Made by a program: the position numbers and the translations under genes. A DNA stretch of 63,405 nucleotides, filler included, from Chrysochromulina tobinii (Eukaryota), in NCBI GenBank assembly GCA_001275005.1. It is 7 parts of 7 records of this genome, joined end to end, with 100 filler letters (N's around TTAATTAATTAA, not from the genome) between each part and the next. Parts side by side here need not be neighbours in the genome. Positions count along the whole stretch, not along the records: positions 34,700 to 48,739 come from JWZX01000390.1; positions 48,840 to 59,246 come from JWZX01000391.1; 5 more parts are not named here. One strand, given 5' to 3'. The notes below the pieces were generated by a model. The model made no database searches. It was not told the DNA's origin and was given only the letters and a program-made list of their open reading frames with translations. Every line of letters begins with the position of its first letter. Within the stretch, counting starts at the first letter, position 1. Below are positions 1 through 63,405 of this stretch, piece after piece.

Positions 1-1
1 G

Positions 2-3000
2 GAGGAGGAGGAGGAGGAGGAGGAGGAGGGCGAGGAGGGCGAGGACGAGGATGTGGACGAGGAGGAGGAGGAGGGGGAGAGCGAGGCGGAGGCCACCAAG
101 GAAGACGCGATCAACGATGAGCCGCCAGTCCGAGGGGCGCGGCGGACCTCGAGCTGGCATCGTCGCCGGCGGGAGCTTGAGCGCTTCGAGCAGCAGCTGC
201 GCGAGCAGATGGCGCATCAGATGGATCGCATCGAGCAGATGCGTCAGAGGACGCCCACGCTCCAGACGCGCGAGGAGCAGCTCGAGCAGCAGCAAGAGCT
301 CGAGCGCTTCCAAGCCCAGATGGTCGAGAAGATTAGCCAGATGTCGCAGATGCGCCTCGCGCTCGACGCCGAGGCCAGCCAGATGGCGCAGATGCGCTTC
401 ACACTCGACGCCGAGGCGTCGCTCAAGGGCCTGTGGACGCCGGGGCCCTCCACACCCGGCCAGCCGAAGCCCAGCGCGCAGCCAACGCCTGATCCCTCTC
501 CTCCCTCGGCCACGAGCCTCCCTGAAACGTCCAGCGAGGTGGGCGCGCTCTACTGCGCCCAACCGCCGCTCGAGACGGCGCTCTACTGGGCCCAACCGCC
601 GCTCGAGACGGCGCTCTACTGGGCTCAACCGCCGCTCAAGTCTGCGCCACCGTCGTTGCCGCCCTCAGCGCCCCAATCGCTCCCAATGTCTTCGGCTGTC
701 TCGCCCATCCCCACAGAGCCCATGCACTCGACTACGTACGCGGCATCGATGGTCTCGGTGCCGGTGCCGTTGACATCCGCACGAGGTGTGAACGCTGCTC
801 GAGGTGTGAAGGTCCCGGTGCCGGTGCCGTTGACATCCGCGTACGTGGCAGCGCCCGTGAAGACACCTGCATCAGCGTCAGTCGCCTCACACGCGCGAGT
901 GATGGCCACAGCCACTCCAGTCGCTGTGCCCTCCTCGGCATCGGCATGCATCGCTCAACTCTCCTCGGCATCGGCATGCATCGCTCAACCCTCCTCGGCA
1001 TCGGCATGCATCGCTCAACCCTCCTCGGCATCGGCATGCATCGCTCAACCCTCCTCGGCATCGGCATGCATCGCTCAACCCTCCTCGGCATCGGCATGCA
1101 CGCCACGGGCAGCGACGCCGTCAGCAGTGCCGGCAGTACGGGTCGTCGAGGCTCAACCTGCGACATCGAGATCGACATCGAGATCGACATCGAGATCGAC
1201 ATCGACATTGGAGCCTCCGCACCCCCCGCCGAACAATCGCGTGCATCATCCTAATATGGCAGCTGAGCCTCCGCGGATGCACCCTAACGAGAGGATGCAC
1301 CCTGACGAGAGGAGGCACCCTAGCGCGCGGGCACAGGCGCCGTCGCGGGCACAGCCTGAGGCGGCGACGCGAGCACAGGCGCAGGCTGTAACGCGAGCAC
1401 CTGCTGCCGGGCAGGCGCAGGCTGGAACGCGAGCACCTGCTGCTAGGCAGGCGCAGACTGGAACGCTGCCCCGTCTCATGAAGACCACCCGAGCGACCCC
1501 ACCAGCGCCTATCGTACCGGATGGCGCTGTGCTGGGCGCTCGGTCGCTGCCCGCCTCGGCCCCGCCGCTGGCGCAGGCGCGGCTGGCGCCGACACTCGAG
1601 CAGGACCCTAATATGGCAAGTGCGGCACTGGAGCAGGACCCTACTATGGCAAGTGCGGCACTGGAGCAGGACCCTAATATGGCAAGTGCGGCACTGGAGC
1701 AAGCTCCGCCCGTGGAGCCAGCAGCCTCGCTGTCCTTCGAGCCGCAACCGCCCGAACTGCAGCCACCGCAATCATCGCAGCCCGAACTGCAGCCATCGCA
1801 ATCATCGCAGCCCGAACTGCAGCCATCGCAATCATCGCAGCCACCGCAATCATCGCACTCCGAACTGCAATCATCGCAATCATCGCACATCGAGGCCGAG
1901 ATCGATGGTCGCACTTGCCATTTTAGGGACAGCGCGGCTGAGATCAACGGTCGCACTGAAACGGCTGAGGACGTGCCCGACACAGCGCCCGACTTCTTCA
2001 CAGACCGGTCTCCTCATTCACAGCCCGAGGAGACCTCGCAAGCGCAGAGCTGCATCGTCGCGCACAGAGTCACTCAGTCGTCGGCCACGCCACGTGCCAG
2101 GTCGACCAGCACGCCACGTGCCAGGTCGACCAGCACGCCACGTGGCAGGTCAACCAGCACGCCACTTGGCAGGTCAACCAGCACGCCACGTGCCAGGTGG
2201 ACCAGCACGCCACCGTCAGCCAAGCAGCCGAAGCCCCTGGGCGCTGTCTCGGGCGCGCCGCTGCCGATCGCCTCGACCCCGGCGCCCTTACCGCCGGCAG
2301 CCGTCGTCAAGACCACACCTGGATGGCTTGCAGGCTGGCCCTCCGCCGTGCTTGCGGACGCTCAACACAACGCTCCCGCTGCGCCGCCTCCGACGGCGGA
2401 GCGTTGTGTTGAGCTGCCACCAACGCATCCGCCGAAGCCCGAGTTGCAGAGCCCTGCACTGAGCGCGCCTGCCCCGGCCAGGCTGACGGCGAAGGTCCTC
2501 AAGGTGCACCCGAGCCCCGCGGACTGGCGCAGCCCCGCGCTGGTGACTCATCCGAGCACGGGCGCTGTGGTGGGCGCTCTCTCGGGCGCTGTCCCGGGCG
2601 CTCTCTCGGGCGCTGTCCCGGGCGCTCTCTCGGGCGCTGTCCCGGGCGCGGCCCCACCCCCGCCACGGCCGAGAGCGACTCCACCGCCCGCTGGCCCGCC
2701 ACATACGCTGCACACGATGGCGCCCTCGGGGTGTGAAGGCCAGCCACATAGGTGTGAAGGCCCGCCACATACGCTGCACACGATGGCCGTGACGGTACCA
2801 GAGGGCGTCGCAGGCGGCACCGCTGTGAATGTGAATCATGGTGTGAATGGCATCCGCACGCCCTCTGGGCTCATCATTAACATGGAAGCGGTGGTGCCTT
2901 CGGGCCTCTGCGCTGGCCAGATCTTCGAGATCCAACTGCCGCCGATGCTCTTGCCGGAGCCCCCAGCGGCCTGTGGGGAGAGCCATGAACTACGTGCAGC

Positions 3001-6000
3001 CTGTGGGGAGAGCCATGAACTACGTGCGGCCTGTGGGGAGAGCCATGAACTACGGGCGGCCTGTGGGGAGAGCCATGAACTACGGGCGGCATGGGCGCAC
3101 ACGCCGGCGGCACTAGAGGTGCTGCCTGAGGATTCGGCTGCCCTCGGGATTTCGTGCCCTACGCTTGGCGCCAGTGTGAACGTCAGTGTGAATGGCGCCA
3201 TCCAGACACACCCAGCCGAGCTCATGCAGAACGAAGTGCCCTCGCCCCTCAACATGTCATCGCCCCTCCACTTCTCAACGCCGCTGGCGGAGCATCCCTC
3301 GCCGGACGAACTCGACGACCCGCGCACACAGACAGCCAGCATGGCGCCCGGCATGGCGCTCGGCATGGCGCCCGGCATGGCGCCCGAGGGCGCTCATGTA
3401 GGTTGGCCGGCCTTCACACCTCGAGCAGCGTTCACACCTCGAGCAGCGTTTGACCAGAGCCCGTTATTGAGCGCCGTGATGAGCGCCGATGGCGAGCCAC
3501 CCTTGCCGCTGGGTCCGTCGGCTGCTCTCGGCTTCGATTCACAGCGTCGATTCACAGCTCTCGGCTTGGATTCACAGCGTCGATTCACAGCTCTCGGCTT
3601 GGCCCATCGCGCATCGGATCGCCCATCAGAGGTGCTTGGGCCTTCATCGGCCCCGGGACCAGGTCCAGGACCTGTCCCGGTCGTGCCAGCGATGCCGGGC
3701 AGCGCAATGAAACCTTCTGTGCACGTGTCGGACGCAGCAGACGCAGCGCTCGATCGCGAGAACCATGCTCCCGTGCAGCTCGAGCATTCTCCCGTGCAGC
3801 TCGAGCATTCTCCCGTGCAGCTCGAGCATTCTCCCGTGCAGCTCGAGCATTCTCCCGTGCAGCTCGAGCATTCTCCCGTGCAGCTCGAGCATTCTCCCAT
3901 GCAGCTCGAGCCTGGTAGCCTGACGCCGCTCGATGCCGAGAGCTTGGTCGCTTGGTCCGAGAGCCTGGTACTCTCGCCCCCCTCGCCATCAGTGCCATCG
4001 CACCACCTCGGGGACGCAGCGCGGCCCTTGGCGGCGGAGGCGGCTTCGGACGGGACGGCCCTTGCAGCTTTCGAGGCGCTCGCGACGGCGCCCTCGGGGT
4101 GTGAAGGCCAGCCAACCCTTGCAGCTTTCGCGGCGCTCGCGACGGCGCTGGCCACTGCCCCGCTCGCACCGGGCGCCATGGCACCACCGCCGCCAACACC
4201 GTCACAACCACCCTCTCGGCCACAGCTGGTGCCACCAACACAGCCGCCACCGCCGCCGCCATCTCGCGTGCTGCTGCCCCCGGCGGACAAGGCTGCTATT
4301 GAGGATGCGCCGATGGACATAACAAGCTTTCAGCCCACGCCAGTGCAGCCGCCGAAAGGGGCTGCCCAGTACAGCGCCCAGGAGCCGCCCACGCCACTGA
4401 CCTCCCTGGCAGGCTCCATGCCGCGCTACTTGACCTTGAAGCCACGCATCACGACACCACGACCGCGCAGTCTCGTTGAGCCTTGGGCGTCGTCTTGGGC
4501 AGGCGGGGGCGGCGGCCCGCCCGTTGAGTCTTGGGGCGGTGGTGGCACGCCCTTTGAGTCTCGGGGGGCAGGCAGCGGTGGGGGTGGCAGTGTTGTTGGA
4601 GGCACGCCTCGAGCTGCCGCTGCCGCTGCTGCTGCCATCCTGCGGCTTCGTCGCCAGCATGTCGGCGCATCACTCCGCCCCCCACCATCGACCCCCGTCG
4701 CGCCCAATACAGCGCGCTACTCGGCTCGAGTGCGCGCTGCGGTCGCATCCCAAGCAACCTCCCAGGCACCCTCCCGGGCACCCCTCGCGCTCCATGGGAC
4801 CGTGGCGGCCGCTCCGGGGCTGCCGCAATGGGGTCACGCCGCGCATGCGGCAGCCTCGCACGCGGCGAGCGCTGTCTCGGGCGCCCCTCTGGCAGCGGCG
4901 GGCGTCGTCTTGGGCGCCCCTCAGGCAGCCTCACACGCGTCGAGCGCTGTCTCGGGCGCCCCTCAGGCAGCGGCGGGCGCACAAACGGTGCTGCCACGAG
5001 CCGCGCCACCGACCACACCGAGGCCCACACAGCTGCCTGCAAAGCTGCACGTGCCGATCCCCGCACACGCTCCCACTCGGACCGACCACGAGACTGCCTC
5101 GGTGGCTGTGAATGTGAATGTGAATGAGACTGCTCCTGCCACCGCTTCCGCCGCCTCGGCTGCCACTACGGCCGCCACCTCAGCCGCGACGGCCGCCGCT
5201 AAGGCGGCTGATGCGGCCGCGGCTTCTGCCGCACGCGCCGCCGCCGCTGCCGAGTCCACGGCGGTCGCGGTGGCCGCCGCCGCCGCCAGCTGCCAACAGA
5301 TGGCGAGCGCGGCCGCAGAGGCGGCAGCCGCTCCACCGCCCAAGGCGAAGCGAGCACGGCGGGTTCGCAAGGCGGTGCGCCCTGATAAGGCAAGTCACCC
5401 GTGGTACGATAGCGAGCACTCACAGATGGCGGCGCGGCGGGTCGCCGCGGCACGCGCCGGACGCCCGCAACGCAGCGATTGCATGCTCGATCCCGTGTGG
5501 CCGATCGGCATGGAACCACCCGACGGCTACGAGGCTCTGTACGGCCCTTGGGTGCCAGCAGGCAAGGCTGCTGCACCCAGGGGCGCTCGGCCTTCGGGTA
5601 CGGTCCGTCAGGCAGGCGCAGGGGGGCGATGGACACGGCGCTTGGTCCACGGACTCGCCTACCACTCAGCACCGACGGCGTCGCGTCCCAATGCAGACGC
5701 GACGAGCTCGCTCCCCCTCCCCGCTGCTGTCAACAGCGCTCACGCTTTCGCACCCCTCCACGGCTGCGGCTCCATGCCATTCGCACCCCCTCTCGCAGAG
5801 CCCGGAGCGCTGGCGCTGGGCGCGTCGATTGTCGAGGTAGGTGTGAGCTCAGCGGCCTTTGCGATGGTAGCGGAGCTCGTCGGACGTCAACCGCCCTTTG
5901 CGCCCAGCAGTGGCGTTGCCGTCTCGGTGCTGCGCGTGCTCCAGTGCTGCAGCCACCTGCCCAGCCAGCTGCTCCCTGCGCAGCCGCTCAGCCGCGCGCC

Positions 6001-6463
6001 ACTCCCCACATGGGACGCTGCCGGTGGGTCGCCGAGCGCCGTGGCGGGCGCCCCCCGACTCGCCTTCGTACTTGGCGACGATCTCGGCGCTATCTCCGAC
6101 TTTGTGCGCTCGGGGCTGCGTCTGCTGCACGTCGCTGCACGCCCGTCGCGCACCGAGGGTCTCGTGCTCGCCCACCAGCTCGACGTGCGAAGCTGTTGGC
6201 GCGGCGGTGGCCTCGGCGTCGGCCTAGGCGGCGCCGGCGCTGGTGGCGGGGATGGCCAGTGGGGGCGTGGGGGCGAGAGCAGCGCGAACGCCGCGGATGC
6301 CGCCACCGGGGCCACGCCCGCTCTGAGCGTCTGGCGGCTCGTGCTCGCTATTTGCTGGCCACCGACCGCAGGCCAGGCGAGCCCGGTCAGCGTGGCACAG
6401 GCGGTCCCAGCATTCATCGTCGACTACGCCGTTGAGAAAAGGAGCGCCCAGCTCGTGTCGTGA
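2..6463 (+). CDS. Large low-complexity Pro/Ala/Ser-rich protein (5'-partial) with many in-frame tandem repeats and a C-terminal degenerate PARP-catalytic-like region
   Basis: Stop-free frame of >2100 codons, open to the window start (poly-Glu). N-terminal coiled-coil. Internal repeats include SSASACIAQP x6, PVQLEHS x6 and ACGESHELRA x4. The C-terminal ~200 aa follow the order of PARP catalytic-domain motifs. Some in-frame repeats could be introns. Confidence 0.7.
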   Translation, partial: EEEEEEEEEGEEGEDEDVDEEEEEGESEAEATKEDAINDEPPVRGARRTSSWHRRRRELERFEQQLREQMAHQMDRIEQMRQRTPTLQTREEQLEQQQELERFQAQMVEKISQMSQMRLALDAEASQMAQMRFTLDAEASLKGLWTPGPSTPGQPKPSAQPTPDPSPPSATSLPETSSEVGALYCAQPPLETALYWAQPPLETALYWAQPPLKSAPPSLPPSAPQSLPMSSAVSPIPTEPMHSTTYAASMVSVPVPLTSARGVNAARGVKVPVPVPLTSAYVAAPVKTPASASVASHARVMATATPVAVPSSASACIAQLSSASACIAQPSSASACIAQPSSASACIAQPSSASACIAQPSSASACTPRAATPSAVPAVRVVEAQPATSRSTSRSTSRSTSTLEPPHPPPNNRVHHPNMAAEPPRMHPNERMHPDERRHPSARAQAPSRAQPEAATRAQAQAVTRAPAAGQAQAGTRAPAARQAQTGTLPRLMKTTRATPPAPIVPDGAVLGARSLPASAPPLAQARLAPTLEQDPNMASAALEQDPTMASAALEQDPNMASAALEQAPPVEPAASLSFEPQPPELQPPQSSQPELQPSQSSQPELQPSQSSQPPQSSHSELQSSQSSHIEAEIDGRTCHFRDSAAEINGRTETAEDVPDTAPDFFTDRSPHSQPEETSQAQSCIVAHRVTQSSATPRARSTSTPRARSTSTPRGRSTSTPLGRSTSTPRARWTSTPPSAKQPKPLGAVSGAPLPIASTPAPLPPAAVVKTTPGWLAGWPSAVLADAQHNAPAAPPPTAERCVELPPTHPPKPELQSPALSAPAPARLTAKVLKVHPSPADWRSPALVTHPSTGAVVGALSGAVPGALSGAVPGALSGAVPGAAPPPPRPRATPPPAGPPHTLHTMAPSGCEGQPHRCEGPPHTLHTMAVTVPEGVAGGTAVNVNHGVNGIRTPSGLIINMEAVVPSGLCAGQIFEIQLPPMLLPEPPAACGESHELRAACGESHELRAACGESHELRAACGESHELRAAWAHTPAALEVLPEDSAALGISCPTLGASVNVSVNGAIQTHPAELMQNEVPSPLNMSSPLHFSTPLAEHPSPDELDDPRTQTASMAPGMALGMAPGMAPEGAHVGWPAFTPRAAFTPRAAFDQSPLLSAVMSADGEPPLPLGPSAALGFDSQRRFTALGLDSQRRFTALGLAHRASDRPSEVLGPSSAPGPGPGPVPVVPAMPGSAMKPSVHVSDAADAALDRENHAPVQLEHSPVQLEHSPVQLEHSPVQLEHSPVQLEHSPVQLEHSPMQLEPGSLTPLDAESLVAWSESLVLSPPSPSVPSHHLGDAARPLAAEAASDGTALAAFEALATAPSGCEGQPTLAAFAALATALATAPLAPGAMAPPPPTPSQPPSRPQLVPPTQPPPPPPSRVLLPPADKAAIEDAPMDITSFQPTPVQPPKGAAQYSAQEPPTPLTSLAGSMPRYLTLKPRITTPRPRSLVEPWASSWAGGGGGPPVESWGGGGTPFESRGAGSGGGGSVVGGTPRAAAAAAAAILRLRRQHVGASLRPPPSTPVAPNTARYSARVRAAVASQATSQAPSRAPLALHGTVAAAPGLPQWGHAAHAAASHAASAVSGAPLAAAGVVLGAPQAASHASSAVSGAPQAAAGAQTVLPRAAPPTTPRPTQLPAKLHVPIPAHAPTRTDHETASVAVNVNVNETAPATASAASAATTAATSAATAAAKAADAAAASAARAAAAAESTAVAVAAAAASCQQMASAAAEAAAAPPPKAKRARRVRKAVRPDKASHPWYDSEHSQMAARRVAAARAGRPQRSDCMLDPVWPIGMEPPDGYEALYGPWVPAGKAAAPRGARPSGTVRQAGAGGRWTRRLVHGLAYHSAPTASRPNADATSSLPLPAAVNSAHAFAPLHGCGSMPFAPPLAEPGALALGASIVEVGVSSAAFAMVAELVGRQPPFAPSSGVAVSVLRVLQCCSHLPSQLLPAQPLSRAPLPTWDAAGGSPSAVAGAPRLAFVLGDDLGAISDFVRSGLRLLHVAARPSRTEGLVLAHQLDVRSCWRGGGLGVGLGGAGAGGGDGQWGRGGESSANAADAATGATPALSVWRLVLAICWPPTAGQASPVSVAQAVPAFIVDYAVEKRSAQLVS

Positions 6464-6944
6464 GCGCTCGCCGGCGGTTGAATGGCCGATTCTATCTTGG
6501 GAACGATCTCTTCGAGATCACCTCGAGATCGGATTCGGTGCCGAGACCCGAGACGCGAGAGGAGCAACACAGCGTATGAAGCAGGACGAAAACCTATGGA
6601 TCTATAGACGATGCCATAGTCGCGGTAGTGTGCGCTATAGCGGCCAGAGAGGCAGACTGAGGGAGAGGCCAGAGCCGCGGCTCTCAATTGAGTTCGCAAC
6701 ACGCAGTCCGCGAGCCTAGCTCCTACCGCACGCCGTGCGTACCGCTCTTGTGTCTTGAATCTTAACTTAGAATATATTCGTCTCTGAATCGTGTCACACG
6801 TAATGAATGATAACACATGCTATCCGACGAAGACCCCTGCTAAATAATCCATGCAATAGCGAACATGGGTCCACATTACACTGTGTTGGCAGATATTGAC
6901 CATGTGCTGGGACGGAAGGGGGCGCGCTACCGCTAGTACCGCGC

Positions 6945-8006
6945 TCAGAACACCATGCCGCCACCTCGGGCAGCCAGTCGCTCGCGTTGCCTGTCGAGGC
7001 GGCGCGCCGAAAGCATGCTCGCCTTGGAGCCGATCACCGGCACGTGAGACGAGCGGCCGGCGTCCGAGAGGCGCGCGGCGCGTCGCACCGCCATCTGCAG
7101 CTCCCTGAACTTGGGCTTCAGACGGTTGTACTCGGCCACCGCCTCCTTAAGCAGAGGCCCACCGACGCCGCGCAGCTCCTGCATGCGGCGCTCGGCCTCG
7201 CGGTACTGATGCTCGATCTCGTCGAGGGCCGCCTCGGCCTCTGCCAGCCCTCCTTCAGCTCCCGTGGCTATGTGCTCCTCGTCCGCCTCTACGGGCTTCA
7301 TCGCCACACGCCTCGCGGTCTGCGTTCTCGCGGTGGGCGAGGAAGTGGGCGACTGCTGCTGCTGCTGCTGATCGTGCTGCCGCGACGAGGGCAATGGCTG
7401 CTGCTGCATCCTCGCGGAGGGCGAAGACGGCTGCTGCTGCTGCTGCGGCGGCGGCGGCATCACGGGGGCGACGCCCCGCAATGTCGGCTTCGAGGGCGAA
7501 CGCGGCTTGGTGACTGGAGAGGGCGCCATGGTGGGCGCCTTGGAAGCGGGAGGACTGCCGAGGAGGCCGCCGAGGAGGTTATTGAGCATCGCAGCTGCCT
7601 CGGGCGGAGCCTGACCCGACTCAACCTGCTCCACGAGCTCTTCCAGCTGCTTGGCGAGGGCAGCGTCCTTGGCGGCCCACTCCTTCTGCATCGCTTGCTC
7701 CTTGGCCCGCTTTTCTGCTTCATGTTCCGAGCGCTTTTTGGCCGCAAGCTCCCTGCGCTGCCTTTCCTCTGCCTGCTGCGCCGCCACCCGTTCGGCCTCC
7801 TTGCGTGCCGCCTCTTCCGCGGCCCTCTGCACCTCCTCCTCCTGTTTCACCTCCTCGAGCCGTGACCAATTCTTCTTGGCTTGCATTCGAGCCATGACGG
7901 CCTCGAGCTCCGCATCGACTTGCGCGACCATGTGCTGCCGCTCACGCTGCACGCTCCGCACCTTCTGCTCCACCTGCTGTGGGTTGAGCCCGGACGGCCT
8001 CTGCAT
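6945..8006 (-). CDS. Coiled-coil hypothetical protein
   Basis: ORF 6945-8114 with an E/K/R/A-rich helical region, a Gln/Pro linker and a C-terminal helical segment. The ATG at 8006 (MQRPSG) was chosen as the likely start; start uncertain. Confidence 0.7.
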   Translation of the reverse strand: MQRPSGLNPQQVEQKVRSVQRERQHMVAQVDAELEAVMARMQAKKNWSRLEEVKQEEEVQRAAEEAARKEAERVAAQQAEERQRRELAAKKRSEHEAEKRAKEQAMQKEWAAKDAALAKQLEELVEQVESGQAPPEAAAMLNNLLGGLLGSPPASKAPTMAPSPVTKPRSPSKPTLRGVAPVMPPPPQQQQQPSSPSARMQQQPLPSSRQHDQQQQQQSPTSSPTARTQTARRVAMKPVEADEEHIATGAEGGLAEAEAALDEIEHQYREAERRMQELRGVGGPLLKEAVAEYNRLKPKFRELQMAVRRAARLSDAGRSSHVPVIGSKASMLSARRLDRQRERLAARGGGMVF

Positions 8007-8210
8007 GATGTCCGACGGACGTGCGGCCCAAAACTCTTCGAATGCGACCGTGAGCGCCCATTTCGGCGCTTTCGAAGCCGAACGCATGCACGCTCTGCGT
8101 GCCAAGCTACCCAATCATGTCCGTGACTCGTCGGAAAGACGCGCGATCGGCCGTGAGGACAACCCACCGTGAGCGCGGACGCGACGGGGGCGAAGGGTCT
8201 TTTGCGCATC

Positions 8211-8889
8211 GTCGATGACGGTGTGTGAAGAACATCGTCATCGACGCGATTTGTCGATGACGGTGTTCTTCACACACCGTCATCGACACGATTTCTCGAT
8301 GACGGTCTTGAGTGGAGACCTTCATCGACGTTAACGTCGATGACGGTCTGGGCCAGAAACCATCAACGACGTTTTGTCGATGACGGTCTTCAGAAGAGAC
8401 CGTCATCGACTTTTTCGTCGATGACGGTCTCCAACTGACACCGTCATCGACTTTTTCGTCGATGACGGTATTTGAGCCACACCGTCATCGACGTTTTGTC
8501 GATGACGGTGTCAGTTGGAGACAGTCATTGACAAAAAGTCGATGACGGTATTTGAGCCACACCGTCATCGACGTTAAAGTAAAGTCGATGACGGTGTCGG
8601 TTGAAAACCGTCAACGACGAAAATCTCGATGACGGTTTCTAAGCCACACCGTCATCGACGAATTTCGTCGATGACGGTTTTGATCAGGACCTGTCATCGA
8701 CACAGTTTGTCGATGACGGGGGCTGACTCACACTGTCATCGACGTTTTTGTCGATGACGGTTTAAGTCAAAGACCGTCATCGAGAAAGTTTGTCGATGAC
8801 GGGGTGGTCTTTCACCCGTCATCGACACAGGATGTCGATGACGGGAAATGACGGGTTTCGTCGGCATGTTCTCGGAGACCGTCATCGAT
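8211..8889. repeat. Periodic inverted-repeat array: GTCGATGACGG / CCGTCATCGAC alternating, ~41-bp period, 16 units with variable spacers
   Basis: Forward copies at 8211, 8253, 8295, 8336, 8376, 8417, 8458, 8498, 8538, 8584, 8625, 8667, 8709, 8750, 8792 and 8834. Each is followed by a variable ~13-nt spacer (usually T-N11-A), the reverse-complement copy, and a mostly 5-8 nt AT-rich spacer. Confidence 0.95.
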
Positions 8890-9038
8890 CGCAAAAGTTT
8901 TCATGTCGCAACGACCCCAACACATTGACAGGGTTGACGTTGTTCAAGCACTCTCTGATGAGGCCACGCAGCTGTTCGGGGGCGGGCCGCCGGCCTTCAG
9001 GCGGCGGCGGGAGGGCAAGCACGCCCTTGAGCCCTGGC

Positions 9039-9144
9039 CTCGACAACTCGACAGGAAACTCGACAGGAAACTCGACAGGAACTCGACAGCTCCTTGACAG
9101 GATACTCGACAGCTACTCGACAGGATAGCTCGACAGCTACTCGA
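9039..9144. repeat. CTCGACAG(GAAA/CTA) short tandem repeat running into the contig end; possible transposon subterminal repeat
   Basis: About ten CTCGAC(A) copies at ~10-12 nt spacing. Confidence 0.8.
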
Positions 9145-9244
9145 NNNNNNNNNNNNNNNNNNNNNNNNNNNNNNNNNNNNNNNNNNNNTTAATTAATTAA
9201 NNNNNNNNNNNNNNNNNNNNNNNNNNNNNNNNNNNNNNNNNNNN
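9145..9244. other. Artificial contig-join spacer
   Basis: 44 N + TTAATTAATTAA (stops in all six frames) + 44 N. Confidence 0.99.
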
Positions 9245-9685
9245 GATATAACGGTATATCATCTTTTTTTCTTCTGCTTTTAATATCATGTGCTATCATG
9301 TGCCATCTCATCTCACGTTCTTGATGATATAGGGACCTGATACCGACACATGATATGATAATGATATATTATGATATAACGCCCAATTCGAGCCTCGACC
9401 TCCACGTCCCCAACCCTACATGATATCACATGATATCACATGATATCATGTCCCCCGACCACAGCCCAAGCCCCCACAACACAAACTTCGATATCACGAG
9501 ATATCATGGCATATCATGAATCATGATACATCATGATATATGACATGATACACGAATACGAAAACACAGATATGAGCACAAGATATCGATGATATGGAGA
9601 TGATATATTGATGCTATGGAAATGGCGTGGGCCTGGCTTCGTCGCATGCTCTGCGGCAGGCATAGGATATCAGTAGAATCTCATC

Positions 9686-10845
9686 TTACTTCCTTGACGC
9701 CTGGCGGACGCGCTTGGCAGCGGGGAGCGCCTCCTCAGTCAGGTCCCGGTCAGCCACAAGAGGAAGAGGCTTTGTATGTGGGCTTCTGCAATCCATGCAA
9801 TAATTGCATTCTTCCTTGTCGGCCAGCTGCTTCTTTAAGAACTCGGTGCAGTACTTGATGTAGCAGAAGTGATGAAAGAGAGCAGGGCGTGGGCCTTGCC
9901 TTGCCTTGCATTTGTCTCCTGTACATATCATCACATATCATCACATATCATCACATATCATTCAATCTCATGTCATACATATCATATATCATACCGATAT
10001 CACTCATTCGGTATGATCGATATATCATTATTATCTCATATCATCACAAATCATTCAGTATCATGAATATCACATCATATCATCTTACCGCTCTTGCACG
10101 CGCGATGCCCAGTTGGGCCGAGGTTGCATTCAAAGGCCGGTTGAGCAAGACCAGACTTGAAGGTGTGGAAGAAGCAGTACATATTCGCCTCAGCGGGCGG
10201 TCCCTCGGCCTCTGGCACGTTCTCCACTCCGTCTGGATCTGTGGATGGTGCCCCTGGCGCTGGCGCTGGCGCGGGCGCTGGCGCGGACGCTGGCGCAGAC
10301 GCTGGCGCGGGCGCTGGCGCTGGCGCGGGCGCGGGCGAGGGCGCCCGTGCGGCAGCGGGCGAGGGCGCCCGTGCGGCAGCGGGCGAGGGCGCCCGTGCGG
10401 CAGCGGGCGAGGGCGCCCGTGGATTGTCGGTTGCCACTCCCTTGCGTGTCGGGGCCGCGTGTTCTTCGGGCGGGGCCGTGCCTGCCGGCGCCTTGCCCGG
10501 CGCCTTGCGGTTTGAAGCAACCGCGGGTGCAGGCGCGGGCCTGCCCGCCGCTGCCTTGCCGCTCGCCGCTGCCTTGCGGTTTGAAATAACCGCGGGCGCA
10601 GGCGCGCGCGCGGATACGAGCTTTGAAGTGGAGCTACTTGCTTGGTTCTTGTCCTGGACCATAGGGAGTGCGTGTAGGAAAGGAGGACGTCATTCAGTAT
10701 CATGATATAGGTATATCATTATGTATCCTCATATATCATTCAGTATCATGAAATCGGTATATCATTGTATATCCTCATATATCATCAGTAAATCATTAAT
10801 TCATCAACCTCACCTTCTTCTTGGGATCTTTGATGTTGCGATCTC
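9686..10845 (-). CDS. MULE accessory gene: Ala/Pro-rich linker plus Cys/His (PHD-like) zinc finger; 5'-truncated
   Basis: Exons 10845-10814, 10653-10089 and 9918-9686 splice in frame at GT-AG sites (DRNIKDPKKK|DKNQ...ACKSG|DKCK...FHHFC...YCMDC). Basic NLS-like C-terminus AKRVRQASRK. Confidence 0.7.
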
Positions 10846-10851
10846 CTGTGT

Positions 10852-13064
10852 GCTGACTTTGGCGAGGACGAGGATGGAGGAGACCTCATCGAAGACATGG
10901 ATATTGCAGGCATCGAGGGTGCACCTCGATTGTCGCAGATTCAGGACTACGTCAAGAGACAAAAGAAGAAAGGTAATGATATGATATGATATACAAGGAT
11001 ATGATATGATATGATATGATATGATACAACATGCTTGCAGGTGGTCTGTATGGCCCGATCAACGACGTTCACGATCTGGTCAGCGTCGCTGAGGACATGA
11101 AGCTGCCTGAAACTCTGGAAGAAGTGATTCCTCGCAAGGCATACATGGTTCCCACGAACATGGAGTTGCTCTCCCGAGTTCAGGCCGTGTGCTTCACGGG
11201 GCGCACACAGATCAAGTGGCTTTTGCAACTGGCGGCGACGGACTTCAAGTACACCATGCACATCGATGGAGTTCACAAGCTGCACCACGGGGAGTGGATT
11301 CTCGTCACCATTGGACCGCATGCTCTCAACCGGGCAGATGACGGAACGGTACGCAATACGAACAAACATGATATTCATTGATGTGCAATGATATTTCATG
11401 ATATTGTTGATATGATATGATTTTATCAGGTGACGCATTCATATCGTCCGTGCATCTACATGTTCTGCAAGCAAGGCGAGAGCGTGGATGGCACTAGGCT
11501 GATTTGCTCCGCCTGCGATCAAGTCAGTATGCTGTATGCTGGGAAGCCCCTTTGTCCGGCTGCAGTCAACATGGATTGCAGCGATGCCTTCCGCGCCGGG
11601 GTGCTCATGGTTTGGCCAGACTCACGTGCGTGCTGCACTAAGTTGGTGTGCTACCCTGTGCTTCTGATGGATGGCTACCTGCTGCCCCACACAGGTCCCA
11701 TCACGTGCTGGCCTCACATCAATAACAAGGTCCTACGCGGAGAATACATGAGGAAGGTGCGTACATCGAGTGATATCTTGCGATACAACATGATATGATT
11801 GATATATATATGATGCATATATATGTGATATTGATATCTCTATATCTCAATTGATATCATGGTATCTCATGTGCATTCATGATTATATCGTTGCATATCA
11901 CAGACATCCAAGTTCTTCGAAACGTTCCTCGGGATGCTCAAGTCCATCCACATGGCAAACTCAGCACCCATGAGTGAGATGTTGATCAAGCTGGCAGGAG
12001 TTTCAATGGACAAGCACATCGCTGCTGAACCAAAGCTTCTTACCTTCTGGAACACATACTGCTGCGCCCCTTGGCAGTGCTGGTCACTTGGCCACGGCAA
12101 TGGCATTCCCAGTCAGATTGCCAACAACCAGCCCATTGAATCCTGGCACAAATGGGGTGTCAAGCAATTCTTGGGAAAGTTAGGGCTCAAGAAGTCCACA
12201 GCGATTGTGATCCACAAGACGCTGCCACTGATCATGAGACGTGACGGTGGGCATATATCAGCATATCATAAGATATCACAATATATCATACCATATCATT
12301 GTATATCTGACTATATGTGACGAATCTCGCCCACAGAATCGCGCATGCCTGCCATACTTCGCTTGGATGAGCTACCTATTAAGTGGATTGCTAAGGCTCA
12401 ATACAAGGCTGCTCAGGCGATTGCATTCAATGCTGACGAGCTAATCTACACAGATGCAGATGCCTCATCAGCGTACGTGCTGACCAGTGCTGGGCTCCAA
12501 ACTTACAAGAAGATTACACAGGGGCTCGTCAAGAGGTAAGTATCATTTGATATCTCTATATCTCATGCTATATCATACCTTGAATGACAATATCATCCTT
12601 ATATCATGTCATATCACAGATACAAGTCGTGCATCGACGGGAAAGCGCCCAAGGGCGCTGAAAAGGACTTTGAGAAGCTGGCTGGCATCTGCGAAGCTCT
12701 TGTCTGCGTCAAGAGGATCCAGCCTGGGGAGGAATCCTCCGTGATCCGCTGCAAGGCGAATCCATTCAACCTCGTATGTGAGTGCAAGGGCAGCCGAAAG
12801 ATTGGCATTTGCGCTCACATCCTTGCAGTCACGCACTGCTGGGTCAAGGAAGGGAACCTAGACGAGCAGAGGCGGCTTGCCTTTTGCAATTTACGGCTCA
12901 TGACCCAAGCCCTGACGACGAAGAAGGGTGCGAAGTGGATGAAAGGCAAAGGGGCGACAAAAGTACTCCACTATCTGTACAAGGAGGTTCCCAAGAAGGT
13001 TACCAGCTCAGACAGCTCAGACGATGAGGAAGATGTGAGCTTCATCCCTCGCCTCAAGTGGTGA
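10852..13064 (+). CDS. MULE (Mutator-like) DDE transposase with C-terminal SWIM zinc finger; 7 exons, N-terminus apparently missing
   Basis: Exons 10852-10972, 11041-11348, 11430-11625, 11695-11756, 11904-12246, 12337-12535 and 12620-13064 join in frame at GT-AG sites. Motifs: HIDGVHK (D1), NMDCSDAF (D2), TCWPH (CxxH), NNQPIESWH (E) and SWIM CECKGSRKIGICAHILAV. Confidence 0.9.
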
Positions 13065-14711
13065 GAGATGTCTCTACAGGATGAGTGAACCACTCACGTT
13101 GACTGATATTACATGATAGAACATGATATGACATGATACGGATAGATACATCACGATATCATGATATCATAGTCAAGGTAAAGATTGTTTGTCATCTCAT
13201 GTCCCAGGTCATGCCACTCCGGTATCATGTCCATATATCATTGATACCAAAACATGATACTGACGCGGTCGAACCAACACATGATACGGGACATGATATT
13301 TTTTGGCGGTGTATCATAATTTTATTTTTTGTGATATCATGTTGGTATCATGTGTTCAAAACGAGCATCATATATCATGGTATATCAAGTCGTGCATTAT
13401 GTATCATCGATATCATTTATATCATGTGTCGCCGAGGGACATGATATATTGTGATATCGACAATGATACGTAATGATACACAATGATAGCAACATGATAT
13501 GTAATGATATATCATGATATCTTGTATCGAAAAGAGCCTATTCTTGTATCGAAAAAAACCCCAATCCCATTGTGGACCTGTTCGAGCAGCCAAGCTTTCC
13601 CTTGGATGTGCGTCATGAAGTGGCAACTTCGTCGCGTCTGTATGTGGTGCCTTCGGAGTGTTTTACTGTTTCGTCGCCGCCGCCTCCGTCTACATCATGC
13701 ACAGAACTGCTTTCTCGCTCTGAGGCATACCGCCATACTTAGGTACCGCGTACCGGCAGCGCAATTCGCGCTCGAATAACGCCACCTCCGACTGCAGAGT
13801 AAGTAGTAATAACTTGTATAGTTAAACACGCCTAACGGCAGCGCACACGCAGCGATAGGGGTACCTCGACTGCAGAGCGGACGGGGTCTGCCGTGCGGGG
13901 AAACACTACACAGAGCCAGGATCGAAAACCGTCGACTGAAATACATGTACGCCGTCGAGTCTCGTCACGCTCCGAGTAAACAAAACGTACAAAAACATCC
14001 ACAGCTTTGTTGTCATTTAGTCATAGTTACAAATGATCCTACGAGGTGTCTAGACCTGTTAGGCTTAGCCTATGCGTGTGGGATAATATCAAATATGCTC
14101 GGGGCGATGCAGCCATGTGCACCCGCAGCCTATTCCACCCTCTCTATCTTCAAACGTATCTTGCTATCATCTCACGTCATCGAGGCTCGTGTCGCATGCG
14201 TGTACTCAGTACTACGTAGTTGTTAGTACGAGTACTGAGTAGAGGCTAGAGCGGATTAAGAGCGGCTCTAGCTCAGGTCAGGGGCTGCCAGCTGGGGTGT
14301 AAACTGAGCGTTTGGGGGGGAGGGTGCGGGGGGAGAGGTTTGCCCGCCGCAGGCGCGAAAATTTTGGCAATATTGAGTGTGAATCACTGCATTTTGGCCC
14401 TGAAAGTGATGCCACACACTATTTGTAGTGATTCTGTGCCATACCCTACCGACTAATCTGCGACTAAAACAATCTAAAAATAACACTGATCGTGCGAGCT
14501 GCTGTGGCTGCAGGTTCTCGACGGCGCTGCAGCTGGAGCTCGCTTGCTTGTGGACCTGCTTCGTGCCGTGCGCCACAGCGGCTCGATAAGGCTGTAGCCG
14601 CCCGTCTGCGCAGGGGGCAGCAGCGGCATCTGGCCAGCGCTGCAGCTGCAGCGGAGCCAGCGCCGCCTCAACCGGCCGGGGCGGCGCCAGCAGCTTTGAG
14701 CTCGGGTCGGC

Positions 14712-15080
14712 AGATCGGATGCCGTCGGCGGTGACAGCAAACGGCGCCTCCCGGGCTCGCCACCTTTGGAGAGGGCGGCGAGGCGTGGGCGGCGAGGCGG
14801 ACGCCGTCGCGCCATTCGAGGCTCACCTGCATGTTGCACATGTGCGCCCACGCCTCGCCCAGCGCGGGCACCAGCCCACTAGTGCCGAGCACCTCGTTGG
14901 CGCGCGTGGACACCTGGTTGATGAGCACGACGACGCACGGTGCGCGCGGCGCGCGGCATGGCTGAGGAGCTGTGCCATCTGCCCGACGAGCTGGAGGGGC
15001 TTGGCGTACGTGAGCTCCGAGTTCGCGCGCACGTGGAACGCGATCGAGTCGACCACCACCGGACGCACGCTCCGGCCGGG
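14712..15080 (-). pseudogene. RAD51C: RAD51C-like (RecA/Rad51 paralog) C-terminal fragment with two frameshifts
   Basis: VVVDSIAFHVR...MAQLL (Walker B region), then a frame change to VVLINQVSTR...LVPALGEAWAHMC..SLEWRDGVRLA, then a further frame change to PFAVTADGIR. No Walker A or N-terminal half upstream. Confidence 0.8.
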
Positions 15081-15301
15081 CCGGCCTGGCGCATTGTTCG
15101 CGTGCCTTTGTGTCCCTGCGACGCGTCGGAAACGCGCCGTCCAAGCTTCGCCTCCAATCGCGCATGGTGTGGGCACCCAGTGTCAGACCGAATGACGAAA
15201 TCAATTAAAGGCGCCCTGAGAGCTTCAGGGTTTTTCAGAAACTTTTCCCATGGGGAAGTACATGTACTTTGCCGTTCAGCCCGTGCTGTCGTCCTGCGGC
15301 C

Positions 15302-15474
15302 ATGCCGAGCGGCTTTGGCACGTCGGCGCCCGCCTCCTGGTTCCAGGTCAACTGCCCATCGTGCACTGCCGCGCTCCAGGTCCGGTTGGCGGAGGGCAGC
15401 TGGCCTGTAGCGTGCAGCCAGGCGCTGAAGTGCCATGCCATCTTCACCGTTAAGGTGCATGCATCGATGCTGTA
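15302..15474 (+). CDS. Possible zinc-ribbon protein, 3'-truncated at contig end
   Basis: FQVNCPSC...V.CSQALKC..IFTV two-pair Cys pattern; short and partial. Confidence 0.35.
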
Positions 15475-15574
15475 NNNNNNNNNNNNNNNNNNNNNNNNNN
15501 NNNNNNNNNNNNNNNNNNTTAATTAATTAANNNNNNNNNNNNNNNNNNNNNNNNNNNNNNNNNNNNNNNNNNNN
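15475..15574. other. Artificial contig-join spacer
   Basis: 44 N + TTAATTAATTAA + 44 N. Confidence 0.99.
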
Positions 15575-16267
15575 CGACAGCCGAGAGGGGTATCACCTCA
15601 CGCACTACACCTTCGCGGTGTTGGCGTGGGAGTGACACGTTACGCAACACAAGGGCAAGGCCGAAGCTGCTGCACCATATTGACACACAACAGTTGATGA
15701 CGGGCATGCGTCAGTGGGGGCTGTGGCGTTTCCCACAGCGGATCCAGTGAGCCGGGGGATTCATCTTCTCGCGAGTATCCGCATCCACATGTACAAGTTC
15801 ATGCATGATAGCGCGCAGCCTCGAAGACCTGCCGCATGATAGCGCGCAACCTCGTCCTCGAACCTGCCAAAGTGCCGTGCGTGTAGCTTCTAGCTACCGC
15901 CAAACCAGCGCGCAGTTTCCGTTACTGCGTCTTCTGCGTGGACAACCTGTGTGAAGCTGAAGGACTCGTCGAAGTGACACTCAGTTCAAAGGCACTCGAC
16001 GAGCAGAGTGAGATACCCACCACCAATATACACCAAACACCCGATCGGACAAGTTTGGAAGTGTCGACGGTCTCCAGCGTCTCGACCCCAGTGTGAACAG
16101 TATAGACGGTTTGGCCTACTGGCCTCCCTTAGGACTGCTACGGCGCGGCGACCCCCCTGAACACGGATGGGTACACACGCCACACACGGCAAGTACCGAG
16201 ATATGGCATGAAATGACATTATCACCCGTGAACGGGAGGGGCGCCGCCTGCGAACGAGCGCAGTGAG

Positions 16268-17737
16268 TTGAACACTGACCTATCTAAATCACATATTGGG
16301 GGTCGGGTGGGCGGGCGCTTGCCATGGCTCTGCGCGCTCTTGTGCGCCAGACCACGAAAGCAAAGCCAAAGGCAGCTTTACAGTGGTGGCGAGACGCGAG
16401 GCGCGCATACCCAAGGTTTTCCCCACAGCCCTCTTCACGCTGGACGAAGGTCGACTCCCTCGACTCCCCACAAAGCAACAAGGCGACCCATTGACATCTC
16501 ACGCGCAGCCTTGGCTGCTGCACTAGCAGGAAACCAGCCCCTAGCGACTGAAGCGGGCTATGCGGCGATGTCGGCCATTCTTTCGAGCCCTTGGGCACGT
16601 GAAGATGGACTGAGCGGCCGCCAATCAATGGACTGCGCCTTCAACCTGGCCTTGGCGGGCTGTGGCGACGAGACGATCTTCTCTAGATTGTGCGAGCGTG
16701 CCGAGGCCGAAGTGTCGCGCTCAAGAAAGGGGAGACGGCGCGCATCTGGGCTCGCCATCGCACAAATGGCTGAGCTGGCCGCAGCGGCAGGATGCATGCA
16801 TCCGGGTCTCTTTGAGGCAGCACAAGGACAGCTAGTGGACCTCGGGTGGAGCTCGGAGGCTGGATCCACGGCGGCGGCACTCGCGGCAGGCGACTTTTCA
16901 CTCCTGCATCCACGCGCTGCCCGCTGGCTCCACAGACGCCACTACCACCATTCACTCAGCTCCACTCAGCGCCGCGTCGGCCAGTCGAGTGCGAGGAGCT
17001 CTGTAGATGCCGTGCCCCTCCGATCGCACTTTGACGACCCCATCGCCGACCTCTCCGTCGATTTGGGCTGCGGATTTGGTCTGGGAGCGCTCGGCGTCGC
17101 CTCCTCTGACAGCTCGCTCAACGTCTTGGGCTGTGATCGCAACCATGCGGCAGTCGGCTTCGCGCGAGGGGTTGCGAGACGATGGCAGCTGGAGCGCCGT
17201 TGCGCCTTTGTGGTGTGCGACGCCTCGTCAGTGCTACGGCGTCTTCGCGACGGCGAGTACGATGGCCGATTGCGACGCATTGTACTATCGTGCCCGACGC
17301 CCTTTGCTGCCACCACGACGCGGGCGTCGCCGCAGACGCTTGACTTTTTCGCCGACGACACTCTATTTATGGACATCGCAGCCACTCTCCCGCCCAGCGG
17401 TACCTTGCATGTCGCGGCCAACGTGGAAGATGTCGCTGTGCGCTTGCTGGCTTCGGCACTTCAAACGAAGCTGTTCGAGGAGGTGAGTGCTGCGCCGGAG
17501 TCAGCCGAAGTCGTGAAGGCCTTTCCTTTCACTCCTTCTCCTCTTGCAGCGCGACGAACGACGGCCACAGAGCTGCCACGCCGCCAGGCTCTCTGGCGAG
17601 ACTCCGGAGGGGAATGGGCCGAGGGTCCTGTTTGGCAGCACGGAGCGGCAACGCTCCTAGAAGCACGGAGTGAGACTGAACTGGCGAGCGCGCTTGAGCG
17701 GAGGCCCACGTACAGATTCGTCTTGGAACGCAAGTAA
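16268..17737 (+). CDS. Class I SAM-dependent methyltransferase, TrmB (tRNA m7G46)-like, with an N-terminal helical extension
   Basis: VDLGCGFG (motif I), NVLGCDRN, CPTPF (cf. FPDPW), LHVAANVEDV and ARSETE...PTYRFVL. True start uncertain (ATG at 16568 possible). Confidence 0.75.
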   Translation: MNTDLSKSHIGGRVGGRLPWLCALLCARPRKQSQRQLYSGGETRGAHTQGFPHSPLHAGRRSTPSTPHKATRRPIDISRAALAAALAGNQPLATEAGYAAMSAILSSPWAREDGLSGRQSMDCAFNLALAGCGDETIFSRLCERAEAEVSRSRKGRRRASGLAIAQMAELAAAAGCMHPGLFEAAQGQLVDLGWSSEAGSTAAALAAGDFSLLHPRAARWLHRRHYHHSLSSTQRRVGQSSARSSVDAVPLRSHFDDPIADLSVDLGCGFGLGALGVASSDSSLNVLGCDRNHAAVGFARGVARRWQLERRCAFVVCDASSVLRRLRDGEYDGRLRRIVLSCPTPFAATTTRASPQTLDFFADDTLFMDIAATLPPSGTLHVAANVEDVAVRLLASALQTKLFEEVSAAPESAEVVKAFPFTPSPLAARRTTATELPRRQALWRDSGGEWAEGPVWQHGAATLLEARSETELASALERRPTYRFVLERK

Positions 17738-18593
17738 GGTCCTTCCAAAAGACCAAAACGGTTCGTGTTGCAAAATTTGGTTTCGTCTTCTGTGTAGCCG
17801 ACTTCATTATCCGGATAGCCGACTCCACTCGCCGATCTCTTTGCTAAACGGTACGTGGACGTCCCGATCAGCATGATCCTTCCCGATCAGCTCGGTGAGG
17901 CCTATCCCGTCCACTGCGACACGACCATGCCGTCCGCAAGGCTCCTTCGCCCCATCGCAAGGCAAAGCACCGTGCGCGCGGTCGAGCCGGAGGTGCTCCT
18001 GCAACCTCCCTTCGACAAGATCGAGGAGCACCACCAGCCGCAGCCGCTCGAGCATTCGCTTCCGACCGTCGGTGGCTTTGTCCACACCTCGGTCTGGGAT
18101 CCACAAAATGCCACGGCCACGTTGATGAGTCCTGAATATACGTTCTGCGCCGCTCCCCGTCTCAGACCGCGACAGGAGTGCGCGACAGGAGCGCATATTC
18201 GTTTCGACCAATGCGCCGCTCCCCATATTCGACCGCGGGCGCACTAATTCGAGGAGCGAACTGGAACCACATGTGCATGTGCATGAATATCCATACCTGT
18301 AGCAGTAACTGTGCGGAGAGACTGATCATGTCTGATGGTGCTCCGCTCTGGTCCGCCGAGCAGGCCCCGGTGCCTGGAATTTCGGTTATATAACTGCATG
18401 AACGTCCCCGTAGGCCGGCGCGCTCTACAGCTACACACAGTCTCGCGCACCACCCCCTCGTTCGCACGCCCAGATGCTCCCCATGTGTCACGCGACGCGG
18501 CGTTTATTTGGAATCCGCGGCCACCCTATACCCGCATGCATGCAGACGAGATGACTCCAAGATCCTTCATCAGCGCCAGATGAGAGCTTCATA

Positions 18594-21500
18594 TCAGGGC
18601 GAGATGAATGAAGGCTGCACGCCACCCGGGTTGGTGCCCGTGGCGATGAAGTGCTCAAGGAGCTGCTGCTGCTCATAGCTGGGCGAGTTGATCGGCGCGA
18701 TGTGGCTCAGGTCCCAGCAGCGCACGGTGCCATCGGTCGAGCCCGACCACACAGCGCCGTCGCGCACGAGCAGTGAGCGCACGGGCGCACGGTGCGCCTG
18801 CAGGTTAGCCAGCGGCGCCGCTCGCATCGCGCGTATGTCCCACACCTGATGACGGTCACGTCGCAATCAGATGCCATCAGTCCGATCCGTCGCAATCAGA
18901 TGCCATCAGTCCGATCCGTCGCAATCAGATGCCATCAGTCCGATCCGTCGCAATCAGATGCCATCAGTCCCATCCGTCGCAATCAGATGCCATCAGTCCG
19001 ATCCGTCGCACACCTTCAGAGAGCCATCGTATCCCGCGCTCACGAGCATCGCGTCCGCGCCCGTGTCGCTGGTGGCGGCGAGCGCGTACACGGGCGCGCC
19101 CGCGTGCATCTCGCCCGCGCGCGCCGACGAGCGCGCGTCCCATAAGCGGATCGCGCCGTCCGCGCCACCGCTGGCCATGAGCTCTGCGGCATACGGCAGC
19201 GGCTGCAGCGCCCAGACAGGGCCATCGTGCACGCCCTCCAGAGCCCTCAGCCGCACGCTCTCCGGAGCATTCCACAGGTTGATCGAGCCACCCCAGTGGC
19301 CACTCCAGAGTGTCTCGGGCTTGCGGCCGTTGACGGCGCAGTGGCCGAGTGCATGCACGGCCGTGTGCTCCGCGTGGCCCGCTGAGACGGGCATCGCGCA
19401 AGTGGCGAGCAGCTTCCTATTTTGGTAATCCCACATGCGGATCGTGCAGTCGGCTGAGCCCGAGACGAGTCGCCCTTGATGGAGCAGCAAGGCCTGAACG
19501 GCATCCGTGTGGCCGGCGAGCGTGCCCAGCTTGGTGAGCTCGAGCGGGAGATACATCCGCTCATTCGGGCCAGAGGCACGCTGCGTCGTCTCCACATTCC
19601 ACAGTCGCACGGTCCGATCCGACGAACCGGACGCAATGGTGCGCTCACCTGATGATGACGGTGGCACTCAGAGATGATGAGATTCAATCAGAGGCCCTCA
19701 GAGAGAGAGGCAATCAGTCCGATCCTGATGATGACGGTGGCAATCAGTCCAATCGACGCGCCGCTCGCGACGGCGCTCACCCAGGACCGCGAGGCTCCAA
19801 ATGCGGTCGATGTGTGCCGAGTGTTGCATGCAGAGGACTCCAGCCTCGGAGTAGGCGCGGATCGTCTTGTCGCGCCCGGCAGCGAGGACGAGGCTTTGGC
19901 CGTTGGAGGGCGCGGCGCCAGCACTGAGCGCGTCGGTGGGCATCGCGACGAGTGCGTGGACTGCCTGGCCACACGCCACAGGTGAGGGCGGCACGGCCAT
20001 CGCGCCCGGCCCGCTGAACGAAGCGTACAGCCCGATGGAGGTTCGCCGAGAGGTGGGGGTGGGGGAAGAGGCACGAGGGACCACTGGCGCCGTCCTGGGC
20101 GCCTGGGAGCCTCCATGGGCGCCGTCCTGGGCGTGTCCATGGGTGTGCGGGGTGCGTTGCGGCGCGCCGTTGCCTGCGGTGGGCCGTACCGAGGGCGTCG
20201 TGTTGGGCACGGGCGGGGTCGGCGCTCGGTACGGCGTGGACGGCGCTGTGGAAGTCGCTATGGAGGTGTCCAGCACGACGCGGCAGACGGCGGCGGCGGC
20301 AGGCGGCGGCTCGGCGCCCGTCACGGCGCCCGGCGAGCTACGTACCTTGTCGTAGAGCGCCGTCGCGGGCGCACCGGCGCCATTGCATGCGGGCAGGCCG
20401 CCTCCGTTGAGAGGTACCGAGGAGCGGGCGGGGGGCGCCAAGGCGGCGGCACTGTGAATGACGAAACCGGGGGGCGCCGAGACGGCGGCAGCGGGCAAGG
20501 GCGTGTGCGGTGTGATGACGCTCGGCGGGCGGCGCGACGCAGGTGGCTGGTAATGGTCCCCACGCGCCGAGAAGGGCGCGCCGTAGGCTCGTTCCGGTAA
20601 TTGAGTGGGCTCGTTTCGGTAATGGTCCCCACGCGCCGAGAAGGGCGCGCCGTAGGCTCGTTCCGACGGTTGCCCTCCGACGCCGTTCGCGAGCCGGTCC
20701 ATGCCTGCCTCCACTCCCGGGGCGATGGTGCCCAGCTGGAGTGGTGCGACTGGAACGGGCACTCGCGGCGGCACTCGTGGCGGGACCTCGTCCGCCGAAG
20801 CCCCGCCGAGTGGGCGCTCGGGGCGCGGCGGCTTTGCCACGCCCCGCGCGGACAAGGGCTGATGCAGCTGGTCCATTGGCTGCGGCTCGTGAGGGTGTGA
20901 AGGCTCGTGAGGGTGTGAAGGCTCCGCTTCGGACGTCGTCAGGCGCGGCGGCGGTACACTGGGAGCAACAGGGACTCTGTTCTTGGGCGGTGGCGGCGAG
21001 AGCTGCGGCGAGAGCGGCGGCGACTTCGGGCTACTCGCCGCGAGGGAGGCCGAGCACAGAGCCTTCCAAGAGAGCCCCGCGGACGCGCCGTATTGGGCGG
21101 ACGTGGGCGTTTCGTCGAGCTGCTGGAGGACGAGCCACACGTGCTCTGTGCTCGTCGACACACCAAAGTAGCGCTCGAAGAGGTCTGCATGCACGGCCAT
21201 CACCCCCGCCCATTGGGCGCTCACGACAGCGCCATCGCTCCCCACGCGTGCGCGCAGCCGTCGGTACAAGGAGAGTAGGAGCTCTAGATCCGCCTCCGTG
21301 GCTGCGTCGCCCGGCGGAGGCGGCGGAGGCGGAGGCGAAGGCGCCGACGCGGCAATGGGCGACGCAGCCACGGCCACCGGAGGCGGCGGTGGCGCGGCGG
21401 GCGCGGCGGGCGCGGCGGGCGCGGCGGGCGCGGCGACGCTGCTCGTCTCCACTCGTGCACAATTGTTGGCGGCAACCTCAATCTCCTGCCAGCTCAGGTC

Positions 21501-24500
21501 GCCGCTGCCGTCGACGTCCAAGCTCTTGAAGGCACGCCCGAGCGCCTCCACGCCCGCGCCGCCAAAGTACTTTGCGAGCGCCAGCTGGTTCCTTGCCACG
21601 CCTTTGCCCCACTCCTTCTTGTCGACGGTGCCGCTGCCGTCCTTGTCAAGCGCTATGAAGAGCGCCCGGAGCTCGCGGAGCGCCGCGCCCTCCTGGAGCG
21701 GCGCATCCTCAGCCATCCCTAATTTGGAAGAGCCGAGCTGCGTCGTCTCCGGTGCGAGGGCATGCTGCCTCTTGACCTCGACCACCCGGTGGACCGCCTT
21801 GCGCCGGCGCACACCCGCCTGCACTTTGGTGGCTGCCACGCGCTGGGTGCTCGCGACGCTCGTCGGCAGCGCCACCGTGTTGGTACGCCACGTTGCGAGG
21901 GCGCGCAAGAGTGTGACGCCCGCGCGCTGCTTGAGCACCGACTCGAGCTTCCCCACAGCCGCGACGAGCTTGACCTCAAGCGCCGCGATACCTGCCGGTA
22001 CAACGGCCGCCTCGGTGTGAACGTTCACACCTCCGGGTAGCTCCCAAGCCTTACCGGTACCACTCGCACTGCTGCCGGCGCTCGGGTGGCAGATGGAGTC
22101 CACGTGGGCGGCCGCCACGTACGCAGCTGCCTGCTGGCGCGAGAAGCGCTCCGGCGGCGGCTTCGACGGCCGCGGCGGCGCGCTTTTGGCCACAGCGGCC
22201 CGCGCGCCAACCTCAATCTCCTGCCAGCTCAGGTCGCCGCTGCCGTCGACGTCCAGGCTCTTGAAGGCACGCCCGAGCGCCTCCACGCCCGCGCCGCCAA
22301 AGTACTTTGCGAGCGCGAGCTGGTTCCTTGCCACGCCTTTGCCCCACTCCTTCTTGTCGACGGTGCCGCTGCCGTCCTTGTCAAGCGCTATGAAGAGCGC
22401 CCGGAGCTCGCGGAAGGCGGCATCTACCGGCAGACTGATCGAATTCTGGCGGCGCAACGCGACCTGCCGCTGAGCGCTCGCCTGGCGTTGGCGCGACTGT
22501 ATTTTGATGGTGGCGGCGGCCTGGCGACGCTGTACGGCCAGCGCCGTGCCCTGTGCGTCAACAACGCTGTTGCTGCTGTTGCTGCTGGTGCTGGTGCTGG
22601 TGCTGCTACTCGGCGCCGTCGTGGACGCCGCCGTGGGCGCCGTCGTGCGCACCGGGGTGGCGCTCGGCTGCTTGAGCGCCTGGAGCTCGCGAGATTTCGA
22701 GTCGAGCTCGGACTGCGTGCGCGCGAGCGACGCTCGGATTGCCTGCAGCTCCCGCTCCTTCCACAGGAGTGCCTCGTCATCGGGAGGCGCCGTCGTGAGC
22801 CGAGGCGGGCTGGCGGATCGAGGGCTTGTCAAGCGCGGGCTCCCTCCTCGCGGCTCCTCCGAAGGGGCTCTGGCGGGGCGCGGTGAGGGCGGGCGGGCGG
22901 GGCGCTCTTGGGGCAGTGGGTCAGCGGGCGGCTCAGCGGCGGTTGTCACGGCAGGCTGCGGCTCGGGCGCGCGGCGCAGGCCGAGCGTGAGCACGGTCAG
23001 CTCGGGGACGAGCTCTGCTGACCAGTCAAAGGCCTCTCCAGGCTTGTCGTTGATGACGACGATGACGTCGTACAGGCACAGCAGCCCTCGTTTGAGCGCG
23101 AGGGCGGCGGGCGTGTCGGGGTCCACTGCGGAGATCGAGCACGAGTTTGTCGACTCATCGACACACAGCTGAAGACCAAACCCCTCCTCAACTGACCGTT
23201 CGAGACGCACGAAGAAGAGGCCCCGTTGACCCCACCCTGGCAACGGGTCGACTTCCATCGCCATCGAGCGGCGCGGGGGTGGCGGGGGCAGTGAGGGAGG
23301 GGCGGCGGCCAAGGGTACGTACGGGTACTGCTTGCCGGCAGTGGCGGCGCTCACGGCGCCGCCGGCAGCTTTCGGCGGCTCGGCGATGCGTTCAAAGATG
23401 GGGCCCGCGCCGTGGTGAGCACTGGCATGCAGTCCAGCGATGGCACCCGCGCCAGCATCGGCGGTGGCAGTGGCAGGTGCGGCAGGTGCGGCAGCGGCAG
23501 GTGCGCCTGTGTCGGCCGAGGCGGGCGTGGGCGGAGAGGCGCCCACAGACGGGAGCGAGGGGGCACCGTTGTGAGCGAGCGAGGGGGCGGCACCTTCGTG
23601 AGTGCTGACGGCCAGCTTGGCCGGCGCCGGCTGCTGGCGCAACAGCCCAAGGGCGATGCGCGTCGTGTCGGGCGACGCGAGCAGTTCGACCAGGTGCTCA
23701 GGCCCGTCGAGCAGCACGCCATTCGCTGCGACGAGGCGGTCCTCGGGAAGGATGCCACCGAGGTCCGCTGGCCCATTGGTTTCGACGCGATCCACCACGA
23801 TGGCGCTCGCCAGCTCTTCGTCGTCGTGATGGCGCTCCTCATCGTCGTCTTGGCGCTTCTCGATGAATAGGCCGAGGCTCTCACCGATGGCACGCCGGAG
23901 GAGAGCGACATCATACGTAGCGTCCCCGTACCCGCCGGCCGCATCGAGCTTCGCCTCGGCCAGTACGCGGGGACCGAGGGCTCGGGTCGCTTCCACAAGG
24001 CGTAAGCCATCGTCCTCGAGTGCGGGCGACCCCTCGGGCTGGGGACCGTGTGACGCGTCCCCGCGGGCGAGGATGAAGGTCGCGACGAGCTGCCGCCGCA
24101 GGCTGTCGCGAAAGTCGGTCTCGTCAGCGACGCGCCGCCCGTTGATGGCGAGGACGACGTCGCCCTTGGCGAGCCTCATCGGGTGCTCGCCGGCGGGCGT
24201 GCCGGGGTGCACCGCGAGGAGGCGGATGGAGCCAGTCTGATCCTGCTCGAGGTCCAGTCCGAATGGCTCGCCGTCCTTGCGCACGAGCGTGGCCGTGTAC
24301 GTAGGGAAGCCGTGCGAGTCCTCTTCAAGCCCTTCGGGTATGCTCGTATAAGCGCCGTGCCGAGCGATGCGCATGTGCGCGACGAGCTGGCCGGGCGGAA
24401 TCATCGCGACAAAGTCCGAATCGATCGTGACCGGCTGCCGGTTGATCGCCTCGACACGGTCCCCTAACAGAAGCCCGGCGCGGTGGGCGGCGAGGCCCGC

Positions 24501-26125
24501 GTCGATCTTCGACACGATGACGAAGCCCTGGAGATCGAGCTGGATTGTGAGACCAAAGCCCTCATCTGGGGACGATCTTTCCAGCCTGATCTCGAGCGCT
24601 TCCCAGGCATCGTCCCAGGAATCCTCGTCCCCTCTGTCGCCCTCCGCCTCCTCGTCCGCCTCCTTCTCCTCGGCCTCGAGCTCATCCTGATCTCCGGAGA
24701 TGTCCTCATGAGGAGATCGCAGCAGATGCAGCCGCACCGTCCGCACATCAGGGCTAAGCAAGCTCCCAAAATCAGTCTTCGAATCCACGGCGATGCCATT
24801 GATGGCTAGGATCCGGTCGAGCTCCTGCACGTTGTGCGCTTCGGCGATGGAGCCCGGCTTGACGCTCGAGACGACCACATGATGATCTGCATCGTACCCG
24901 ATCGCGAGGCCGAGGTCTTCCCCATGCTCACGGTGCAAGACCACCGCGACCGGCTGCGCGATCGGGGAGGCAAGGGGGGAGGCAAGGGGCCCCATCGGGA
25001 CCTTGACGACGGCGGAGGCGACTGGTAGCGGAGCCGATGGCTCCCTCGGTGGCTGAGCGCCGCCCTGAGCGCCGCTCCCGCCGCTCGCACCGCCCTCCTC
25101 CTCGATCAGGCGCGAGATGGTGAGTGTCACCTCCAGCCCCTCGTCCGCGAGGAGCTCGGCAAAGTTGGTGTGGGCCGAGGCGACACGGCGACGATCCGGA
25201 GGTCCCACGGCCACGACCTGGTCGTTGATCATGAGCTCGCCGCACCGGTCGGCGGGAGATCCCGGCGAGATCGAGAGCAGCAGGGCCGCGCCGTTCTCAT
25301 CGAAGCCCAGCCCGAGCCCAAGAGACTCGTGCTTCGAGCGGCGCGAGAGCGTCACATCAAAGACCATCTCATGCAACGAGTCGTCCTCCTCGTCCTCGTC
25401 GTCCTCGTCGTCCTCCTCGTCGGCAGGTCCCTCGTCCTCCGCCTCTAACGAGGTGTCGAGCTCACGACGCAGGGCTTCCAGCTGCCTGCGCTGTGGCGAA
25501 CCAAAGAGAAGCCTCCCCGCCTTCGCCGCCCCCTCTGCCTCCGGCGGCTCCTCCTCCGCCTCGGCCGCGGGCTCTTCGCCCACCTCAGCGCCGTCGTAAT
25601 CCACGCTCACCGGCGCGGGCCCCTTGTCGCGCAGCCAATCGAGGATCGCTTGGGGTGAGCCGGCGGCGTCGCTCGAGTGGGGAGACATGGGCGTGCTCGC
25701 CACCTCACGCGTCACCTCGAGCGTCACCCTAGTCACGTCCCTAGGCAGCAGCACGCTAAAATCGGACTGGGGGGTCACCGGCTGCCCATTGATCGCCACG
25801 ACGCGATCGCCTTCGAACAACTGACGGCAGCGCTCAGCTGGAGAGCCTTTGCTTATGGACGAGAGCACCGCCGCCTCGCCGTTGAATCCGATGCCCAATC
25901 CGAAGCCTTCGCGTGAGGCACGCTCGAGCGTCACGCGCAGCACCTCGACGACCGAATCGGGCGATGGAGGCAGCTCCGCCGGTAGGATCGTCAGTTCCAC
26001 GCTCTTCGCGTGCTCAGGCACCTGTGCGCCGAGAGTGCCGGGCTCGTGCCCGTTGATGGCGAGGAGCCGATCGAAGAGATGAATCTGACCGCTCGCCTCC
26101 GCGGGTGAGCCGCTCGTCACCTGCG

Positions 26126-26160
<35 letters not shown>

Positions 26161-27158
26161 CTTGAGGTAGGATGCTTCCAAATTAGGGAGCGAGCGAGAG
26201 CGAGAGATGCTCTCTGGGTATGCAAAAGGCGAGCATCTCAGGGCGCGTGAGGGGGGCGACGGAGGAGCCAGAAAAGGCGGGGGAGGGTGACGGAGAGATG
26301 CGGGGACAAGGGGTGCGTCTTGAGAGGGTGAGAGGAGAGCAAGGAAGAGAGGCGGAGGGGCGCGCTCTCGCGCGTTGAGCGCACCTCGCTGATGATCAGA
26401 GGCCCACCCTCCCCGTCCACGGACACTCCTAGCCCGAGGCTCTCGCCTGGATGGCGGTAGAGCACCACGAGCAGCGGCGAGCGCTTGGGTTCGGGCGCGC
26501 TCGCGCCTGCACTGATTCCTGCACTGCTCGCGCCTACGCTTCTTTTCGAGGAGCCCACGCCTGGGCTCGGCTCGGAGCCGCCCGACGGCGGCAACCCCCA
26601 TGTGCACGACATCTTGCGCTCGAGCCGCGGGGTGGGCTCGGCGGTGACGGTGATCGGTTCGCTCACCTCGATCAGGTACTGCAGGGTGGCGGTGTCGTTG
26701 CCAAAGCCGAGGAGTGGCGCCCAGACCTTGCTCACGCTCGCTGGACGGTCACCAATCGAGTGGAGTAGCTGCAGCAGCCGGACGAGCAGCGCGACGGCCT
26801 GCCCTTCCAGGTGCAGCCCTAGCAGGTCCTTGACTGCCGACGGGTTCTTCTTCCCGCTCTTGCGCAGGGCTTCCACCCCCTTCTTGACGGCGGCGGCGTT
26901 GCGCTTGTTCACGAGCGACGGCTTCAGCTCCGCGCATGTGACTTTGAGCGCGCAGCAGCATTTGCCGATGTCAAGCTCGCTCAGCGCGGCGCTGCCGCTG
27001 CTCGCAGCGGCCTTGAGCACTTCTTGGCGGTCGGCTGTGCTGATCGGCTTCAAGGGGCCCGCGAGCTCGAACAGATGCGGCAGCGTCCCGATCTGGGTAC
27101 GGGCTCTGGCGTTGCACATGCAGTCCACCAGCTTGAGCATCATCGTCAACTCCGACAT
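18594..27158 (-). CDS. Giant scaffold protein: RhoGAP-like N-terminus, 8 PDZ domains, IQ motifs, two EF-hand pairs, C-terminal WD40 propeller
   Basis: Exons 27158-26385, 26120-19781, 19648-19014 and 18845-18594 splice in frame. Eight (F/L)GL carboxylate-loop PDZ starts with GD.I.AING-type motifs; DKDGSGTVDKKE and DVDGSGDLSWQE twice; IQSRQR and VQAGVR; repeated SGS.D.T.R.WD motifs. Confidence 0.88.
18859..19009. repeat. Intronic 29-bp tandem repeat (TCGCAATCAGATGCCATCAGTCCGATCCG) x5
   Basis: Directly visible; lies inside intron 18846-19013. Confidence 0.9.
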
Positions 27159-27450
27159 GGTGCGAGGAGTCGCACGCTTTCTCTCCACTCCTGTCTGGTG
27201 CCTACCTTCGCGTACCTCTATGCCAAATTTTTCGTGGCGACGCCAATGACTTCCCTCATCAAGGAGAGGCCGAGCGGCGTCGTTTCCTTTCAATCGCCGC
27301 TCGCGGCAGCGGCCCTCCGCTTGTGGGGCGTGCACTCACATCCCCCACCTACAAATCGCGGTGGGAAACAGAGAGATTTTTTGGCTGGTGAGCGCTGTGG
27401 CGGCGCTCATTAGTGGCATGCACGGAGCTGCTTAATTCTGTTATCTCCCG

Positions 27451-29362
27451 CTACCTTCGCCCCTTGCCCGTGGCGTCCAGCCACCAGTCGAGCGGGCCGT
27501 ACTCGTCTGCATGCGAGTACTCATACCTGTAGAACAGGCGACTGATGGCGTGCGCGGCGGCGGCCACGGCCGCCGCGCCGAGGATCATCGTGGTTCTCTC
27601 CGGCGCGCCCTGCGGCACCCATACGATGCTCGCCGCCACGACGGCGCCGGCGGCGTACTTGGCTGTCTCGAGCTGGCGCAGCGCGGCCTGGCACTGGCTG
27701 CAGTGCTTCGTGTGCGCGTGCCACATGTCATAAATGTCCTCGGAGCCCTGTGGCGCCAGCACGTCGTCGCAGGCCCATGGGATACCTCCTCCGCCGTGCC
27801 GGCGCAGCCACTGGCGGAACGAGACGACGCCCTTGTCGGAGGAGGTGGGGCAAAAGGCGAGCTGGTCGTATTGCATGCGCACGCCCGAATGGCTCCCTAA
27901 TTTGGAAGAGTCCGAGAGGCCGATGCTGCCGCCGCTGCTGCCGCTGCTGCCGCCGCTGCTGCTCTCACCAACGCTGCCGCTGCTGCCACCGCTGCTGCCT
28001 CCGTTGCCGCCGCCGCCGCCGCCGCTGCTGCTGCTGCCGATCAAGCCGTCGCCAAGGGCGCTGCGGCGTGCAAAGTTGTACCCTTTGGCACGCATCGTGC
28101 GGCTTTGCCCATAGAGCAGCCCAGCGTCCTGATGGAGCACGACCGAGGAGAGCACGTGGCCTACCCAGGGAGGCAGCGGGTAGTTGATGAAGATGGCCAG
28201 AGCCCTCTCCGCGAGGGTCGAGCCTAACGTCGCCTCGTCGTCGAGCAGCACGTTCGCGAGAGGGCGCACCTGCGATCAGAGGCCATCAGAGGTCATCAGA
28301 GGCCATCAGAGGCCATCAGAGGCCATCAGAGGCCATCAGAGGCCATCAGAGGCCATCAGAGGCCATCAGAGGGTAACCATCGGGCAATCGGATGCAATCA
28401 GGGCACTCAGAAAGCAATCAGAGGGCCAGGGCCAGCAGAGGCCCTCTCACCCAGCCAGGCTTTGTCGGCACGCAGTACGTGGCGATCACCAATGAGCGCC
28501 CAAAGGGCATCGCGGCGAAGTTTGGCAGGTACTTGACGAGGCACGGCGGCTTGAACTCGAGCCGGCCGAGCTCGCCGTCGATGGCGAAGCCCTCGGTCAG
28601 GCTGATCGGCTGGCTCAGCGCCATCTGGTACGGCTTTGGGTCCTCGTATCTGTTGCCGAGCGTGCCGTGATGTGCGGAGCAAAAGTGCGCCGGATCGAGC
28701 GTGTTCTCGACCATGGCGTCCCAGCTGCAAGGGAAATCGCGCACGCCGGCTGGGATCTTCCACTTCCAACGGCCGGCGAGCTCGGGCTGGTGCAGCTCGT
28801 CGATCAGTGGCATCGCCACGTTGGCGCTCGCATCCAACCCCAACACGCCGCCTACCGGGAAGACCCAAAGAAGACCATCGGCCACGCGCGTCGGGTACGC
28901 GTTGCAAGTGGCGCGGCAGCTTTGCTTGAGGCGCTCGGCCTTGCTCGGCGGCGCGTACGGCATCTCGGCGCACGCGCCGGAGCCATCGAAGCGCCAGCCA
29001 TGGTACGAACAGAGCAGGTTGCCATCGGCCTCTATGCGGCCCTCAGAAAGCGGACCCAGACGGTGCGGGCAAGCATCTTCGAAGACGCGCCACGCTCCCT
29101 CTTGCTTAACGCCACCGATAGTCTCGCCATCGTTCCAAGCCACAAGGTTGAGGCCGAGCAGTTGCATCGCGTGGGGGCGCGATGGGTCCATCGTCTCGAT
29201 GACGTTGACGGGGTACCACTGAGAGAACCAGTCGAAGCTCGTGGATGCCGGCGTAGTCGGTATCGCAGTGGCCTCGAGAGCGAACAAGCGCCCAGCGCGC
29301 GGCACCGCGGACGAACGTGACGCCAAGGGGGTGTAGCCCAGGTGGAGCAACATAGTCAACAT
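27451..29362 (-). CDS. Pheophorbide a oxygenase-family Rieske non-heme iron oxygenase (PAO/PTC52/TIC55-like), probably plastid-targeted
   Basis: Exons 29362-28451 and 28269-27451 (the intron carries (GGCCATCAGA)n). Rieske CPHRLGPLSEG...CSYHGWRFDG, mononuclear Fe site ENTLDPAHF..AH, C-terminal HTKHCSQC and two hydrophobic helices. Confidence 0.92.
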
Positions 29363-29498
29363 GACGCGGGGATTGCGCCAGCCCAACCCACAGCGCCAAG
29401 TTCCATCAAGCTTTCCTGGAAATTTCTCGAAGTGACCGCAGAAATGCTGATTAAGTTTGGACTGGGAAAAGGTGGAAAAAATCCAGGGAGCAAGAGGA

Positions 29499-30476
29499 CT
29501 ACACATGTGCTCGCACTATCGTGTCGAGCTGCCCCCTGGACTTCAGATCGGCCGCAATGGTGTGCCCGCTCCCTTGATGCACCTGCACTGCCACCGTCCA
29601 TGATGTGGCCTCACGTGGAGCGGCCCTCTGGGCTTGTGAGATGGCGAGCTCGAGGAGGCGCGCCTCCCGCACATCGGAGCCCGCCAGCTCGCCTACGTGC
29701 ACCTCCACATGCAGCTCCACTAGCGCGTGGGGCCCACCCAGCTGTGCGTCACTGATCGCTCGAGACGCCAGGTGCACCAGCGAATGGAGCGGCAGGTTGA
29801 GAGCGAGCGCGGCGAAGTGCAGCCGGTCGAGTGCTGGATTGAATGACACGGGCGGCAAGCCTATTGCAGCGCGCTCGGAAGGATCGATGAATACCTGCGG
29901 CCCGAAGGCGATCACAACTACGGACTTGAGACGGTTTGGAGCCGGAGCGGAGGCGTCGGTTGAGGTGCGTCTGCCGAGGGCGATTCCACACCGTATGGCA
30001 GCGTAGCCACCCATACTTGCGCCGACGCATACCACCCTCGATGGTTTGAGGCGCTCAATTTCAAACATGACGAGGGATAGCACGGATTCAAAGGCAGTGT
30101 CAGCGCGCAAAAACCAGGCCTGCAGAGGGTCACAGAGGAAGAGGGCGTGGGACACGCCTGCACGCTTTGCTGTCCCACAAAACTCCTGCTGTCGATGACC
30201 GCTCTCTGTGAGGCTGCAAAATGATATGAATAAGGTCTCGCAGCTCGTCTCTTGCATGTCACGCATGACCAGGTCGTCCGGGTAGCCCAGCTTCAGATCT
30301 CTCTTTAGCGCAGACTTAATTTTTGGTGGAGCGACGGGCAGCACACCATCGGCGACCACACGCAGCGCTTTCTCCAGTTGCGCCAGGCTCAAAGGGTCTG
30401 GAAGAGGACTATGCTCAAACTCGTCGAGGAATGCATCCATGTCGTCGGAGGACTCGCCGTTCTCGCTCGGATGCAT
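29499..30476 (-). CDS. Alpha/beta-hydrolase fold protein
   Basis: Nucleophile elbow VCVGASMGGYAA, IAFGPQ, and a C-terminal His in QGSGHTIA. Confidence 0.75.
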   Translation of the reverse strand: MHPSENGESSDDMDAFLDEFEHSPLPDPLSLAQLEKALRVVADGVLPVAPPKIKSALKRDLKLGYPDDLVMRDMQETSCETLFISFCSLTESGHRQQEFCGTAKRAGVSHALFLCDPLQAWFLRADTAFESVLSLVMFEIERLKPSRVVCVGASMGGYAAIRCGIALGRRTSTDASAPAPNRLKSVVVIAFGPQVFIDPSERAAIGLPPVSFNPALDRLHFAALALNLPLHSLVHLASRAISDAQLGGPHALVELHVEVHVGELAGSDVREARLLELAISQAQRAAPREATSWTVAVQVHQGSGHTIAADLKSRGQLDTIVRAHV

Positions 30477-31007
30477 CGCCACAGCTCCACGTGTGATCGC
30501 GGTGTGCGCCCGAGCCCGACGTTGGGTTTCAGACTGCCCGCCGGCTTGACCCCAACAGGTTTAAGCCCAAGGTCACCGCTGCTTCTGTGCGGGGTGTGCG
30601 GCTGTCGTGACGATTCCGGGGTCTGCTGCTGTGAAACTTAAACCATGGCTGTGAAACACTCTCCGGACCCCCAAGCACGGGGGCCTCTGTCGCAATTGAC
30701 GGAGGTGTGACCGACGGGGCCGTCTACGACAACACATCCGGGGTGAGAGAGAGATGAAAGTTCAGTAGTTTGGATATTATTTTATTTTCGAGAGATGTGG
30801 TGAGACGGCGCGGGGGGACCGCGACATAACTGAATGACTGAGTGAGTGCGCTACTATGTAACGCGAGAGTAAACTTGAGCGCGGGGGGAACGCGCGTGAC
30901 GAAACTGACTGACTACTTGAAACGTGTACTGAGCCCTGAGCTCCAAGAGTGTATGGACCCAAACGAAGGGAGCGCTGCTACGGGCGCACGTGGTCGGATG
31001 AGCCGCG

Positions 31008-31107
31008 NNNNNNNNNNNNNNNNNNNNNNNNNNNNNNNNNNNNNNNNNNNNTTAATTAATTAANNNNNNNNNNNNNNNNNNNNNNNNNNNNNNNNNNNNN
31101 NNNNNNN
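31008..31107. other. Artificial contig-join spacer
   Basis: 44 N + TTAATTAATTAA + 44 N. Confidence 0.99.
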
Positions 31108-32141
31108 GGCAGGCGCGGCTCATCCGCTGCAGGCGCCACCGCGGGCGCAAGCGCAGCTGGCGCGGACGCGGGCGCGGGCGGCGCAGGCGGCTCGAACGGC
31201 GCCTCAGGTTCGAGCGCCTCAGACCCGAGCGCCTCCGACTCGAGCGCCTCCGACGCTGGGAAGACCGACGATTGAGCGATTGAGGCCTCATCGCCGTACG
31301 ACGAGATATATGTGTCGGCCGCCGCGGACTTGGCCGCCAGGCTGCTCGCCTCATCGTCCTCGTAGCCCCGTGGCGGCGGGCTCATGCTGCCCTCGCGCAG
31401 CTCCATCAACTGCCGCTGCAGCGCCGCCGCTTCAGCGCGCCAGTCTTGATCTGCTTGCTCGAGTTGCGAGCGCTCCGCCTGTCGCGCAGCCGCTGTCTCC
31501 GCTTGCAGCTCGGCGAGCTTCGCCTGCAGCGCCGCCATCTCGTCGCGCCATGGCTCGGGCTGGGGCGGCTCGGGCTCCGGCTCGTCCTCCTGCAGCCCCG
31601 CCGCGTTGCTCCGGCTCGTGCGCAACTCCTCCTCGGGAGGAAATGGTGCGTCGTCGCCGCCAAAGCGGAGCGGCCGCTCCAGAGCGGTCGGCCGGTCGAA
31701 GAAGCCGGGAATGGGCACCGCGCCGCTGGGGAGCTGCGGCGGCGGCGGCTTGGGCTTGCGCCGCTGCTCGCTGACGCCCGCGCCCTCGGCCGAGTAGTTC
31801 CACCCTTCTCCGGCTCGCTTGCGCGGCGACGCTTGTTCCTTAGCCGACATGGCCTCCACAATCCAGATCCGCGAGTCGAAGCCAAAGCGGACGTTATCGC
31901 CGTGCATGAGCACCTCGCGCTGGCCCTTGAGCCGCACGTTGTTGATGAAGCATCCATTGAGCGATGCCAGGTCACGAAGCACGGCCTGCTTATCGTTGAC
32001 ATCGATCTCCGCGTGATCACCCGACACGCTCCGGCTCTTGAGCGAGAGATCGCAGTCCGGCCTACGGCCGATGCGGTGCGTGCGGCCCGAGATGAGCGGC
32101 AGTGCCTGCATGTCGTTGCGCAGGTAGCCCCATGTGGCCAT
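31108..32141 (-). CDS. FHA-domain protein with coiled-coil, 3'-truncated
   Basis: FHA signature IGR...SVSGDHA...DLASLNGCFIN...GDNVRFG; ATG at 32141; the frame runs into the contig end. Confidence 0.88.
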
Positions 32142-32364
32142 GATGGCGGCCGGTCCCGCGCTCCAATGCGCCGTTGGAGAACGCGTGAACAGGAGAGCGC
32201 GCTTCGCGCGCGCGCTGCGCTGCGCTCTGGTCTTTCCTGAGGGGGGAACCGCCTCTCGACGTTGAGATCCGAGCCACAACGAGGCGGCACTGGCAATCGC
32301 CCGTTTTTATGATTGCAGGACAATCAACTGGACAATCCTTCCTTTTCGGTGTTCCCGCGCCCGA

Positions 32365-33330
32365 ATGGCGACCAGCGGCGCGACACGCCTCTTCCTCACG
32401 CCGGCCGACCTCGGCGGCGCGACGCTTACGCGCGTGGCGCATCCTCGCACCGGCCACACCATCTCCATCATGAGGGCTGGCGACGCTCTGCTCGAGATCC
32501 AAAAGTGGTCTGGCGGGGACAAAGCCTCCTGGATGCTTGCGGGTGCTGAGCGGGTGCTGAGCGAGGGCGTCCTCTTCGTGGCGACGCCAATCGACCCGCT
32601 ATTCCTGCTGCTGCCGCACCTTCAGGGCGATGTGCGCTACTTTCGCCCATTGAGTGACTGCCTCTCTGGCTCGGCCGACGAGGCTGCGCTGGAGCTCACG
32701 GCTCTTTCGCTGCCCTCCATCGGCAAGCGCCTGCGTGCGGTGTGCGACGTCAAGGACGACTACGACGAACCGATGGTGCGCCTCAACGAAGCCAAGCTGC
32801 TCGCTTGGCTCAGGCGCAAGACCGACGCCGTGCGCGCGCACCTTGCGAGCGACGCGCAGATCGCCAAGCTCGCCAAGGAGCGGCACCATGGGGCCATCGA
32901 GAGCCAATTCGAAGGTGGGAACGTGCCCTTTGGCGCGGGCGCGGCGAGCCACGACGCCGATGGGCCCGACCAGGAGTGGCTCGAGCACGCGATCGCGCTT
33001 GTCGCCGAGTACCTCGCACCAGCGCTGCAGACGACGCTGTGCAACGCGATGGCAGTTGCAGAGGTGCGCGTGGCGTCGCTCCGTGGAGATGCGAAGAAGG
33101 AGAAGGCGCCGGCAGAGCCCGCACTCCAACCAAGTGAGAGCTGGGCGAGCCAGGGCAGCAGCTCCGCCGCCAGCGGCGCCTCGACGAACCGCGACGACCG
33201 CAACGAGAACGAGGCGCCCGCGGCAAAGAAGCCAAAGATCGCGCCCATCGCCAAAGCGGCCAAGCTTGGCGCGCAGCCGCTCAAAAAGGGGCAGACAATG
33301 ATGACGGGCTTCTTCGCAAAGCCCAAGTGA
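32365..33330 (+). CDS. RNASEH2B: Ribonuclease H2 subunit B
   Basis: SW...V.SEG.LFVATPIDPLFLLLP, RLNEAKLLAWLRRK, and a C-terminal PIP box QTMMTGFF. Confidence 0.9.
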   Translation: MATSGATRLFLTPADLGGATLTRVAHPRTGHTISIMRAGDALLEIQKWSGGDKASWMLAGAERVLSEGVLFVATPIDPLFLLLPHLQGDVRYFRPLSDCLSGSADEAALELTALSLPSIGKRLRAVCDVKDDYDEPMVRLNEAKLLAWLRRKTDAVRAHLASDAQIAKLAKERHHGAIESQFEGGNVPFGAGAASHDADGPDQEWLEHAIALVAEYLAPALQTTLCNAMAVAEVRVASLRGDAKKEKAPAEPALQPSESWASQGSSSAASGASTNRDDRNENEAPAAKKPKIAPIAKAAKLGAQPLKKGQTMMTGFFAKPK

Positions 33331-33600
33331 GGCAGGGGTGCTCGAAGCGCTTCAATTCAGGGGCTTCACCACGCCACCTCGTGATATACTCTCGTTGCCG
33401 GTTGTGGGACAGTTATACACCGAAACGGCTCGCAATCGCTGAGCGCTCCACTGGTCCGCACACATGCGCGATGCAACAATACACGTGCTCGTCGGCGTGT
33501 ACGCCACGTAGAAAAGTTTGTCTTTTTTCTCACCGGACCGTACCTAACGAGGCGGGCGCGACCCGACCATCGGGCGGGCTCTAGAGACGAGCAACGCGCG

Positions 33601-34083
33601 TAGAGTTTGCTAACGTTAACGAAGAGGAAAACAGTGTTGAAGTGTTGAACAGTAACAACAGAACAACAACAGAAAGTCGGAACAACAGAATGTGAACAGA
33701 ACGAAAATTATCTTAACGTTAACAGCAGAACGAGAGGAAATTCACACGAATTCACTTGGCGCGAACGTGCACGAACGTTGCCTCACGCGTTGAGCCATGG
33801 GCAAGCTCAACGTCAACGTCAACGTCAACTAGCCGGCGAGGGGCTGAGTTGTACCCCCGCTTAATTCACAGCCGTCGCCCTTCTGTTCATGTGTCTGAGC
33901 CTGTGTGAATGTGACTGTGAGTCTGTGTGGGAACACAGCCAGCTTTCGTTGCGGGTTGGCGGACGTGAACAACGTTTAAACAACGTTAACAACACTAACG
34001 GCTGCTGAACATTAAACAACATTAGGACTTAAAAAAAACACTAAGCCAACGTTAGGAGTCAACATTAACGTTAGCAAACTCTA
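33601..34083. mobile_element. MITE (non-autonomous DNA transposon), 483 bp
   Basis: Perfect 19-bp inverted repeats TAGAGTTTGCTAACGTTAA (33601-33619) / TTAACGTTAGCAAACTCTA (34065-34083); non-coding interior rich in AACGTT/AAC motifs. The outer TA may be a TA target-site duplication. Confidence 0.88.
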
Positions 34084-34114
34084 GGTGTCAGCAATGAATG
34101 AGTAATCTTCTATT

Positions 34115-34217
34115 CCAGGGGCTGCCGCCCCCAGACCCCCGCTTTTCTTTCCCAGGGGCTGCCGCCCCCGGACCCCCGCTTTTCTTTCCCAGGGGCTGCC
34201 GCCCCTGGAACCCCGCT
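34115..34217. repeat. Three tandem copies of the hairpin CCAGGGGCTGCCGCCCC..GACCCCCGC
   Basis: Copies at ~34115, ~34152 and ~34189. Confidence 0.85.
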
Positions 34218-34296
34218 TCAACTCCAGAGGTTGTCGCCCCCAACACCTTTCTGCTGCAGATCCAACAGCTGAAGCAACACCAACTTGGACCCTACG

Positions 34297-34515
34297 CAGA
34301 TCCAGCCAGATCCGACGCAGATCCGGGCGGATCATCAGTGCGGATCCGAAAAAGATCTGTGCGGATCCGACGCGGATCCAGGCGGATCCGACGCGGATCC
34401 AGGCGGATCCGACGCGGATCCAGGCGGATCCGACGCGGATCCAGGCGGATCCGATGGGATCCATCGCAGAACTGACGCGGATCCAGGCGGATCCGATGGG
34501 ATCCATCGCAGAACC
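34297..34515. repeat. GGATCC-rich minisatellite (21-bp unit GCGGATCCAGGCGGATCCGAC and variants)
   Basis: Directly visible tandem array; followed by CCTAACCCTA at ~34517. Confidence 0.9.
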
Positions 34516-34599
34516 GCCTAACCCTAGGTCAACTGCCGCTCAAAACAGCGTTTTTTCGACCTAACTCCTCAGGATTGCATTTTCAGGTCTCGAAACCAG

Positions 34600-34699
34600 N
34601 NNNNNNNNNNNNNNNNNNNNNNNNNNNNNNNNNNNNNNNNNNNTTAATTAATTAANNNNNNNNNNNNNNNNNNNNNNNNNNNNNNNNNNNNNNNNNNNN
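34600..34699. other. Artificial contig-join spacer
   Basis: 44 N + TTAATTAATTAA + 44 N. Confidence 0.99.
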
Positions 34700-35901
34700 C
34701 CCCCCTCCGCGCTTCCCCCCGCCCATCACCCCGGGTGGCGCCTACGTTCGCATCCTCACCGCCACCTTCCTCGTGGCCGACGGGCCGTTGGCCAATGCAA
34801 CCAGCGGCCGCCGGCTCCACGATCTCGATCTCGATCTCGATCTCGATCTCGATCTCGATCTCGTAACCGACGGGCCGTTGGCCAATGCAACCAGCGGCCG
34901 CCGGCTCCAAGCAGCCCTCGATCTCGAACGCTTACGGCTCAGCCTTTCCTTGTTACTCACTGGGGTCGAACCGCAACAAATCACGCTGACCTCCAGCGCC
35001 GTACCGGGCACCGACACATCCCTAGTCGTCGCACGGATCCGTCTGCCAATCGGTGCCAACACCACCGCGGCCGCGGCCACGATGTCGAGCCCCGTGTCCC
35101 TTGCGGCAATCTCATCCGTCCTCGGACTCACGGTATGCGGATGGCACTGATGAGCCATGCTTGCCTCTTGATGACATCTGATGACCCTTGATTGCCTCTT
35201 GATGACCTCTTGATGACCTCTTGATGACCTCTGATGGCCCCTACTCGTTTCGTGATGAACACTGATTGCCTCCCTCATCAGGTACAATCGGCCGGCGCGC
35301 CGTTCGCAGTGGTAGTGCTCATCCCGGCGCCCACGCAGCCGCCCACACCACCGCCCTCGCCGCCGCCGCGGCCGCCGCCCTCACCGCCGCCCTCACCGCC
35401 GCCGCCGTTGCCGGCGTGGCCGCCCAACGTCTCCCCGTCGCCACCAGCCGCGCTTCTCTTGCTCTCGCTGGACCAGGTACACTGATGAGCCATGATTGCC
35501 TCTTGATGACCTCTGATGGCCCCTAATTGCCTCCCTCATCGAGCGCTCACTGAACCAGGTCATCGGCGCTGTCGCGGTCGGTTTGGCCGTGGCCGTGGTG
35601 CTCGGGATGGCGCTCTGGCGCGTGCGATGGCGAGCGCGCCAGCAGGCGGCACAGGCTGAGAAGGCGGCGCGGGACGCGGTGCACTCTGCAGAGCGTGCCA
35701 CCGCGGAGCGGCGCGCAGCGGCCGAGCTCGGTCGAGCGCAGGTAGCCGGAGCGCTGCGGCGGGCGCGCGCCGTGCCGAGCGTTGACGGAGCAGAGGGCGA
35801 GGCGGACGACGAGAGCGATGAGGACAGTTGTGCGGTCGCCGCCACTGCTGCTGTGTCCGAAAAACCAGAGGCAGGGGCGACGGAGGCGACGGAGGCGACG
35901 G

Positions 35902-35962
<61 letters not shown>

Positions 35963-36269
35963 ATCAGACCATTGGACACCCACCATCCTTGAAAAGCCGG
36001 GAGCGGGTGTGCGTAAGGGGGTAGGTCAGACCCACCCCCTTCGTGAAAGAAGCCCGAGCGCCGTCCCGAGCGAGATAACGGCCGGCGCGGCGCGTGGCAT
36101 CATCGACGCTCGGTACGGCGCTCGAGGGATCAAGTTCATCGAGCGCCAACGCGTCATCGATCGTGAAGTCATCCACTATGTGGGAGACGAGGGCAACGCC
36201 ACCGCCATGGCGCTCGGTACGGCGCTCGCGGACAATGCCACCGCCACGGCGGACGGCTTCGGCGGCTAC

Positions 36270-36317
<48 letters not shown>

Positions 36318-37332
36318 AGTCTAAGCGCTGGGGGCAGTGGAAGCGCTGGGGGGCATGGACGGAGAATTCGGCGGACGTCAAAGGCGCGCGGCACTGCTCA
36401 GCCCCGAGGAGATTGAGGCGCTCGTACGCACAGCGATGCGGGATGAGATGCGACGAGCGAGGCGCTCCCCACACGCCACGCACGTTCCCCACACGCACGT
36501 CTCGTCGTCGAGGCGCTCAGCACGGCGCTCAACGCCCGAGCCCCGGACCTCGCCACCGCGCCATCCCCCACCCTCCTTGCGCCATCCCCCACCCTCCTTG
36601 CGCCATCCCCCACCCTCCTCGCCCTCGGGCCGCCAGCCCTTACGCTTGGGACGAAGCTCACGCGACGGCCACTATACCAAGGGCGCGCCGGGCACCTACA
36701 CCAGCCGAAGCGGCTCACACAGCCGAGATAACGTCCGAGATAACGACCGAGATAACGGCCGAGATAACGGACGAAGCGGCTCACACAGCCGCCCGCCGCC
36801 GAGCGACGCGCGCACGCGCCGTACTGAGCGCCTACGAGAGGAGCGCCGTACTGAGCATGGGCGAGGGGAGGTGGGCCGCACGCCCGGGCTCGATCAGCAC
36901 AATCCCTTTCTGCGGACCACCGACATGCCATCGGCTCTGCGGACTGCCAACATGCCCTCGGCACTGCGGACTGCCGACACGCCCTCGGCAGTCCGCAGTC
37001 CCTTCGTGCGGACTGCCGACACGCCCTCGGGGTCGCCCGGCGTGCAGCACAGCGGCGCATGCAACACCGCCGTGCCCGAGCGCCCCTTGCAGCCGTTACC
37101 AACGTCCGTCGAGAGCCCCTTGCGACCGTTCCCAACGGCCGTCGGCTCGCCTGCGGCCGTTGCAGCTGCGAGCATCGGGAGGCGCCCGGCGCCTCGGGTG
37201 CGGCGGTCACCCAACACAGGAGCATCTAGTCCATCCGTGCCCAACAGGGGCAGCAGGCTTAGGCATCAGGATAGTCACGATCGACGAGACAGAGGTCCAG
37301 CCACCGACCCGCCGCTGGTCGTTCGCGTGTAA
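34700..37332 (+). CDS. Single-pass membrane protein (5'-partial): Pro-rich stalk, TM helix, low-complexity cytoplasmic tail
   Basis: Exons ~34700-35132, 35282-35477 and 35559 onward; (S/P)PPP stalk; TM segment VIGAVAVGLAVAVVLGMALW. A frame discontinuity near the (GGC)n tract (~36270-36340) leaves the C-terminus uncertain (stop at 36416 or 37332). Confidence 0.55.
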
Positions 37333-37494
37333 GTTCACTCTTGAAAAGTACGCCTAGAAACCTTAGATGCTGAAACTCCTTCGCGCTTCGGCGCGATCGA
37401 TCATGGCGGTACCCGTGCCTTCGACCTTCGTGCCTTCGCGTGGCGGGGGGACCGCGACGAAACTGACTGACTGTGACTGTGAACACCGCCGGAA

Positions 37495-39725
37495 ATGTGG
37501 ACGGCCTTGCTCGTGGTCCGATCGCTAGCTGCTGTGTGCTTCACCATACCCCCAATTGTGCCCGATTGTGCTCCTTCGTGGGAGGCACTCAGCAAACGTG
37601 TGGCGGCCACATCCGTCGGGCAGAAGTTGCTCTCCGATGAGGGACAGCGTGCCGTGGGGCGAGGCCCTCCTCACACCGAGGCGACGCTTCGCCTCTTTGA
37701 CTCGGCCACTGAGTCCGATGTTCGAGTCACCTTCTTCCGCGACGACGCGGCCTGGTGCCCATACTGCCAGCGCTGCTGGCTCGTCCTCGAAGAGAAGCGC
37801 ATCCCGTACCGAGTGCGCAAGTTGCCGCTGAATGCCTACGGCTTGAAGCCGAGTTGGTTCACCAAGATGGTCGATGGTGGCAAGCTGCCTGCGGTGGAGC
37901 TCGACGGCAAGCTACACGTGGAGAGCCAGCACATCATCCGGCTCCTCGACGCCACCTTTCCTCAGTCGCCGCGCATGGTGCCCGCGCCCGGCAGCGCCGA
38001 CGAGGCTCGCACGGCCGACCTCCTCCGCTTGTCGAGCGAGATCGAGCGAGATTGGTTCTCGCTCGTCTTTTACCCGGTGGAGGAGGGCGAGGCGCTCGAG
38101 CGTGCGCAGGCGGCCCTCCTCGCCTCGCTGCGCCGACTCGACGACGCTCTCGCCTCCACGCCCGGAAGTTGGATGCTCGGTGGGGAGCACCTTTCGAACG
38201 CCGACGTGCAGTGGTGTGCATGCAAGTGCTCACCCCGGCGCCCTCCCCTCTCCCCACAGGTGGGGAGCACCCCTCGTACGCCGACGTGCAGATGATCACG
38301 ACCATCGAGCGGCTCGTGGCGAGTGTGCTCTATTGGAAGGGTCTGCACGTGCGCGCGTCGTCGATGGCGCCGGCGCGCTTTGCACACCTCGAGCGGTGGC
38401 TCGCTGCCTTCGAGGCGCGCCCATCCTACCTCGCGACCAAAGGTGATTGCCTCGGATGAGCTCTGAGAGCCTCTGATTGCCCATCTTACCTCGCGACCAA
38501 AGGTATCGCTCTGCTCCGATGGCCTCCCTCATCAGGTGATTACTACTCTCTCGTGATGGCGATGCCCTCCCAAAACGGGCCAGGCTACTCCTCCGCGGCA
38601 GCCAAGGCGGTAGCCTCACGCATCTATGGCATGGACGGCGAGTGGTCTCCGCACGCTCCAGGCCAGAGCCCCCACAGTCCAACGGTCGAGGGCGCCGTGG
38701 TGAGCGCTTGCATGCAAGGCAGGTCCAAGGCTCCAGGCCAGAGCCCCCCGAGTCCAACGGTCGAGGGCGCCGTGGTGAGCGCTTGCATGCAAGGCAGGTC
38801 CAAGGCTCCAGGCCAGAGCCCGCCGAGTCCAACGGTCGAGCCGCTCGCGCCACTCCATCTTGAGGGAGGTGTAACCGCCGCCTGTGATGGTGTAACCGCC
38901 GCCCTCACAGGTGTAACTGCCGCCCTCACCGGTGTAACCGCCGCCCTCACAGGTGTAACCGCCGCCCGTCACGAGGCCGCCTACCGGCTAATCACGAACC
39001 ATCAGCGCATCGTTCGTTTCGCCTCCCGGGGTGCGAGCGAGCCCTGATGAGCTTTGATTGCCTCCCTCATCAGGTCTGATGAGCTTTGATTGCCTCCCTC
39101 ATCAGGTGCGAGCGAGCCTGGGGTACCTTCCTTCCACGCGGAGCTCGCCGACCCGTAAGCGGCGCCTCGGATCGACCTCTGATGGCTTCCCTGATGGCCT
39201 CTGAATGACCTCGATTGACCTCGGATGGCCTCTGATGGCCTCTGATGGCCTCTGATGACCTCTGATGGCCTCTAATGGCCTCTGATGGCCTCTGATTGGC
39301 TCTGATGACCTATGATGGCCTCTGATGGACCTCTGATTGCCTCCCTCATCAGGTGCGCCGAGCCTCGGTTCGAGTTTGAGGCGCCGCTCGATGTCTGCCT
39401 GCGCCACGTGGCCGCCGCGCTGCTGGACGACGGCGGGCCTGTGGAAGAGGCCGCGAGATCGAATCTGCGAGGCGTTGCCGCGGGCGCGCCGCTCGTCGAC
39501 GACTGGAACGAGTACGAGGACGTCGACGGGCGGCCGTACTATTGGAACGAGCTCAACGGGAAGATGAGCTACACGCCCCCCACTCGGCAGCTCGATCATT
39601 GCCTCGCGTACCTGCGCGATCGGGTGGGCGTCCCTCGGGACCTATCGCCCGCCGCAGCGCTCGCACTGCGCAGACAGCTGAACGCGATGATCGAGCTCGT
39701 GTGTGACGGTGGGAGGGTTGGATAG
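37495..39725 (+). CDS. Glutathione S-transferase (Cys-type, CPYC; algal omega/lambda/DHAR-like) with a WW-like insert; N-terminal signal peptide
   Basis: RDDAAWCPYCQRCWLVLEEKRIPY...KP.WF...GKLPAVELDG...ES; ERLVASVLYWKG; GDYYS..M..P.Q.G; ELADP. Exons 37495-38179, 38260-38442, 38536-~39029, 39106-39154 and 39353-39725. Confidence 0.88.
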
Positions 39726-39759
39726 AGGCCCCGAGCAAAAATGACCGAACGAAATTGAT

Positions 39760-42672
39760 GTGACGAAACTTCTTATTGAACATAATGAACTTGAAACGGT
39801 TTCTGATGAATCTCCAGAAAATAAAGTGCGGTCCAAAAAGCAGAAGACAGCGATCGCTTTGTTGGACGTGGTCGAAGAGTGCGAAGGCAGCCTCGTGTCA
39901 AGAGCGGGGTCCCCAAAGGAAGAAGGCAGCGTGCTTCGCTGGACGAGGACGCGCGAAGGCTGTCTCATGGAGCTGGTTCTACATGAGGGCCGCTTCGTCG
40001 TGCCAGACGTGATCACACTGGAGCAGATGGAGGAATATAAGCGCGGAGTGCTCACACTTCCAGGGGGCACCAATTACGAAGATTACTACCCTCCCCTTGT
40101 TCTGTCGTATGCGTCCGGCCGCCGGCCTCGCGACTGCGAGGGCTCTGGGCCCGGGGTGGTGTACGCCAAGGGGATGATTGACTTTCTCCACGAGCGCGGT
40201 CTGCAGTGCTTCTCCGGGCTGCAAGTGCCCCCCGGCGTGGACTGGGAGACCTTCGTGCTGCGCCTGACTGGCGAGAACGGGAAGCGTGAGAAGCCAAAGG
40301 TGCTCATCGTCATCCTCACCGCGGCCTTGTACAAGTCCAGGCCGTGCCTGAAAGAGATTGACATGGCAATCAAGCACGAGGTCGAACTGCTACCTGTGCG
40401 CTTTGAGGACAGATTGCCCGCCAAAGAGGACCAGTGGACGAATCTCAATGGCCAGGATTGGGAGATGCGGAAACTTCGCGTACAGGAGAAGCTCAACGCG
40501 CTCAACAACATCCCCAACCCCGGCACGGTGCTCAACCGAGCCCATGCCCTGAAAGACATCATGGCGGCGATTGACAAGTATCTGCCAGCAGTGGATGCGC
40601 CAACGCCACCCACGGCGGCACCGGCGAGCCCTGCCATAGTGCCCGCGGCGGCGGCAATGCCGCCTCTCCCCAAGTCCTCGGGTGGGCCGTCAGATGGGAC
40701 GCGCTTCCCCCTTGGCAGCCGCGTGTACGTGAATCGAGGTCACGGAGAGGAAGTCGCAGGCTATGTGACGACGTTCGATGCCGCCAAGGACTTGTACACG
40801 GTGGAGCTCGGAGAGCGTGGCTCTGGCGGGGCGCGAGAGATGTGCTCCGACAAAGATCTGCGCATCGCGGACAGCCCGATTTCGGACAGCCCGATTTCGA
40901 GGTTTATCGACTCTGCACGCAAGGAGGTCGGGAGCCTGTTCGGAGTCAACCCTGTTCCCGGGAACGCCGCTGCCCCCGAGCCCACGCCGCAGCCCCCGCC
41001 GCTACGCTTTACACTCAAGGAACGCGTCGAGTGCCGCGACCGCGGCGGGAGCTGGCAAGTCGGCACGGTGGTCTCCACGAAGCCGCTGATGGTGCAGCCC
41101 GACGGAGACGGGTGGACCGCTGGGTACAGGTGGGACGAGGTGCGGGTCCTCAGCCTGGAGGCGGTGTCCAAGCCCACGCCGCAGCCGCCGGTTGCACCCT
41201 TGGCCATGGAGCGCGAGAGTCTTACGGGGGATTCCTCTGCATCCGAGCCCACGCCCGCCGAGATGCAGAGCTCTTGCTTCGGGCTATGCTCCGAGTCGGA
41301 GGAGGCGTACGCGAAGAGAATGGAGAAGGCCCTGAAGGATGCGCTGGACTCGGGCCTGACGCTGAAGCAGCTGCGAGCCGAAGGTTACGTCGAGGGGCTC
41401 AAGGCGGTGGGGATCACATGCGCCGAGGCCAAGACCGCGGGCTATACGGTGGAGGAGGTCCAGCGAGCTGGCTATACGGCACGTGAGGCCAAGACCGCCG
41501 GGTACGAGATCAGGGCGGGCTACACGTGCGCCGAGATCAAGGCGGCGGGGCTGACATGCACCGAGGCCAAGAGCGCGGGCTATACTTTGGAGGAGGTTAA
41601 GCGAGCTGGCTATACGGCACGTGAGGCTAAGACCGCCGGGTTTGTGATCAAGGCGGGCTACACGTGCGCCGAGACCAAGGCGGCGGGGCTGACGTGCGCC
41701 GAGGCGAAGACCGCGGTCTATACGGTGGAGGAGGTCCAACGAGCTGGCTATACGGCACGTGAGGCCAAGACCGCCGGGTACGAGATCAGGGCGGGCTACA
41801 CGTGCGCCGAGACCAAGGCGGCGGGGCTGACATGCGCCGAGGCCAAGAGCGCGGGCTATACTTTGGAGGAGGTCAAGCGAGCCGGCTATGTCGAGGGCCT
41901 CAAGGAGGCGGGCTTTCAGCTCGAGGACGTCATGGAGGCGGGGTACGTGTTGTCTGAGATCCTGCGCGGCGGCTATACCAAGGCGGACGCTGTCAATGCT
42001 GGGTACGCGGTGGCGCAGCTCCAGGTTGCGCTGAAGGCGGCCAGGGCGGCGGGCTATGCGTGCAAGGACGCGAGGGCGGCTGGCATGCTGTCGACCTGCA
42101 AGGACGCGAGGGAGGCTGGGTTCACCTGCAAGGACGCGAGGGAGGCTGGGTTCACCTGCAAGGACGCGAAGGAGGCTGGCATGCTGTCGACCTGCAAGGA
42201 CGCGAAGGAGGCTGGGTTCACCGCGTTGAAGGAGGCTGGGTTCACCTTCAAGGACGCGAGGGCGGCTGGTTTCACCGCGCTGAAGGAGGCTGGGTTCACC
42301 TGCAAGGACGCGAAGGAGGCTGGGTTCAAGGCTGGGAAGGAATGCTATGAGGCCGGCTTCACCTACGATGAGGGCAGGGCGGCTGGCTTTCCTTCGCGTG
42401 TCAACATTAATGGCGTTTTTTATGATTTGAATTGGCAAACTTTTTATTGGCAATGTTGTAAGTCCCCCTCCAAGAATTCGAACCCAGGTTGCCCCTTGCC
42501 ACCGCGCCCCCCTCCGCCTGGCGAGCATCGCCGCGGCGGCCACACCGTGCCGCCGCGCGTGCGGCCCGCCCATTCCAAGTCGTTCGTCTTAACCACTCTT
42601 CCCTCTCCCCCGTATGCGCAGGTAATTTTGACTGGGATGGGAATAAACTTTCTGATTGAAAGGCTTGGTTGA
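39760..42672 (+). CDS. TIR-domain protein with two SH3/Tudor-like beta domains and a long array of ~10-aa (AGYTxxEAK / AGFTCKDAKE) repeats
   Basis: LVLSYAS...FLHERGLQCF...VLIVILTAALYKSRPCLKEIDMAI...LLPVRFE (TIR_2-like with conserved Glu); RFPLGSRVYV and RFTLKERVECRD..W..GTV modules. The real start is probably a downstream ATG (39967 or 40028); the 3' end may be spliced. Confidence 0.8.
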   Translation: MTKLLIEHNELETVSDESPENKVRSKKQKTAIALLDVVEECEGSLVSRAGSPKEEGSVLRWTRTREGCLMELVLHEGRFVVPDVITLEQMEEYKRGVLTLPGGTNYEDYYPPLVLSYASGRRPRDCEGSGPGVVYAKGMIDFLHERGLQCFSGLQVPPGVDWETFVLRLTGENGKREKPKVLIVILTAALYKSRPCLKEIDMAIKHEVELLPVRFEDRLPAKEDQWTNLNGQDWEMRKLRVQEKLNALNNIPNPGTVLNRAHALKDIMAAIDKYLPAVDAPTPPTAAPASPAIVPAAAAMPPLPKSSGGPSDGTRFPLGSRVYVNRGHGEEVAGYVTTFDAAKDLYTVELGERGSGGAREMCSDKDLRIADSPISDSPISRFIDSARKEVGSLFGVNPVPGNAAAPEPTPQPPPLRFTLKERVECRDRGGSWQVGTVVSTKPLMVQPDGDGWTAGYRWDEVRVLSLEAVSKPTPQPPVAPLAMERESLTGDSSASEPTPAEMQSSCFGLCSESEEAYAKRMEKALKDALDSGLTLKQLRAEGYVEGLKAVGITCAEAKTAGYTVEEVQRAGYTAREAKTAGYEIRAGYTCAEIKAAGLTCTEAKSAGYTLEEVKRAGYTAREAKTAGFVIKAGYTCAETKAAGLTCAEAKTAVYTVEEVQRAGYTAREAKTAGYEIRAGYTCAETKAAGLTCAEAKSAGYTLEEVKRAGYVEGLKEAGFQLEDVMEAGYVLSEILRGGYTKADAVNAGYAVAQLQVALKAARAAGYACKDARAAGMLSTCKDAREAGFTCKDAREAGFTCKDAKEAGMLSTCKDAKEAGFTALKEAGFTFKDARAAGFTALKEAGFTCKDAKEAGFKAGKECYEAGFTYDEGRAAGFPSRVNINGVFYDLNWQTFYWQCCKSPSKNSNPGCPLPPRPPPPGEHRRGGHTVPPRVRPAHSKSFVLTTLPSPPYAQVILTGMGINFLIERLG

Positions 42673-43818
42673 TAACCGCGGTGCCGCCCACACCATGCCG
42701 CGACGACCCCAGATAGCAGCCACCATACCAAGGGCGCGCCGGCCACCTACACCAGCCGACGTGGAGCCGCCTTCCAGCCGAGATGCAGGGAGGGGAGATG
42801 GGAGTGATTGCCGCAGATGTGCACAGGGGTTCCTCGTGCTGTAAGCCCTCCGAGAATCGAACTCAGATAGACCCTCGCCGCGCGCGCGCCCACATCGCCC
42901 TCCCGCGCGCCCCCCCATCCTCCGCCCGGCGAGGCGGCCGCGTCGTGCCGCCACGCCGTGCGGCCCACGCCCTGCGTGCGGCCCGGCGCCGGCGTGGCGA
43001 GCCCGCGCTGCCGCGACTCTCACGCCCGCTCGTGCGCGTGGCGTCCTCGCGTGTGGCGGCGCAGGTCCGGTCTGAGTGTGGGAAGGGAAGGAGTTGCGCG
43101 GATGGCGCCATGCCATGGGCCCCCCCCGGGAGTCTTTACCTGCATCTGTGCCGTGTGGAGCAAGGGTGGCAGCCGCCGCGCTCAGGCGGCCGCCGACGCT
43201 GGCCCAGATGGTGCAGGTGACGACGGCTGACGACAGCATATAAGAGTATAATATGAGAGCGATGAGCCATCAGCCAATACGATAACATGACAGAGCGATT
43301 GAGCCAATAACATGAAAGAGCATCGCATCGTCGGGACCGACGAAGAATGCTTGGAGTGCCGGGTCACCCGAGATAGACCGTATACCTGTACTTCTGCGCT
43401 GTGGGTATCTCTGTCGTCTGTGTGCCCGTCGTCACTTCGCTAGTTCGCTGTCTGTGTGCGGGGTCCGGAAATAGCGAAAACAAAACGGCCTTGGCGTCAC
43501 AGGTCGGGACTATTTTTCCGCGATCATTGTCAATCTTATCTCTCAACACTCAACTGAACGGGTACTAGGGCCGTAACCCCGTATTCTAACCACACCCGTC
43601 GAAGCCATGATTAGCGGTGCGCGGAGTGGCGCCCATTCCAGAGGCAACGCCGCTCACGACGAAGGACAGCACCCGCCCGCCGTCTGCCGACTTCTCTTCT
43701 CAGCTCACTTCCAGCGCTCCGATGCCGGCTGAGTGCACCTCTGACTGTGCCTGATTGCAGCTCACTTCCAGCGCTCCGATGCCGGCTGAGTGCACCTCTG
43801 ATTGCGCCTGATTGCAGC

Positions 43819-46800
43819 TCACTTCCAGCGCTCCGATGCCGCCTGAGTGGCGGCCGCCTGGCCGCGCTGGATCAGATACTCCTTGAGCAGAGAGGAGTTG
43901 GCCGGGGTGCTGGGTAGCGGCGGGGCGCCCCCCTCCCGCGCCTCCCTCGATCTGGAGAGCTCCGTGGGGGCGCCGAGCTGGGCGCCGCCCTGGATCACGA
44001 GGGTGTGTGCATCGGGCGGGGGCCCAAAGGACGGGTGCGTCGCAGGCTGTCCACTCAGCTCGGCGGCCTTTCGGAACGGGTTGCCCCTGTGCACCCGCCC
44101 AGTGAACGCATGCCCTCCGGTGCCATTCGTGCCATTCGTGCCCGAGCGCGCCCCACCCGTCCCACCCGCCACACCCGCCGCACCCGCCGTACTCGGACGG
44201 ACGCGAGCTGGAGCCGTGCTGGGCGCCGAGCGGCTCAGGGGACGGCTCAGAGGTTCGACACTCAGCAGCTCGCCGAGATTGGCATCGAGATTCGTGTCGA
44301 GATTCTCGTCGCTCAGCAGCATGCCGCCGACGCCGCCGGCCGCGGTCGGTGCGCCAACCGGCGTGCAACCACGCGCCGTCGTGAGCGCATACGAGCCCGC
44401 GGTCGAGCGTTGTCTTGGGCGCGGCAACGGCTCGTCGGGATGGTGGCGGCGGCGTGGGGCCGTCGCGGCCGTCGCCCAACATGGCGCGGGTACCTCGGCC
44501 GGCGGCGGCTCTGGAGGCGGGTAGAGGGCTTGCTGCGAATACGCTTGCTGCTTGTACGCTTGCTGCGCGTAATACGTCTGCACGGCTGGCGAGGAGAGCG
44601 CCTGCTGCGAGTCAGGGTACATCAGGTGCTGTCCGTGGTACATCGGGTGCAGTCCGGGGTGCGTTGGCTGCGGCGGTGAGCAGCCGGCGTACCCCTGCGC
44701 GTCGCCCAACACAGCGCGCGCGTGCGCCTCAGCCTCTGGCGACGTGTGCTCGTCGGTCCAGTGAGGCTGCGCTGTGTTGGGCGCGTGGCTGAGCGAGGGC
44801 ATGGGCGAAGGCGTGGGCAGCGCTGTGTTGGGCAACGGCTGCGCTCCGGCGACGCCGAGCTCATCGGCAGATGGCATCTCCCGCGATCTCGCGTGCTCCA
44901 ACGGCCGATCGTACCGCGGTCGAGCGCCGTCCCGAGCGCCGTCCCTGCCGAGCGAGGCGCCGTACCGAGCACCACCCCCGCCCACGACGGTCGAGCGCTC
45001 CGGCTCGGCAGGGTCGGCGCTCGTTACGGCGCCCACGCTCGGTACGGCGCTCAGCCCGCCGATGCGTAGGCAGGCGCACGCGTGCCTCGCCGCCTCGACG
45101 GCCTCATGCAGGGCCTCGTTCTCGCTCTGCAGCCGCTCGAGCCGCTTCTCATCCTCCTCGGCCAGCCGACCGCTCCCCTCCGCATCGGCCGGGTGGACGC
45201 CGTCCCGAGCATCAGCGCCGTCCCGAGCACCAGCGCCGTCCCGAGCGTGTAGCACGATCGCTGCGCCGGCGCTGACCGACTCGCTGTGCACGAGCGTCCT
45301 CTCAGACAAGGCCATCGCCTCCTCCGCCGTCGCCATGGCCTTCGACGCCGTCGCCATCGCGTCGCCGGCGCCCGCCTCCCCCTGTGGAAACGGCGCCTCC
45401 CCCTGTGGAAACGGCCACGGACGCACTGCGTCAGCCTCCGCGGCGGCAGCGAGCCCGGCCCGCACCGCCGCGGCCGCCTCCATTTTGGCACGCACGCTCG
45501 AGCCCGCGCTGTGAAGCATCTTGTTCACACGCTCCATGGCCTGGGCCTTGGTCCGGTGCCTGAGGAGCTCGCCTGTCTGCGACGAGAGCTTGTCGCGTCA
45601 GATGCAATCCAGTGGCAATCAGATGTAATCAAGGGGCCATCAGTGGCCCTCACCTGCTTCGATAGCTTGTCGCGCAGCTCGTTGCGCTCGCGCTCGAGGG
45701 CAGCGTTCTTAGCCGCCAAGGCCGCGAGGCCATCGCTCAGCCCTCGCATCTCGCCCATCGCGAGATCGCGCCGGCGCTCGTATGCGGCGGCCTCGCGCCG
45801 CCACGGGCGCCCCGCCTCCTTGGCCCAGCTGGTGCTCACGCCGAGCACAATCACGAGCACCTGCTTCATCCGATGCAATCCAGTGGCAATCAGATTTAAT
45901 CCAGTGGCAATCCGATGCAATCAAGTGGCCGAGCACAATCACGAGCACCTGCTTCAAGAGCGTTCATCAGATGCAATCCAGTGGCAATCAGATGCAATCA
46001 TGTGGCCATCAGATGCAATCAAGTGGACGAGCACCTCGCCAGCGTCCATCGCGGGGAAGCTGCTGCCACCGCCGGCGCCGTCCTGGGCGCTCTCGACGCT
46101 GGTCAGGTAGGTGCGCCTGAGGTCGAGCGCGCACACGGGTGGGAAGACCGCATCGGCGCGGCTCTCGTACTGCGACAACCACGAGATGTCGGCCGCCCGG
46201 TCGACGGCGCTTTGCTCGAGCTGCAGCACGGTCTGCGCGCCCGCGACGACGCTCGCAAAGCTCATCGCATGCTGCCGACTGCTGGTGCAGGCAAGCACGC
46301 CCCACTCGACGCCCGCGACGGCGCCCGCCAACGCGGCACCTCCGCTGCCGCTGCTCGTCAACGGGGCGGCGGTGGCGCCGCCGCTCACCGGCAAGGGCGT
46401 CGTGCCGGGCGTGACGAGGGGATGGGACGGTGCCGCGCTGTGTTGGGCGGCGCCTGGCGTCGGCAGGCCAGCGGCAGGCGGCGCGCGGTACAAGGGTGTC
46501 GAGGCCTCCGCGATGCGCCCGAGTTTGCCCAGGCACGCCGCGAGCGTGTGCAGCGTCGCCGGGTACGCGTTCGCGCGGTTGGTGACCTCAAACGCGCGCG
46601 CGAGCTCAGCGGCCGCGCGGCCGAAGCGCGCGGCCGCATACTCGCCCAAGACGGCGCGTCGCTCGTCGGCGGGCAGCTTGGCGAGGCGCGCCGTGCCGAG
46701 CGCGCGCAGCGCCACGTTGTACTTGGCCTGCAGATGCAATCAGATGCAGTCAGGTGCAGTCAGATGCAGTCAGATGCAATCAGATGCAATCAGCTGCAGT

Positions 46801-48739
46801 CAGATGCAGTCAGCTGCACTCAGAGGCACTCAGAGGCACTCAGATGCACTCAGAGGCACTCAGCTGCATTCAGATGCAATCATCTGCACTCAGCTGCACT
46901 CAGCTGCACTCAGACGCAAAAAGCTGCACTCAGAGGCAATCAGCTGCACTCAGTGGCACCTCGCCGCACGGTCCTGTGAAGAGGCGCGCCGCTGTGAACT
47001 CTGCGTCGCTCAGGTTGGACTCGCCGAGTTTTCGTAACCGCACGCCCACGCGCTTGCGCCCCGCGACGAAGCGCTCAGCACGGCGCGCGAGCGGTTCGCG
47101 CGGGAGCCACGCGCCCTTGGGGGCGTGCCCCGTCGCCTGATGAGGGAGGTCATCAGTGGTCATCAGAGGTCATCAGGGGTCATCATCATCATTGGGGGCG
47201 TGCCCCGTCGCCTGATCGATGGTGGCGGTGGTCATCAGTGGTCATCAGTGGTCATCAGTGGTCATCAGTGGTCATCAGTGGTCATCAGTGGCCATCAGTG
47301 GTCATCAGTGGTCATCAGTGGCCATCAGTGGTCCTCAGTGGTCATCAGTGGTCATCAGTGGTCATCAGTGGCCACACGCCTGATCAATGGTGGCGATGGG
47401 TCGGTACGTCTCCGTCGGCCAAGCTCCCGGCATCAGGCCCAGGCGCTCGCGCGCCGTGTCGAGCGCCTCGCGGTCCGCCTCCGTCGCGCCTCCGTCGATG
47501 CCCCCCTCCATGGTCGGGTCCACCACGAACCACCACTCCACACACGAGGTCGTGTGCACGCCATACGTGCCCGCGAACACGAGATGCGCATCTGGCCCGC
47601 TCGTGTGTTCATGCCGCATCGCCTCGAGGGTCAATACGCCTTCCTCGAGGCCTCCTACGAGCCCGTGGAGCCCGCTGAAAAAGTCCGACGGCCCACCGAG
47701 CACTGAGGCACGCCCGAGGCGCTCGAAGCTCTCCGCCTCAAACTCGCGCGCTGGAACGAAGCGCTTGCGGGGGCGCGCGCGCGTCAGATGGGACTGTGGA
47801 GGCGCCGTGCCGGGCTCGGCCGTTGAGCCGCTGACCTCTTCGGCCACAGACTGCTGTGAAGGCTGCTGTGAAGGCTGGTGTGAAGGCTGCTGTGAAGACG
47901 GCTCCGAGATCGGCTCCGTGGGCTCCTCAGCCGACGAGGCCTCGGCCGCCCCGGCGCCCGGCACGGCGCCCGGCACGGCGCCCGGCACGGCGCCCGGCAC
48001 GGCGCGTTGGCGCGCCGCTCGTTCCGCCAGAGCGTGTGCGCGCGCCTCGGCCTGCCCATGCAGCAGCTGGGCGCGTGCCACCACGCGCTGCGCCACCAGC
48101 CCGAGCAGGTCGTCGCCTGCGCCTCCCTCGGTGAGCATGCTCTTGACGAGCGCGCGCGCCGTGCTGAGCGCCCCCTCGTGCGCGAGCGCGCCGCCGCCGC
48201 TTGCGAGCGCGCCGCCGCCGCTTGCGAGCGCGCCGCTGCCGCTTGCGAGCGCGCCGAGTTCTCTCACGAACTCCCTCTCGAGCGCACACAGCTGCGCCTC
48301 GGCCTTGGCAGGCGCCGGATCGAGCGCGAGGCGCTTCGAGCTGCGCTGGAGATACCGGCGCACGCTCAGCCGATCGCGAAGCAGCGCGGTGAGCTCGAGG
48401 CCCTCCAGCCAAGCACCGAGCTGCCACCGCGCCGGCGAAGCGGCGGCGACCTCGAGCGCAGTCTCGCCAACGTAGTCCGACACGGCTCGGAGCTCCGCCT
48501 CGGCCGCGGCCGTCGCCCGGCTGACGGCGGCGGTCAGAGACGCCTCCAGTGCCTCCGAGCGCGCTCCGCGGCCGAGCTCGGCGCGCAGCCGCGCCACCTC
48601 TGCGTCGCGCTCGCGCAGCTTCTCCTCGCTCGCGTGCAGCCTGTCCTTGGTCTCGCGCATCTGCCTAGAGAGCAGCGACTTATCGGAGCGCGCCAGAATC
48701 TCCGACAGCTGCTCCTCTTCGACTTCCGGCCTCTTTGGC
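43819..48739 (-). CDS. Large coiled-coil protein (5'-partial) with a degenerate mono-ADP-ribosyltransferase-like domain
   Basis: Exons ~48739-47380, 47137-46960, 46727-46035, 45860-45654 and ~45576-43819. Motifs DFFSGL..LVG..EAMRHEH...TT...EWWFV, AARLFTGP..KYNVALR, LYRAP, GVEWGVLACTS and VDRAADISWLSQY.....VFPP. Confidence 0.75.
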
Positions 48740-48839
48740 NNNNNNNNNNNNNNNNNNNNNNNNNNNNNNNNNNNNNNNNNNNNTTAATTAATTAANNNNN
48801 NNNNNNNNNNNNNNNNNNNNNNNNNNNNNNNNNNNNNNN
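48740..48839. other. Artificial contig-join spacer
   Basis: 44 N + TTAATTAATTAA + 44 N. Confidence 0.99.
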
Positions 48840-50545
48840 TGCCGATGAGCCTCTGCTCTCCAAAGCCGTCCGTCGCCGCCGTAAGCTCGGCGAGGGTGAG
48901 GGCGACGGCCGCAGGCGGCGCCGAGGGTGCCTCCGGGGTCTCCGATGCAGGCGCCGCTTCTGCGGATGCTGAGCCTGCGGCAGGCGGCGACTGTGTGACC
49001 TCGAGCAGCGACAGCTTCGACAGGTTGGCTTGCATCTCCATCTCCACCGCGTGCTTGCGACGCAGCATCTGGCTCTCCTGCTTGCGCTTCTTTTGGAAGC
49101 GCTCGCGCATCGCCCTCGCCTCCGCCAACACATCCTCGCTTGCGAGTGCGTGGTGCTCCTCGATCGCCCGGACCAGGCCCTCGAACTGCGCGGCCGCCAT
49201 GGCCACACGCAGCGCCTCGTTGGCGGCGGCAGAAGGAGCAGGAGGACACACGACGTCCTCGTCGCCAGCCGCCGCCGACACCTCGCTGTCCGCCTCGGCG
49301 CGGCCACTCGCGGCCGCTGACGCACTCGCTACCGGCGCTCTCGCCTCGCTCGCCCCAGCCTGCTTGGCTTTGGCTTTCTTGCTCGCTTTCTTCGTGTGCG
49401 CCTGCTGCTTGTGCGCAGCCTCTGCCTCCTCCTCAGCCAGCAGAGCCGCAGCGGCAAGCTCGGCTGCCCGCTCGGCTGCCGCACGCAGGAATCTTGCGAT
49501 GACGGTGTGGCCTCGGGCCTCTGCGACATCGAGGGCTGTGCCCGCAGCGCATCGCAAGTCGGTGCGTGCGCTAGCAAGCACGAGCAGCTTGACTATGTCG
49601 CCGTGCCCTTTGTTGCAGGCGTGGTGCAGAGGCGTGCGGCCGTTGCTGCCTGCCTGGTCGACGGCGGCGTGGGCGGCGAGCAGCAGCCGCACGCAGTCGC
49701 CGTGGCCATCGATACAGGCGTAGATCAGAGGCGTGTTGCCGTTGCGGCCTGGCTGTTCGACGACGGCGTGGGCGGCGAGCAGCAGCTGTACGCAGCCGCA
49801 GTCGGCCTTCGATGCAGGCGGCGATCAGAGGCGTGAGGCCGTTGCTGTCTGCCTGGTCGACGGCGGCGTGGGCGGCGAGCAGCAGCTGCACGCAGCCGCC
49901 GTGGTCTTTATAGCAGGCGGCGAACAGAGGCGTGGTACCGTTGCTGGATGCCTTGTTGACGGCGGCGTGGGCGGCGAGCAGCAGCTGCACGCAGTCGCCG
50001 TGGTCTTTATTGCAGGCGGCGTACAGAGGCGTGCGGCCGTTGCTGTTTGCCTGGTCGACGGCGGCGTGGGCGGCGAGCAGCAGCTGCACGCAGCCGCCGT
50101 GGCCTTCGTTGCAGGCGGCGATCAGAGGCGTGAAGCCGTTGCTGTCTGCCTGGTCGACGGCGGCGTGGGCGGCGAGCAGCAGCTGCACGCAGCCGCCGTG
50201 GTCTTTATAGCAGGCGGCGTACAGAGGCGTGGTGCCGTCACTGGCTGCCTGGTCGACGGCGGCGTGGGCGCCGAGCAGCAGCTGCACGCAGTCGCCGTGG
50301 CCTTTGTCGCAGGCGGCGTACAGAGGCGTGGAGCCGTTGCTGTTTGCCTGGTCGACGGCGGCGTGGGCAGCGAGCAGCAGCCTCGTGCACTTAGGGTGAC
50401 CAGTCTCACATGCACGAAGCAGGCAAAGGCCGAGGTCGGCCGCTCCTGTCACCCTGTCGATGAAGCCCACGGCCTTGGCCTCGTCGCCGCGACGGAGCGC
50501 GTCGAACATCGCGTCGACCGCCTCGGCGCTGCCACTCGCGGCCAT
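48840..50545 (-). CDS. Ankyrin-repeat protein followed by the start of an IRAK/Pelle-type kinase; one frameshift near 49804; 3'-truncated
   Basis: About 9-10 near-identical 33-aa ankyrin repeats (G.TPL..AC..GHG.CVQLLL.A.A.VDQA). The repeat register resumes in another frame after ACIEG. Ends LTLAELTAATDGFGEQRLIG at the contig edge. Confidence 0.85.
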
Positions 50546-50851
50546 GGCGAGGGATTTCACAAGTTGATTTCACACCCAGTTTCCGTGTGAAGAGACTGTC
50601 TCAGCTAAACTGTATAACACGAGCAAGGTGCGTATCTTTATTGTAGGGGGTACGCGCTACCGGTTAAGTTTGGCGGTGAGTTTGGAGACAGTTTGCCTCT
50701 CCGTTCTTTCTTGTCTGTCCGACCTGTCGTCCGACTGTCATGCCGACCAAGTTGCTGACCTGACCAGTTTTTTCGTCGCACACGACAGTATCTCGATTTT
50801 TTAAACAACCTCGTAAAAAACTTCCGCAGCGGTTTTGTGATTATCGCGGCG

Positions 50852-53517
50852 TCAGAAGCATGGCGAGCGCGAGCGGCAGCCGCGCCACCGCCGGAGCCAC
50901 CGCCTCAGCGGCGAGAGCGCCCGCAACGGCGCCCGCATCACCGGCGGCGACGTGCGCACCACCGGCGGCGCCGAAGCCTTCGACGAGACCTGACGAAACC
51001 GGACGTCGTGGCGACGAAGCGCCGCGTTGAAGGCGAGGAGATTCTCGGGCCACTCTGGACGTCCCCCAACGGCATCCCTACCGGCCTGGAGGGCTCCTGC
51101 GGTCTCCCAACGGCCCGCCCTCTGGCAAGCGGCGATGGCGACGTTGTAGGTGGTTACGTCCGGGCTCACGCCCGACGCACGCATCTGCTCGAGCAATCAG
51201 GCGCAATCAATCGCAATCAATCGCAATCAATCGCAATCAGTCGCAATCAATCGCAATCAATCGCAATCAGGCGTACCTGCTGGAGCAACCCAATCGCAAT
51301 CAGTCGCAATCAGTCGCATTCAGTCGCACCTGCTGGAGCAACCCAATCGCAATCAGTCGCAATCAGTCGCAATCAGTCGCACCTGCTGGAGCAACCCAAT
51401 CGCAATCAGTCGCAATCAGTCGCATTCAGTCGCACCTGCTGGAGCAACCCAATCGCAATCAGTCGCAATCAGTCGCAATCAGTCGCAATCAGTCGCAATC
51501 AGGCGCACCTGCTGGAGCAACCCAATCGTTTGCTCCCACCGGCCACCCTTTTCGAGAGCAGCGAGGGCGGCGTTGTACGTGATCGTGTTGGGCGCGACGC
51601 CGACCTGCATGCAATCAGACACGCAGAGGAATGTGCAGAGGCACTCAGCGGCAATCAATGTCTCATCAGAGGCACTCAAGCGCAATCATGGTCTCATCAG
51701 AGGCACTCAGAGCACCGTCCGATGTCAATCAGTCGCAATCAGTCGCAATCACCTGGCGCATCTGCTCGAGGAGGGCATTCAATCGCAATCAATCGCAATC
51801 AGTCGCAATCAGTCGCAATCACCTGGCGCATCTGCTCGAGGAGGGCATTCAATCGCAATCAATCGCAATCAGTCGCAATCAGTCGCAATCACCTGGCGCA
51901 TCTGCTCGAGGAGGGCGAGCGCCTCGTTCCACAGCCCGCCCTTGGCACACGCCGCAACGGCAGCACTGAAGCTGATCACATTCGGGCTCACGCCCCGAGC
52001 TCGCATCTCCCGCAGGAGATCGAGAGCTCGCGTGAGCTCGCCGCCCTTTTCACACGCCGAGATCGCGGACGAGTATGAATATACGTCGGGCGTCACCCCC
52101 GCAGATCGCATCTCGTCAAGCAGCCCGTGCGCCTGCATCCAGCGGCGGTCATCAGCGGTCATCAGTGGCAATCAGTGGCACTCAGCGCACCTGCACCACG
52201 TGGCAGAGGGTCATCAGCGGCCATCAGTGCTCATAAGATTGCACTCAATGGCAATCAGCGGCACTCAGCGCACCTGCTGCCACTCGCCGCTGCCCTCGCA
52301 CGCGGCAATCGCCGCATTGTAGCTGTACACGTCAGGCCTGATCCCTGTCGACTTCATCGTCTTCAGCAGCGCGAGTGCCCTCGCGCTCTCACCTGATGAG
52401 GGATGCAATCAGCATGCAATCACGCTCTCACCTGATGAGGGAGGCAATCAGCATGCAATCAGGGAGGTCTCACCTCCTTTAGCAAGCGCCGAGAGCGCCG
52501 AGTTGAACGTAATCACGTCCGGTGCGACCCCGGCAGTACGCATCTCATTAAGTAAGCTGAGTGCACGCTGCCACTCTTGCGCCTTGGCGCACCTGATGAG
52601 GGAGGCCATCAGCATGCAATCAGCATGCAATCAGCAGTCACTCAGCGACGCTCAACGGCAATCTGATGAGTGAGGTAATCAGCATGCAATCAGCATGCAT
52701 GCACGCACGCGGAGATGGCCGAGTTGAAGCTGACCACATTAGGGACATGGCTGATGAGTGAGGTAATCAGCATGCATGCATGCACGCACGCGGAGATGGC
52801 CGAGTTGAAGCTGACCACATTAGGGACGATGTTACACGAGCGCATCGCAACGAGAAGCGAGACAGCTCTCTCCCACTCGGCGGCCTTGGCACATGCGGCG
52901 ATTGCGCTGTTGAACGAGATCACATCTGGCTGCACGCCCGCCTTGGGCATCGTCATCAGCAGCTGCATCGCACGCTCCCACAAGCCGGCCTTGGCGAGCG
53001 CTGACAGGGCGCTGTTGAAGGTGATCGTGTTGGCGTTCAGGCCCGCCGCGCGCATCTCATCGACCAGCCGGAGCGCGCGCTCCCACGCGCCGCCCTTGGC
53101 ACACGCCGAGATCGCCGAGTTGAAGCTGACCTCGTTCGGAGGCACGCCGGCCGCCCGCATCGCGTCAAGGAGCGCCAACGCCTCCTCCCACCGTCCGGCC
53201 TTTTCGCACGCGGCGATGGCCGCGCTGTAGCTGAAGACGTCGGGATCGACTCCGGCCGATTTCATCTCGTCGAGCAGCCCAATAGCGCGCTTCCAGTCCC
53301 GCGAACGGCCGTACGCGCTGATGCCCATGCTAAACTCCTTGACATTCTGCGGCTGGTGCTCGGCGAGCAGCCGCTCAATGTTGGCGCTGCCGTGCGCAAG
53401 CTTGAGGTCACTCTGGTAGAGCTGCCGTCGGGCGCGGTTTGCGTCAAGGGAATCGTGGACCCGTGGGCCGGGTGAGCTCGCGAGAGCGAGCGCATAGCAA
53501 GAGGCAGCTAAGAGCAT
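50852..53517 (-). CDS. Pentatricopeptide repeat (PPR) protein with an N-terminal signal peptide (probably plastid-targeted)
   Basis: More than ten 35-aa repeats P(D/N)V.S(F/Y)NSAISAC.K.G.WE.AL.LL.EM...GV over ~6 exons separated by GCAATCA-rich introns; N-terminus MLLAASCYALALA. Confidence 0.92.
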
Positions 53518-53722
53518 GTTTTTCCAATCAATCTCGTCGATCTGCCGCGACAGCGCGTTTCGTCACAGACATGAACGACATGAACGGAAAGTTCTTAACA
53601 TACCGAGGTGCTGCGTCCTGTGCCCGTGCTCTCCTGTGCTCGCTCATTCCACTTAAGGTTCATCTTCAGTGCATCTTCTCGCAGCCGATGGCGCGATGTT
53701 CATCTGCTGTTGGCGATGTTCA

Positions 53723-53873
53723 TCAGCCGATGGCGATGTTGAACATCTCCTCTAGGTCGAGATCGTCATCATCGATGGCACCCGCGTCGGTCTCCTCGCC
53801 ATATCCACCCTCATAGTAGCGATTGTCTTCCTCATAGCCATCCTCATAGGCGCCCTCGCCGTTGTCGTCCTCA

Positions 53874-53927
<54 letters not shown>

Positions 53928-56900
53928 TCATATTGCGGCTCGTATAGCGGATTGAAGTCGGCGATGAGCTCGTTCACCACGGGCTCGGTGACGGGCCAGT
54001 GCGAGGCACCCTCCTCGTTTTGGTAAAAGTAGAGCTGCGAACCCTTTTCAGGCCACCAGTACTTGTCACCGGCGCCGGCGCCGGTTCGGCGGTGCTGCAG
54101 GCCCATGAGGTAGGCATGCTGCTTCGCGGGCACGTTGGCCACGTGGCGTCGCCATGGCTCGCACGCATGCACGCACGTCGCGAGGTGATCCGAGTGATCC
54201 ATATCCATATCCGGGATGACGACCACGAACGACATCGGGCCGTCCGCCTATCGGAACGCCGCCGCAATCAGGGAGGTTATTAGCGAGGACATCAGTGAGG
54301 CCATCATCAGAGAGGCCATCAGTGAGGCCATCATCAGTGAGGCCATCAGCGCACCTGTCGGAACAGCGCCGCAATGTGCTGATGAGGGACGCAATCAGAG
54401 GTCATCAGAGGCCATCAGCGCACCTGTCGGAACAGCGCCGCAATGTGCAGAAAGCATGCACACACCGAGGCCTTGTCGAAGGGGGGATTCGCTTCGAAGG
54501 ATCCGGAGCGCGGCCGGAAGGACTGAAACGGCCCGACCGCCCCAAAGTAACGGTCGGAGTCGAACCAAGCCGAGCAGTACATTCCGCACCCAAAGTGCTT
54601 GTAGCGGTTGAGCGGTGAGGCGTAGCATTCGAAATCGACGCCGAGGCACCGCTGAGGCGGGGGAGAGGAGGCATTATGAGATGCGCAGAGGCGTCATCAG
54701 AGGCACACCGCACCTGGAGCGTTGCCATCAGAGGCGTCATCAGAGGCGTCATCAGAGGCGCAGAGGCGTCATCAGAGGCACTCCGCACCTGGAGCGTCGC
54801 CATCAAGCGCCGTGGCAGCGCCGCTTGATTGGCACTCTTGTCCATCGAGATCGCATCGTACCTGATGAGGGAGGCAATCAGCATGCACTCAAATGGCCGC
54901 CTGATTGGCACTCTCGTCCATCGAGATCGCATCGAGAGCGCATCTCGTACCGGTACGCCATCGCGAAGAGGCGCGTCAGCATCAGGCTCTCATCGTGCCC
55001 ACCGGAGATGTACATCTCGCGAAGGTCGTCGAAATGCGAGCTCCACATCTCCACCGTGTGCTCCTCCACCTCATCACTGGCGCTGCCCTCGCCGCCACCC
55101 TTGCCGCCGCCCTTGCCGCCGCCCTTGCCGCCGCCGCCCTTGCCCACGCCGCCCTTGCCGCCGCCCAAGCCGCCGCCGCCGATGCCCACCGGTCGGTAGA
55201 CGATCTGCACGGACTCGGGATCCGTTGGGTGAGGGCTCATCAGGGGTAATCAGTGGGTCATCAGGGGTAATTAGTGGGTCATCTGGGGTAATTAGTGGGT
55301 CATCAAGGGTAATTACCTGCACGGACTCGGGATCCGTTGGGTGAGGGCGCTTGAAGACGCCCAGCTGTCTGTCGCCGAGCGTCACGCCGCGATGAGAGAT
55401 GGCCTTTTTCCAGTGCTCCTGGAGCCCCTGGGCGTTCTCAAGCAGATCCGAGGCCGCCTTGGTGGCAAACTTGGAGAGACCCTCAGCCAATTCGTACCTG
55501 ATGAGGGAGGCAATCAGCATGCAATCGGAGGCCGCCCTGGAGTCAAGCTGGGTGTCCCTCTCATACCAGAAGCCGTCATCGTTGGACTCGCGCTGTGGGA
55601 AGTTGGCGCGGTACGTGCTCTTCAGTTGCGACGCCAGCCATCGAACGACGAGCGAGTCTGTGGGCGACGGAAGGGCTCATCAGGGCTCATCAGGGCTCAT
55701 CAGGGCTCATCAGGGCTCATCAGGGCTCATCAGGGCTCATCAGGGCTCATCAGGGCTCATCAGGGCTCATCAGGGGTAATCAGTGGAGGCACACCTGTAC
55801 GTGAGGGAATGACCGGCTCGAGTGGGCACGCGCTATGTGCGGAGGCGTCCGGGTCGGTATTGGCGACCACCACGAAAAAGATCCACTTCGAAATGATGTC
55901 CCATGCAAGCTTGCGCTCCAAATAAGGCAACCGGCGCACCGCGTCCGCCGCGCGCGCGCCGGACGCGGCACCATAGCGTACAGACGAGGGAGGTGGACGC
56001 GCCGAGAGCCCGCCCGAGGCCGAGGCGGGGCTGCCGACGGCATGGATGCGCTGCTCCACGTGGCAGAGGGTCATCAGCGGTCATCAGTGGCAATCAGTGG
56101 CAATCAGTGGCAATGAGGGGCAATCAGCGGCAATCAGCGCACCTGCACCACGTGGCAGAGGGTCATCAGCGGTCATCAGTGGCAATCAGCGGCAATCAGC
56201 GCACCTGCACCACGTGGCAGAGAGCGTCGTAACGGTCGACGGCGCTGCCCGGGAGTTCGAGCCCGTACCTGATGAGGAAGGCCATCAGAGAGGCCATCAG
56301 AGGCCATCAGAGAGGCCATCAGGGAACTCGAGCACATACACAGCCTCCAGTGGCAATCAGTGGCAATCAGTGGCAATCAGTGGCAATCAGTGGCAATCAG
56401 TGGCAATCAATGGCAATCAGAGAACTCGAGCACATACACAGCCTCCTGGCTCGCCGCGGACAGCTGATGAGGGAGACAATCAGCATGCAATCAGCATGCA
56501 ATCAGCAGGCAATCAGGGAGCATACACAGCCTCCTGGCTAGCCGCGGACAGCAGGTCCTCAACTGCCGGCCCAATCTCCTGCTCGAGCTGCTCGTGCAGC
56601 GCCGTGGTGGGCGTTGCGTGCGGCGGCGACAGCGTGAGCGTTGGAGGCACGAAGCTCCGCTCGGGCACAAAGTGCCCGTCGCGAAAGGTGAAGGGCCATA
56701 CCTGATGAGGGAGGCAATCATCATGCAATCGAGATGCGATCTCGGGCACAAAGCGCCCGTCGCGAGAGGTGAGGGGCCATACCCAGGCGCGTAACCACCC
56801 CTTCATCGCCTCCTGCTGCGCGGGCGCGCGGTAGCAACTGATGGCATCCGCGAACTTGGAGTTGGTGACGAGGATGGCGCGCCGTGCGATCGCGCAGTGG

Positions 56901-59148
56901 ACGAGGGGGGGCAGCTCGCGCGCATTCAAACCCTCGGGCGCGAATTCCGCAAGCTGCTCCTCGTGGATGAGCTTCCACAGCTCATTACGGCGCGAGATGA
57001 CGATCTCATCAGCCAGATTCGATCTGCCGCCCTCCATCCAGATACGTGGCACGAGGCAGGTCACGTTGTAGCCGCGGCTGAGCAGTTCCATCTGCGCTTG
57101 GCGCACCTGATGAGGGAGGCCATCAGCATGCAATCAGCATGCGATCAGCATGCCATCAGTATGCCATCAGCATGCAATCAGCAGTTCCATCTGCGCTTGG
57201 CGCACGGCGTTCAGATTGAGGAATCCCATCTCGAGCGGATTGTCGGCCGCTGCCACCGACGAGCAGTCGATGAGGATGGATGGGATCACCGCGGCCCGAG
57301 ATGGGATCTCCGCGGTCCGAGATGGGATCTGGATCTCCGCGGTCCGAGATGGCGCCGCCGCCGCCGCCGCTCTGGCCAAGGGCGCTGCCACGGGCGCCAT
57401 GGGCGCGAACGCGGGCGGCGTGTGCGATGCGAATGGGGGCAGCTGTGAATGTGAATGTGAATGGGAATGGGACATTATGTTCACGGCGGCGCTCGACAGG
57501 GCGGGCAGTGCCATGCCGAGCGGCGTCAGCAGCGTCGTGGCGGGCGTCGCGTCCACGGCGCCGGCACCAAAAGTCTCGTCATTGGCGCCATCGGCGTCCG
57601 CCTCGTCCGTCACTCTCAAGGCACCCTCCGGAGCGTTATCTCCCTGATCGAGCTCCGCATCTCCCTGATCGAGCTCCGCATCTCCCTGCTCGAGCTCCGC
57701 ATTCCACGTGGCCGCCGTGTAGCCTAAAATGGAAGCCGCGCGCTGCTCGACGGCCGTGAGCGTCGCCCACGCATGCATGCACGTCGGGGGTGCCTCGCCT
57801 CGGTCCCACGAGGTTTCGTCATAACCGAGCCACGCCGCGGCTCGTCGCTCGTCCCAGGTCAGATCTCCCCACAGGAGCCCATCGGGGCCCGCCGCACGCC
57901 CAGTTTCGTCATGTGCCCGCGGCAGCGCCGCCGCACGCCCAGTTTCGTCATGTGCCCACGGCAGCGCCGCCGCGGCGGATGCGGTTGGCGCCGGCGGTCG
58001 CGCCGAGGGCGGTGTCGACGGCGCCGTTGCGGGCGCCGCCGTAGCCACACGTAACGGTACCGGTACGGAGGCGAGGGCGGGTTCCCACAGCGCGCGATGG
58101 GGGCTCGTGGCGGCCCAGATGGCGGCGGGGTCATCGGGGCGTAGGGCAGGTAGGGCAGGTAGGGCAGGTAGGGCAGGTAGGGCGGGGAGCTCGTCGGGGG
58201 GTTGGGCATGGGTGCGCTGGTGCGTAGGCGGTGACGACGGCGACAGCGGATGGAGTGGCACTACGTTCGCGTCGTGCGCGAGGGTACCTGTGAATGAGGA
58301 AGGTGCTGTCAAGGAGGGACGAGGTGCGTCGAGCGCGCTGTGGCGAGCGCTGGTGACCCAAATAGGTTCTCATTGGCAATCAACGCACCCTTGCCACCCG
58401 GAGCGTCATCAGAACTCATCAGGAGTCATCAGTGGCCATCAACGCACCCTTGCCGCCAGGAGCGCCCAACTCCCGCAGGAACGTGGACGTCTCCACCGCG
58501 TTGAGCTTCCCAGCCTTGAGGTGCATCGTGTCTGGCAGCTTCCATTGCCGCACGGTACCCAGCCGGCACACACGCACCTGCGCAGGGAAGCCGGACGTTT
58601 CATGCGACCGGCGGGTAGTGGCGCTACTCCAAGCCGTAGGCTCGAGGTTCATCTGCGGCGCGTCGGTCGCGTAAAAGGGGCCGTACAGCACACGCCTGCT
58701 CGAGAGGAGGTGGGGGGCGCCGTGGTGAGCGCTTGCATGCAAGGCAGGTCCTCAGAGGCAATTGACGAACCTCGAGAAGTTGAGGAGGAAGAGCGGCGTG
58801 ACGGCCGGCTCGATGTCACGGCGTAGGGTCGGGAGTTGCCCGCCGTGCTCGCCAAAGAGGGCGCGCCGCATGCACTCGTCGTACCTGATGAGGGAGGCAA
58901 TCAGCATGCCGTCAGCTGCCCGCCGTGCTCGCTAAAAAGAGGGCGCGCCGCATGCACTCGTCGTACCTGATGAGGGAGGCAATCAGCATGCCATCAGCTG
59001 CCCGCCCGTGCTCGCAAAAAAGAGGGCGCGCCGCATGCTCTCGTCGTACGTTTGGCTCGAGCACATGAAGAGGAAGCCGAGTGAAGGCACCGAGGCCGCT
59101 ACGGCGGAGGACGAAGGGCCGCTGCCGCCGCCGCCGCCGCCGCCGCCG
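53723..59148 (-). CDS. Multidomain protein (5'-partial): DCD domain, W..L...E..AA..LGY..W repeats, NYN/Regnase-like PIN domain, and PCIF1/CAPAM-type N6-adenine methyltransferase
   Basis: About 14 exons chain in frame at GT-AG sites. DCD: GFLFMC...TYDEC..RALFG...PLFLLNF..RVLYGPFYA...NLEPTAW...FPAQVRV. NYN: ILIDCSSVA...LVP...ILVTNSKFAD...WPFTFRDGHFVP. MTase: YRY...QAALP...FECYASPLN...YCSAWFDSDRYFG..GPF..F.P.SGSFEANPPF (NPPF at 54489-54478)...MSFVVVIP...H.Y..GLQH...YQNEEGA..WP. Confidence 0.85.
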
Positions 59149-59158
59149 AAAAAAAAAA

Positions 59159-59246
59159 GAGCGCCTCGTTCCACAGCCCGCCCTTGGCACACGCCGCAAC
59201 GGCAGCACTGAAGCTGATCACATTCGGGCTCACGCCCCGAGCTCGC
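59159..59246. repeat. 88-bp exact copy of PPR exon sequence 51917-52004 at the contig end
   Basis: GAGCGCCTCGTTCCACAGCCCGCC...CCCCGAGCTCGC is identical at both sites and follows a poly-A run. Confidence 0.9.
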
Positions 59247-59346
59247 NNNNNNNNNNNNNNNNNNNNNNNNNNNNNNNNNNNNNNNNNNNNTTAATTAATT
59301 AANNNNNNNNNNNNNNNNNNNNNNNNNNNNNNNNNNNNNNNNNNNN
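59247..59346. other. Artificial contig-join spacer
   Basis: 44 N + TTAATTAATTAA + 44 N. Confidence 0.99.
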
Positions 59347-60045
59347 CAGATCACTCTCGTGCACCGATCCGAGCAGCTGCTCCCCGGCGCGCAGCCCTTC
59401 TCGCGCGACGAGGCGCAGCGCCGCCTCCAGTCCGCCGGCGTCGAGCTGCGCCTGGGTACGCGCGTAGTGAACGTGACGCCCGAGGCGATCAGCCTGGTGC
59501 CCACGACGGCGCCCGACGGCGCGCCGGTGACCGAGCTACCGGTGGACCTGACGGTTTGGTCTGCGGGCATGTGCCCATCCTCAGTGGTGCCCGGCCTGCC
59601 GCTGCCGCTCGACGCGCGCGGGCGCATCCTCGCCGACGCGACGCTCCGCGTGCGGGGCCATCCGCGCCTCTTTGCACTTGGGGATGCGGCGGCGGTCGTC
59701 GACGCGCGGCGCGTTGAGGCGCCACCGACGGCGCAGGCGGCCATGCAGCAGGCCGACTACGTCGCGTGGAACGTACGCGCCGTCGTGCGCGGCGAAGCGC
59801 TCCTCCCCTTCCGGTACGAGAACCTCGGGGAGATGCTCTCGCTTGGTGACCAAAGCGCGACGATCGCAGCGCTCGCACAAGCGGTGCGCCTCAACGGCCC
59901 GGTGGCGTACGCCGTACGCCGTGCCGTGTACGCGGCGCGCATGCCCACGTCCACGCAGGCGGCCAAGGTCGGCCTCTCGTGGGCGGTGGATGCCGCGTTT
60001 GGCGCGATGCGCAAGGCGGCCCAGCTGCCTGACAAGAGGAAGTGA
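59347..60045 (+). CDS. Type II NAD(P)H dehydrogenase, NDC1/NdbB-like (C-terminal half, 5'-partial)
   Basis: ITLVHR..QLL, DLTVWSAG, GRILADATLRV.GHPRLFALGDAA, PPTAQAAMQQADYVAWNV and PFRYENLGEMLSLG. Confidence 0.88.
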   Translation, partial: QITLVHRSEQLLPGAQPFSRDEAQRRLQSAGVELRLGTRVVNVTPEAISLVPTTAPDGAPVTELPVDLTVWSAGMCPSSVVPGLPLPLDARGRILADATLRVRGHPRLFALGDAAAVVDARRVEAPPTAQAAMQQADYVAWNVRAVVRGEALLPFRYENLGEMLSLGDQSATIAALAQAVRLNGPVAYAVRRAVYAARMPTSTQAAKVGLSWAVDAAFGAMRKAAQLPDKRK

Positions 60046-60144
60046 GTACTTAAGTCTTGGTGCGAACCGTGTGCATTCATGTTGGCCAAAGAGTACTACA
60101 ACTCGTTGTTCGTTCATTCAGTAGGTCCGGGAAATCGGTGCAAA

Positions 60145-60551
60145 CCCTGTTCAGGGTCGGTGACCCCTGATCAGCCTCCCCGTGCGTGGCGACCAACCGC
60201 GCCCCAATATATTTGATATTTCAAATGAGACCCCTGATCGGAGGCACAATCGAGAGCACGTCCAAGGCAGAGAGGAAGCCGGCAAGAGGGGCTGATCAGG
60301 CCTGATCAGGGTCGCACTGGTTGGGGGTCCCATAGGGTCCCAGCCTCTGTAGGGGCTGATCAGGCCTGATCAGGGTCACACTGTGGTTGGGGGTCCCATA
60401 GGGTCCCAGCCTCGGTAGGGGCTGATCAGGCCTGATCAGGGTCATGTGTTTGCATGCATGTCAAGAAAAAGGTGAAAAAACGTTTCCATTTAAGGCTACT
60501 TGTAAGCGGCCACAAAGAGGCCGTGGCGCCCTGATCAGGCCTGTTCAGGGT
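60145..60551. repeat. CCTGATCAGG palindrome-rich repeat region, including ~3 tandem ~65-bp units
   Basis: GGGGCTGATCAGGCCTGATCAGGGTC at ~60288, ~60352 and ~60418, plus scattered CCTGATCAG / CCTGTTCAGG copies. Confidence 0.85.
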
Positions 60552-60580
60552 GTCGAGGAGAGTCGGACCGCGCGGATATC

Positions 60581-62379
60581 ATGGCATCGGGATTGGCTAT
60601 GCCGGCTGCGGGGCGCGCGACGAGGAGTCAGACCGATGACGACTCGAAGCTGAAAGCGCAAGCATTCATGTTCGCGTTATCTCGCAACGAGGCTGAGGCT
60701 GAGTCCAAACTCAGAGAGCTGGCTGCCGGCGGCAATGCCATCGCTCTTGAAATCGTTGAAATCGCGGACCAGATCAAAGGAATCAACACAGAATCAACAT
60801 ATCTTTGGTCTTGGTCTGCATCATCGCCTCTCTCGGGATGGTGCTACCACCAGCTTCTTACGTGCACATGCTCGATGCATTTGGGGCGGAGGTTTCTCTG
60901 GGCTCCCTCTTCATCGCCTACGAGGCCCTGTCGGGCACCGCAAAATCTCTCATCTTCTCGAGCTGCTGCACGCCGGCCGCCAAGGACGTCTTGAATATGA
61001 TGTTCCGCGCGACCCAGGAGTCGGAGAAGTTCCGCAAGCTCTTTTCGTACATCGCCTTTGATGAAAACGGAACCCCGCTTTCGATCGTGCAAGACGCGAC
61101 CACGCCATCGCTCTTCGGAGATCTGGCTGAACACAACCACCTCGACAAGTTCCAGTACGCCACGCCTGAGGGTGACAACTTCATGGCCAATCTTAAGGCG
61201 TCTTCGGATGGCAAGGGCGCATCCTCGGAGCGGTCCAAGTTCGTGCAAGGCTACGACGGCGAAGAGTGGGAGAAGAAGAACTCTCGCTTGGGCAGTCGAC
61301 GCCCAAGGGTGTGCTTTGACATGACGCTGCTCCTGCAGCCTCCCGTTCTCCTCAAGCTGTTCGAGTGCGACACATCCGCGGCGGGTACTACTGGCTTCTT
61401 TGCCCGATGGCTGGTGCTCGGCGGTAGCAAGGAACCAACGGACTACGCTTCGGGCAAGAACGTCACAGCAGGTGACCTGGGCGCTTTTTTACGCAGCAAG
61501 CAACAAGAGATAGGACAGATGCGCCGCATGGCCACGAAACTTCTCGTGCATGCAGTGACAGCCTGCGTGGTGGTGCCAAACCTAATTGCCCAGCGGATTG
61601 ATGTCCTTATCTCGGCACAGCAACAGGCAATGCAGCCTCCTCTCTCGAGCCCGCCGGAAATGCTCGAGGCCGAGGTGCCTCCTGTGGCTCCTCCTGCCTC
61701 ACGTACTACCCGATCCTCTCAGAAGCGCCCGCATCGTCGCAAATCTTGGGACGGGCTGGGAGACGACGCTGACGTGGGCTCTCAACCGGCTGGGATGCCT
61801 GCACAAGCTGCTCGTGAAGTAGAACCACCTGCAGAAGCGGATGACCCTGCTGATGGCCATGGGCAAGCGAAGAAGAAGTTCAAGTGCGACGCCGACTACC
61901 TCCAGAAGCTCAAGAGAGAGATGATGTACTTCTGTCCTGGCTCTACGGGCAAAGACTCCTGCCAAGCGCAGGTTGCCGCGGCCCTGCAGAGCGTGGAGGA
62001 CACGATGCAGACGTGCCGCTCGACGCAATACTACGGTCCATCGCTGATCAAGCACAAGGTGAACCTGCAGCGGGTCCTCCCGCGGTTGCAAGCCATCTAC
62101 TTAGCCCGCGCGCGCCGCCTTCACCTCGAGACCAAGTTCAAATGGCTCGCTGTTCCGAGCACAGTCGTGGACATTGACTACTTCATGCAGGTCATCTCAT
62201 ACACCTACCAGTTGGACGCTGATGCGCCTGGCATGCTCGGGCCAGTGTGCCTGACTAATCCAGCGCTTTCCGCTCCATGGTGCCCCGACGGTACCGCTAA
62301 TGGTGCAAAAGATGCCCACTGGATCTGGGAGAACGTTGAGCCTGTGCATAGATGCCTCCAAGTGTTGCCGCCGCGATGA
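60581..62379 (+). pseudogene. DUF3987/YfjI-like P-loop NTPase (replication-helicase-like), frameshifted by an 11-bp duplication
   Basis: LF..YEALSGTAKS (Walker A), QDATTPSL, QGYDG, LLQPPVL and GFFARWLV occur in DUF3987 order. Removing one copy of GAATCAACA(C/T)A (60780-60801) fuses ORF 60581 with ORF 60805. Confidence 0.7.
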
Positions 62380-62738
62380 TAGGGCGAATGCGCGATCAAG
62401 GATAGGCGGTGGGAGCATGAGATTGTGTGGCAGGGGCAGGATTAAAGCCTGTGCACAGATGCCTCCGTGTTGCCGCCGCGATGATAGGCCGAATGCGTCG
62501 TACGTCCCTCCCCGGGCCTGCCCGCTCGGACCGCAGCCGCGAGTGTGAGCGGCTCTAGCGAGCTGAGCTCTGCTCGAAGTTGACCTTGGATTTCGGCGCT
62601 ACGCTTTCCTGACGTCGGGCGCGAGCCGTACGAGGCCATGCGCGCCTTTCGCCACGCCCTTGTCCGGCTCGGTCTCTTCTTGCAGCGTCTCCCCGAGCCC
62701 GCCCGCTCCGACCTCCGAGACCCGTCCACAGTGACACA

Positions 62739-63405
62739 TGGGTTAGGAAGGGCGGCGCCAGGGGTGTGGGGATCAGCTAGGGGAGGGAGGAGAGGGCTCG
62801 AGACACCCTCCGCGCAAGTCCTATCTTATTTCAGAGCCGCTCACAGCCCCCTCCGGCTCGGGGTTCCACACACCGGTGGTACCCTCCTCGGACCCGCCCG
62901 CTGCACAGACTTGTTGATGGTGACGCCTGGGTTAGGAAGGGCGGCGCCAGGGGTGTGGGGATCAGCTAGGGGAGGGAGGAGAGGGCTCGAGACACCCTCC
63001 GCGCAAGTCCTATCTTATTTCAGAGCCGCTCACAGCCCCTACACAGCCCCCTCCGGCTCGGGGTTCCACACACCGGTCGTACCCTCCTCGGACCCGCGCC
63101 CGCTCACAGACTTGTTGATGGTGACGCCTGGGTTAGGAAGGGCGGCGCCAGGGGTGTGGGGATCAGCTAGGGGAGGGAGGAGAGGGCTCGAGACACCCTC
63201 CGCGCAAGTCCTATCTTATTTCAGAGCCGCTCACAGCCCCCTCCGGCTCGGGGTTCCACACACCGGTCGTACCCTCCTCGGACCCGCCCGCTGCACAGAC
63301 TTGTTGATGGTGACGCCTGGGTTAGGAAGGGCGGCGCCAGGGGTGTGGGGATCAGCTAGGGGAGGGAGGAGAGGGCTCGAGACACCCTCCGCGCAAGTCC
63401 TATCT
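62739..63405. repeat. ~189-bp tandem repeat (3.5 copies, running off the window)
   Basis: Units begin TGGGTTAGGAAGGGCGGCGCC at 62739, 62928, 63129 and 63318. Unit 2 is 12 bp longer, mainly from an internal ACAGCCCCT duplication. Confidence 0.95.

Follow-up and report, generated by a model that had tools for sequence, protein, structure and literature searches.

A palindromic repeat array in Chrysochromulina tobinii is one inverted end of a non-autonomous foldback DNA transposon, probably a MULE

Mutator-like elements (MULEs) are defined by long terminal inverted repeats (TIRs), often running to hundreds of bp, and by target-site duplications (TSDs) of 8–11 bp (PMC6446971). Foldback MULEs with repeat-filled TIRs have already been described. 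In Muta1, a type 2 foldback MULE from Aedes aegypti, the TIR spans 145 bp and consists of a terminal motif and nine direct 12-bp subterminal repeats with short linkers; the element makes 8–9-bp TSDs and has non-autonomous derivatives (PMC5499845, PMC5225508). The subterminal repeats are reported to be bound by multiple transposase complexes and to be required for donor cleavage, and excision rises with their number (PMC5499845). The Muta1 transposase (504 aa, with FLYWCH) has a D-D-CxxH-W-E signature, with D283 and H307 separated by 24 aa and W401 and E419 by 18 aa (PMC5499845, PMC5225508). Tm1, a Mutator/foldback element from Meloidogyne, is described as having composite TIRs with internal repeats and ~93% TIR–TIR identity, 9-bp TSDs, non-autonomous members and nested insertions; its units are direct 13–15-bp tandem repeats of variable number, and its termini are asymmetric (PMC3169594). 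Other MULE transposases combine an N-terminal WRKY-GCM1 zinc finger with a C-terminal SWIM (PMC1702500). The element described here belongs beside these systems, and its geometry differs from that of Muta1 and Tm1 as they are presented in these accounts.

The window that we analysed is a stretch of 63,405 nucleotides from C. tobinii (GenBank assembly GCA_001275005.1), of which positions 1–9,144 come from JWZX01000386.1. An initial annotation had placed 16 palindromic units at 8211–8889, on a strict ~41-bp period and with variable 11-nt cores. The array is real and lies at that location, with some corrections to its layout. A pattern search of the window for GTCGATGACGG-N13-CCGTCATCGAC, allowing up to 3 mismatches, returned 15 regular units (8211–8826), and none of 100 shuffled windows gave any match to the same pattern. 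The sixteenth unit (8834–8889) is broken, with 34 nt separating its arms, compared to 13 in the regular units. Spacing is near-regular rather than strict (40–46 bp; mean 41.5 bp, or 3.95 turns at 10.5 bp), and the linkers between units measure 5–11 nt, a single one of them reaching 11 nt. Core length is kept and the centre varies, but position 1 (T in 13/15 units), position 3 (T, 14/15), position 11 (A, 13/15) and position 13 (A, 13/15) are conserved, so that free variation is limited to the central 7 nt and the palindrome effectively extends to ~14 bp per arm. As had been noted, units U1/U2 and U6/U8 have cores that are exactly reverse-complementary, the cores of U7/U9 form an exact direct pair, and the arms are able to pair with either neighbour (fold z = -27 for the array DNA). 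Single units fold, as DNA, into hairpins of -5.7 to -15.7 kcal/mol. The features of the locus are as follows; L-numbers denote metagenome loci introduced below.

6945–8006, minus strand: host gene of 353 aa, given for context; the protein is recorded in NCBI and EukProt.
8180–8188, plus strand: outer copy of the 9-bp TSD (CGCGACGGG), abutting the terminus; 8/9 match to the flank of the end in L014, L024, L025 and L050.
8189–8210, plus strand: terminal motif (begins GGCGAAGGGTCTTTT), common to 24 distinct ends.
8189–8827, plus strand: long TIR, on the 3' side of the putative transposase remnant; aligned with the opposite TIR from the complete L015 copy, it is 91.9% identical across 639 bp.
8189–8416, plus strand: outer five units, probably derived from a paralogous copy via the assembler (differences to L023 versus L035/L047; unitig depth).
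8211–8826, no strand: 15 palindromic units (11-bp arm, 13-nt core, inverted arm, 5–11-nt linker), likely transposase binding sites (pattern search; arm versus core divergence).
8834–8889, no strand: degenerate sixteenth unit, at the inner TIR boundary (arm spacing).
8882–9027, minus strand: 3' end of a truncated putative transposase ORF (C-terminal part of a 187-aa zinc-finger fragment); open frame, profile positions 272–314, with 8890–9027 100% identical to L015.
9028–9144, plus strand: start of an unrelated high-copy repeat of CTCGACAG units that interrupts the copy (L035 junction, depth); the contig ends at 9144.

The array forms a ~635-bp TIR, one of two, in a non-autonomous foldback DNA transposon of ~2.17 kb. 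Scanning metagenome contigs with one unit yielded 68 stretches, stored as 62 loci, many of which are redundant assemblies of the same sites. A second, inverted array is found 0.7–1.0 kb away in 18 of the 62 loci. The complete copy in L015 measures 2171 bp, with TIRs of 634 bp that are 94.8% identical, a length in keeping with MULEs, and has CCCACGCCC on both flanks, a perfect 9-bp TSD; across 839 bp, its identity to the window copy is 97.7%. All 24 distinct ends have a 22-bp terminal motif in common, which starts at 8189 in the window, and their outer flanks are unrelated. Ten of the 24 end flanks form five perfect 9-bp pairs, a TSD length within the MULE range of 8–11 bp, and no perfect pairs exist among these flanks at 6, 7, 8, 10 or 11 bp or at offsets of 1–11; in 2000 shuffles of the flanks, the mean was 0.004 pairs and the maximum 1. 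The window flank pairs, with its one mismatch, with an end that bears the opposite arm type. For one of the six paired sites the empty site was recovered, exactly (33/33) in L026 and with 3–4 mismatches in six further loci, inexact matches that arise because the target is itself a repeat. Matching TSDs were present in only one of the three contigs that contain both ends, which counts against the assignment; the two others connect ends that belong to different sites, and in our reading the assembly crossed there from one copy to another by way of the common interior.

Contigs of three DNA runs join other flanks at the terminus, and in the same runs the depth of interior 8903–9013 corresponds to about two window-type copies and one variant (186+100 against a single-copy depth of 84.5, 101+50 against 57.8 and 77+46 against 42.5; the summed depths are rough). 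The copies fall into three subfamilies, A, B and C, which differ in terminus, cores and interior, with interiors ~81–93% identical to that of A, and the number of units per TIR is nearly fixed at 13–16. The element thus has the structure TIR (~635 bp)–interior (~0.9 kb)–TIR, with a fixed terminus, 9-bp TSDs and varied insertion sites, and it is mobile. A foldback-type mobile element had been suspected from the array, and the multiple copies, defined ends, TSDs and empty site bear this out. The array had been supposed to be the entire element, whereas it is one TIR of a pair; the element's real outer end lies at 8189, and the similarity at 8890–8918 that had been taken for the right-hand terminus is internal, in the coding remnant. 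The suggested position just upstream of the 6945–8006 gene is correct, the element ending 183 bp from the ATG. RNA contigs of run X11 cover this neighbouring gene up to 8025; none lies over the array, which is uninformative about expression. We also considered an 8-bp CTTTTGCG match beside unit 16 as an element end and rejected it: the match is internal, and subfamily C has it too, with a terminus that differs at the same bases. It is either an old template-switch footprint or chance.

Some features of individual copies are worth recording. The insertions in L018, L026, L038, L044 and L048 lie within or beside one GC-rich repeat family, which is also the source of the empty site; this family may be a favoured target or a mobile element in its own right. 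Decayed, truncated and one-armed copies occur in L013, L034, L044, L053 and L055, with small internal duplications within units.

Compared with Muta1, the element shares a long TIR built from a terminal motif and subterminal repeats with short linkers, a TSD of similar length and non-autonomous derivatives (PMC5499845, PMC5225508). A TIR made of subterminal repeats able to form secondary structure is what characterizes a type 2 foldback element (PMC5499845), and here the repeats alternate in orientation. The TIR is far longer than the one described for Muta1, and instead of nine direct repeats it has ~30 alternating arms, paired round 13-nt variable cores (PMC5499845, PMC5225508). With Tm1 it has in common the composite TIRs and their high identity, the 9-bp TSD, the non-autonomous members and nested insertion; in contrast to the published description of Tm1, the units are palindromic and nearly fixed in number, and the termini are symmetric (PMC3169594).

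The interior of the L015 copy contains a 187-aa ORF on the minus strand, the 3' end of which corresponds to 8882–9027 of the window. Pfam gave no match for this fragment or for four window ORFs (0/5). A full HMMER scan with the fragment identified 88 relatives at E ≤ 0.001, with the match mostly near the N-terminus; the fragment aligns with the N-terminal ~200 aa of proteins of 950–1160 aa, at 27–42% identity, and a C..NC..C..C..C..H pattern is conserved. Nine relatives are longer than 900 aa, three of which (P0086, P0088 and P0092) were rejected as chance matches, having weak E-values (2e-4–6e-4) and unrelated domains (Ig-like or molybdopterin-binding), and excluded from the motif count. The six others all contain D, D, (C/D)xxH and E, followed by a SWIM-like CxC..CxH, in that order. 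The second D precedes the H by 22–23 aa in five of the six, and a W lies 19–21 aa ahead of the E in five of the six, spacings similar to those of Muta1 (PMC5225508); the Muta1 enzyme differs in its smaller size and its FLYWCH in place of a SWIM-like finger (PMC5499845, PMC5225508). The order of zinc finger, catalytic domain and SWIM matches that of the MULE transposases with WRKY-GCM1 (PMC1702500).

MULE transposases are DDE enzymes with CxxH and W, related to IS256. In the ESM Atlas, the catalytic part of relative P0075 (residues 200–700) has neighbours annotated as MULE (PF10551; member shares of 33%, 77% and 12% in the three best-ranked clusters), as well as SWIM and ZSWIM families. The fragment itself falls near GCM (12% of members) and ALS2CR8 clusters, at low recognition (1938). 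These neighbours and the conserved Cys and His recall the WRKY-GCM1 proteins, but the fragment and catalytic domain have no Pfam match and the fragment model has a pLDDT of 33.6, so that membership of the fragment in that group is a lead only (PMC1702500). Also in favour, the best Foldseek rows for the P0075 model (pLDDT 78) are the Hermes and ISCth4 transposases. Counting against a MULE, Pfam MULE matched none of 25 relatives and SWIM matched once, below the cut-off; the Foldseek E-values are 0.014 or worse, and hAT (Hermes) is level in rank with IS256/Mutator. A PDB sequence search gave one irrelevant row (E 0.84). That the enzyme is probably of the MULE class we infer from homology, at 27–42% identity, to the long relative proteins.

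A profile search detected the catalytic region in none of the 62 loci nor in the window, from which we take the copies seen to be deletion derivatives. Longer close relatives of the fragment were absent among 2095 candidates, and a further profile search for an autonomous partner gave four proteins, none of them named. Contigs of four runs that match the interior at 80% likeness are, among the matches shown, only subfamily variants; freshwater run X17 has no contig on the interior, which is not proof of absence. This part of the gene, for the N-terminal region, is kept in all three subfamilies, and in several records it begins with an ATG in frame; C has an open frame, A lacks 13 bp near the start, and B is frameshifted. 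A single 552-nt RNA contig of run X11 (depth 16.3) covers the subfamily B interior (L015:3815-4191) and represents either transcription or DNA carry-over. Among the relatives, P0026, P0053, P0061, P0071 and P0075 possess a C-terminal PDZ-like region (a weak Pfam PDZ_6 in P0026; Foldseek PDZ rows), and P0053 has a chromodomain; both are uncommon additions to a transposase.

Across the loci, 593 units comprise 57 distinct cores in 11 clusters, which indicates that cores are inherited and mutate rather than being acquired; there is no sign of CRISPR-like spacer acquisition. Reading inwards from the terminus, subfamilies A and C have the core series c+ c- d b- D a- b+ a+ b+ a+ b+ e f g h; the series of subfamily B is c+ d d b- D a- b+ a+ b+ a+ b+ e g h. 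Some arms are without certain units; otherwise order and orientation are constant within a subfamily, which argues against ongoing flipping. The initial annotation had suggested that segments have been flipped. Recombination between U6 and U8 is expected to invert U7, and recombination between U1 and U2 to invert their linker; both inversions are absent from every listed arm, and comparison of the core order among copies revealed no reordering in these arms. Only U3, in some C arms, and one linker that reads GTTTT or AAAAC could represent an inversion in place. U3 is almost its own palindrome, and the call of its orientation hinges on one base. Between subfamilies A and B, the divergence is 0.031 in the arms and 0.160 in the cores, the arms thus changing about five times more slowly. 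Within inward-reading arms the inner positions are more constant than the outermost one, and inward-reading arms have 14 distinct changes versus 27 for outward-reading arms (p = 0.06, on non-independent data), a difference on which we base no claim.

Sites such as loxP and FRT have inverted arms and an asymmetric core, and CRISPR arrays combine a constant repeat with a fixed-length insert. The units share this look, and this look alone, with both systems. It is highly improbable that the array is a site-specific inversion cassette (loxP-, shufflon- or integron-like), in which a recombinase acting on paired arms would flip and reorder segments between matching cores. Such a cassette would explain the inverted arms round an asymmetric 7-nt centre, the inverted matching cores of U1/U2 and U6/U8 and the opposite orientation of U3 in some C arms, but the missing U7 and linker inversions, an order that holds throughout the A and C arms and nearly throughout those of B, and the single base on which the U3 orientation rests all speak against it, as does an interior that encodes no recombinase-like protein. 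Even further from the evidence, and with next to no probability in our view, is a CRISPR- or TIGR-like guide array with acquired spacers processed to small RNAs. Constant repeats with fixed-length variable inserts, each unit able to form a hairpin, would suit such an array; the cores, however, are copies of one another, and copies at different loci share the same core at the same position. Two array patterns found no match in viral contigs, a search of 185,579 prokaryote genomes found no array and one isolated unit, and the complete copy has no Rfam match. The element is also without a Cas-like gene, and its array occurs twice, in mirror image, as the two ends of a TSD-flanked unit. That the foldback element belongs to a DDE superfamily other than MULE (hAT, P/Galileo or CACTA) is very unlikely. 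Hermes as the top Foldseek row, the silence of Pfam MULE and the CxxH and W that hAT and MULE transposases have in common (PMC5225508) would be compatible with it. Against it stand the SWIM-like finger after the E in the long relatives, the Atlas neighbours in MULE, SWIM and ZSWIM families and a domain order known from MULE transposases (PMC1702500). The TSD length of 9 bp differs as well. TSDs of hAT and P elements are 8 bp and those of CACTA elements 2–3 bp long.

A further alternative concerns the role of the units rather than the nature of the element. Template switching is described as homogenizing arms, inverting spacers and yielding mirror-image pairs between inverted arms (PMC8604942). 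In the same transposon, the units could be mostly a by-product, a self-complementary minisatellite expanded and homogenized in the TIR by slippage and template switching, with only the terminal motif and perhaps one unit being of consequence. We regard this as unlikely, although several observations fit: every arm is able to base-pair with the neighbour on either side; the exact mirror symmetry of U1/U2 and U6/U8, centred on a linker or a unit, and the GTTTT/AAAAC linker at one position in different arms are footprints expected of template switching; and Muta1 excision is reported to work with one repeat per end (PMC5499845). However, the 13-nt core length and a 40–42-bp period have been kept across three subfamilies whose interiors are ~81–93% identical and whose cores have diverged by 0.160, and the greater constancy of the inner arm positions is likewise at odds with a by-product.

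We consider it very probable that the array is one of the two inverted ends of a ~2.2-kb, multi-copy transposon without a catalytic domain, likely a foldback MULE that is mobilized, and bound at its arms, by a transposase encoded elsewhere. That the arms are binding sites is suggested by the analogy with Muta1 and by their slow divergence (0.031 versus 0.160). The slow divergence is equally expected from homogenization by template switching, which leaves room for units without such a role. The initial annotation had proposed phased sites for a dimeric transposase or recombinase; by analogy a transposase is the likely binder, and nothing indicates a site-specific recombinase.

In the mechanism that we propose, an autonomous member of the element family would supply the enzyme, and the N-terminal zinc finger of this transposase would recognize the 11–14-bp arm. 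Each TIR would then present ~30 half-sites in alternating orientation on a ~4-turn period, and many transposase molecules could load beside the terminal motif, as in Muta1. The transposase would gather on both TIRs before cutting at the terminal motif, and the element would insert via a 9-bp staggered cut. Cores and linkers would act as spacers whose length is under tighter constraint than their sequence. The direct and inverted copies of cores may have arisen through duplication of units together with either gene conversion or template switching by a polymerase between complementary arms and, once formed, would have been inherited rather than shuffled by an enzyme.

A bolder version of this mechanism, which we hold to be rather improbable, would place the element in a divergent MULE lineage missed by Pfam, with ends that are lattices of ~30 helically phased half-sites, alternating in orientation, for a dimerizing zinc finger. 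The short copies would retain an ORF for this DNA-binding domain alone, and the truncated protein would coat the arrays as a trans-acting repressor of the family. The KP protein of the P element is a model for such a truncated trans-acting repressor. Compatible with a repressor are the part of the ORF kept in A, B and C, the in-frame ATGs, the open frame in C and the RNA contig from the B interior; it is opposed by the 13-bp loss in A, the frameshift in B and the chance that the RNA contig is DNA carry-over.

In the open-access literature we found no haptophyte element of this kind and no head-to-head palindromic subterminal units in a MULE. With this family, a probable foldback MULE is added from a eukaryotic microbe, and its transposase clade is apparently unannotated. 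Its alternating-orientation, four-turn geometry offers a clean substrate for studying how the orientation and phasing of sites affect transposase loading. For genome scans it serves as a warning that repeat-spacer arrays in eukaryote contigs may be transposon ends, and that short-read assemblies mix copies.

The window copy itself appears to be a case of such mixing. Over 8189–8416 it differs at 1 of 228 positions from L023, a paralogous arm of subfamily C, versus 13 of 228 from the arm with the same flank in two other assemblies (L035 and L047), and the inner 412 bp (8417–8828) are identical to L035. With the outer 228 bp closest to one copy and the inner part identical to another, the printed array is probably an assembly mosaic of the two; alternatively, gene conversion may have taken place in the isolate that was sequenced. 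A C-type unitig covering 8296–8418 has approximately twice the single-copy depth, which is explicable by two arms of a single C copy. In the window copy, 138 bp of interior are followed at 9028 by a junction, the same in L035, where the element sequence stops. Beyond it the depth is 5,000–10,700 (summed contigs), versus 42–85 for single-copy DNA, and many different flanks join near 9028. One junction is observed, and a nested insertion is the likely cause of the interruption. The repeat at 9028–9144, with 8-nt CTCGACAG units and 3–5-nt linkers, resembles the direct subterminal repeats of another foldback element.

Contigs are joined in the window by N44-TTAATTAATTAA-N44 linkers, at 9145–9244 and in five more places, and features stop there. 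In the next contig, between 9245 and 13400, lies a second MULE-type transposase gene in pieces (ORFs 11031–11381, 11430–11798, 11934–12320 and 12606–13064), in which D, D/CxxH, E and SWIM-like motifs were recognized by visual inspection. This gene is unmatched by the profile of the array element, and three of its pieces have no Pfam match. AT-rich repeats of the ATGATAT type separate its ORFs and may be introns.

What the first reader, a model, noticed from the sequence alone, without database searches (positions are those of the whole stretch)
35133..59050. Stereotyped 'exon-edge duplicate + microsatellite + conserved 3' cassette' introns: candidate intron-generating system
Seen: roughly 20 introns or sub-units in unrelated genes end in (TGCATGC)TGATTGCCTCCCTCATCAG or close variants (+ strand 35263, ~38520, ~39055, ~39088, 39334; - strand ~47138, 52393, 52432, 52593, 54862, 55498, ~56269, 56702, 57107, 58885, 58967). 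They are filled with 7-10-nt ATCA-family microsatellites (GCAATCA, GGCCATCAGA, GTCATCAGTG, GGGCTCATCA). Most contain one or more slightly diverged 15-45-bp copies of the adjacent exon edge (38180 vs 38260; ~38420 vs ~38479; 45843 vs 45931; 51272-51525 x5; 51750-51916 x3; 52701 vs 52781; 55205 vs 55317; 56661 vs 56742; 57081 vs 57180; 58838/58918/59002). Established: introner elements create intron families with shared sequence and short TSDs in several algae. Inference: here the duplications are long, variable and reiterated, pointing to a slippage or template-switch mechanism that reuses exon sequence as splice sites together with a portable branch-point/acceptor cassette.
Basis: partly seen in the sequence, partly recalled or inferred. 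Interest (0 to 1): 0.8.

Follow-up and report, generated by a model that had tools for sequence, protein, structure and literature searches.

The report
Introns built from other introns' pieces
In this alga most introns carry a copy of the neighbouring exon's edge plus repeat filler shared with other introns, and they likely arose when DNA repair pasted part of an existing intron into an exon while duplicating the target, which would let introns multiply without a transposon.

Summary
In detail: the 19-nt acceptor cassette occurs 20 times (0 expected by chance), and 24 of 32 curated introns hold a copy of their own exon edge. The copies have two polarities. Type A introns start with a copy of the downstream exon (supplying GT) and end in a carried cassette. 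Type B introns start with carried repeats and end in a copy of the upstream exon (supplying AG). Eight introns are spliced in RNA contigs. The five GST introns have no counterpart at the same sites in homologous loci (best 55% identity). Filler is shared with nearby introns, and one PPR intron carries 18 bases of the neighbouring gene's exon. Intron-family sequence with a target duplication also sits antisense inside an exon, unspliced and in frame. Best reading (0.55): microhomology-guided template switching copies part of a donor intron into an exon and duplicates a short, variable stretch of target (copies of 5-51 bp). An RNA-templated version is the main rival (0.22). It works like an introner but lacks a fixed target duplication and whole-length family identity. 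No presence/absence polymorphism was found, and internal repeat counts are insecure.

The parts
18846..19013 (-). Intron, short type A (8/9-nt copy of downstream exon start); 29-bp repeat filler; carried end
   Evidence: not RNA-tested
19649..19780 (-). Intron, decayed type A; shares repeat words with 18846
   Evidence: not RNA-tested
28270..28450 (-). Intron in Rieske-domain gene; CTGAT filler, no clear exon copy
   Evidence: ORF open after removal; Pfam
35133..35281 (+). Intron with cassette 1, no clear exon copy; filler shared with 35477
35477..35558 (+). Intron, decayed type B (21/30); interior like 35133
38180..38259 (+). GST intron 1, type A (29/32 copy) with cassette 2
   Evidence: spliced junction as loose end in X15; position open in homologues
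38443..38535 (+). GST intron 2, composite: 6-nt downstream copy, internal 24-nt upstream copy, cassette 1
   Evidence: RNA joint GT..AG in X12, X15
38655..38840 (+). Unspliced in-frame exon insertion: 36-bp target copy plus 39-bp antisense piece of cassette 2, two units (three in L061)
   Evidence: RNA contigs run into it from both sides; 37/37 identical to intron 58696; 78 residues vs 10-55 in 47 homologues
38869..38952 (+). GST intron 3, type A array of 21-bp units
   Evidence: RNA joint in X12
39031..39105 (+). GST intron 4, type A (13/13), cassette 1 twice
   Evidence: RNA joint in X12, X15
39155..39352 (+). GST intron 5, decayed type A (16/21), 10-bp microsatellite, cassette 1
   Evidence: RNA joint in X12, X15
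43701..43849 (+). Wrong-way insertion over the stop codon and 3' end of a minus-strand gene: 27-bp target copy plus 30-bp intron-type repeats, twice
   Evidence: not RNA-tested
45577..45653 (-). Intron, type B (18/21); filler like 45861
45861..46034 (-). Intron, type A start plus internal 21-nt copy of downstream exon
46728..46959 (-). Intron, microsatellite only, no clear copy
47137..47379 (-). Composite intron (GC donor) holding a 20+20-nt copy of the intron-free exon junction, then cassette 1
   Evidence: frame continuity; not RNA-tested
51185..51508 (-). PPR intron, type B with reiterated exon-end + intron-start units
51605..51892 (-). PPR intron with two internal 24-nt upstream copies; filler like 51185
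52133..52273 (-). PPR intron that is largely a copy of intron 56051 and carries 18/18 nt of that gene's exon end
52393..52473 (-). PPR intron, short type A, cassette 1 twice
52593..52789 (-). PPR intron, internal 38-nt upstream copy, three cassette copies
54248..54423 (-). PCIF1-domain gene intron, type B (18/21) plus internal 28-nt copy; 69-bp sub-unit missing in one DNA contig
54652..54788 (-). Intron with internal 17-nt upstream copy
54862..54950 (-). Intron, type A (39-nt copy), cassette 1
55205..55316 (-). Intron, type B (32/32); filler like 55658
55498..55566 (-). Intron, decayed type A, cassette 1
55658..55794 (-). Intron, decayed type B (11/15)
56051..56204 (-). Intron, type B (17/18); donor of 52133
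   Evidence: RNA contig lengths fit exact removal
56269..56525 (-). Composite intron with a junction-spanning copy and two cassettes
56702..56782 (-). Intron, type A (39/42), cassette 1
57107..57205 (-). Intron, type A (26/26), cassette 1
   Evidence: ORF continuity
58288..58447 (-). Intron with internal 17-nt upstream copy
58696..58770 (-). Intron with cassette 2; matches the antisense exon insert at 38655
58885..59049 (-). Intron, type A, two 51-nt copies each followed by cassette 1

Best explanation
These are spliceosomal introns of a haptophyte alga that carry a copy of the adjacent exon edge and filler shared with other introns, and they were likely created by DNA repair synthesis that switches template to another, often nearby, intron and returns slightly upstream in the target exon. 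Inferred steps: (1) a nascent strand in an exon pairs by 3-6 nt of microhomology with the CTGAT repeat filler or a splice junction of a donor intron; (2) it copies the donor's 3' part (type A), 5' part (type B), nearly all of it (52133) or only filler; (3) it rejoins the target a short, variable distance upstream and so duplicates exon sequence (copies of 5-51 bp); (4) if the duplicate offers GT (A) or CAG (B) and the piece lies sense, splicing removes it cleanly, with branch-point-like CTGAT words supplied by the filler; wrong-way pieces survive only in frame or beyond the stop codon; (5) the direct repeats then invite unequal exchange, giving the reiterated sub-units, and the intronic copy decays neutrally. 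Each new intron would be a new donor. Shown: anatomy, splicing of eight introns, absence of five positions in homologues, intron-to-intron copying, wrong-way insertions. Inferred: the repair pathway, DNA as template, use of the branch words, and that copying (not an earlier event) created each intron.
For: Own-flank copies in 24 of 32 introns, 16 in exact register with a splice site; 0 of 5 AT-rich control introns show one. Introns with a carried 3' end are followed by GT in 16 of 17 and lack an upstream AG in 12 of 17; the other 15 have upstream AG in 13 and downstream GT in 5 (Fisher p=0.0005 and 0.0016). Five GST positions show no intron-sized break in 72 of 73 fully covering loci, including genomic contigs in the window's own clade (L006, L012, L043, L049, L053; quick tree). 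Five PPR introns lie at five different motif positions. Intron 52133 copies intron 56051 with 18/18 nt of its exon end. The most similar intron is one of the two nearest for 9 of 32 (null 2.0, p=0.002). Antisense cassette-2 piece with 36-bp target copy retained in RNA and absent from 47 homologues. Junction microhomology 52 nt over 14 junctions vs 17.7+/-4.0. Differences in copies are 9 synonymous and 20 non-synonymous, as for neutral decay (p=0.39). Same anatomy in L019, L061 and, with unrelated filler, in L051/L052.
Against: No presence/absence polymorphism: L019 vs L020 (98.2% identical over 11.5 kb) differ only in repeat number. Closest orthologues are only about 55% identical, so the gains are not dated, and the search kept the best 80 of 436 candidates, which favours intron-free loci. 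Only one gene was tested for position novelty. 8 of 32 introns show no significant copy. Overall similarity-distance correlation is weak (rho -0.12, p=0.03 at k=12; p=0.26 at k=10). Of the 52 nt of microhomology, 12 come from the non-independent 56051/52133 pair, 7 of 21 junctions could not be scored, and the null ignores chance extension of alignments. The 18-nt passenger also lies inside the donor intron, so an RNA template is not excluded, and the copy may have converted an older intron instead of creating one. The GT/CAG bias could be selection for splicing alone.
Confidence: 0.55

Rival explanations
1. RNA-templated insertion: a LINE-type reverse transcriptase or a repair polymerase copies excised intron RNA or nascent pre-mRNA at a staggered nick. 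Priming at the intron's 3' end with 5' truncation would give type A; internal priming in the repeats with run-off to the 5' end would give type B; the staggered nick gives the variable duplication.
For: Carried ends coincide with intron ends; variable-length duplications and microsatellite-guided priming are features of non-LTR retroposition (general knowledge; PMC6007223 abstract); orientation would be random, fitting the antisense inserts; the passenger could come from inside the donor intron.
Against: Excess of nearest-neighbour donors fits copying in cis better than a diffusible RNA; no poly(A) tails seen; no reverse transcriptase found in the three ORFs scanned, though the genome was not available to search; the antisense insert is an internal piece with neither splice site.
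Confidence: 0.22
2. Old introns remodelled in place: microsatellite expansion, tandem duplication across exon-intron edges, deletions and gene conversion between introns produce the pattern without new intron positions.
For: The genome is full of short tandem duplications (210 TRF rows); internal reiterations are plainly of this kind; unit counts vary between assemblies; 52133 could be conversion.
Against: Does not give introns that begin at base 1 with the downstream exon after a non-AG exon end without an exact deletion each time; GST positions are not shared; intron-free junction copies lie inside introns (47137, 56269); exonic antisense inserts have no intron at all.
Confidence: 0.13
3. 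A decayed MITE-type introner with termini CTGATGAG...CTCATCAG seeded the cassette; the long copies are secondary.
For: At 39044-39073 a 30-nt unit has an 8-bp terminal inverted repeat (sequence); introners with 4-bp duplications are reported for a Chrysochromulina sp. assembly.
Against: No fixed duplication length (5-51 bp); no whole-length family identity; two cassette families and a third filler in L051 behave alike.
Confidence: 0.07
4. Assembly artefact of short reads in repeats.
For: Unit numbers differ between assemblies; all data are short-read contigs.
Against: Copies carry their own substitutions; two other assemblies and a DNA contig agree; RNA splices exactly at the predicted ends.
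Confidence: 0.03

Closest known systems
TIR-DNA introners/ILEs of Symbiodinium, Polarella glacialis, Aureococcus, Micromonas and Chrysochromulina sp. (bioRxiv 10.1101/2020.10.14.339549, first two of four parts read; bioRxiv 10.1101/2022.06.06.494994, passages; PMC12130899 and PMC11282704, passages)
   Same: One splice site carried, the other recruited from a target duplication; GT/GH conserved just downstream of the acceptor; many introns share sequence.
   Different: Their duplications are fixed at 3-8 nt and the element is a whole-length family; here copies are 5-51 bp, variable, and the insert is a part of any donor intron, mostly microsatellite. The 2022 pipeline requires similarity to both ends and filters low-complexity families, so it would likely miss these.
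Intron gain by staggered double-strand-break repair in Daphnia pulex (PMC4202315, passages; review PMC3443670, passages)
   Same: Direct repeat of the adjacent exon end at the opposite intron end; internal direct repeats in young introns.
   Different: Daphnia repeats are 4-12 bp; the passages read name no intron-derived, shared filler. Here filler traces to other introns and brings a ready splice site.
Tandem genomic duplication (AGGT model; potato RdRp case PMC4974935, abstract; review)
   Same: Exon duplication supplies a splice site; in potato a parental intron's 3' part supplies the rest; the L061 array takes both sites from a duplicated AG|GT.
   Different: No foreign filler in the classical model; single events, in cis with the parental intron. 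Here the filler comes from another intron and the process recurs in most introns.
Intron transposition / fungal introner-like elements and stwintron sister introns (PMC3443670 and PMC8469720, passages)
   Same: Introns copied to new positions, proposed as a by-product of break repair; intron 52133 resembles this.
   Different: Those integrate whole and seamlessly with no flanking duplication; here partial copies with long duplications dominate.
10-11-bp intronic tandem repeats of Emiliania huxleyi (recalled; searches did not return the paper)
   Same: Haptophyte introns filled with about 10-bp repeats.
   Different: As recalled, no link to exon-edge copies or intron creation was made; not checked here.

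Membership tests
TIR-DNA (MITE-type) introner | Fixed short target-site duplication (3-8 nt) per family | tested here: not met
   Copies of 5-51 bp with the same cassette
TIR-DNA (MITE-type) introner | Similarity between family members reaching both intron ends | tested here: not met
   After masking the cassette the best pair shares 0.61 of 12-mers, most under 0.4
TIR-DNA (MITE-type) introner | Terminal inverted repeats | tested here: inconclusive
   8-bp inverted repeat in the unit at 39044 by eye; not surveyed across introns
TIR-DNA (MITE-type) introner | One splice site carried, the other co-opted from the duplication | tested here: met
TIR-DNA (MITE-type) introner | Lineage-specific intron positions | tested here: met
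   Five GST positions; one gene only
TIR-DNA (MITE-type) introner | Autonomous transposase partner | not testable with these tools
   No genome held
Non-LTR (SINE-like) retroposed introner | Variable-length duplication with microhomology at one end | tested here: met
   (with the caveats given)
Non-LTR (SINE-like) retroposed introner | One element polarity with a constant tail, and a LINE partner sharing the 3' end | tested here: inconclusive
   Types A and B keep opposite ends fixed, unlike one SINE; partner not searchable; no Rfam match in 35000-63405
Double-strand-break-repair intron gain (Daphnia type) | Exon-end direct repeat at the opposite intron end | tested here: met
   16 of 32 in exact register
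Double-strand-break-repair intron gain (Daphnia type) | Segregating intron-free alleles | tested here: inconclusive
   None in 11.5 kb of L019 vs L020; too little sequence
Tandem genomic duplication (AGGT model) | Intron made only of duplicated exon sequence, both sites from AG|GT | tested here: not met
   Foreign filler between copies; 12 of 17 carried-end introns lack upstream AG; 38869 and the L061 array come closest

The most novel reading that the evidence does not exclude
The intron population itself is the mobile entity: with no element and no dedicated enzyme, break repair copies halves of existing introns into exons, the shared branch-point-like microsatellite acts as the landing strip for template switching, and every product is a new donor. 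This self-seeding process would be the main source of introns in Chrysochromulina-like haptophytes, would also write intron sequence into proteins when it lands the wrong way, and would be invisible to published introner screens.
Probability: 0.4. Interest if true: 0.87.

Novelty: new variant of a known kind. Interest (0 to 1): 0.74.

Why it matters
How new spliceosomal introns arise is a long-standing question, and recent surveys credit transposons. Here most introns in a stretch of genome keep a readable record of their origin: target duplication, donor intron, junction microhomology and failed wrong-way products, across a range of ages. If confirmed genome-wide it gives a transposon-free, self-propagating route to intron gain, a possible origin for the repeat-filled introns of haptophytes, and an alga in which intron birth could be counted between strains or caught in mutation-accumulation lines.

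Tried and rejected
No whole genome was held and the metagenome records could not be extended, so there is no genome-wide count. The cassette had 0 matches in viral contigs and 5 single matches in prokaryote genomes, about what chance gives (not used). The first read-laying was swamped by cassette matches from other loci; only its piece table and loose ends were used. I first read 38662-38811 as a GC-AG intron; RNA contigs run into it from both sides, so I rejected that. A possible intron at 58578 was rejected because RNA pieces cross it. Depth over cassette bins (thousands vs about 35 in X7) suggests many genomic copies but the tool says it is no copy number, so I did not use it as one. A scan of 22 loci for exact 12-bp-seeded repeats at splice signals found the footprint only in L019 and L051 among other organisms' loci (L020's hits were a different tandem repeat); introns of L043/L053 are filled with CCCTAA-type repeats and have no exon copy, so the process is not universal in relatives. 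No Rfam family and no Pfam match for three candidate element ORFs. The tree is the quick one; the careful search did not finish. Ten literature searches returned no description of this anatomy in haptophytes; most subscription papers are not in the library, and I read no supplements (the introner family tables of the 2022 and 2025 surveys could list a related family).
Full report
Host and setting. The window is eukaryotic, 63.7% GC, with a GST, a PPR gene, a PCIF1-domain gene and a Rieske gene (Pfam). The same cassette occurs in loci L019-L021, whose GST groups in the tree with P0034, whose 90% cluster holds a Chrysochromulina tobinii protein. L021 and the window's own locus L060 share a record prefix. 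I infer a Chrysochromulina-like haptophyte. No whole genome was held.

Observation. The 19-nt cassette has 20 matches at up to 2 mismatches against none in 100 shuffles. I curated 32 introns by eye; removing them opens the GST, PPR, PCIF1-domain and Rieske frames. RNA contigs show GT..AG joints for four GST introns and a junction loose end for the fifth. One RNA contig's coordinates fit exact removal of 56702-56782, 56269-56525 and 56051-56204. So 8 of 32 are RNA-supported; the others rest on frame or on splice signals. 24 of 32 introns hold an own-flank copy above the 99th percentile of a mismatched-flank null; 16 are in exact register with a splice site. Five AT-rich introns in a separate element at 10973-12619 have none. 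Two other assemblies agree with the window over 34700-42600 but for one base and one 75-bp unit; one DNA contig lacks a 69-bp internal unit, so unit counts are insecure.

Anatomy. Type A begins with the downstream exon's first bases and ends in a carried cassette; type B begins with carried repeats and ends in the upstream exon's last bases. Of 17 introns with a carried 3' end, 16 are followed by GT and 12 lack an upstream AG; of the other 15, 13 have upstream AG and 5 downstream GT. Composite introns at 47137 and 56269 contain a copy of the intron-free junction. Filler is sense-strand CTGAT repeats, matching the YTRAY branch consensus (general knowledge); 26 of 32 introns have two or more such words. 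Differences between copy and exon are 9 synonymous and 20 non-synonymous over 708 sites, as expected for neutral decay; copies within one intron are not independent. Copies range from identical to about 20-30% diverged, which suggests a continuing process.

Are the positions new? For the GST, 77 loci were kept from 436 candidates. Two are the window's organism. Of the other 75, 73 cover all five sites and 2 only the first. None has an intron-sized break at sites 1, 2, 4 or 5 (largest insert 7 residues). Site 3 lies in a variable loop: five loci align poorly there and distant L073 has a 22-residue in-frame insert that I did not examine. Many loci are near-duplicates, short ones may be transcripts, and the ranking favours intron-free genes. 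Genomic contigs in the window's clade (L006, L012, L043, L049, L053) lack all five (quick tree). L051/L052 have an intron about 7-10 nt from site 3, in another phase, and it is itself a perfect type B with a 29-nt copy and unrelated filler. The five PPR introns lie at motif positions 9, 14, 19, 29 and 26, which fits separate gains after motif amplification.

Where does the filler come from? The best match of an intron is one of its two nearest neighbours for 9 of 32 (null 2.0; p=0.002); the overall correlation with distance is weak and not significant at k=10. PPR intron 52133 is largely a copy of intron 56051, 3.9 kb away in another gene, and carries 18 of 18 bases of that gene's exon end, which fixes the direction. 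That stretch also lies inside the donor intron. In L061, beyond the window, an array takes both sites from a duplicated AG|GT and shares filler with the next intron.

Wrong-way products. At 38655-38840 a 39-bp antisense piece of cassette 2, 37/37 identical to intron 58696, sits between 36-bp target copies. RNA contigs run into it from both sides, it is in frame, and the segment is 78 residues against 10-55 in 47 homologues. A similar antisense insert with a 27-bp copy spans a stop codon at 43701-43849. These show insertion with duplication where no intron exists.

Mechanism. Junctions between copy and filler show 52 nt of overlap with other introns' filler over 14 scorable junctions of 21, against 17.7+/-4.0; 12 nt come from one non-independent pair and the null is somewhat low. 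I take microhomology-guided template switching during repair as most likely (0.55), an RNA-templated version as the main rival (0.22), then remodelling of old introns (0.13), a decayed MITE (0.07) and artefact (0.03). About 0.75 rests on 'new introns made from pieces of other introns with a target duplication', whichever the template.

Comparison. It works like the introners of Symbiodinium and Polarella, which carry one site and recruit the other from a 3-8-nt duplication (first half of the text), but fails two membership features. Daphnia neointrons have 4-12-bp exon repeats (passages). The 2022 introner survey filters microsatellite-rich families and requires both-end similarity (passages). 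Ten searches found no account of this anatomy in haptophytes; supplements were not read.

Verdict. A real, well-supported pattern of lineage-specific intron creation with a traceable filler; a new variant of known intron-gain routes, with a fair chance of being a distinct self-seeding process. The missing proof is an intron-free allele and a genome-wide count.

Noticed in passing
window 9230-13540: AT-rich element with ATGAT/ATCAT repeats at both ends and an intron-split ORF whose last exon has a Cys/His motif that recalls Mutator-type transposases (from memory; no Pfam match). Its introns have their own repeat filler and no exon copies.
   Followed up: partly
window 8208-8830: About 14 copies of a 41-bp palindromic unit (GTCGATGACGG...CCGTCATCGAC), like a subterminal array of a transposon.
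   Followed up: no
window 60165-63405: Repeated CTGATCAG palindromes at 60165-60530, a 539-codon open frame (60760-62379) with no Pfam match, and a roughly 180-bp tandem repeat to the window end; probably a mobile element.
   Followed up: partly
window 335-3911: One long coding region with many 18-42-bp tandem duplications, nearly all multiples of three; the 30-bp unit at 2966-3090 holds 13 nt antisense to the cassette-2 acceptor end.
   Followed up: no
window 34779-34909: A roughly 41-bp direct repeat around a CGATCT microsatellite, about 90 bp in all and without splice signals on the plus strand; possibly another in-frame insertion.
   Followed up: no
L043 9780-10000; L053 1225-1405: GST introns of other algae filled with telomere-like CCCTAA/CCCCAA repeats, no exon copy.
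   Followed up: partly
L051 3014-3107; L052 2239-2333: Perfect type B intron with a 29-nt exon copy and unrelated filler in another organism.
   Followed up: yes
window 59165-59250 vs 51915-52000: A piece of the PPR gene is repeated next to a scaffold gap; likely an assembly join.
   Followed up: no
window 42600-43244 vs L060/L061: The window and the two other assemblies diverge here (43 substitutions) and then part; a repeat copy, another allele or a misjoin.
   Followed up: no
window 52133-52592: PPR internal exons are 119, 119, 240 and 96 bp, a near-regular spacing that might reflect nucleosome-linked insertion.
   Followed up: no

Follow-up and report, generated by a model that had tools for sequence, protein, structure and literature searches.

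Two DCD domains and a degenerate NYN-like domain joined to a PCIF1/CAPAM methyltransferase core in an expressed gene of the haptophyte Chrysochromulina tobinii

INTRODUCTION

The WW domain of animal PCIF1 binds the polymerase tail, by which the enzyme is recruited to nascent mRNA, and the helical domain of CAPAM confers cap specificity. Animal PCIF1/CAPAM (PDB 6irv, 6irx, and 6irz) combines this helical domain with a Rossmann methyltransferase that carries the NPPF motif (PF12237), in a "WW-linker-HD-MTD" layout (PMC10544176). The PCIF1 clade is viewed as RNA-modifying (PMC4738411). A 2026 preprint reports cap specificity in vitro for two non-metazoan PCIF1 homologues and notes that reports of m6A Cap-1 have until now been confined to vertebrate and viral RNA (10.64898/2026.10.22.757692).

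Bell, Wolf & Koonin (2020, BMC Biol 18:159, PMC7641849) described a fusion of DCD with a CAPAM-like methyltransferase in choanoflagellates and in the haptophyte C. tobinii. In the text and legends of that paper, a single DCD domain occupies the position of the CAPAM helical domain and is predicted to act as an EVE/YTH-like modified-base reader that aims the writer; prokaryotic DCD domains fused to DNA methyltransferases are described as well. A further group of relevance here comprises the NYN nucleases Regnase-1/ZC3H12A-C and KHNYN (PDB 3v33, 7ndi, 6sjd, and 8wzc). All four Mg-binding aspartates of Regnase-1 (D141, D225, D226, and D244) have been called crucial (PMC6573786), while members of the RNase_Zc3h12a family carry anywhere from 0 to 5 active-site residues (PMC5499597).

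In this study, we analyzed a gene of C. tobinii located in a 63,405-nucleotide stretch of DNA (assembly GCA_001275005.1, filler included), hereafter the window. The initial annotation had held that no protein with such an architecture was described; this was incorrect, given the published DCD and CAPAM-like fusion, as its text presents it. The gene is a fuller version of that fusion. Like the protein of Bell et al., it comes from a chromist-type alga and has DCD on the N-terminal side of a PCIF1/CAPAM-type methyltransferase within the same polypeptide, here in a single open frame across RNA-jointed exons. In contrast to that protein, for which the text and legends give one DCD domain and contain the term NYN 0 times, it has two DCD domains and a degenerate NYN domain, and it keeps the helical domain. 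A C. tobinii accession has 0 occurrences in the supplements of PMC7641849; the comparison is one with text and legends, and the published protein is a possible orthologue of the window gene. No mention of an NYN module in a DCD-CAPAM fusion was found in the literature searched.

RESULTS AND DISCUSSION

Gene structure and expression

After intron removal, an in-window open frame of 1237 residues runs on the minus strand between 59148 and a TGA stop at 53723-53725. It consists of 14 exons separated by 13 GT-AG introns, which agrees with the approximately 14 in-frame exons proposed in the initial annotation. At least 10 of the 13 introns were seen as minus-strand GT..AG joints among the joints listed for RNA contigs from four runs; eight joints were present in all four runs, and those of introns 54248-54423 and 56051-56204 in two. 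The remaining introns, absent among the RNA joints listed, were placed by other evidence. Intron 56702-56782 was set by the length sum of contig X13 record 16 (231 = 176 + 64 - 9) and is also backed by the spliced relatives P0005, P0006, and P0018. Across intron 55205-55316, relatives P0005 and P0007 read "...SVQIVW...", and intron 58885-59049 is backed by the paralogous DCD1 and relative P0021. Five extra RNA joints, with non-canonical ends and sides of 20 to 24 letters, lie at introner repeats and were read as repeat artefacts. Prokaryote-style gene callers miss the gene, and in the databases P0001, P0002, and P0017 are fragmentary entries that run into introns. The parts of the frame outside the conserved domains are as follows.

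59050..59148, minus strand: in-window end of exon 1, a Gly/Ser linker tail and the first DCD2 strand (…GFLFMCSSQT); the L001-L004 alignment stops at 59148
57206..58287, minus strand: exon 4 (360 codons, from the open frame), a Pro/Ala-rich linker, a pair of W…LGY…W repeats (57704-57871), and the first NYN-like strand
53723..53929, minus strand: Gly-rich, acidic C-terminal tail that bears the motif LDLEEMFNIAIG, closed by the TGA

The tail motif is common to relatives P0003, P0004, and P0005. Exon 4 is covered by RNA contigs at 57301-57960 and 58154-58285, and a Pfam search with it returned no family at E<=1. RNA depth is low over 57928-58149.

GC-rich DNA yields long chance ORFs, such as a 333-codon ORF on the opposite strand, and two or three adjoining genes (DCD, NYN, and PCIF1) could by this route look fused through chance open frames. 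The coverage of the whole gene by several RNA contigs, none full-length and none allowing transcript ends to be read, is compatible with such an artefact. However, spliced contigs cross the domain boundaries. Record 16 of X13 (1053 nt) runs from 57318 to ~55469 through five introns and connects the NYN-like segment with the helical domain, so that transcripts do not stop between NYN and methyltransferase. Likewise, X11 record 6 joins DCD2 to exon 4, X13 record 15 joins the methyltransferase exons to the 3' end, and this record and X15 record 19 both have 53938-54246 spliced to 54423-54651 and further. Contigs also pass the stop codon and reach ~53547. The contig pieces listed leave 55093-55468 and 57961-58153 to the open frame alone, at an RNA depth that is low and above zero. 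Moreover, the frame is kept through all 13 introns, and proteins of other organisms carry NYN with PCIF1 (P0005, P0006, and P0024) or DCD, DCD, and NYN (P0021). A fusion by annotation artefact is thus highly improbable. The 14 exons and their one frame form a single expressed minus-strand gene joining DCD, NYN, and PCIF1.

Upstream end of the gene

Agreement with L001-L004, four further assemblies of this organism, ends at position 59148; upstream of it, they continue with (GGC/AGC)n and a first DCD domain. By this alignment, a scaffold misjoin in the window cuts the gene, which continues upstream outside the window. The four assemblies provide ~384 further upstream residues, adding a second DCD domain to the one in the window, and agree on an upstream ORF (L002:6535-8124) that contains this domain (DCD1). 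Of the gene span proposed earlier, 53723..59148, the stop end was correct and the upstream end was not, as DCD1 and the start lie beyond the misjoin. The start codon of the full model is a predicted one, and its length of 1621 residues is therefore predicted too. The same N-terminal motif is found in relative P0021 (780 aa), a single protein that combines it with two DCD domains and the beginning of NYN. For the N-terminal 71 residues, an Atlas search gave no usable matches; a UBA-like identity for this segment has no support and was dropped.

DCD domains

58449..59087, minus strand: DCD2 (model residues 405-537; Pfam PF10539), exons 1-3, with introns 58885-59049 and 58696-58770

Both DCD domains passed the PF10539 cut-off, as the initial annotation had anticipated for this family. 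The third piece of DCD2 alone scored 28.3 bits (cut-off, 27.8), its spliced relative P0017 scored 46.8 bits, and DCD1 (L002:6535-8124) scored 61.9 bits. DCD1 and DCD2 match in 73 of 153 aligned columns, and the DCD2 RNA joint 58694/58770 was found in all four runs. A word-indexed homologue search with the DCD exon returned one fragment only.

NYN-like domain

56654..57286, minus strand: Zc3h12a-type NYN-like domain (residues 872-1022; transitive HMM), with introns 57107-57205 and 56702-56782
57266-57268, minus strand: codon of the first Asp of the NYN-like domain

The PF11977 call made for the middle domain held for two relatives. Scanned piecewise, the NYN pieces of the window, split over three exons, gave no Pfam, PHROGs, or NCBIfam matches at E<=1, whereas P0020 and P0025 exceeded the PF11977 cut-off of 23 with 31.4 and 24.7 bits, respectively. 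Exon 56783-57106 is connected to these two by phmmer (E 5e-16 and 6e-6, respectively). Two of the 11 representative-search matches, P0022 and P0026, were repeat proteins and were set aside. Against PDB, the family profile A4 matched only NYN chains (8 of 8 being ZC3H12A/B/C and KHNYN; best E, 0.0068), the four-sequence profile A1 gave no match at E<=10, and phmmer with P0020 gave LptD alone at E 1.4, which is noise. In the ESM Atlas, the best three clusters carry PF11977 at 0.88-0.89, which served as a lead only. A word-indexed search with the NYN exon returned one fragment only, and an AlphaFold model of 56526-57106, including an in-frame 27-residue intron, had a mean pLDDT of 43.6, too low for a structure search. 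Overall, the profile comparisons indicate that the middle domain is homologous to NYN nucleases. Like Regnase-1/ZC3H12A-C and KHNYN, to whose family it is assigned by transitive HMM, it keeps the first catalytic Asp and the "IDxS.VA" start. Unlike them, it falls below Pfam detection in an exon-by-exon scan, and the window gene is without a CCCH zinc finger.

In the alignment with ZC3H12C, D141 of Regnase-1 is kept (ILIDCS), while D225 is replaced by E, D226 by L, and D244 by S. This bears out the earlier observation that the first Asp is retained and that the acidic residues of the DD and SND motifs appear to be lacking. If the domain were nevertheless an active endoribonuclease, the protein would read, cleave, and methylate RNA. 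Such activity could draw on the retained first Asp, the Glu at the D225 position, and an Asp at the D248 position (…KFAD) placed by simple extension of the ZC3H12C alignment, and it would be in keeping with the wide range of active-site residues in the RNase_Zc3h12a family (PMC5499597). However, two of the four aspartates crucial in Regnase-1 (PMC6573786) are replaced by L and S, and the DD pair is found in none of the relatives: LPPL stands in its place here and in P0005, P0024, P0025, and P0027, GQPPL in P0006, PEDPL in P0020, and LPAL in P0021. Because the pair is replaced across relatives, the NYN domain looks like a conserved non-catalytic state. We regard retained nuclease activity as quite unlikely.

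PCIF1/CAPAM core

55055..56261, minus strand: CAPAM-type helical domain (residues ~1068-1312; P0005 alignment) with a Gly/Lys low-complexity insert
56051-56204, 55658-55794, 55498-55566, and 55205-55316, minus strand: introns of the helical domain
53930..55054, minus strand: PCIF1/CAPAM methyltransferase domain (residues 1313-1553; Pfam PF12237)
54862-54950, 54652-54788, and 54248-54423, minus strand: introns of the methyltransferase domain
54478..54489, minus strand: codons of the NPPF catalytic motif (coordinate mapping)

The exon at 54651-54424, for which an intact NPPF motif had been claimed, does encode it at 54478-54489, and the PF12237 assignment passed: exon 54424-54651 alone scored 76.4 bits (E 2.6e-21; cut-off, 31.1). 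Alignment via relative P0005 sets the motif against SGSFEANPPF of zebrafish CAPAM, and P0005 itself matches PDB 6irx at E 1.2e-25. The core fold was judged on P0005, whose identity to the exons of the window is 31-73%. The AlphaFold model of this relative (residues 122-557) superposes on CAPAM structures 6irz and 6irv with a Z score of 28.3-28.6; 349-364 residues (chain range 194-673) align at an rmsd of 3.1-3.4 A. By this model, the CAPAM helical domain appears to be retained alongside the methyltransferase, as in the animal enzyme. In contrast to animal PCIF1/CAPAM, the window gene has ~1040 extra N-terminal residues bearing the two DCD domains and NYN, together with the Gly/Lys insert and the acidic tail. 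A word-indexed search with the NPPF exon returned 15 PCIF1 proteins, each annotated with PF12237 alone. P0005, P0006, and P0024 combine an NYN-like domain and PF12237 in a single chain, and the domain layout of the window gene recurs in proteins of other organisms.

A Pfam search for a WW domain gave no match at E<=1 in the window ORFs or in L002:6535-8124; the proposed absence of WW from this PCIF1 thus extends to the recovered full N-terminus. An N-terminal WW domain is usual in PCIF1/CAPAM methyltransferases but not universal. Without a WW match, nothing obvious ties the enzyme to early transcription. This would suit an enzyme acting on another substrate, either internal RNA adenines or DNA 6mA, with DCD reading modified DNA as proposed for the prokaryotic DCD-methyltransferase fusions in the text of PMC7641849. 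However, the helical domain linked to cap specificity keeps the CAPAM fold in relative P0005 (Z 28). The RNA-modifying role ascribed to the PCIF1 clade (PMC4738411) and the cap specificity of non-metazoan homologues in vitro, as given in the preprint (10.64898/2026.10.22.757692), also argue against a shift in substrate, which we consider unlikely.

Predicted function

The reading that we favor, and hold to be probable, is that of an expressed 14-exon gene with two DCD domains, a part-decayed NYN domain, and the full PCIF1/CAPAM core, predicted to N6-methylate the cap-adjacent adenosine of RNAs likely chosen by DCD/NYN. The enzyme would be active and cap-specific as in animal CAPAM, the tandem DCD domains would bind a modified base in RNA, and the NYN domain would bind RNA without cutting it. 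These RNA-binding modules may stand in for the WW-mediated recruitment to the Pol II CTD, and RNA cap methylation without the usual RNA polymerase anchor is likely. Methylation may also be coupled to RNA surveillance.

A more far-reaching version, which we judge distinctly improbable, would make the protein a self-contained reader-writer of mRNA 5' ends. The DCD domains would recognize a modified nucleotide and the dead NYN domain would clamp the RNA, so that RNA marks, and not the polymerase, would trigger cap-adjacent N6-methylation; this could propagate marks or mark self and non-self caps in algae under heavy pressure from viruses.

Significance

The published picture of the fusion is corrected in that DCD does not replace the helical domain and a previously unnoticed NYN module sits between the two. 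In this algal lineage, the entire catalytic core has been kept, while the WW anchor has given way to two DCD domains, predicted to read nucleic acids, and to a domain derived from an RNase. Provided that the enzyme is active, this would represent a second, RNA-guided targeting route for cap m6Am. It would also offer a natural handle on DCD ligands and would carry cap m6Am past vertebrates and viruses.

Structure and transcription of the fusion gene

The gene region has a GC content of 0.61 to 0.65 (eukaryotic DNA). In stop-to-stop frames and the raw sequence, its coding pieces lie on the minus strand, parted by short GT…AG introns. The stretch was present in 16 public runs, including six RNA libraries with 0.54 to 0.61 of its words. 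RNA contigs from four runs, aligned to window positions 52600-59245, contained at least 10 splice joints, which read CT..AC on the plus strand, equivalent to GT..AG on the gene strand. Among the joints listed, eight recurred in all four RNA runs and two in two of the four. Intron coordinates were set by shifting the RNA joints to canonical dinucleotides, and introns 56702-56782, 55205-55316, and 58885-59049, which fall outside the RNA joints listed, were placed by other evidence. Five further RNA joints, with sides of 20 to 24 letters and non-canonical ends at a repeated intron motif, were read as repeat artefacts.

Introns of the fusion gene (window coordinates, strand, evidence)
54248-54423, minus, RNA joint
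54652-54788, minus, RNA joint
54862-54950, minus, RNA joint
55205-55316, minus, read across by database proteins P0005 and P0007
55498-55566, minus, RNA joint
55658-55794, minus, RNA joint
56051-56204, minus, RNA joint
56269-56525, minus, RNA joint
56702-56782, minus, exact length accounting in X13 record 16 (231 = 176 + 64 - 9); missing from spliced P0005, P0006, and P0018
57107-57205, minus, RNA joint
58288-58447, minus, RNA joint
58696-58770, minus, RNA joint
58885-59049, minus, paralogous DCD1 and database protein P0021

Once these 13 introns were removed, a single uninterrupted frame ran from 59148 down to a TGA stop at 53723-53725. Contig record 16 of RNA run X13 (1053 nt) spans 57318 to ~55469 and thereby connects the beginning of the NYN-like domain with the helical region of PCIF1. 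Record 15 of the same run joins 53938-54246, 54423-54651, 54789-54855, and then 54945 onward, and record 6 of run X11 joins 58154-58285, 58446-58694, and then 58770 onward. No single RNA contig of the four runs covers the whole gene; 55093-55468 and 57961-58153 are connected by the open frame and not by the contig pieces listed, and transcript ends cannot be read from the contigs. Weighing these uncovered stretches together with the continuous frame and the contig that runs from NYN into PCIF1, we regard it as highly improbable that the DCD, NYN, and PCIF1 parts are separate genes. The initial annotation had placed all three in one spliced gene, and the frame, the 13 introns, and the RNA contigs bear this out; a further DCD domain (DCD1) extends it. 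We are highly confident of the gene and its architecture.

The next gene downstream, at 52690-53562 (minus strand), encodes PPR repeats (Pfam PPR_2, E 2e-49) and has RNA contigs over 52785-53525.

Upstream exon beyond the window edge

An N run with the TTAATTAATTAA linker occupies 59246-59345. The NYN-like alignment, used to scan metagenome contigs, picked out five loci, four from assemblies of the same organism (L001-L004, 99% identical to the query) and one from a relative (L005, 96%). L002-L004 matched the window at 99.85 to 99.87% identity, ending at 59148; the match of L001, which has one tandem intron unit fewer, covers 58966 and below, and its upstream sequence agrees with that of L002. 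Above 59148, all four of L001-L004 run on into a long (GGC/AGC)n tract, whereas the window shows a T10 run together with a PPR-like fragment. Because all four continue differently from the window, 59149-59245 is a scaffold misjoin that has replaced the true upstream sequence with the PPR-like fragment and T10 run.

In L002, the frame at 6535-8124 is open for 529 codons and holds DCD1 (61.9 bits, E 6.7e-17); no WW domain was found in this interval. An ATG at L002 6808 gives a 14-exon model of 1621 residues, of which the window encodes residues 385-1621 without a difference from L002. We infer this start, which P0021, a protein with a similar N-terminus, supports. The neighbour upstream of the gene, beyond the window (L002:5130-7052, plus strand), encodes pentapeptide repeats as well as "Decapeptide" repeats (PF25296, E 1.7e-33), and a similar copy lies at L002:3664-4878.

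Domain layout

Domain layout of the 1621-residue model
1-60, N-terminal helical stretch
~105-250, DCD1
250-400, Gln/Pro and Gly/Ser linker
405-537, DCD2
540-870, Pro/Ala-rich linker with two W…LGY…W repeats
872-1022, NYN-like domain
~1068-1312, helical domain
1313-1553, MTase domain, NPPF at 1426-1429
1554-1621, Gly-rich and acidic tail

In Pfam, the frame at 58419-58751 scored 28.3 bits for DCD (PF10539; cut-off 27.8). DCD1 and DCD2 have 73 of 153 aligned columns in common. The W-x(n)-LGY-x(n)-W repeat of the DCD2-NYN linker, present in two copies at 57704-57871 (minus), has no Pfam family. The conserved acidic C-terminal motif LDLEE(M/L)xN(I/L) (53726-53770, minus), common to P0003, P0004, and P0005, could act as a short linear motif for interactions.

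A CAPAM-like methyltransferase core

The frame at 54415-54693 matched Pfam PCIF1_WW (PF12237; E 2.6e-21, 76.4 bits). The PCIF1-bearing relative P0005 matched zebrafish CAPAM, the animal PCIF1 cap methyltransferase, across the MTase domain (E 1.2e-25), with SGSFEANPPF identical. P0005 was folded from a 17-row alignment (mean pLDDT 70); in the core (110-560), most ten-residue blocks reached pLDDT 70-97. Foldseek gave strong matches to CAPAM entries only (six chains at E<=0.001). VIA-align superposed model residues 122-557 on CAPAM chain residues 193-673 (Z 27.8-28.6, rmsd 3.1-3.7 A), and the next unrelated methyltransferases were below Z 8.

CAPAM is described in the available text of PMC10544176 as "WW-linker-HD-MTD." Since the superposed range takes in both the helical and MTase domains, and P0005 aligns to the corresponding exons of the window, the helical domain is, by homology to this modeled relative, kept in the window's protein.

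A degenerate NYN domain

The NYN pieces of the window had no match in Pfam, PHROGs, or NCBIfam, a four-sequence profile retrieved nothing from PDB, and the AlphaFold model of the fragment was unusable (pLDDT 43.6). In the ESM Atlas, the exon was closest to PF11977 clusters (0.88-0.89), which serves as a lead only. A full HMMER search with exon 56783-57106 against 1.84 billion representatives returned 11 proteins at E<=0.001, two of which were discarded as repeat proteins. P0020 (E 5.4e-16) and P0025 (E 5.8e-6) matched PF11977 at 31.4 and 24.7 bits, against a cut-off of 23; P0021 combines two DCD stretches (97.7 bits) with a weak PF11977 match, and PF12237 is present in the exon matches P0024 and P0005.

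A profile of eight NYN-family sequences (A4) had eight PDB matches at E<=10, all NYN domains (ZC3H12C, KHNYN, ZC3H12B, ZC3H12A; best E 0.0068). Its alignment set "ILIDCSS" opposite "VVIDGSN," "R-E-L-P-P-L-V" opposite "Y-D-D-R-F-I-V," and "LVTNSK" opposite "IVSNDN." The Mg-binding aspartates of Regnase-1 are given as D141, D225, D226, and D244 (PMC6573786, available text), with D248 listed as a fifth (PMC5499597, available text). In contrast to Regnase-1, the algal gene has D, E, L, and S at the first four positions. Seven fused-family relatives cover the DD position; the pair is kept in none of them, and LPPL stands there in P0005, P0024, P0025, and P0027. As the PDB matches were exclusively NYN, the metal site reads D/E/L/S, and relatives lack the DD pair, we conclude that the middle domain is a genuine, though degenerate, NYN domain of the Zc3h12a type and probably not a nuclease. 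An active nuclease, for which the retained first aspartate could speak, is quite unlikely given this site.

Introns resembling introners

Judged from their sequence, the introns of the gene (54248-59049) resemble introners. The ending C(C/T)CTCATCAG is found in six of the 13, and the window contains 14 copies of the motif TGCCTCCCTCATCAGGT, where 0 would be expected. At their start or end, many introns repeat a long piece of the neighbouring exon: 26 nt for 57107-57205 and, by eye, ~31 nt for 55205-55316 and ~50 nt for 58885-59049.

Introner-like sequence also occurs at 35267-39354 (plus) and 52391-52607 (minus), the latter carried by the downstream PPR gene. Intron lengths vary among assemblies of the same organism: 58885-59049 is a tandem of two ~83-nt units, one of which L001 lacks, and 55658-55794 contains (CCCTGATGAG)n and measures 137 nt in the window versus 127 nt in L002. 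Intron 56702-56782 (minus, 81 nt) is in frame and stop-free, begins with 14 codons that are almost a repeat of the exon after it, and is translated through by gene callers, as in P0001.

Relation to the published fusion and possible mode of action

The available text of PMC7641849 states that Pfam PCIF1_WW is really a CAPAM-like methyltransferase, and it reports DCD-CAPAM-like fusions in C. tobinii, a haptophyte ("the only example detected"), and in a choanoflagellate, there together with eTudor, suggesting that DCD stands in for the helical domain; "NYN" is absent from that text. Literature searches on PCIF1 with a DCD domain returned the Bell work only, those on PCIF1 with NYN nothing on such a fusion, judged by title, and those on PCIF1 in haptophytes or on its domain architecture, protists, or m6Am no other description of the fusion. 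PCIF1 and DCD are unmentioned in the available text of the PIN-superfamily catalogue (PMC5499597). Of the earlier interpretation, the CAPAM-like core with NPPF, the missing WW, and the degenerate NYN stood, but the claim of an undescribed architecture falls to the published DCD-CAPAM-like fusion (PMC7641849). Compared with that fusion, the algal gene shows DCD in tandem, includes a pseudo-NYN domain, and keeps the helical domain; it is a fuller description of an already published fusion type. The layout is conserved in a handful of other organisms.

By analogy to CAPAM, the core would N6-methylate the cap-adjacent adenosine. The available text of a 2026 preprint (10.64898/2026.10.22.757692) reports two non-metazoan PCIF1 homologues as cap-specific in vitro, and m6A Cap-1 as so far known from vertebrate and viral RNA only. 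A non-cap or DNA substrate is unlikely, and a cap-adjacent target is preferred. The two DCD domains and the presumably inactive NYN domain may bind RNA, through modified bases and through the backbone or structure, and such binding, in place of recruitment by the polymerase CTD, would make a reader-coupled writer. For this mode of action we see about even chances. Overall, the best explanation, which we hold to be reasonably probable, is an expressed fusion gene encoding a reader-coupled CAPAM-like cap writer.
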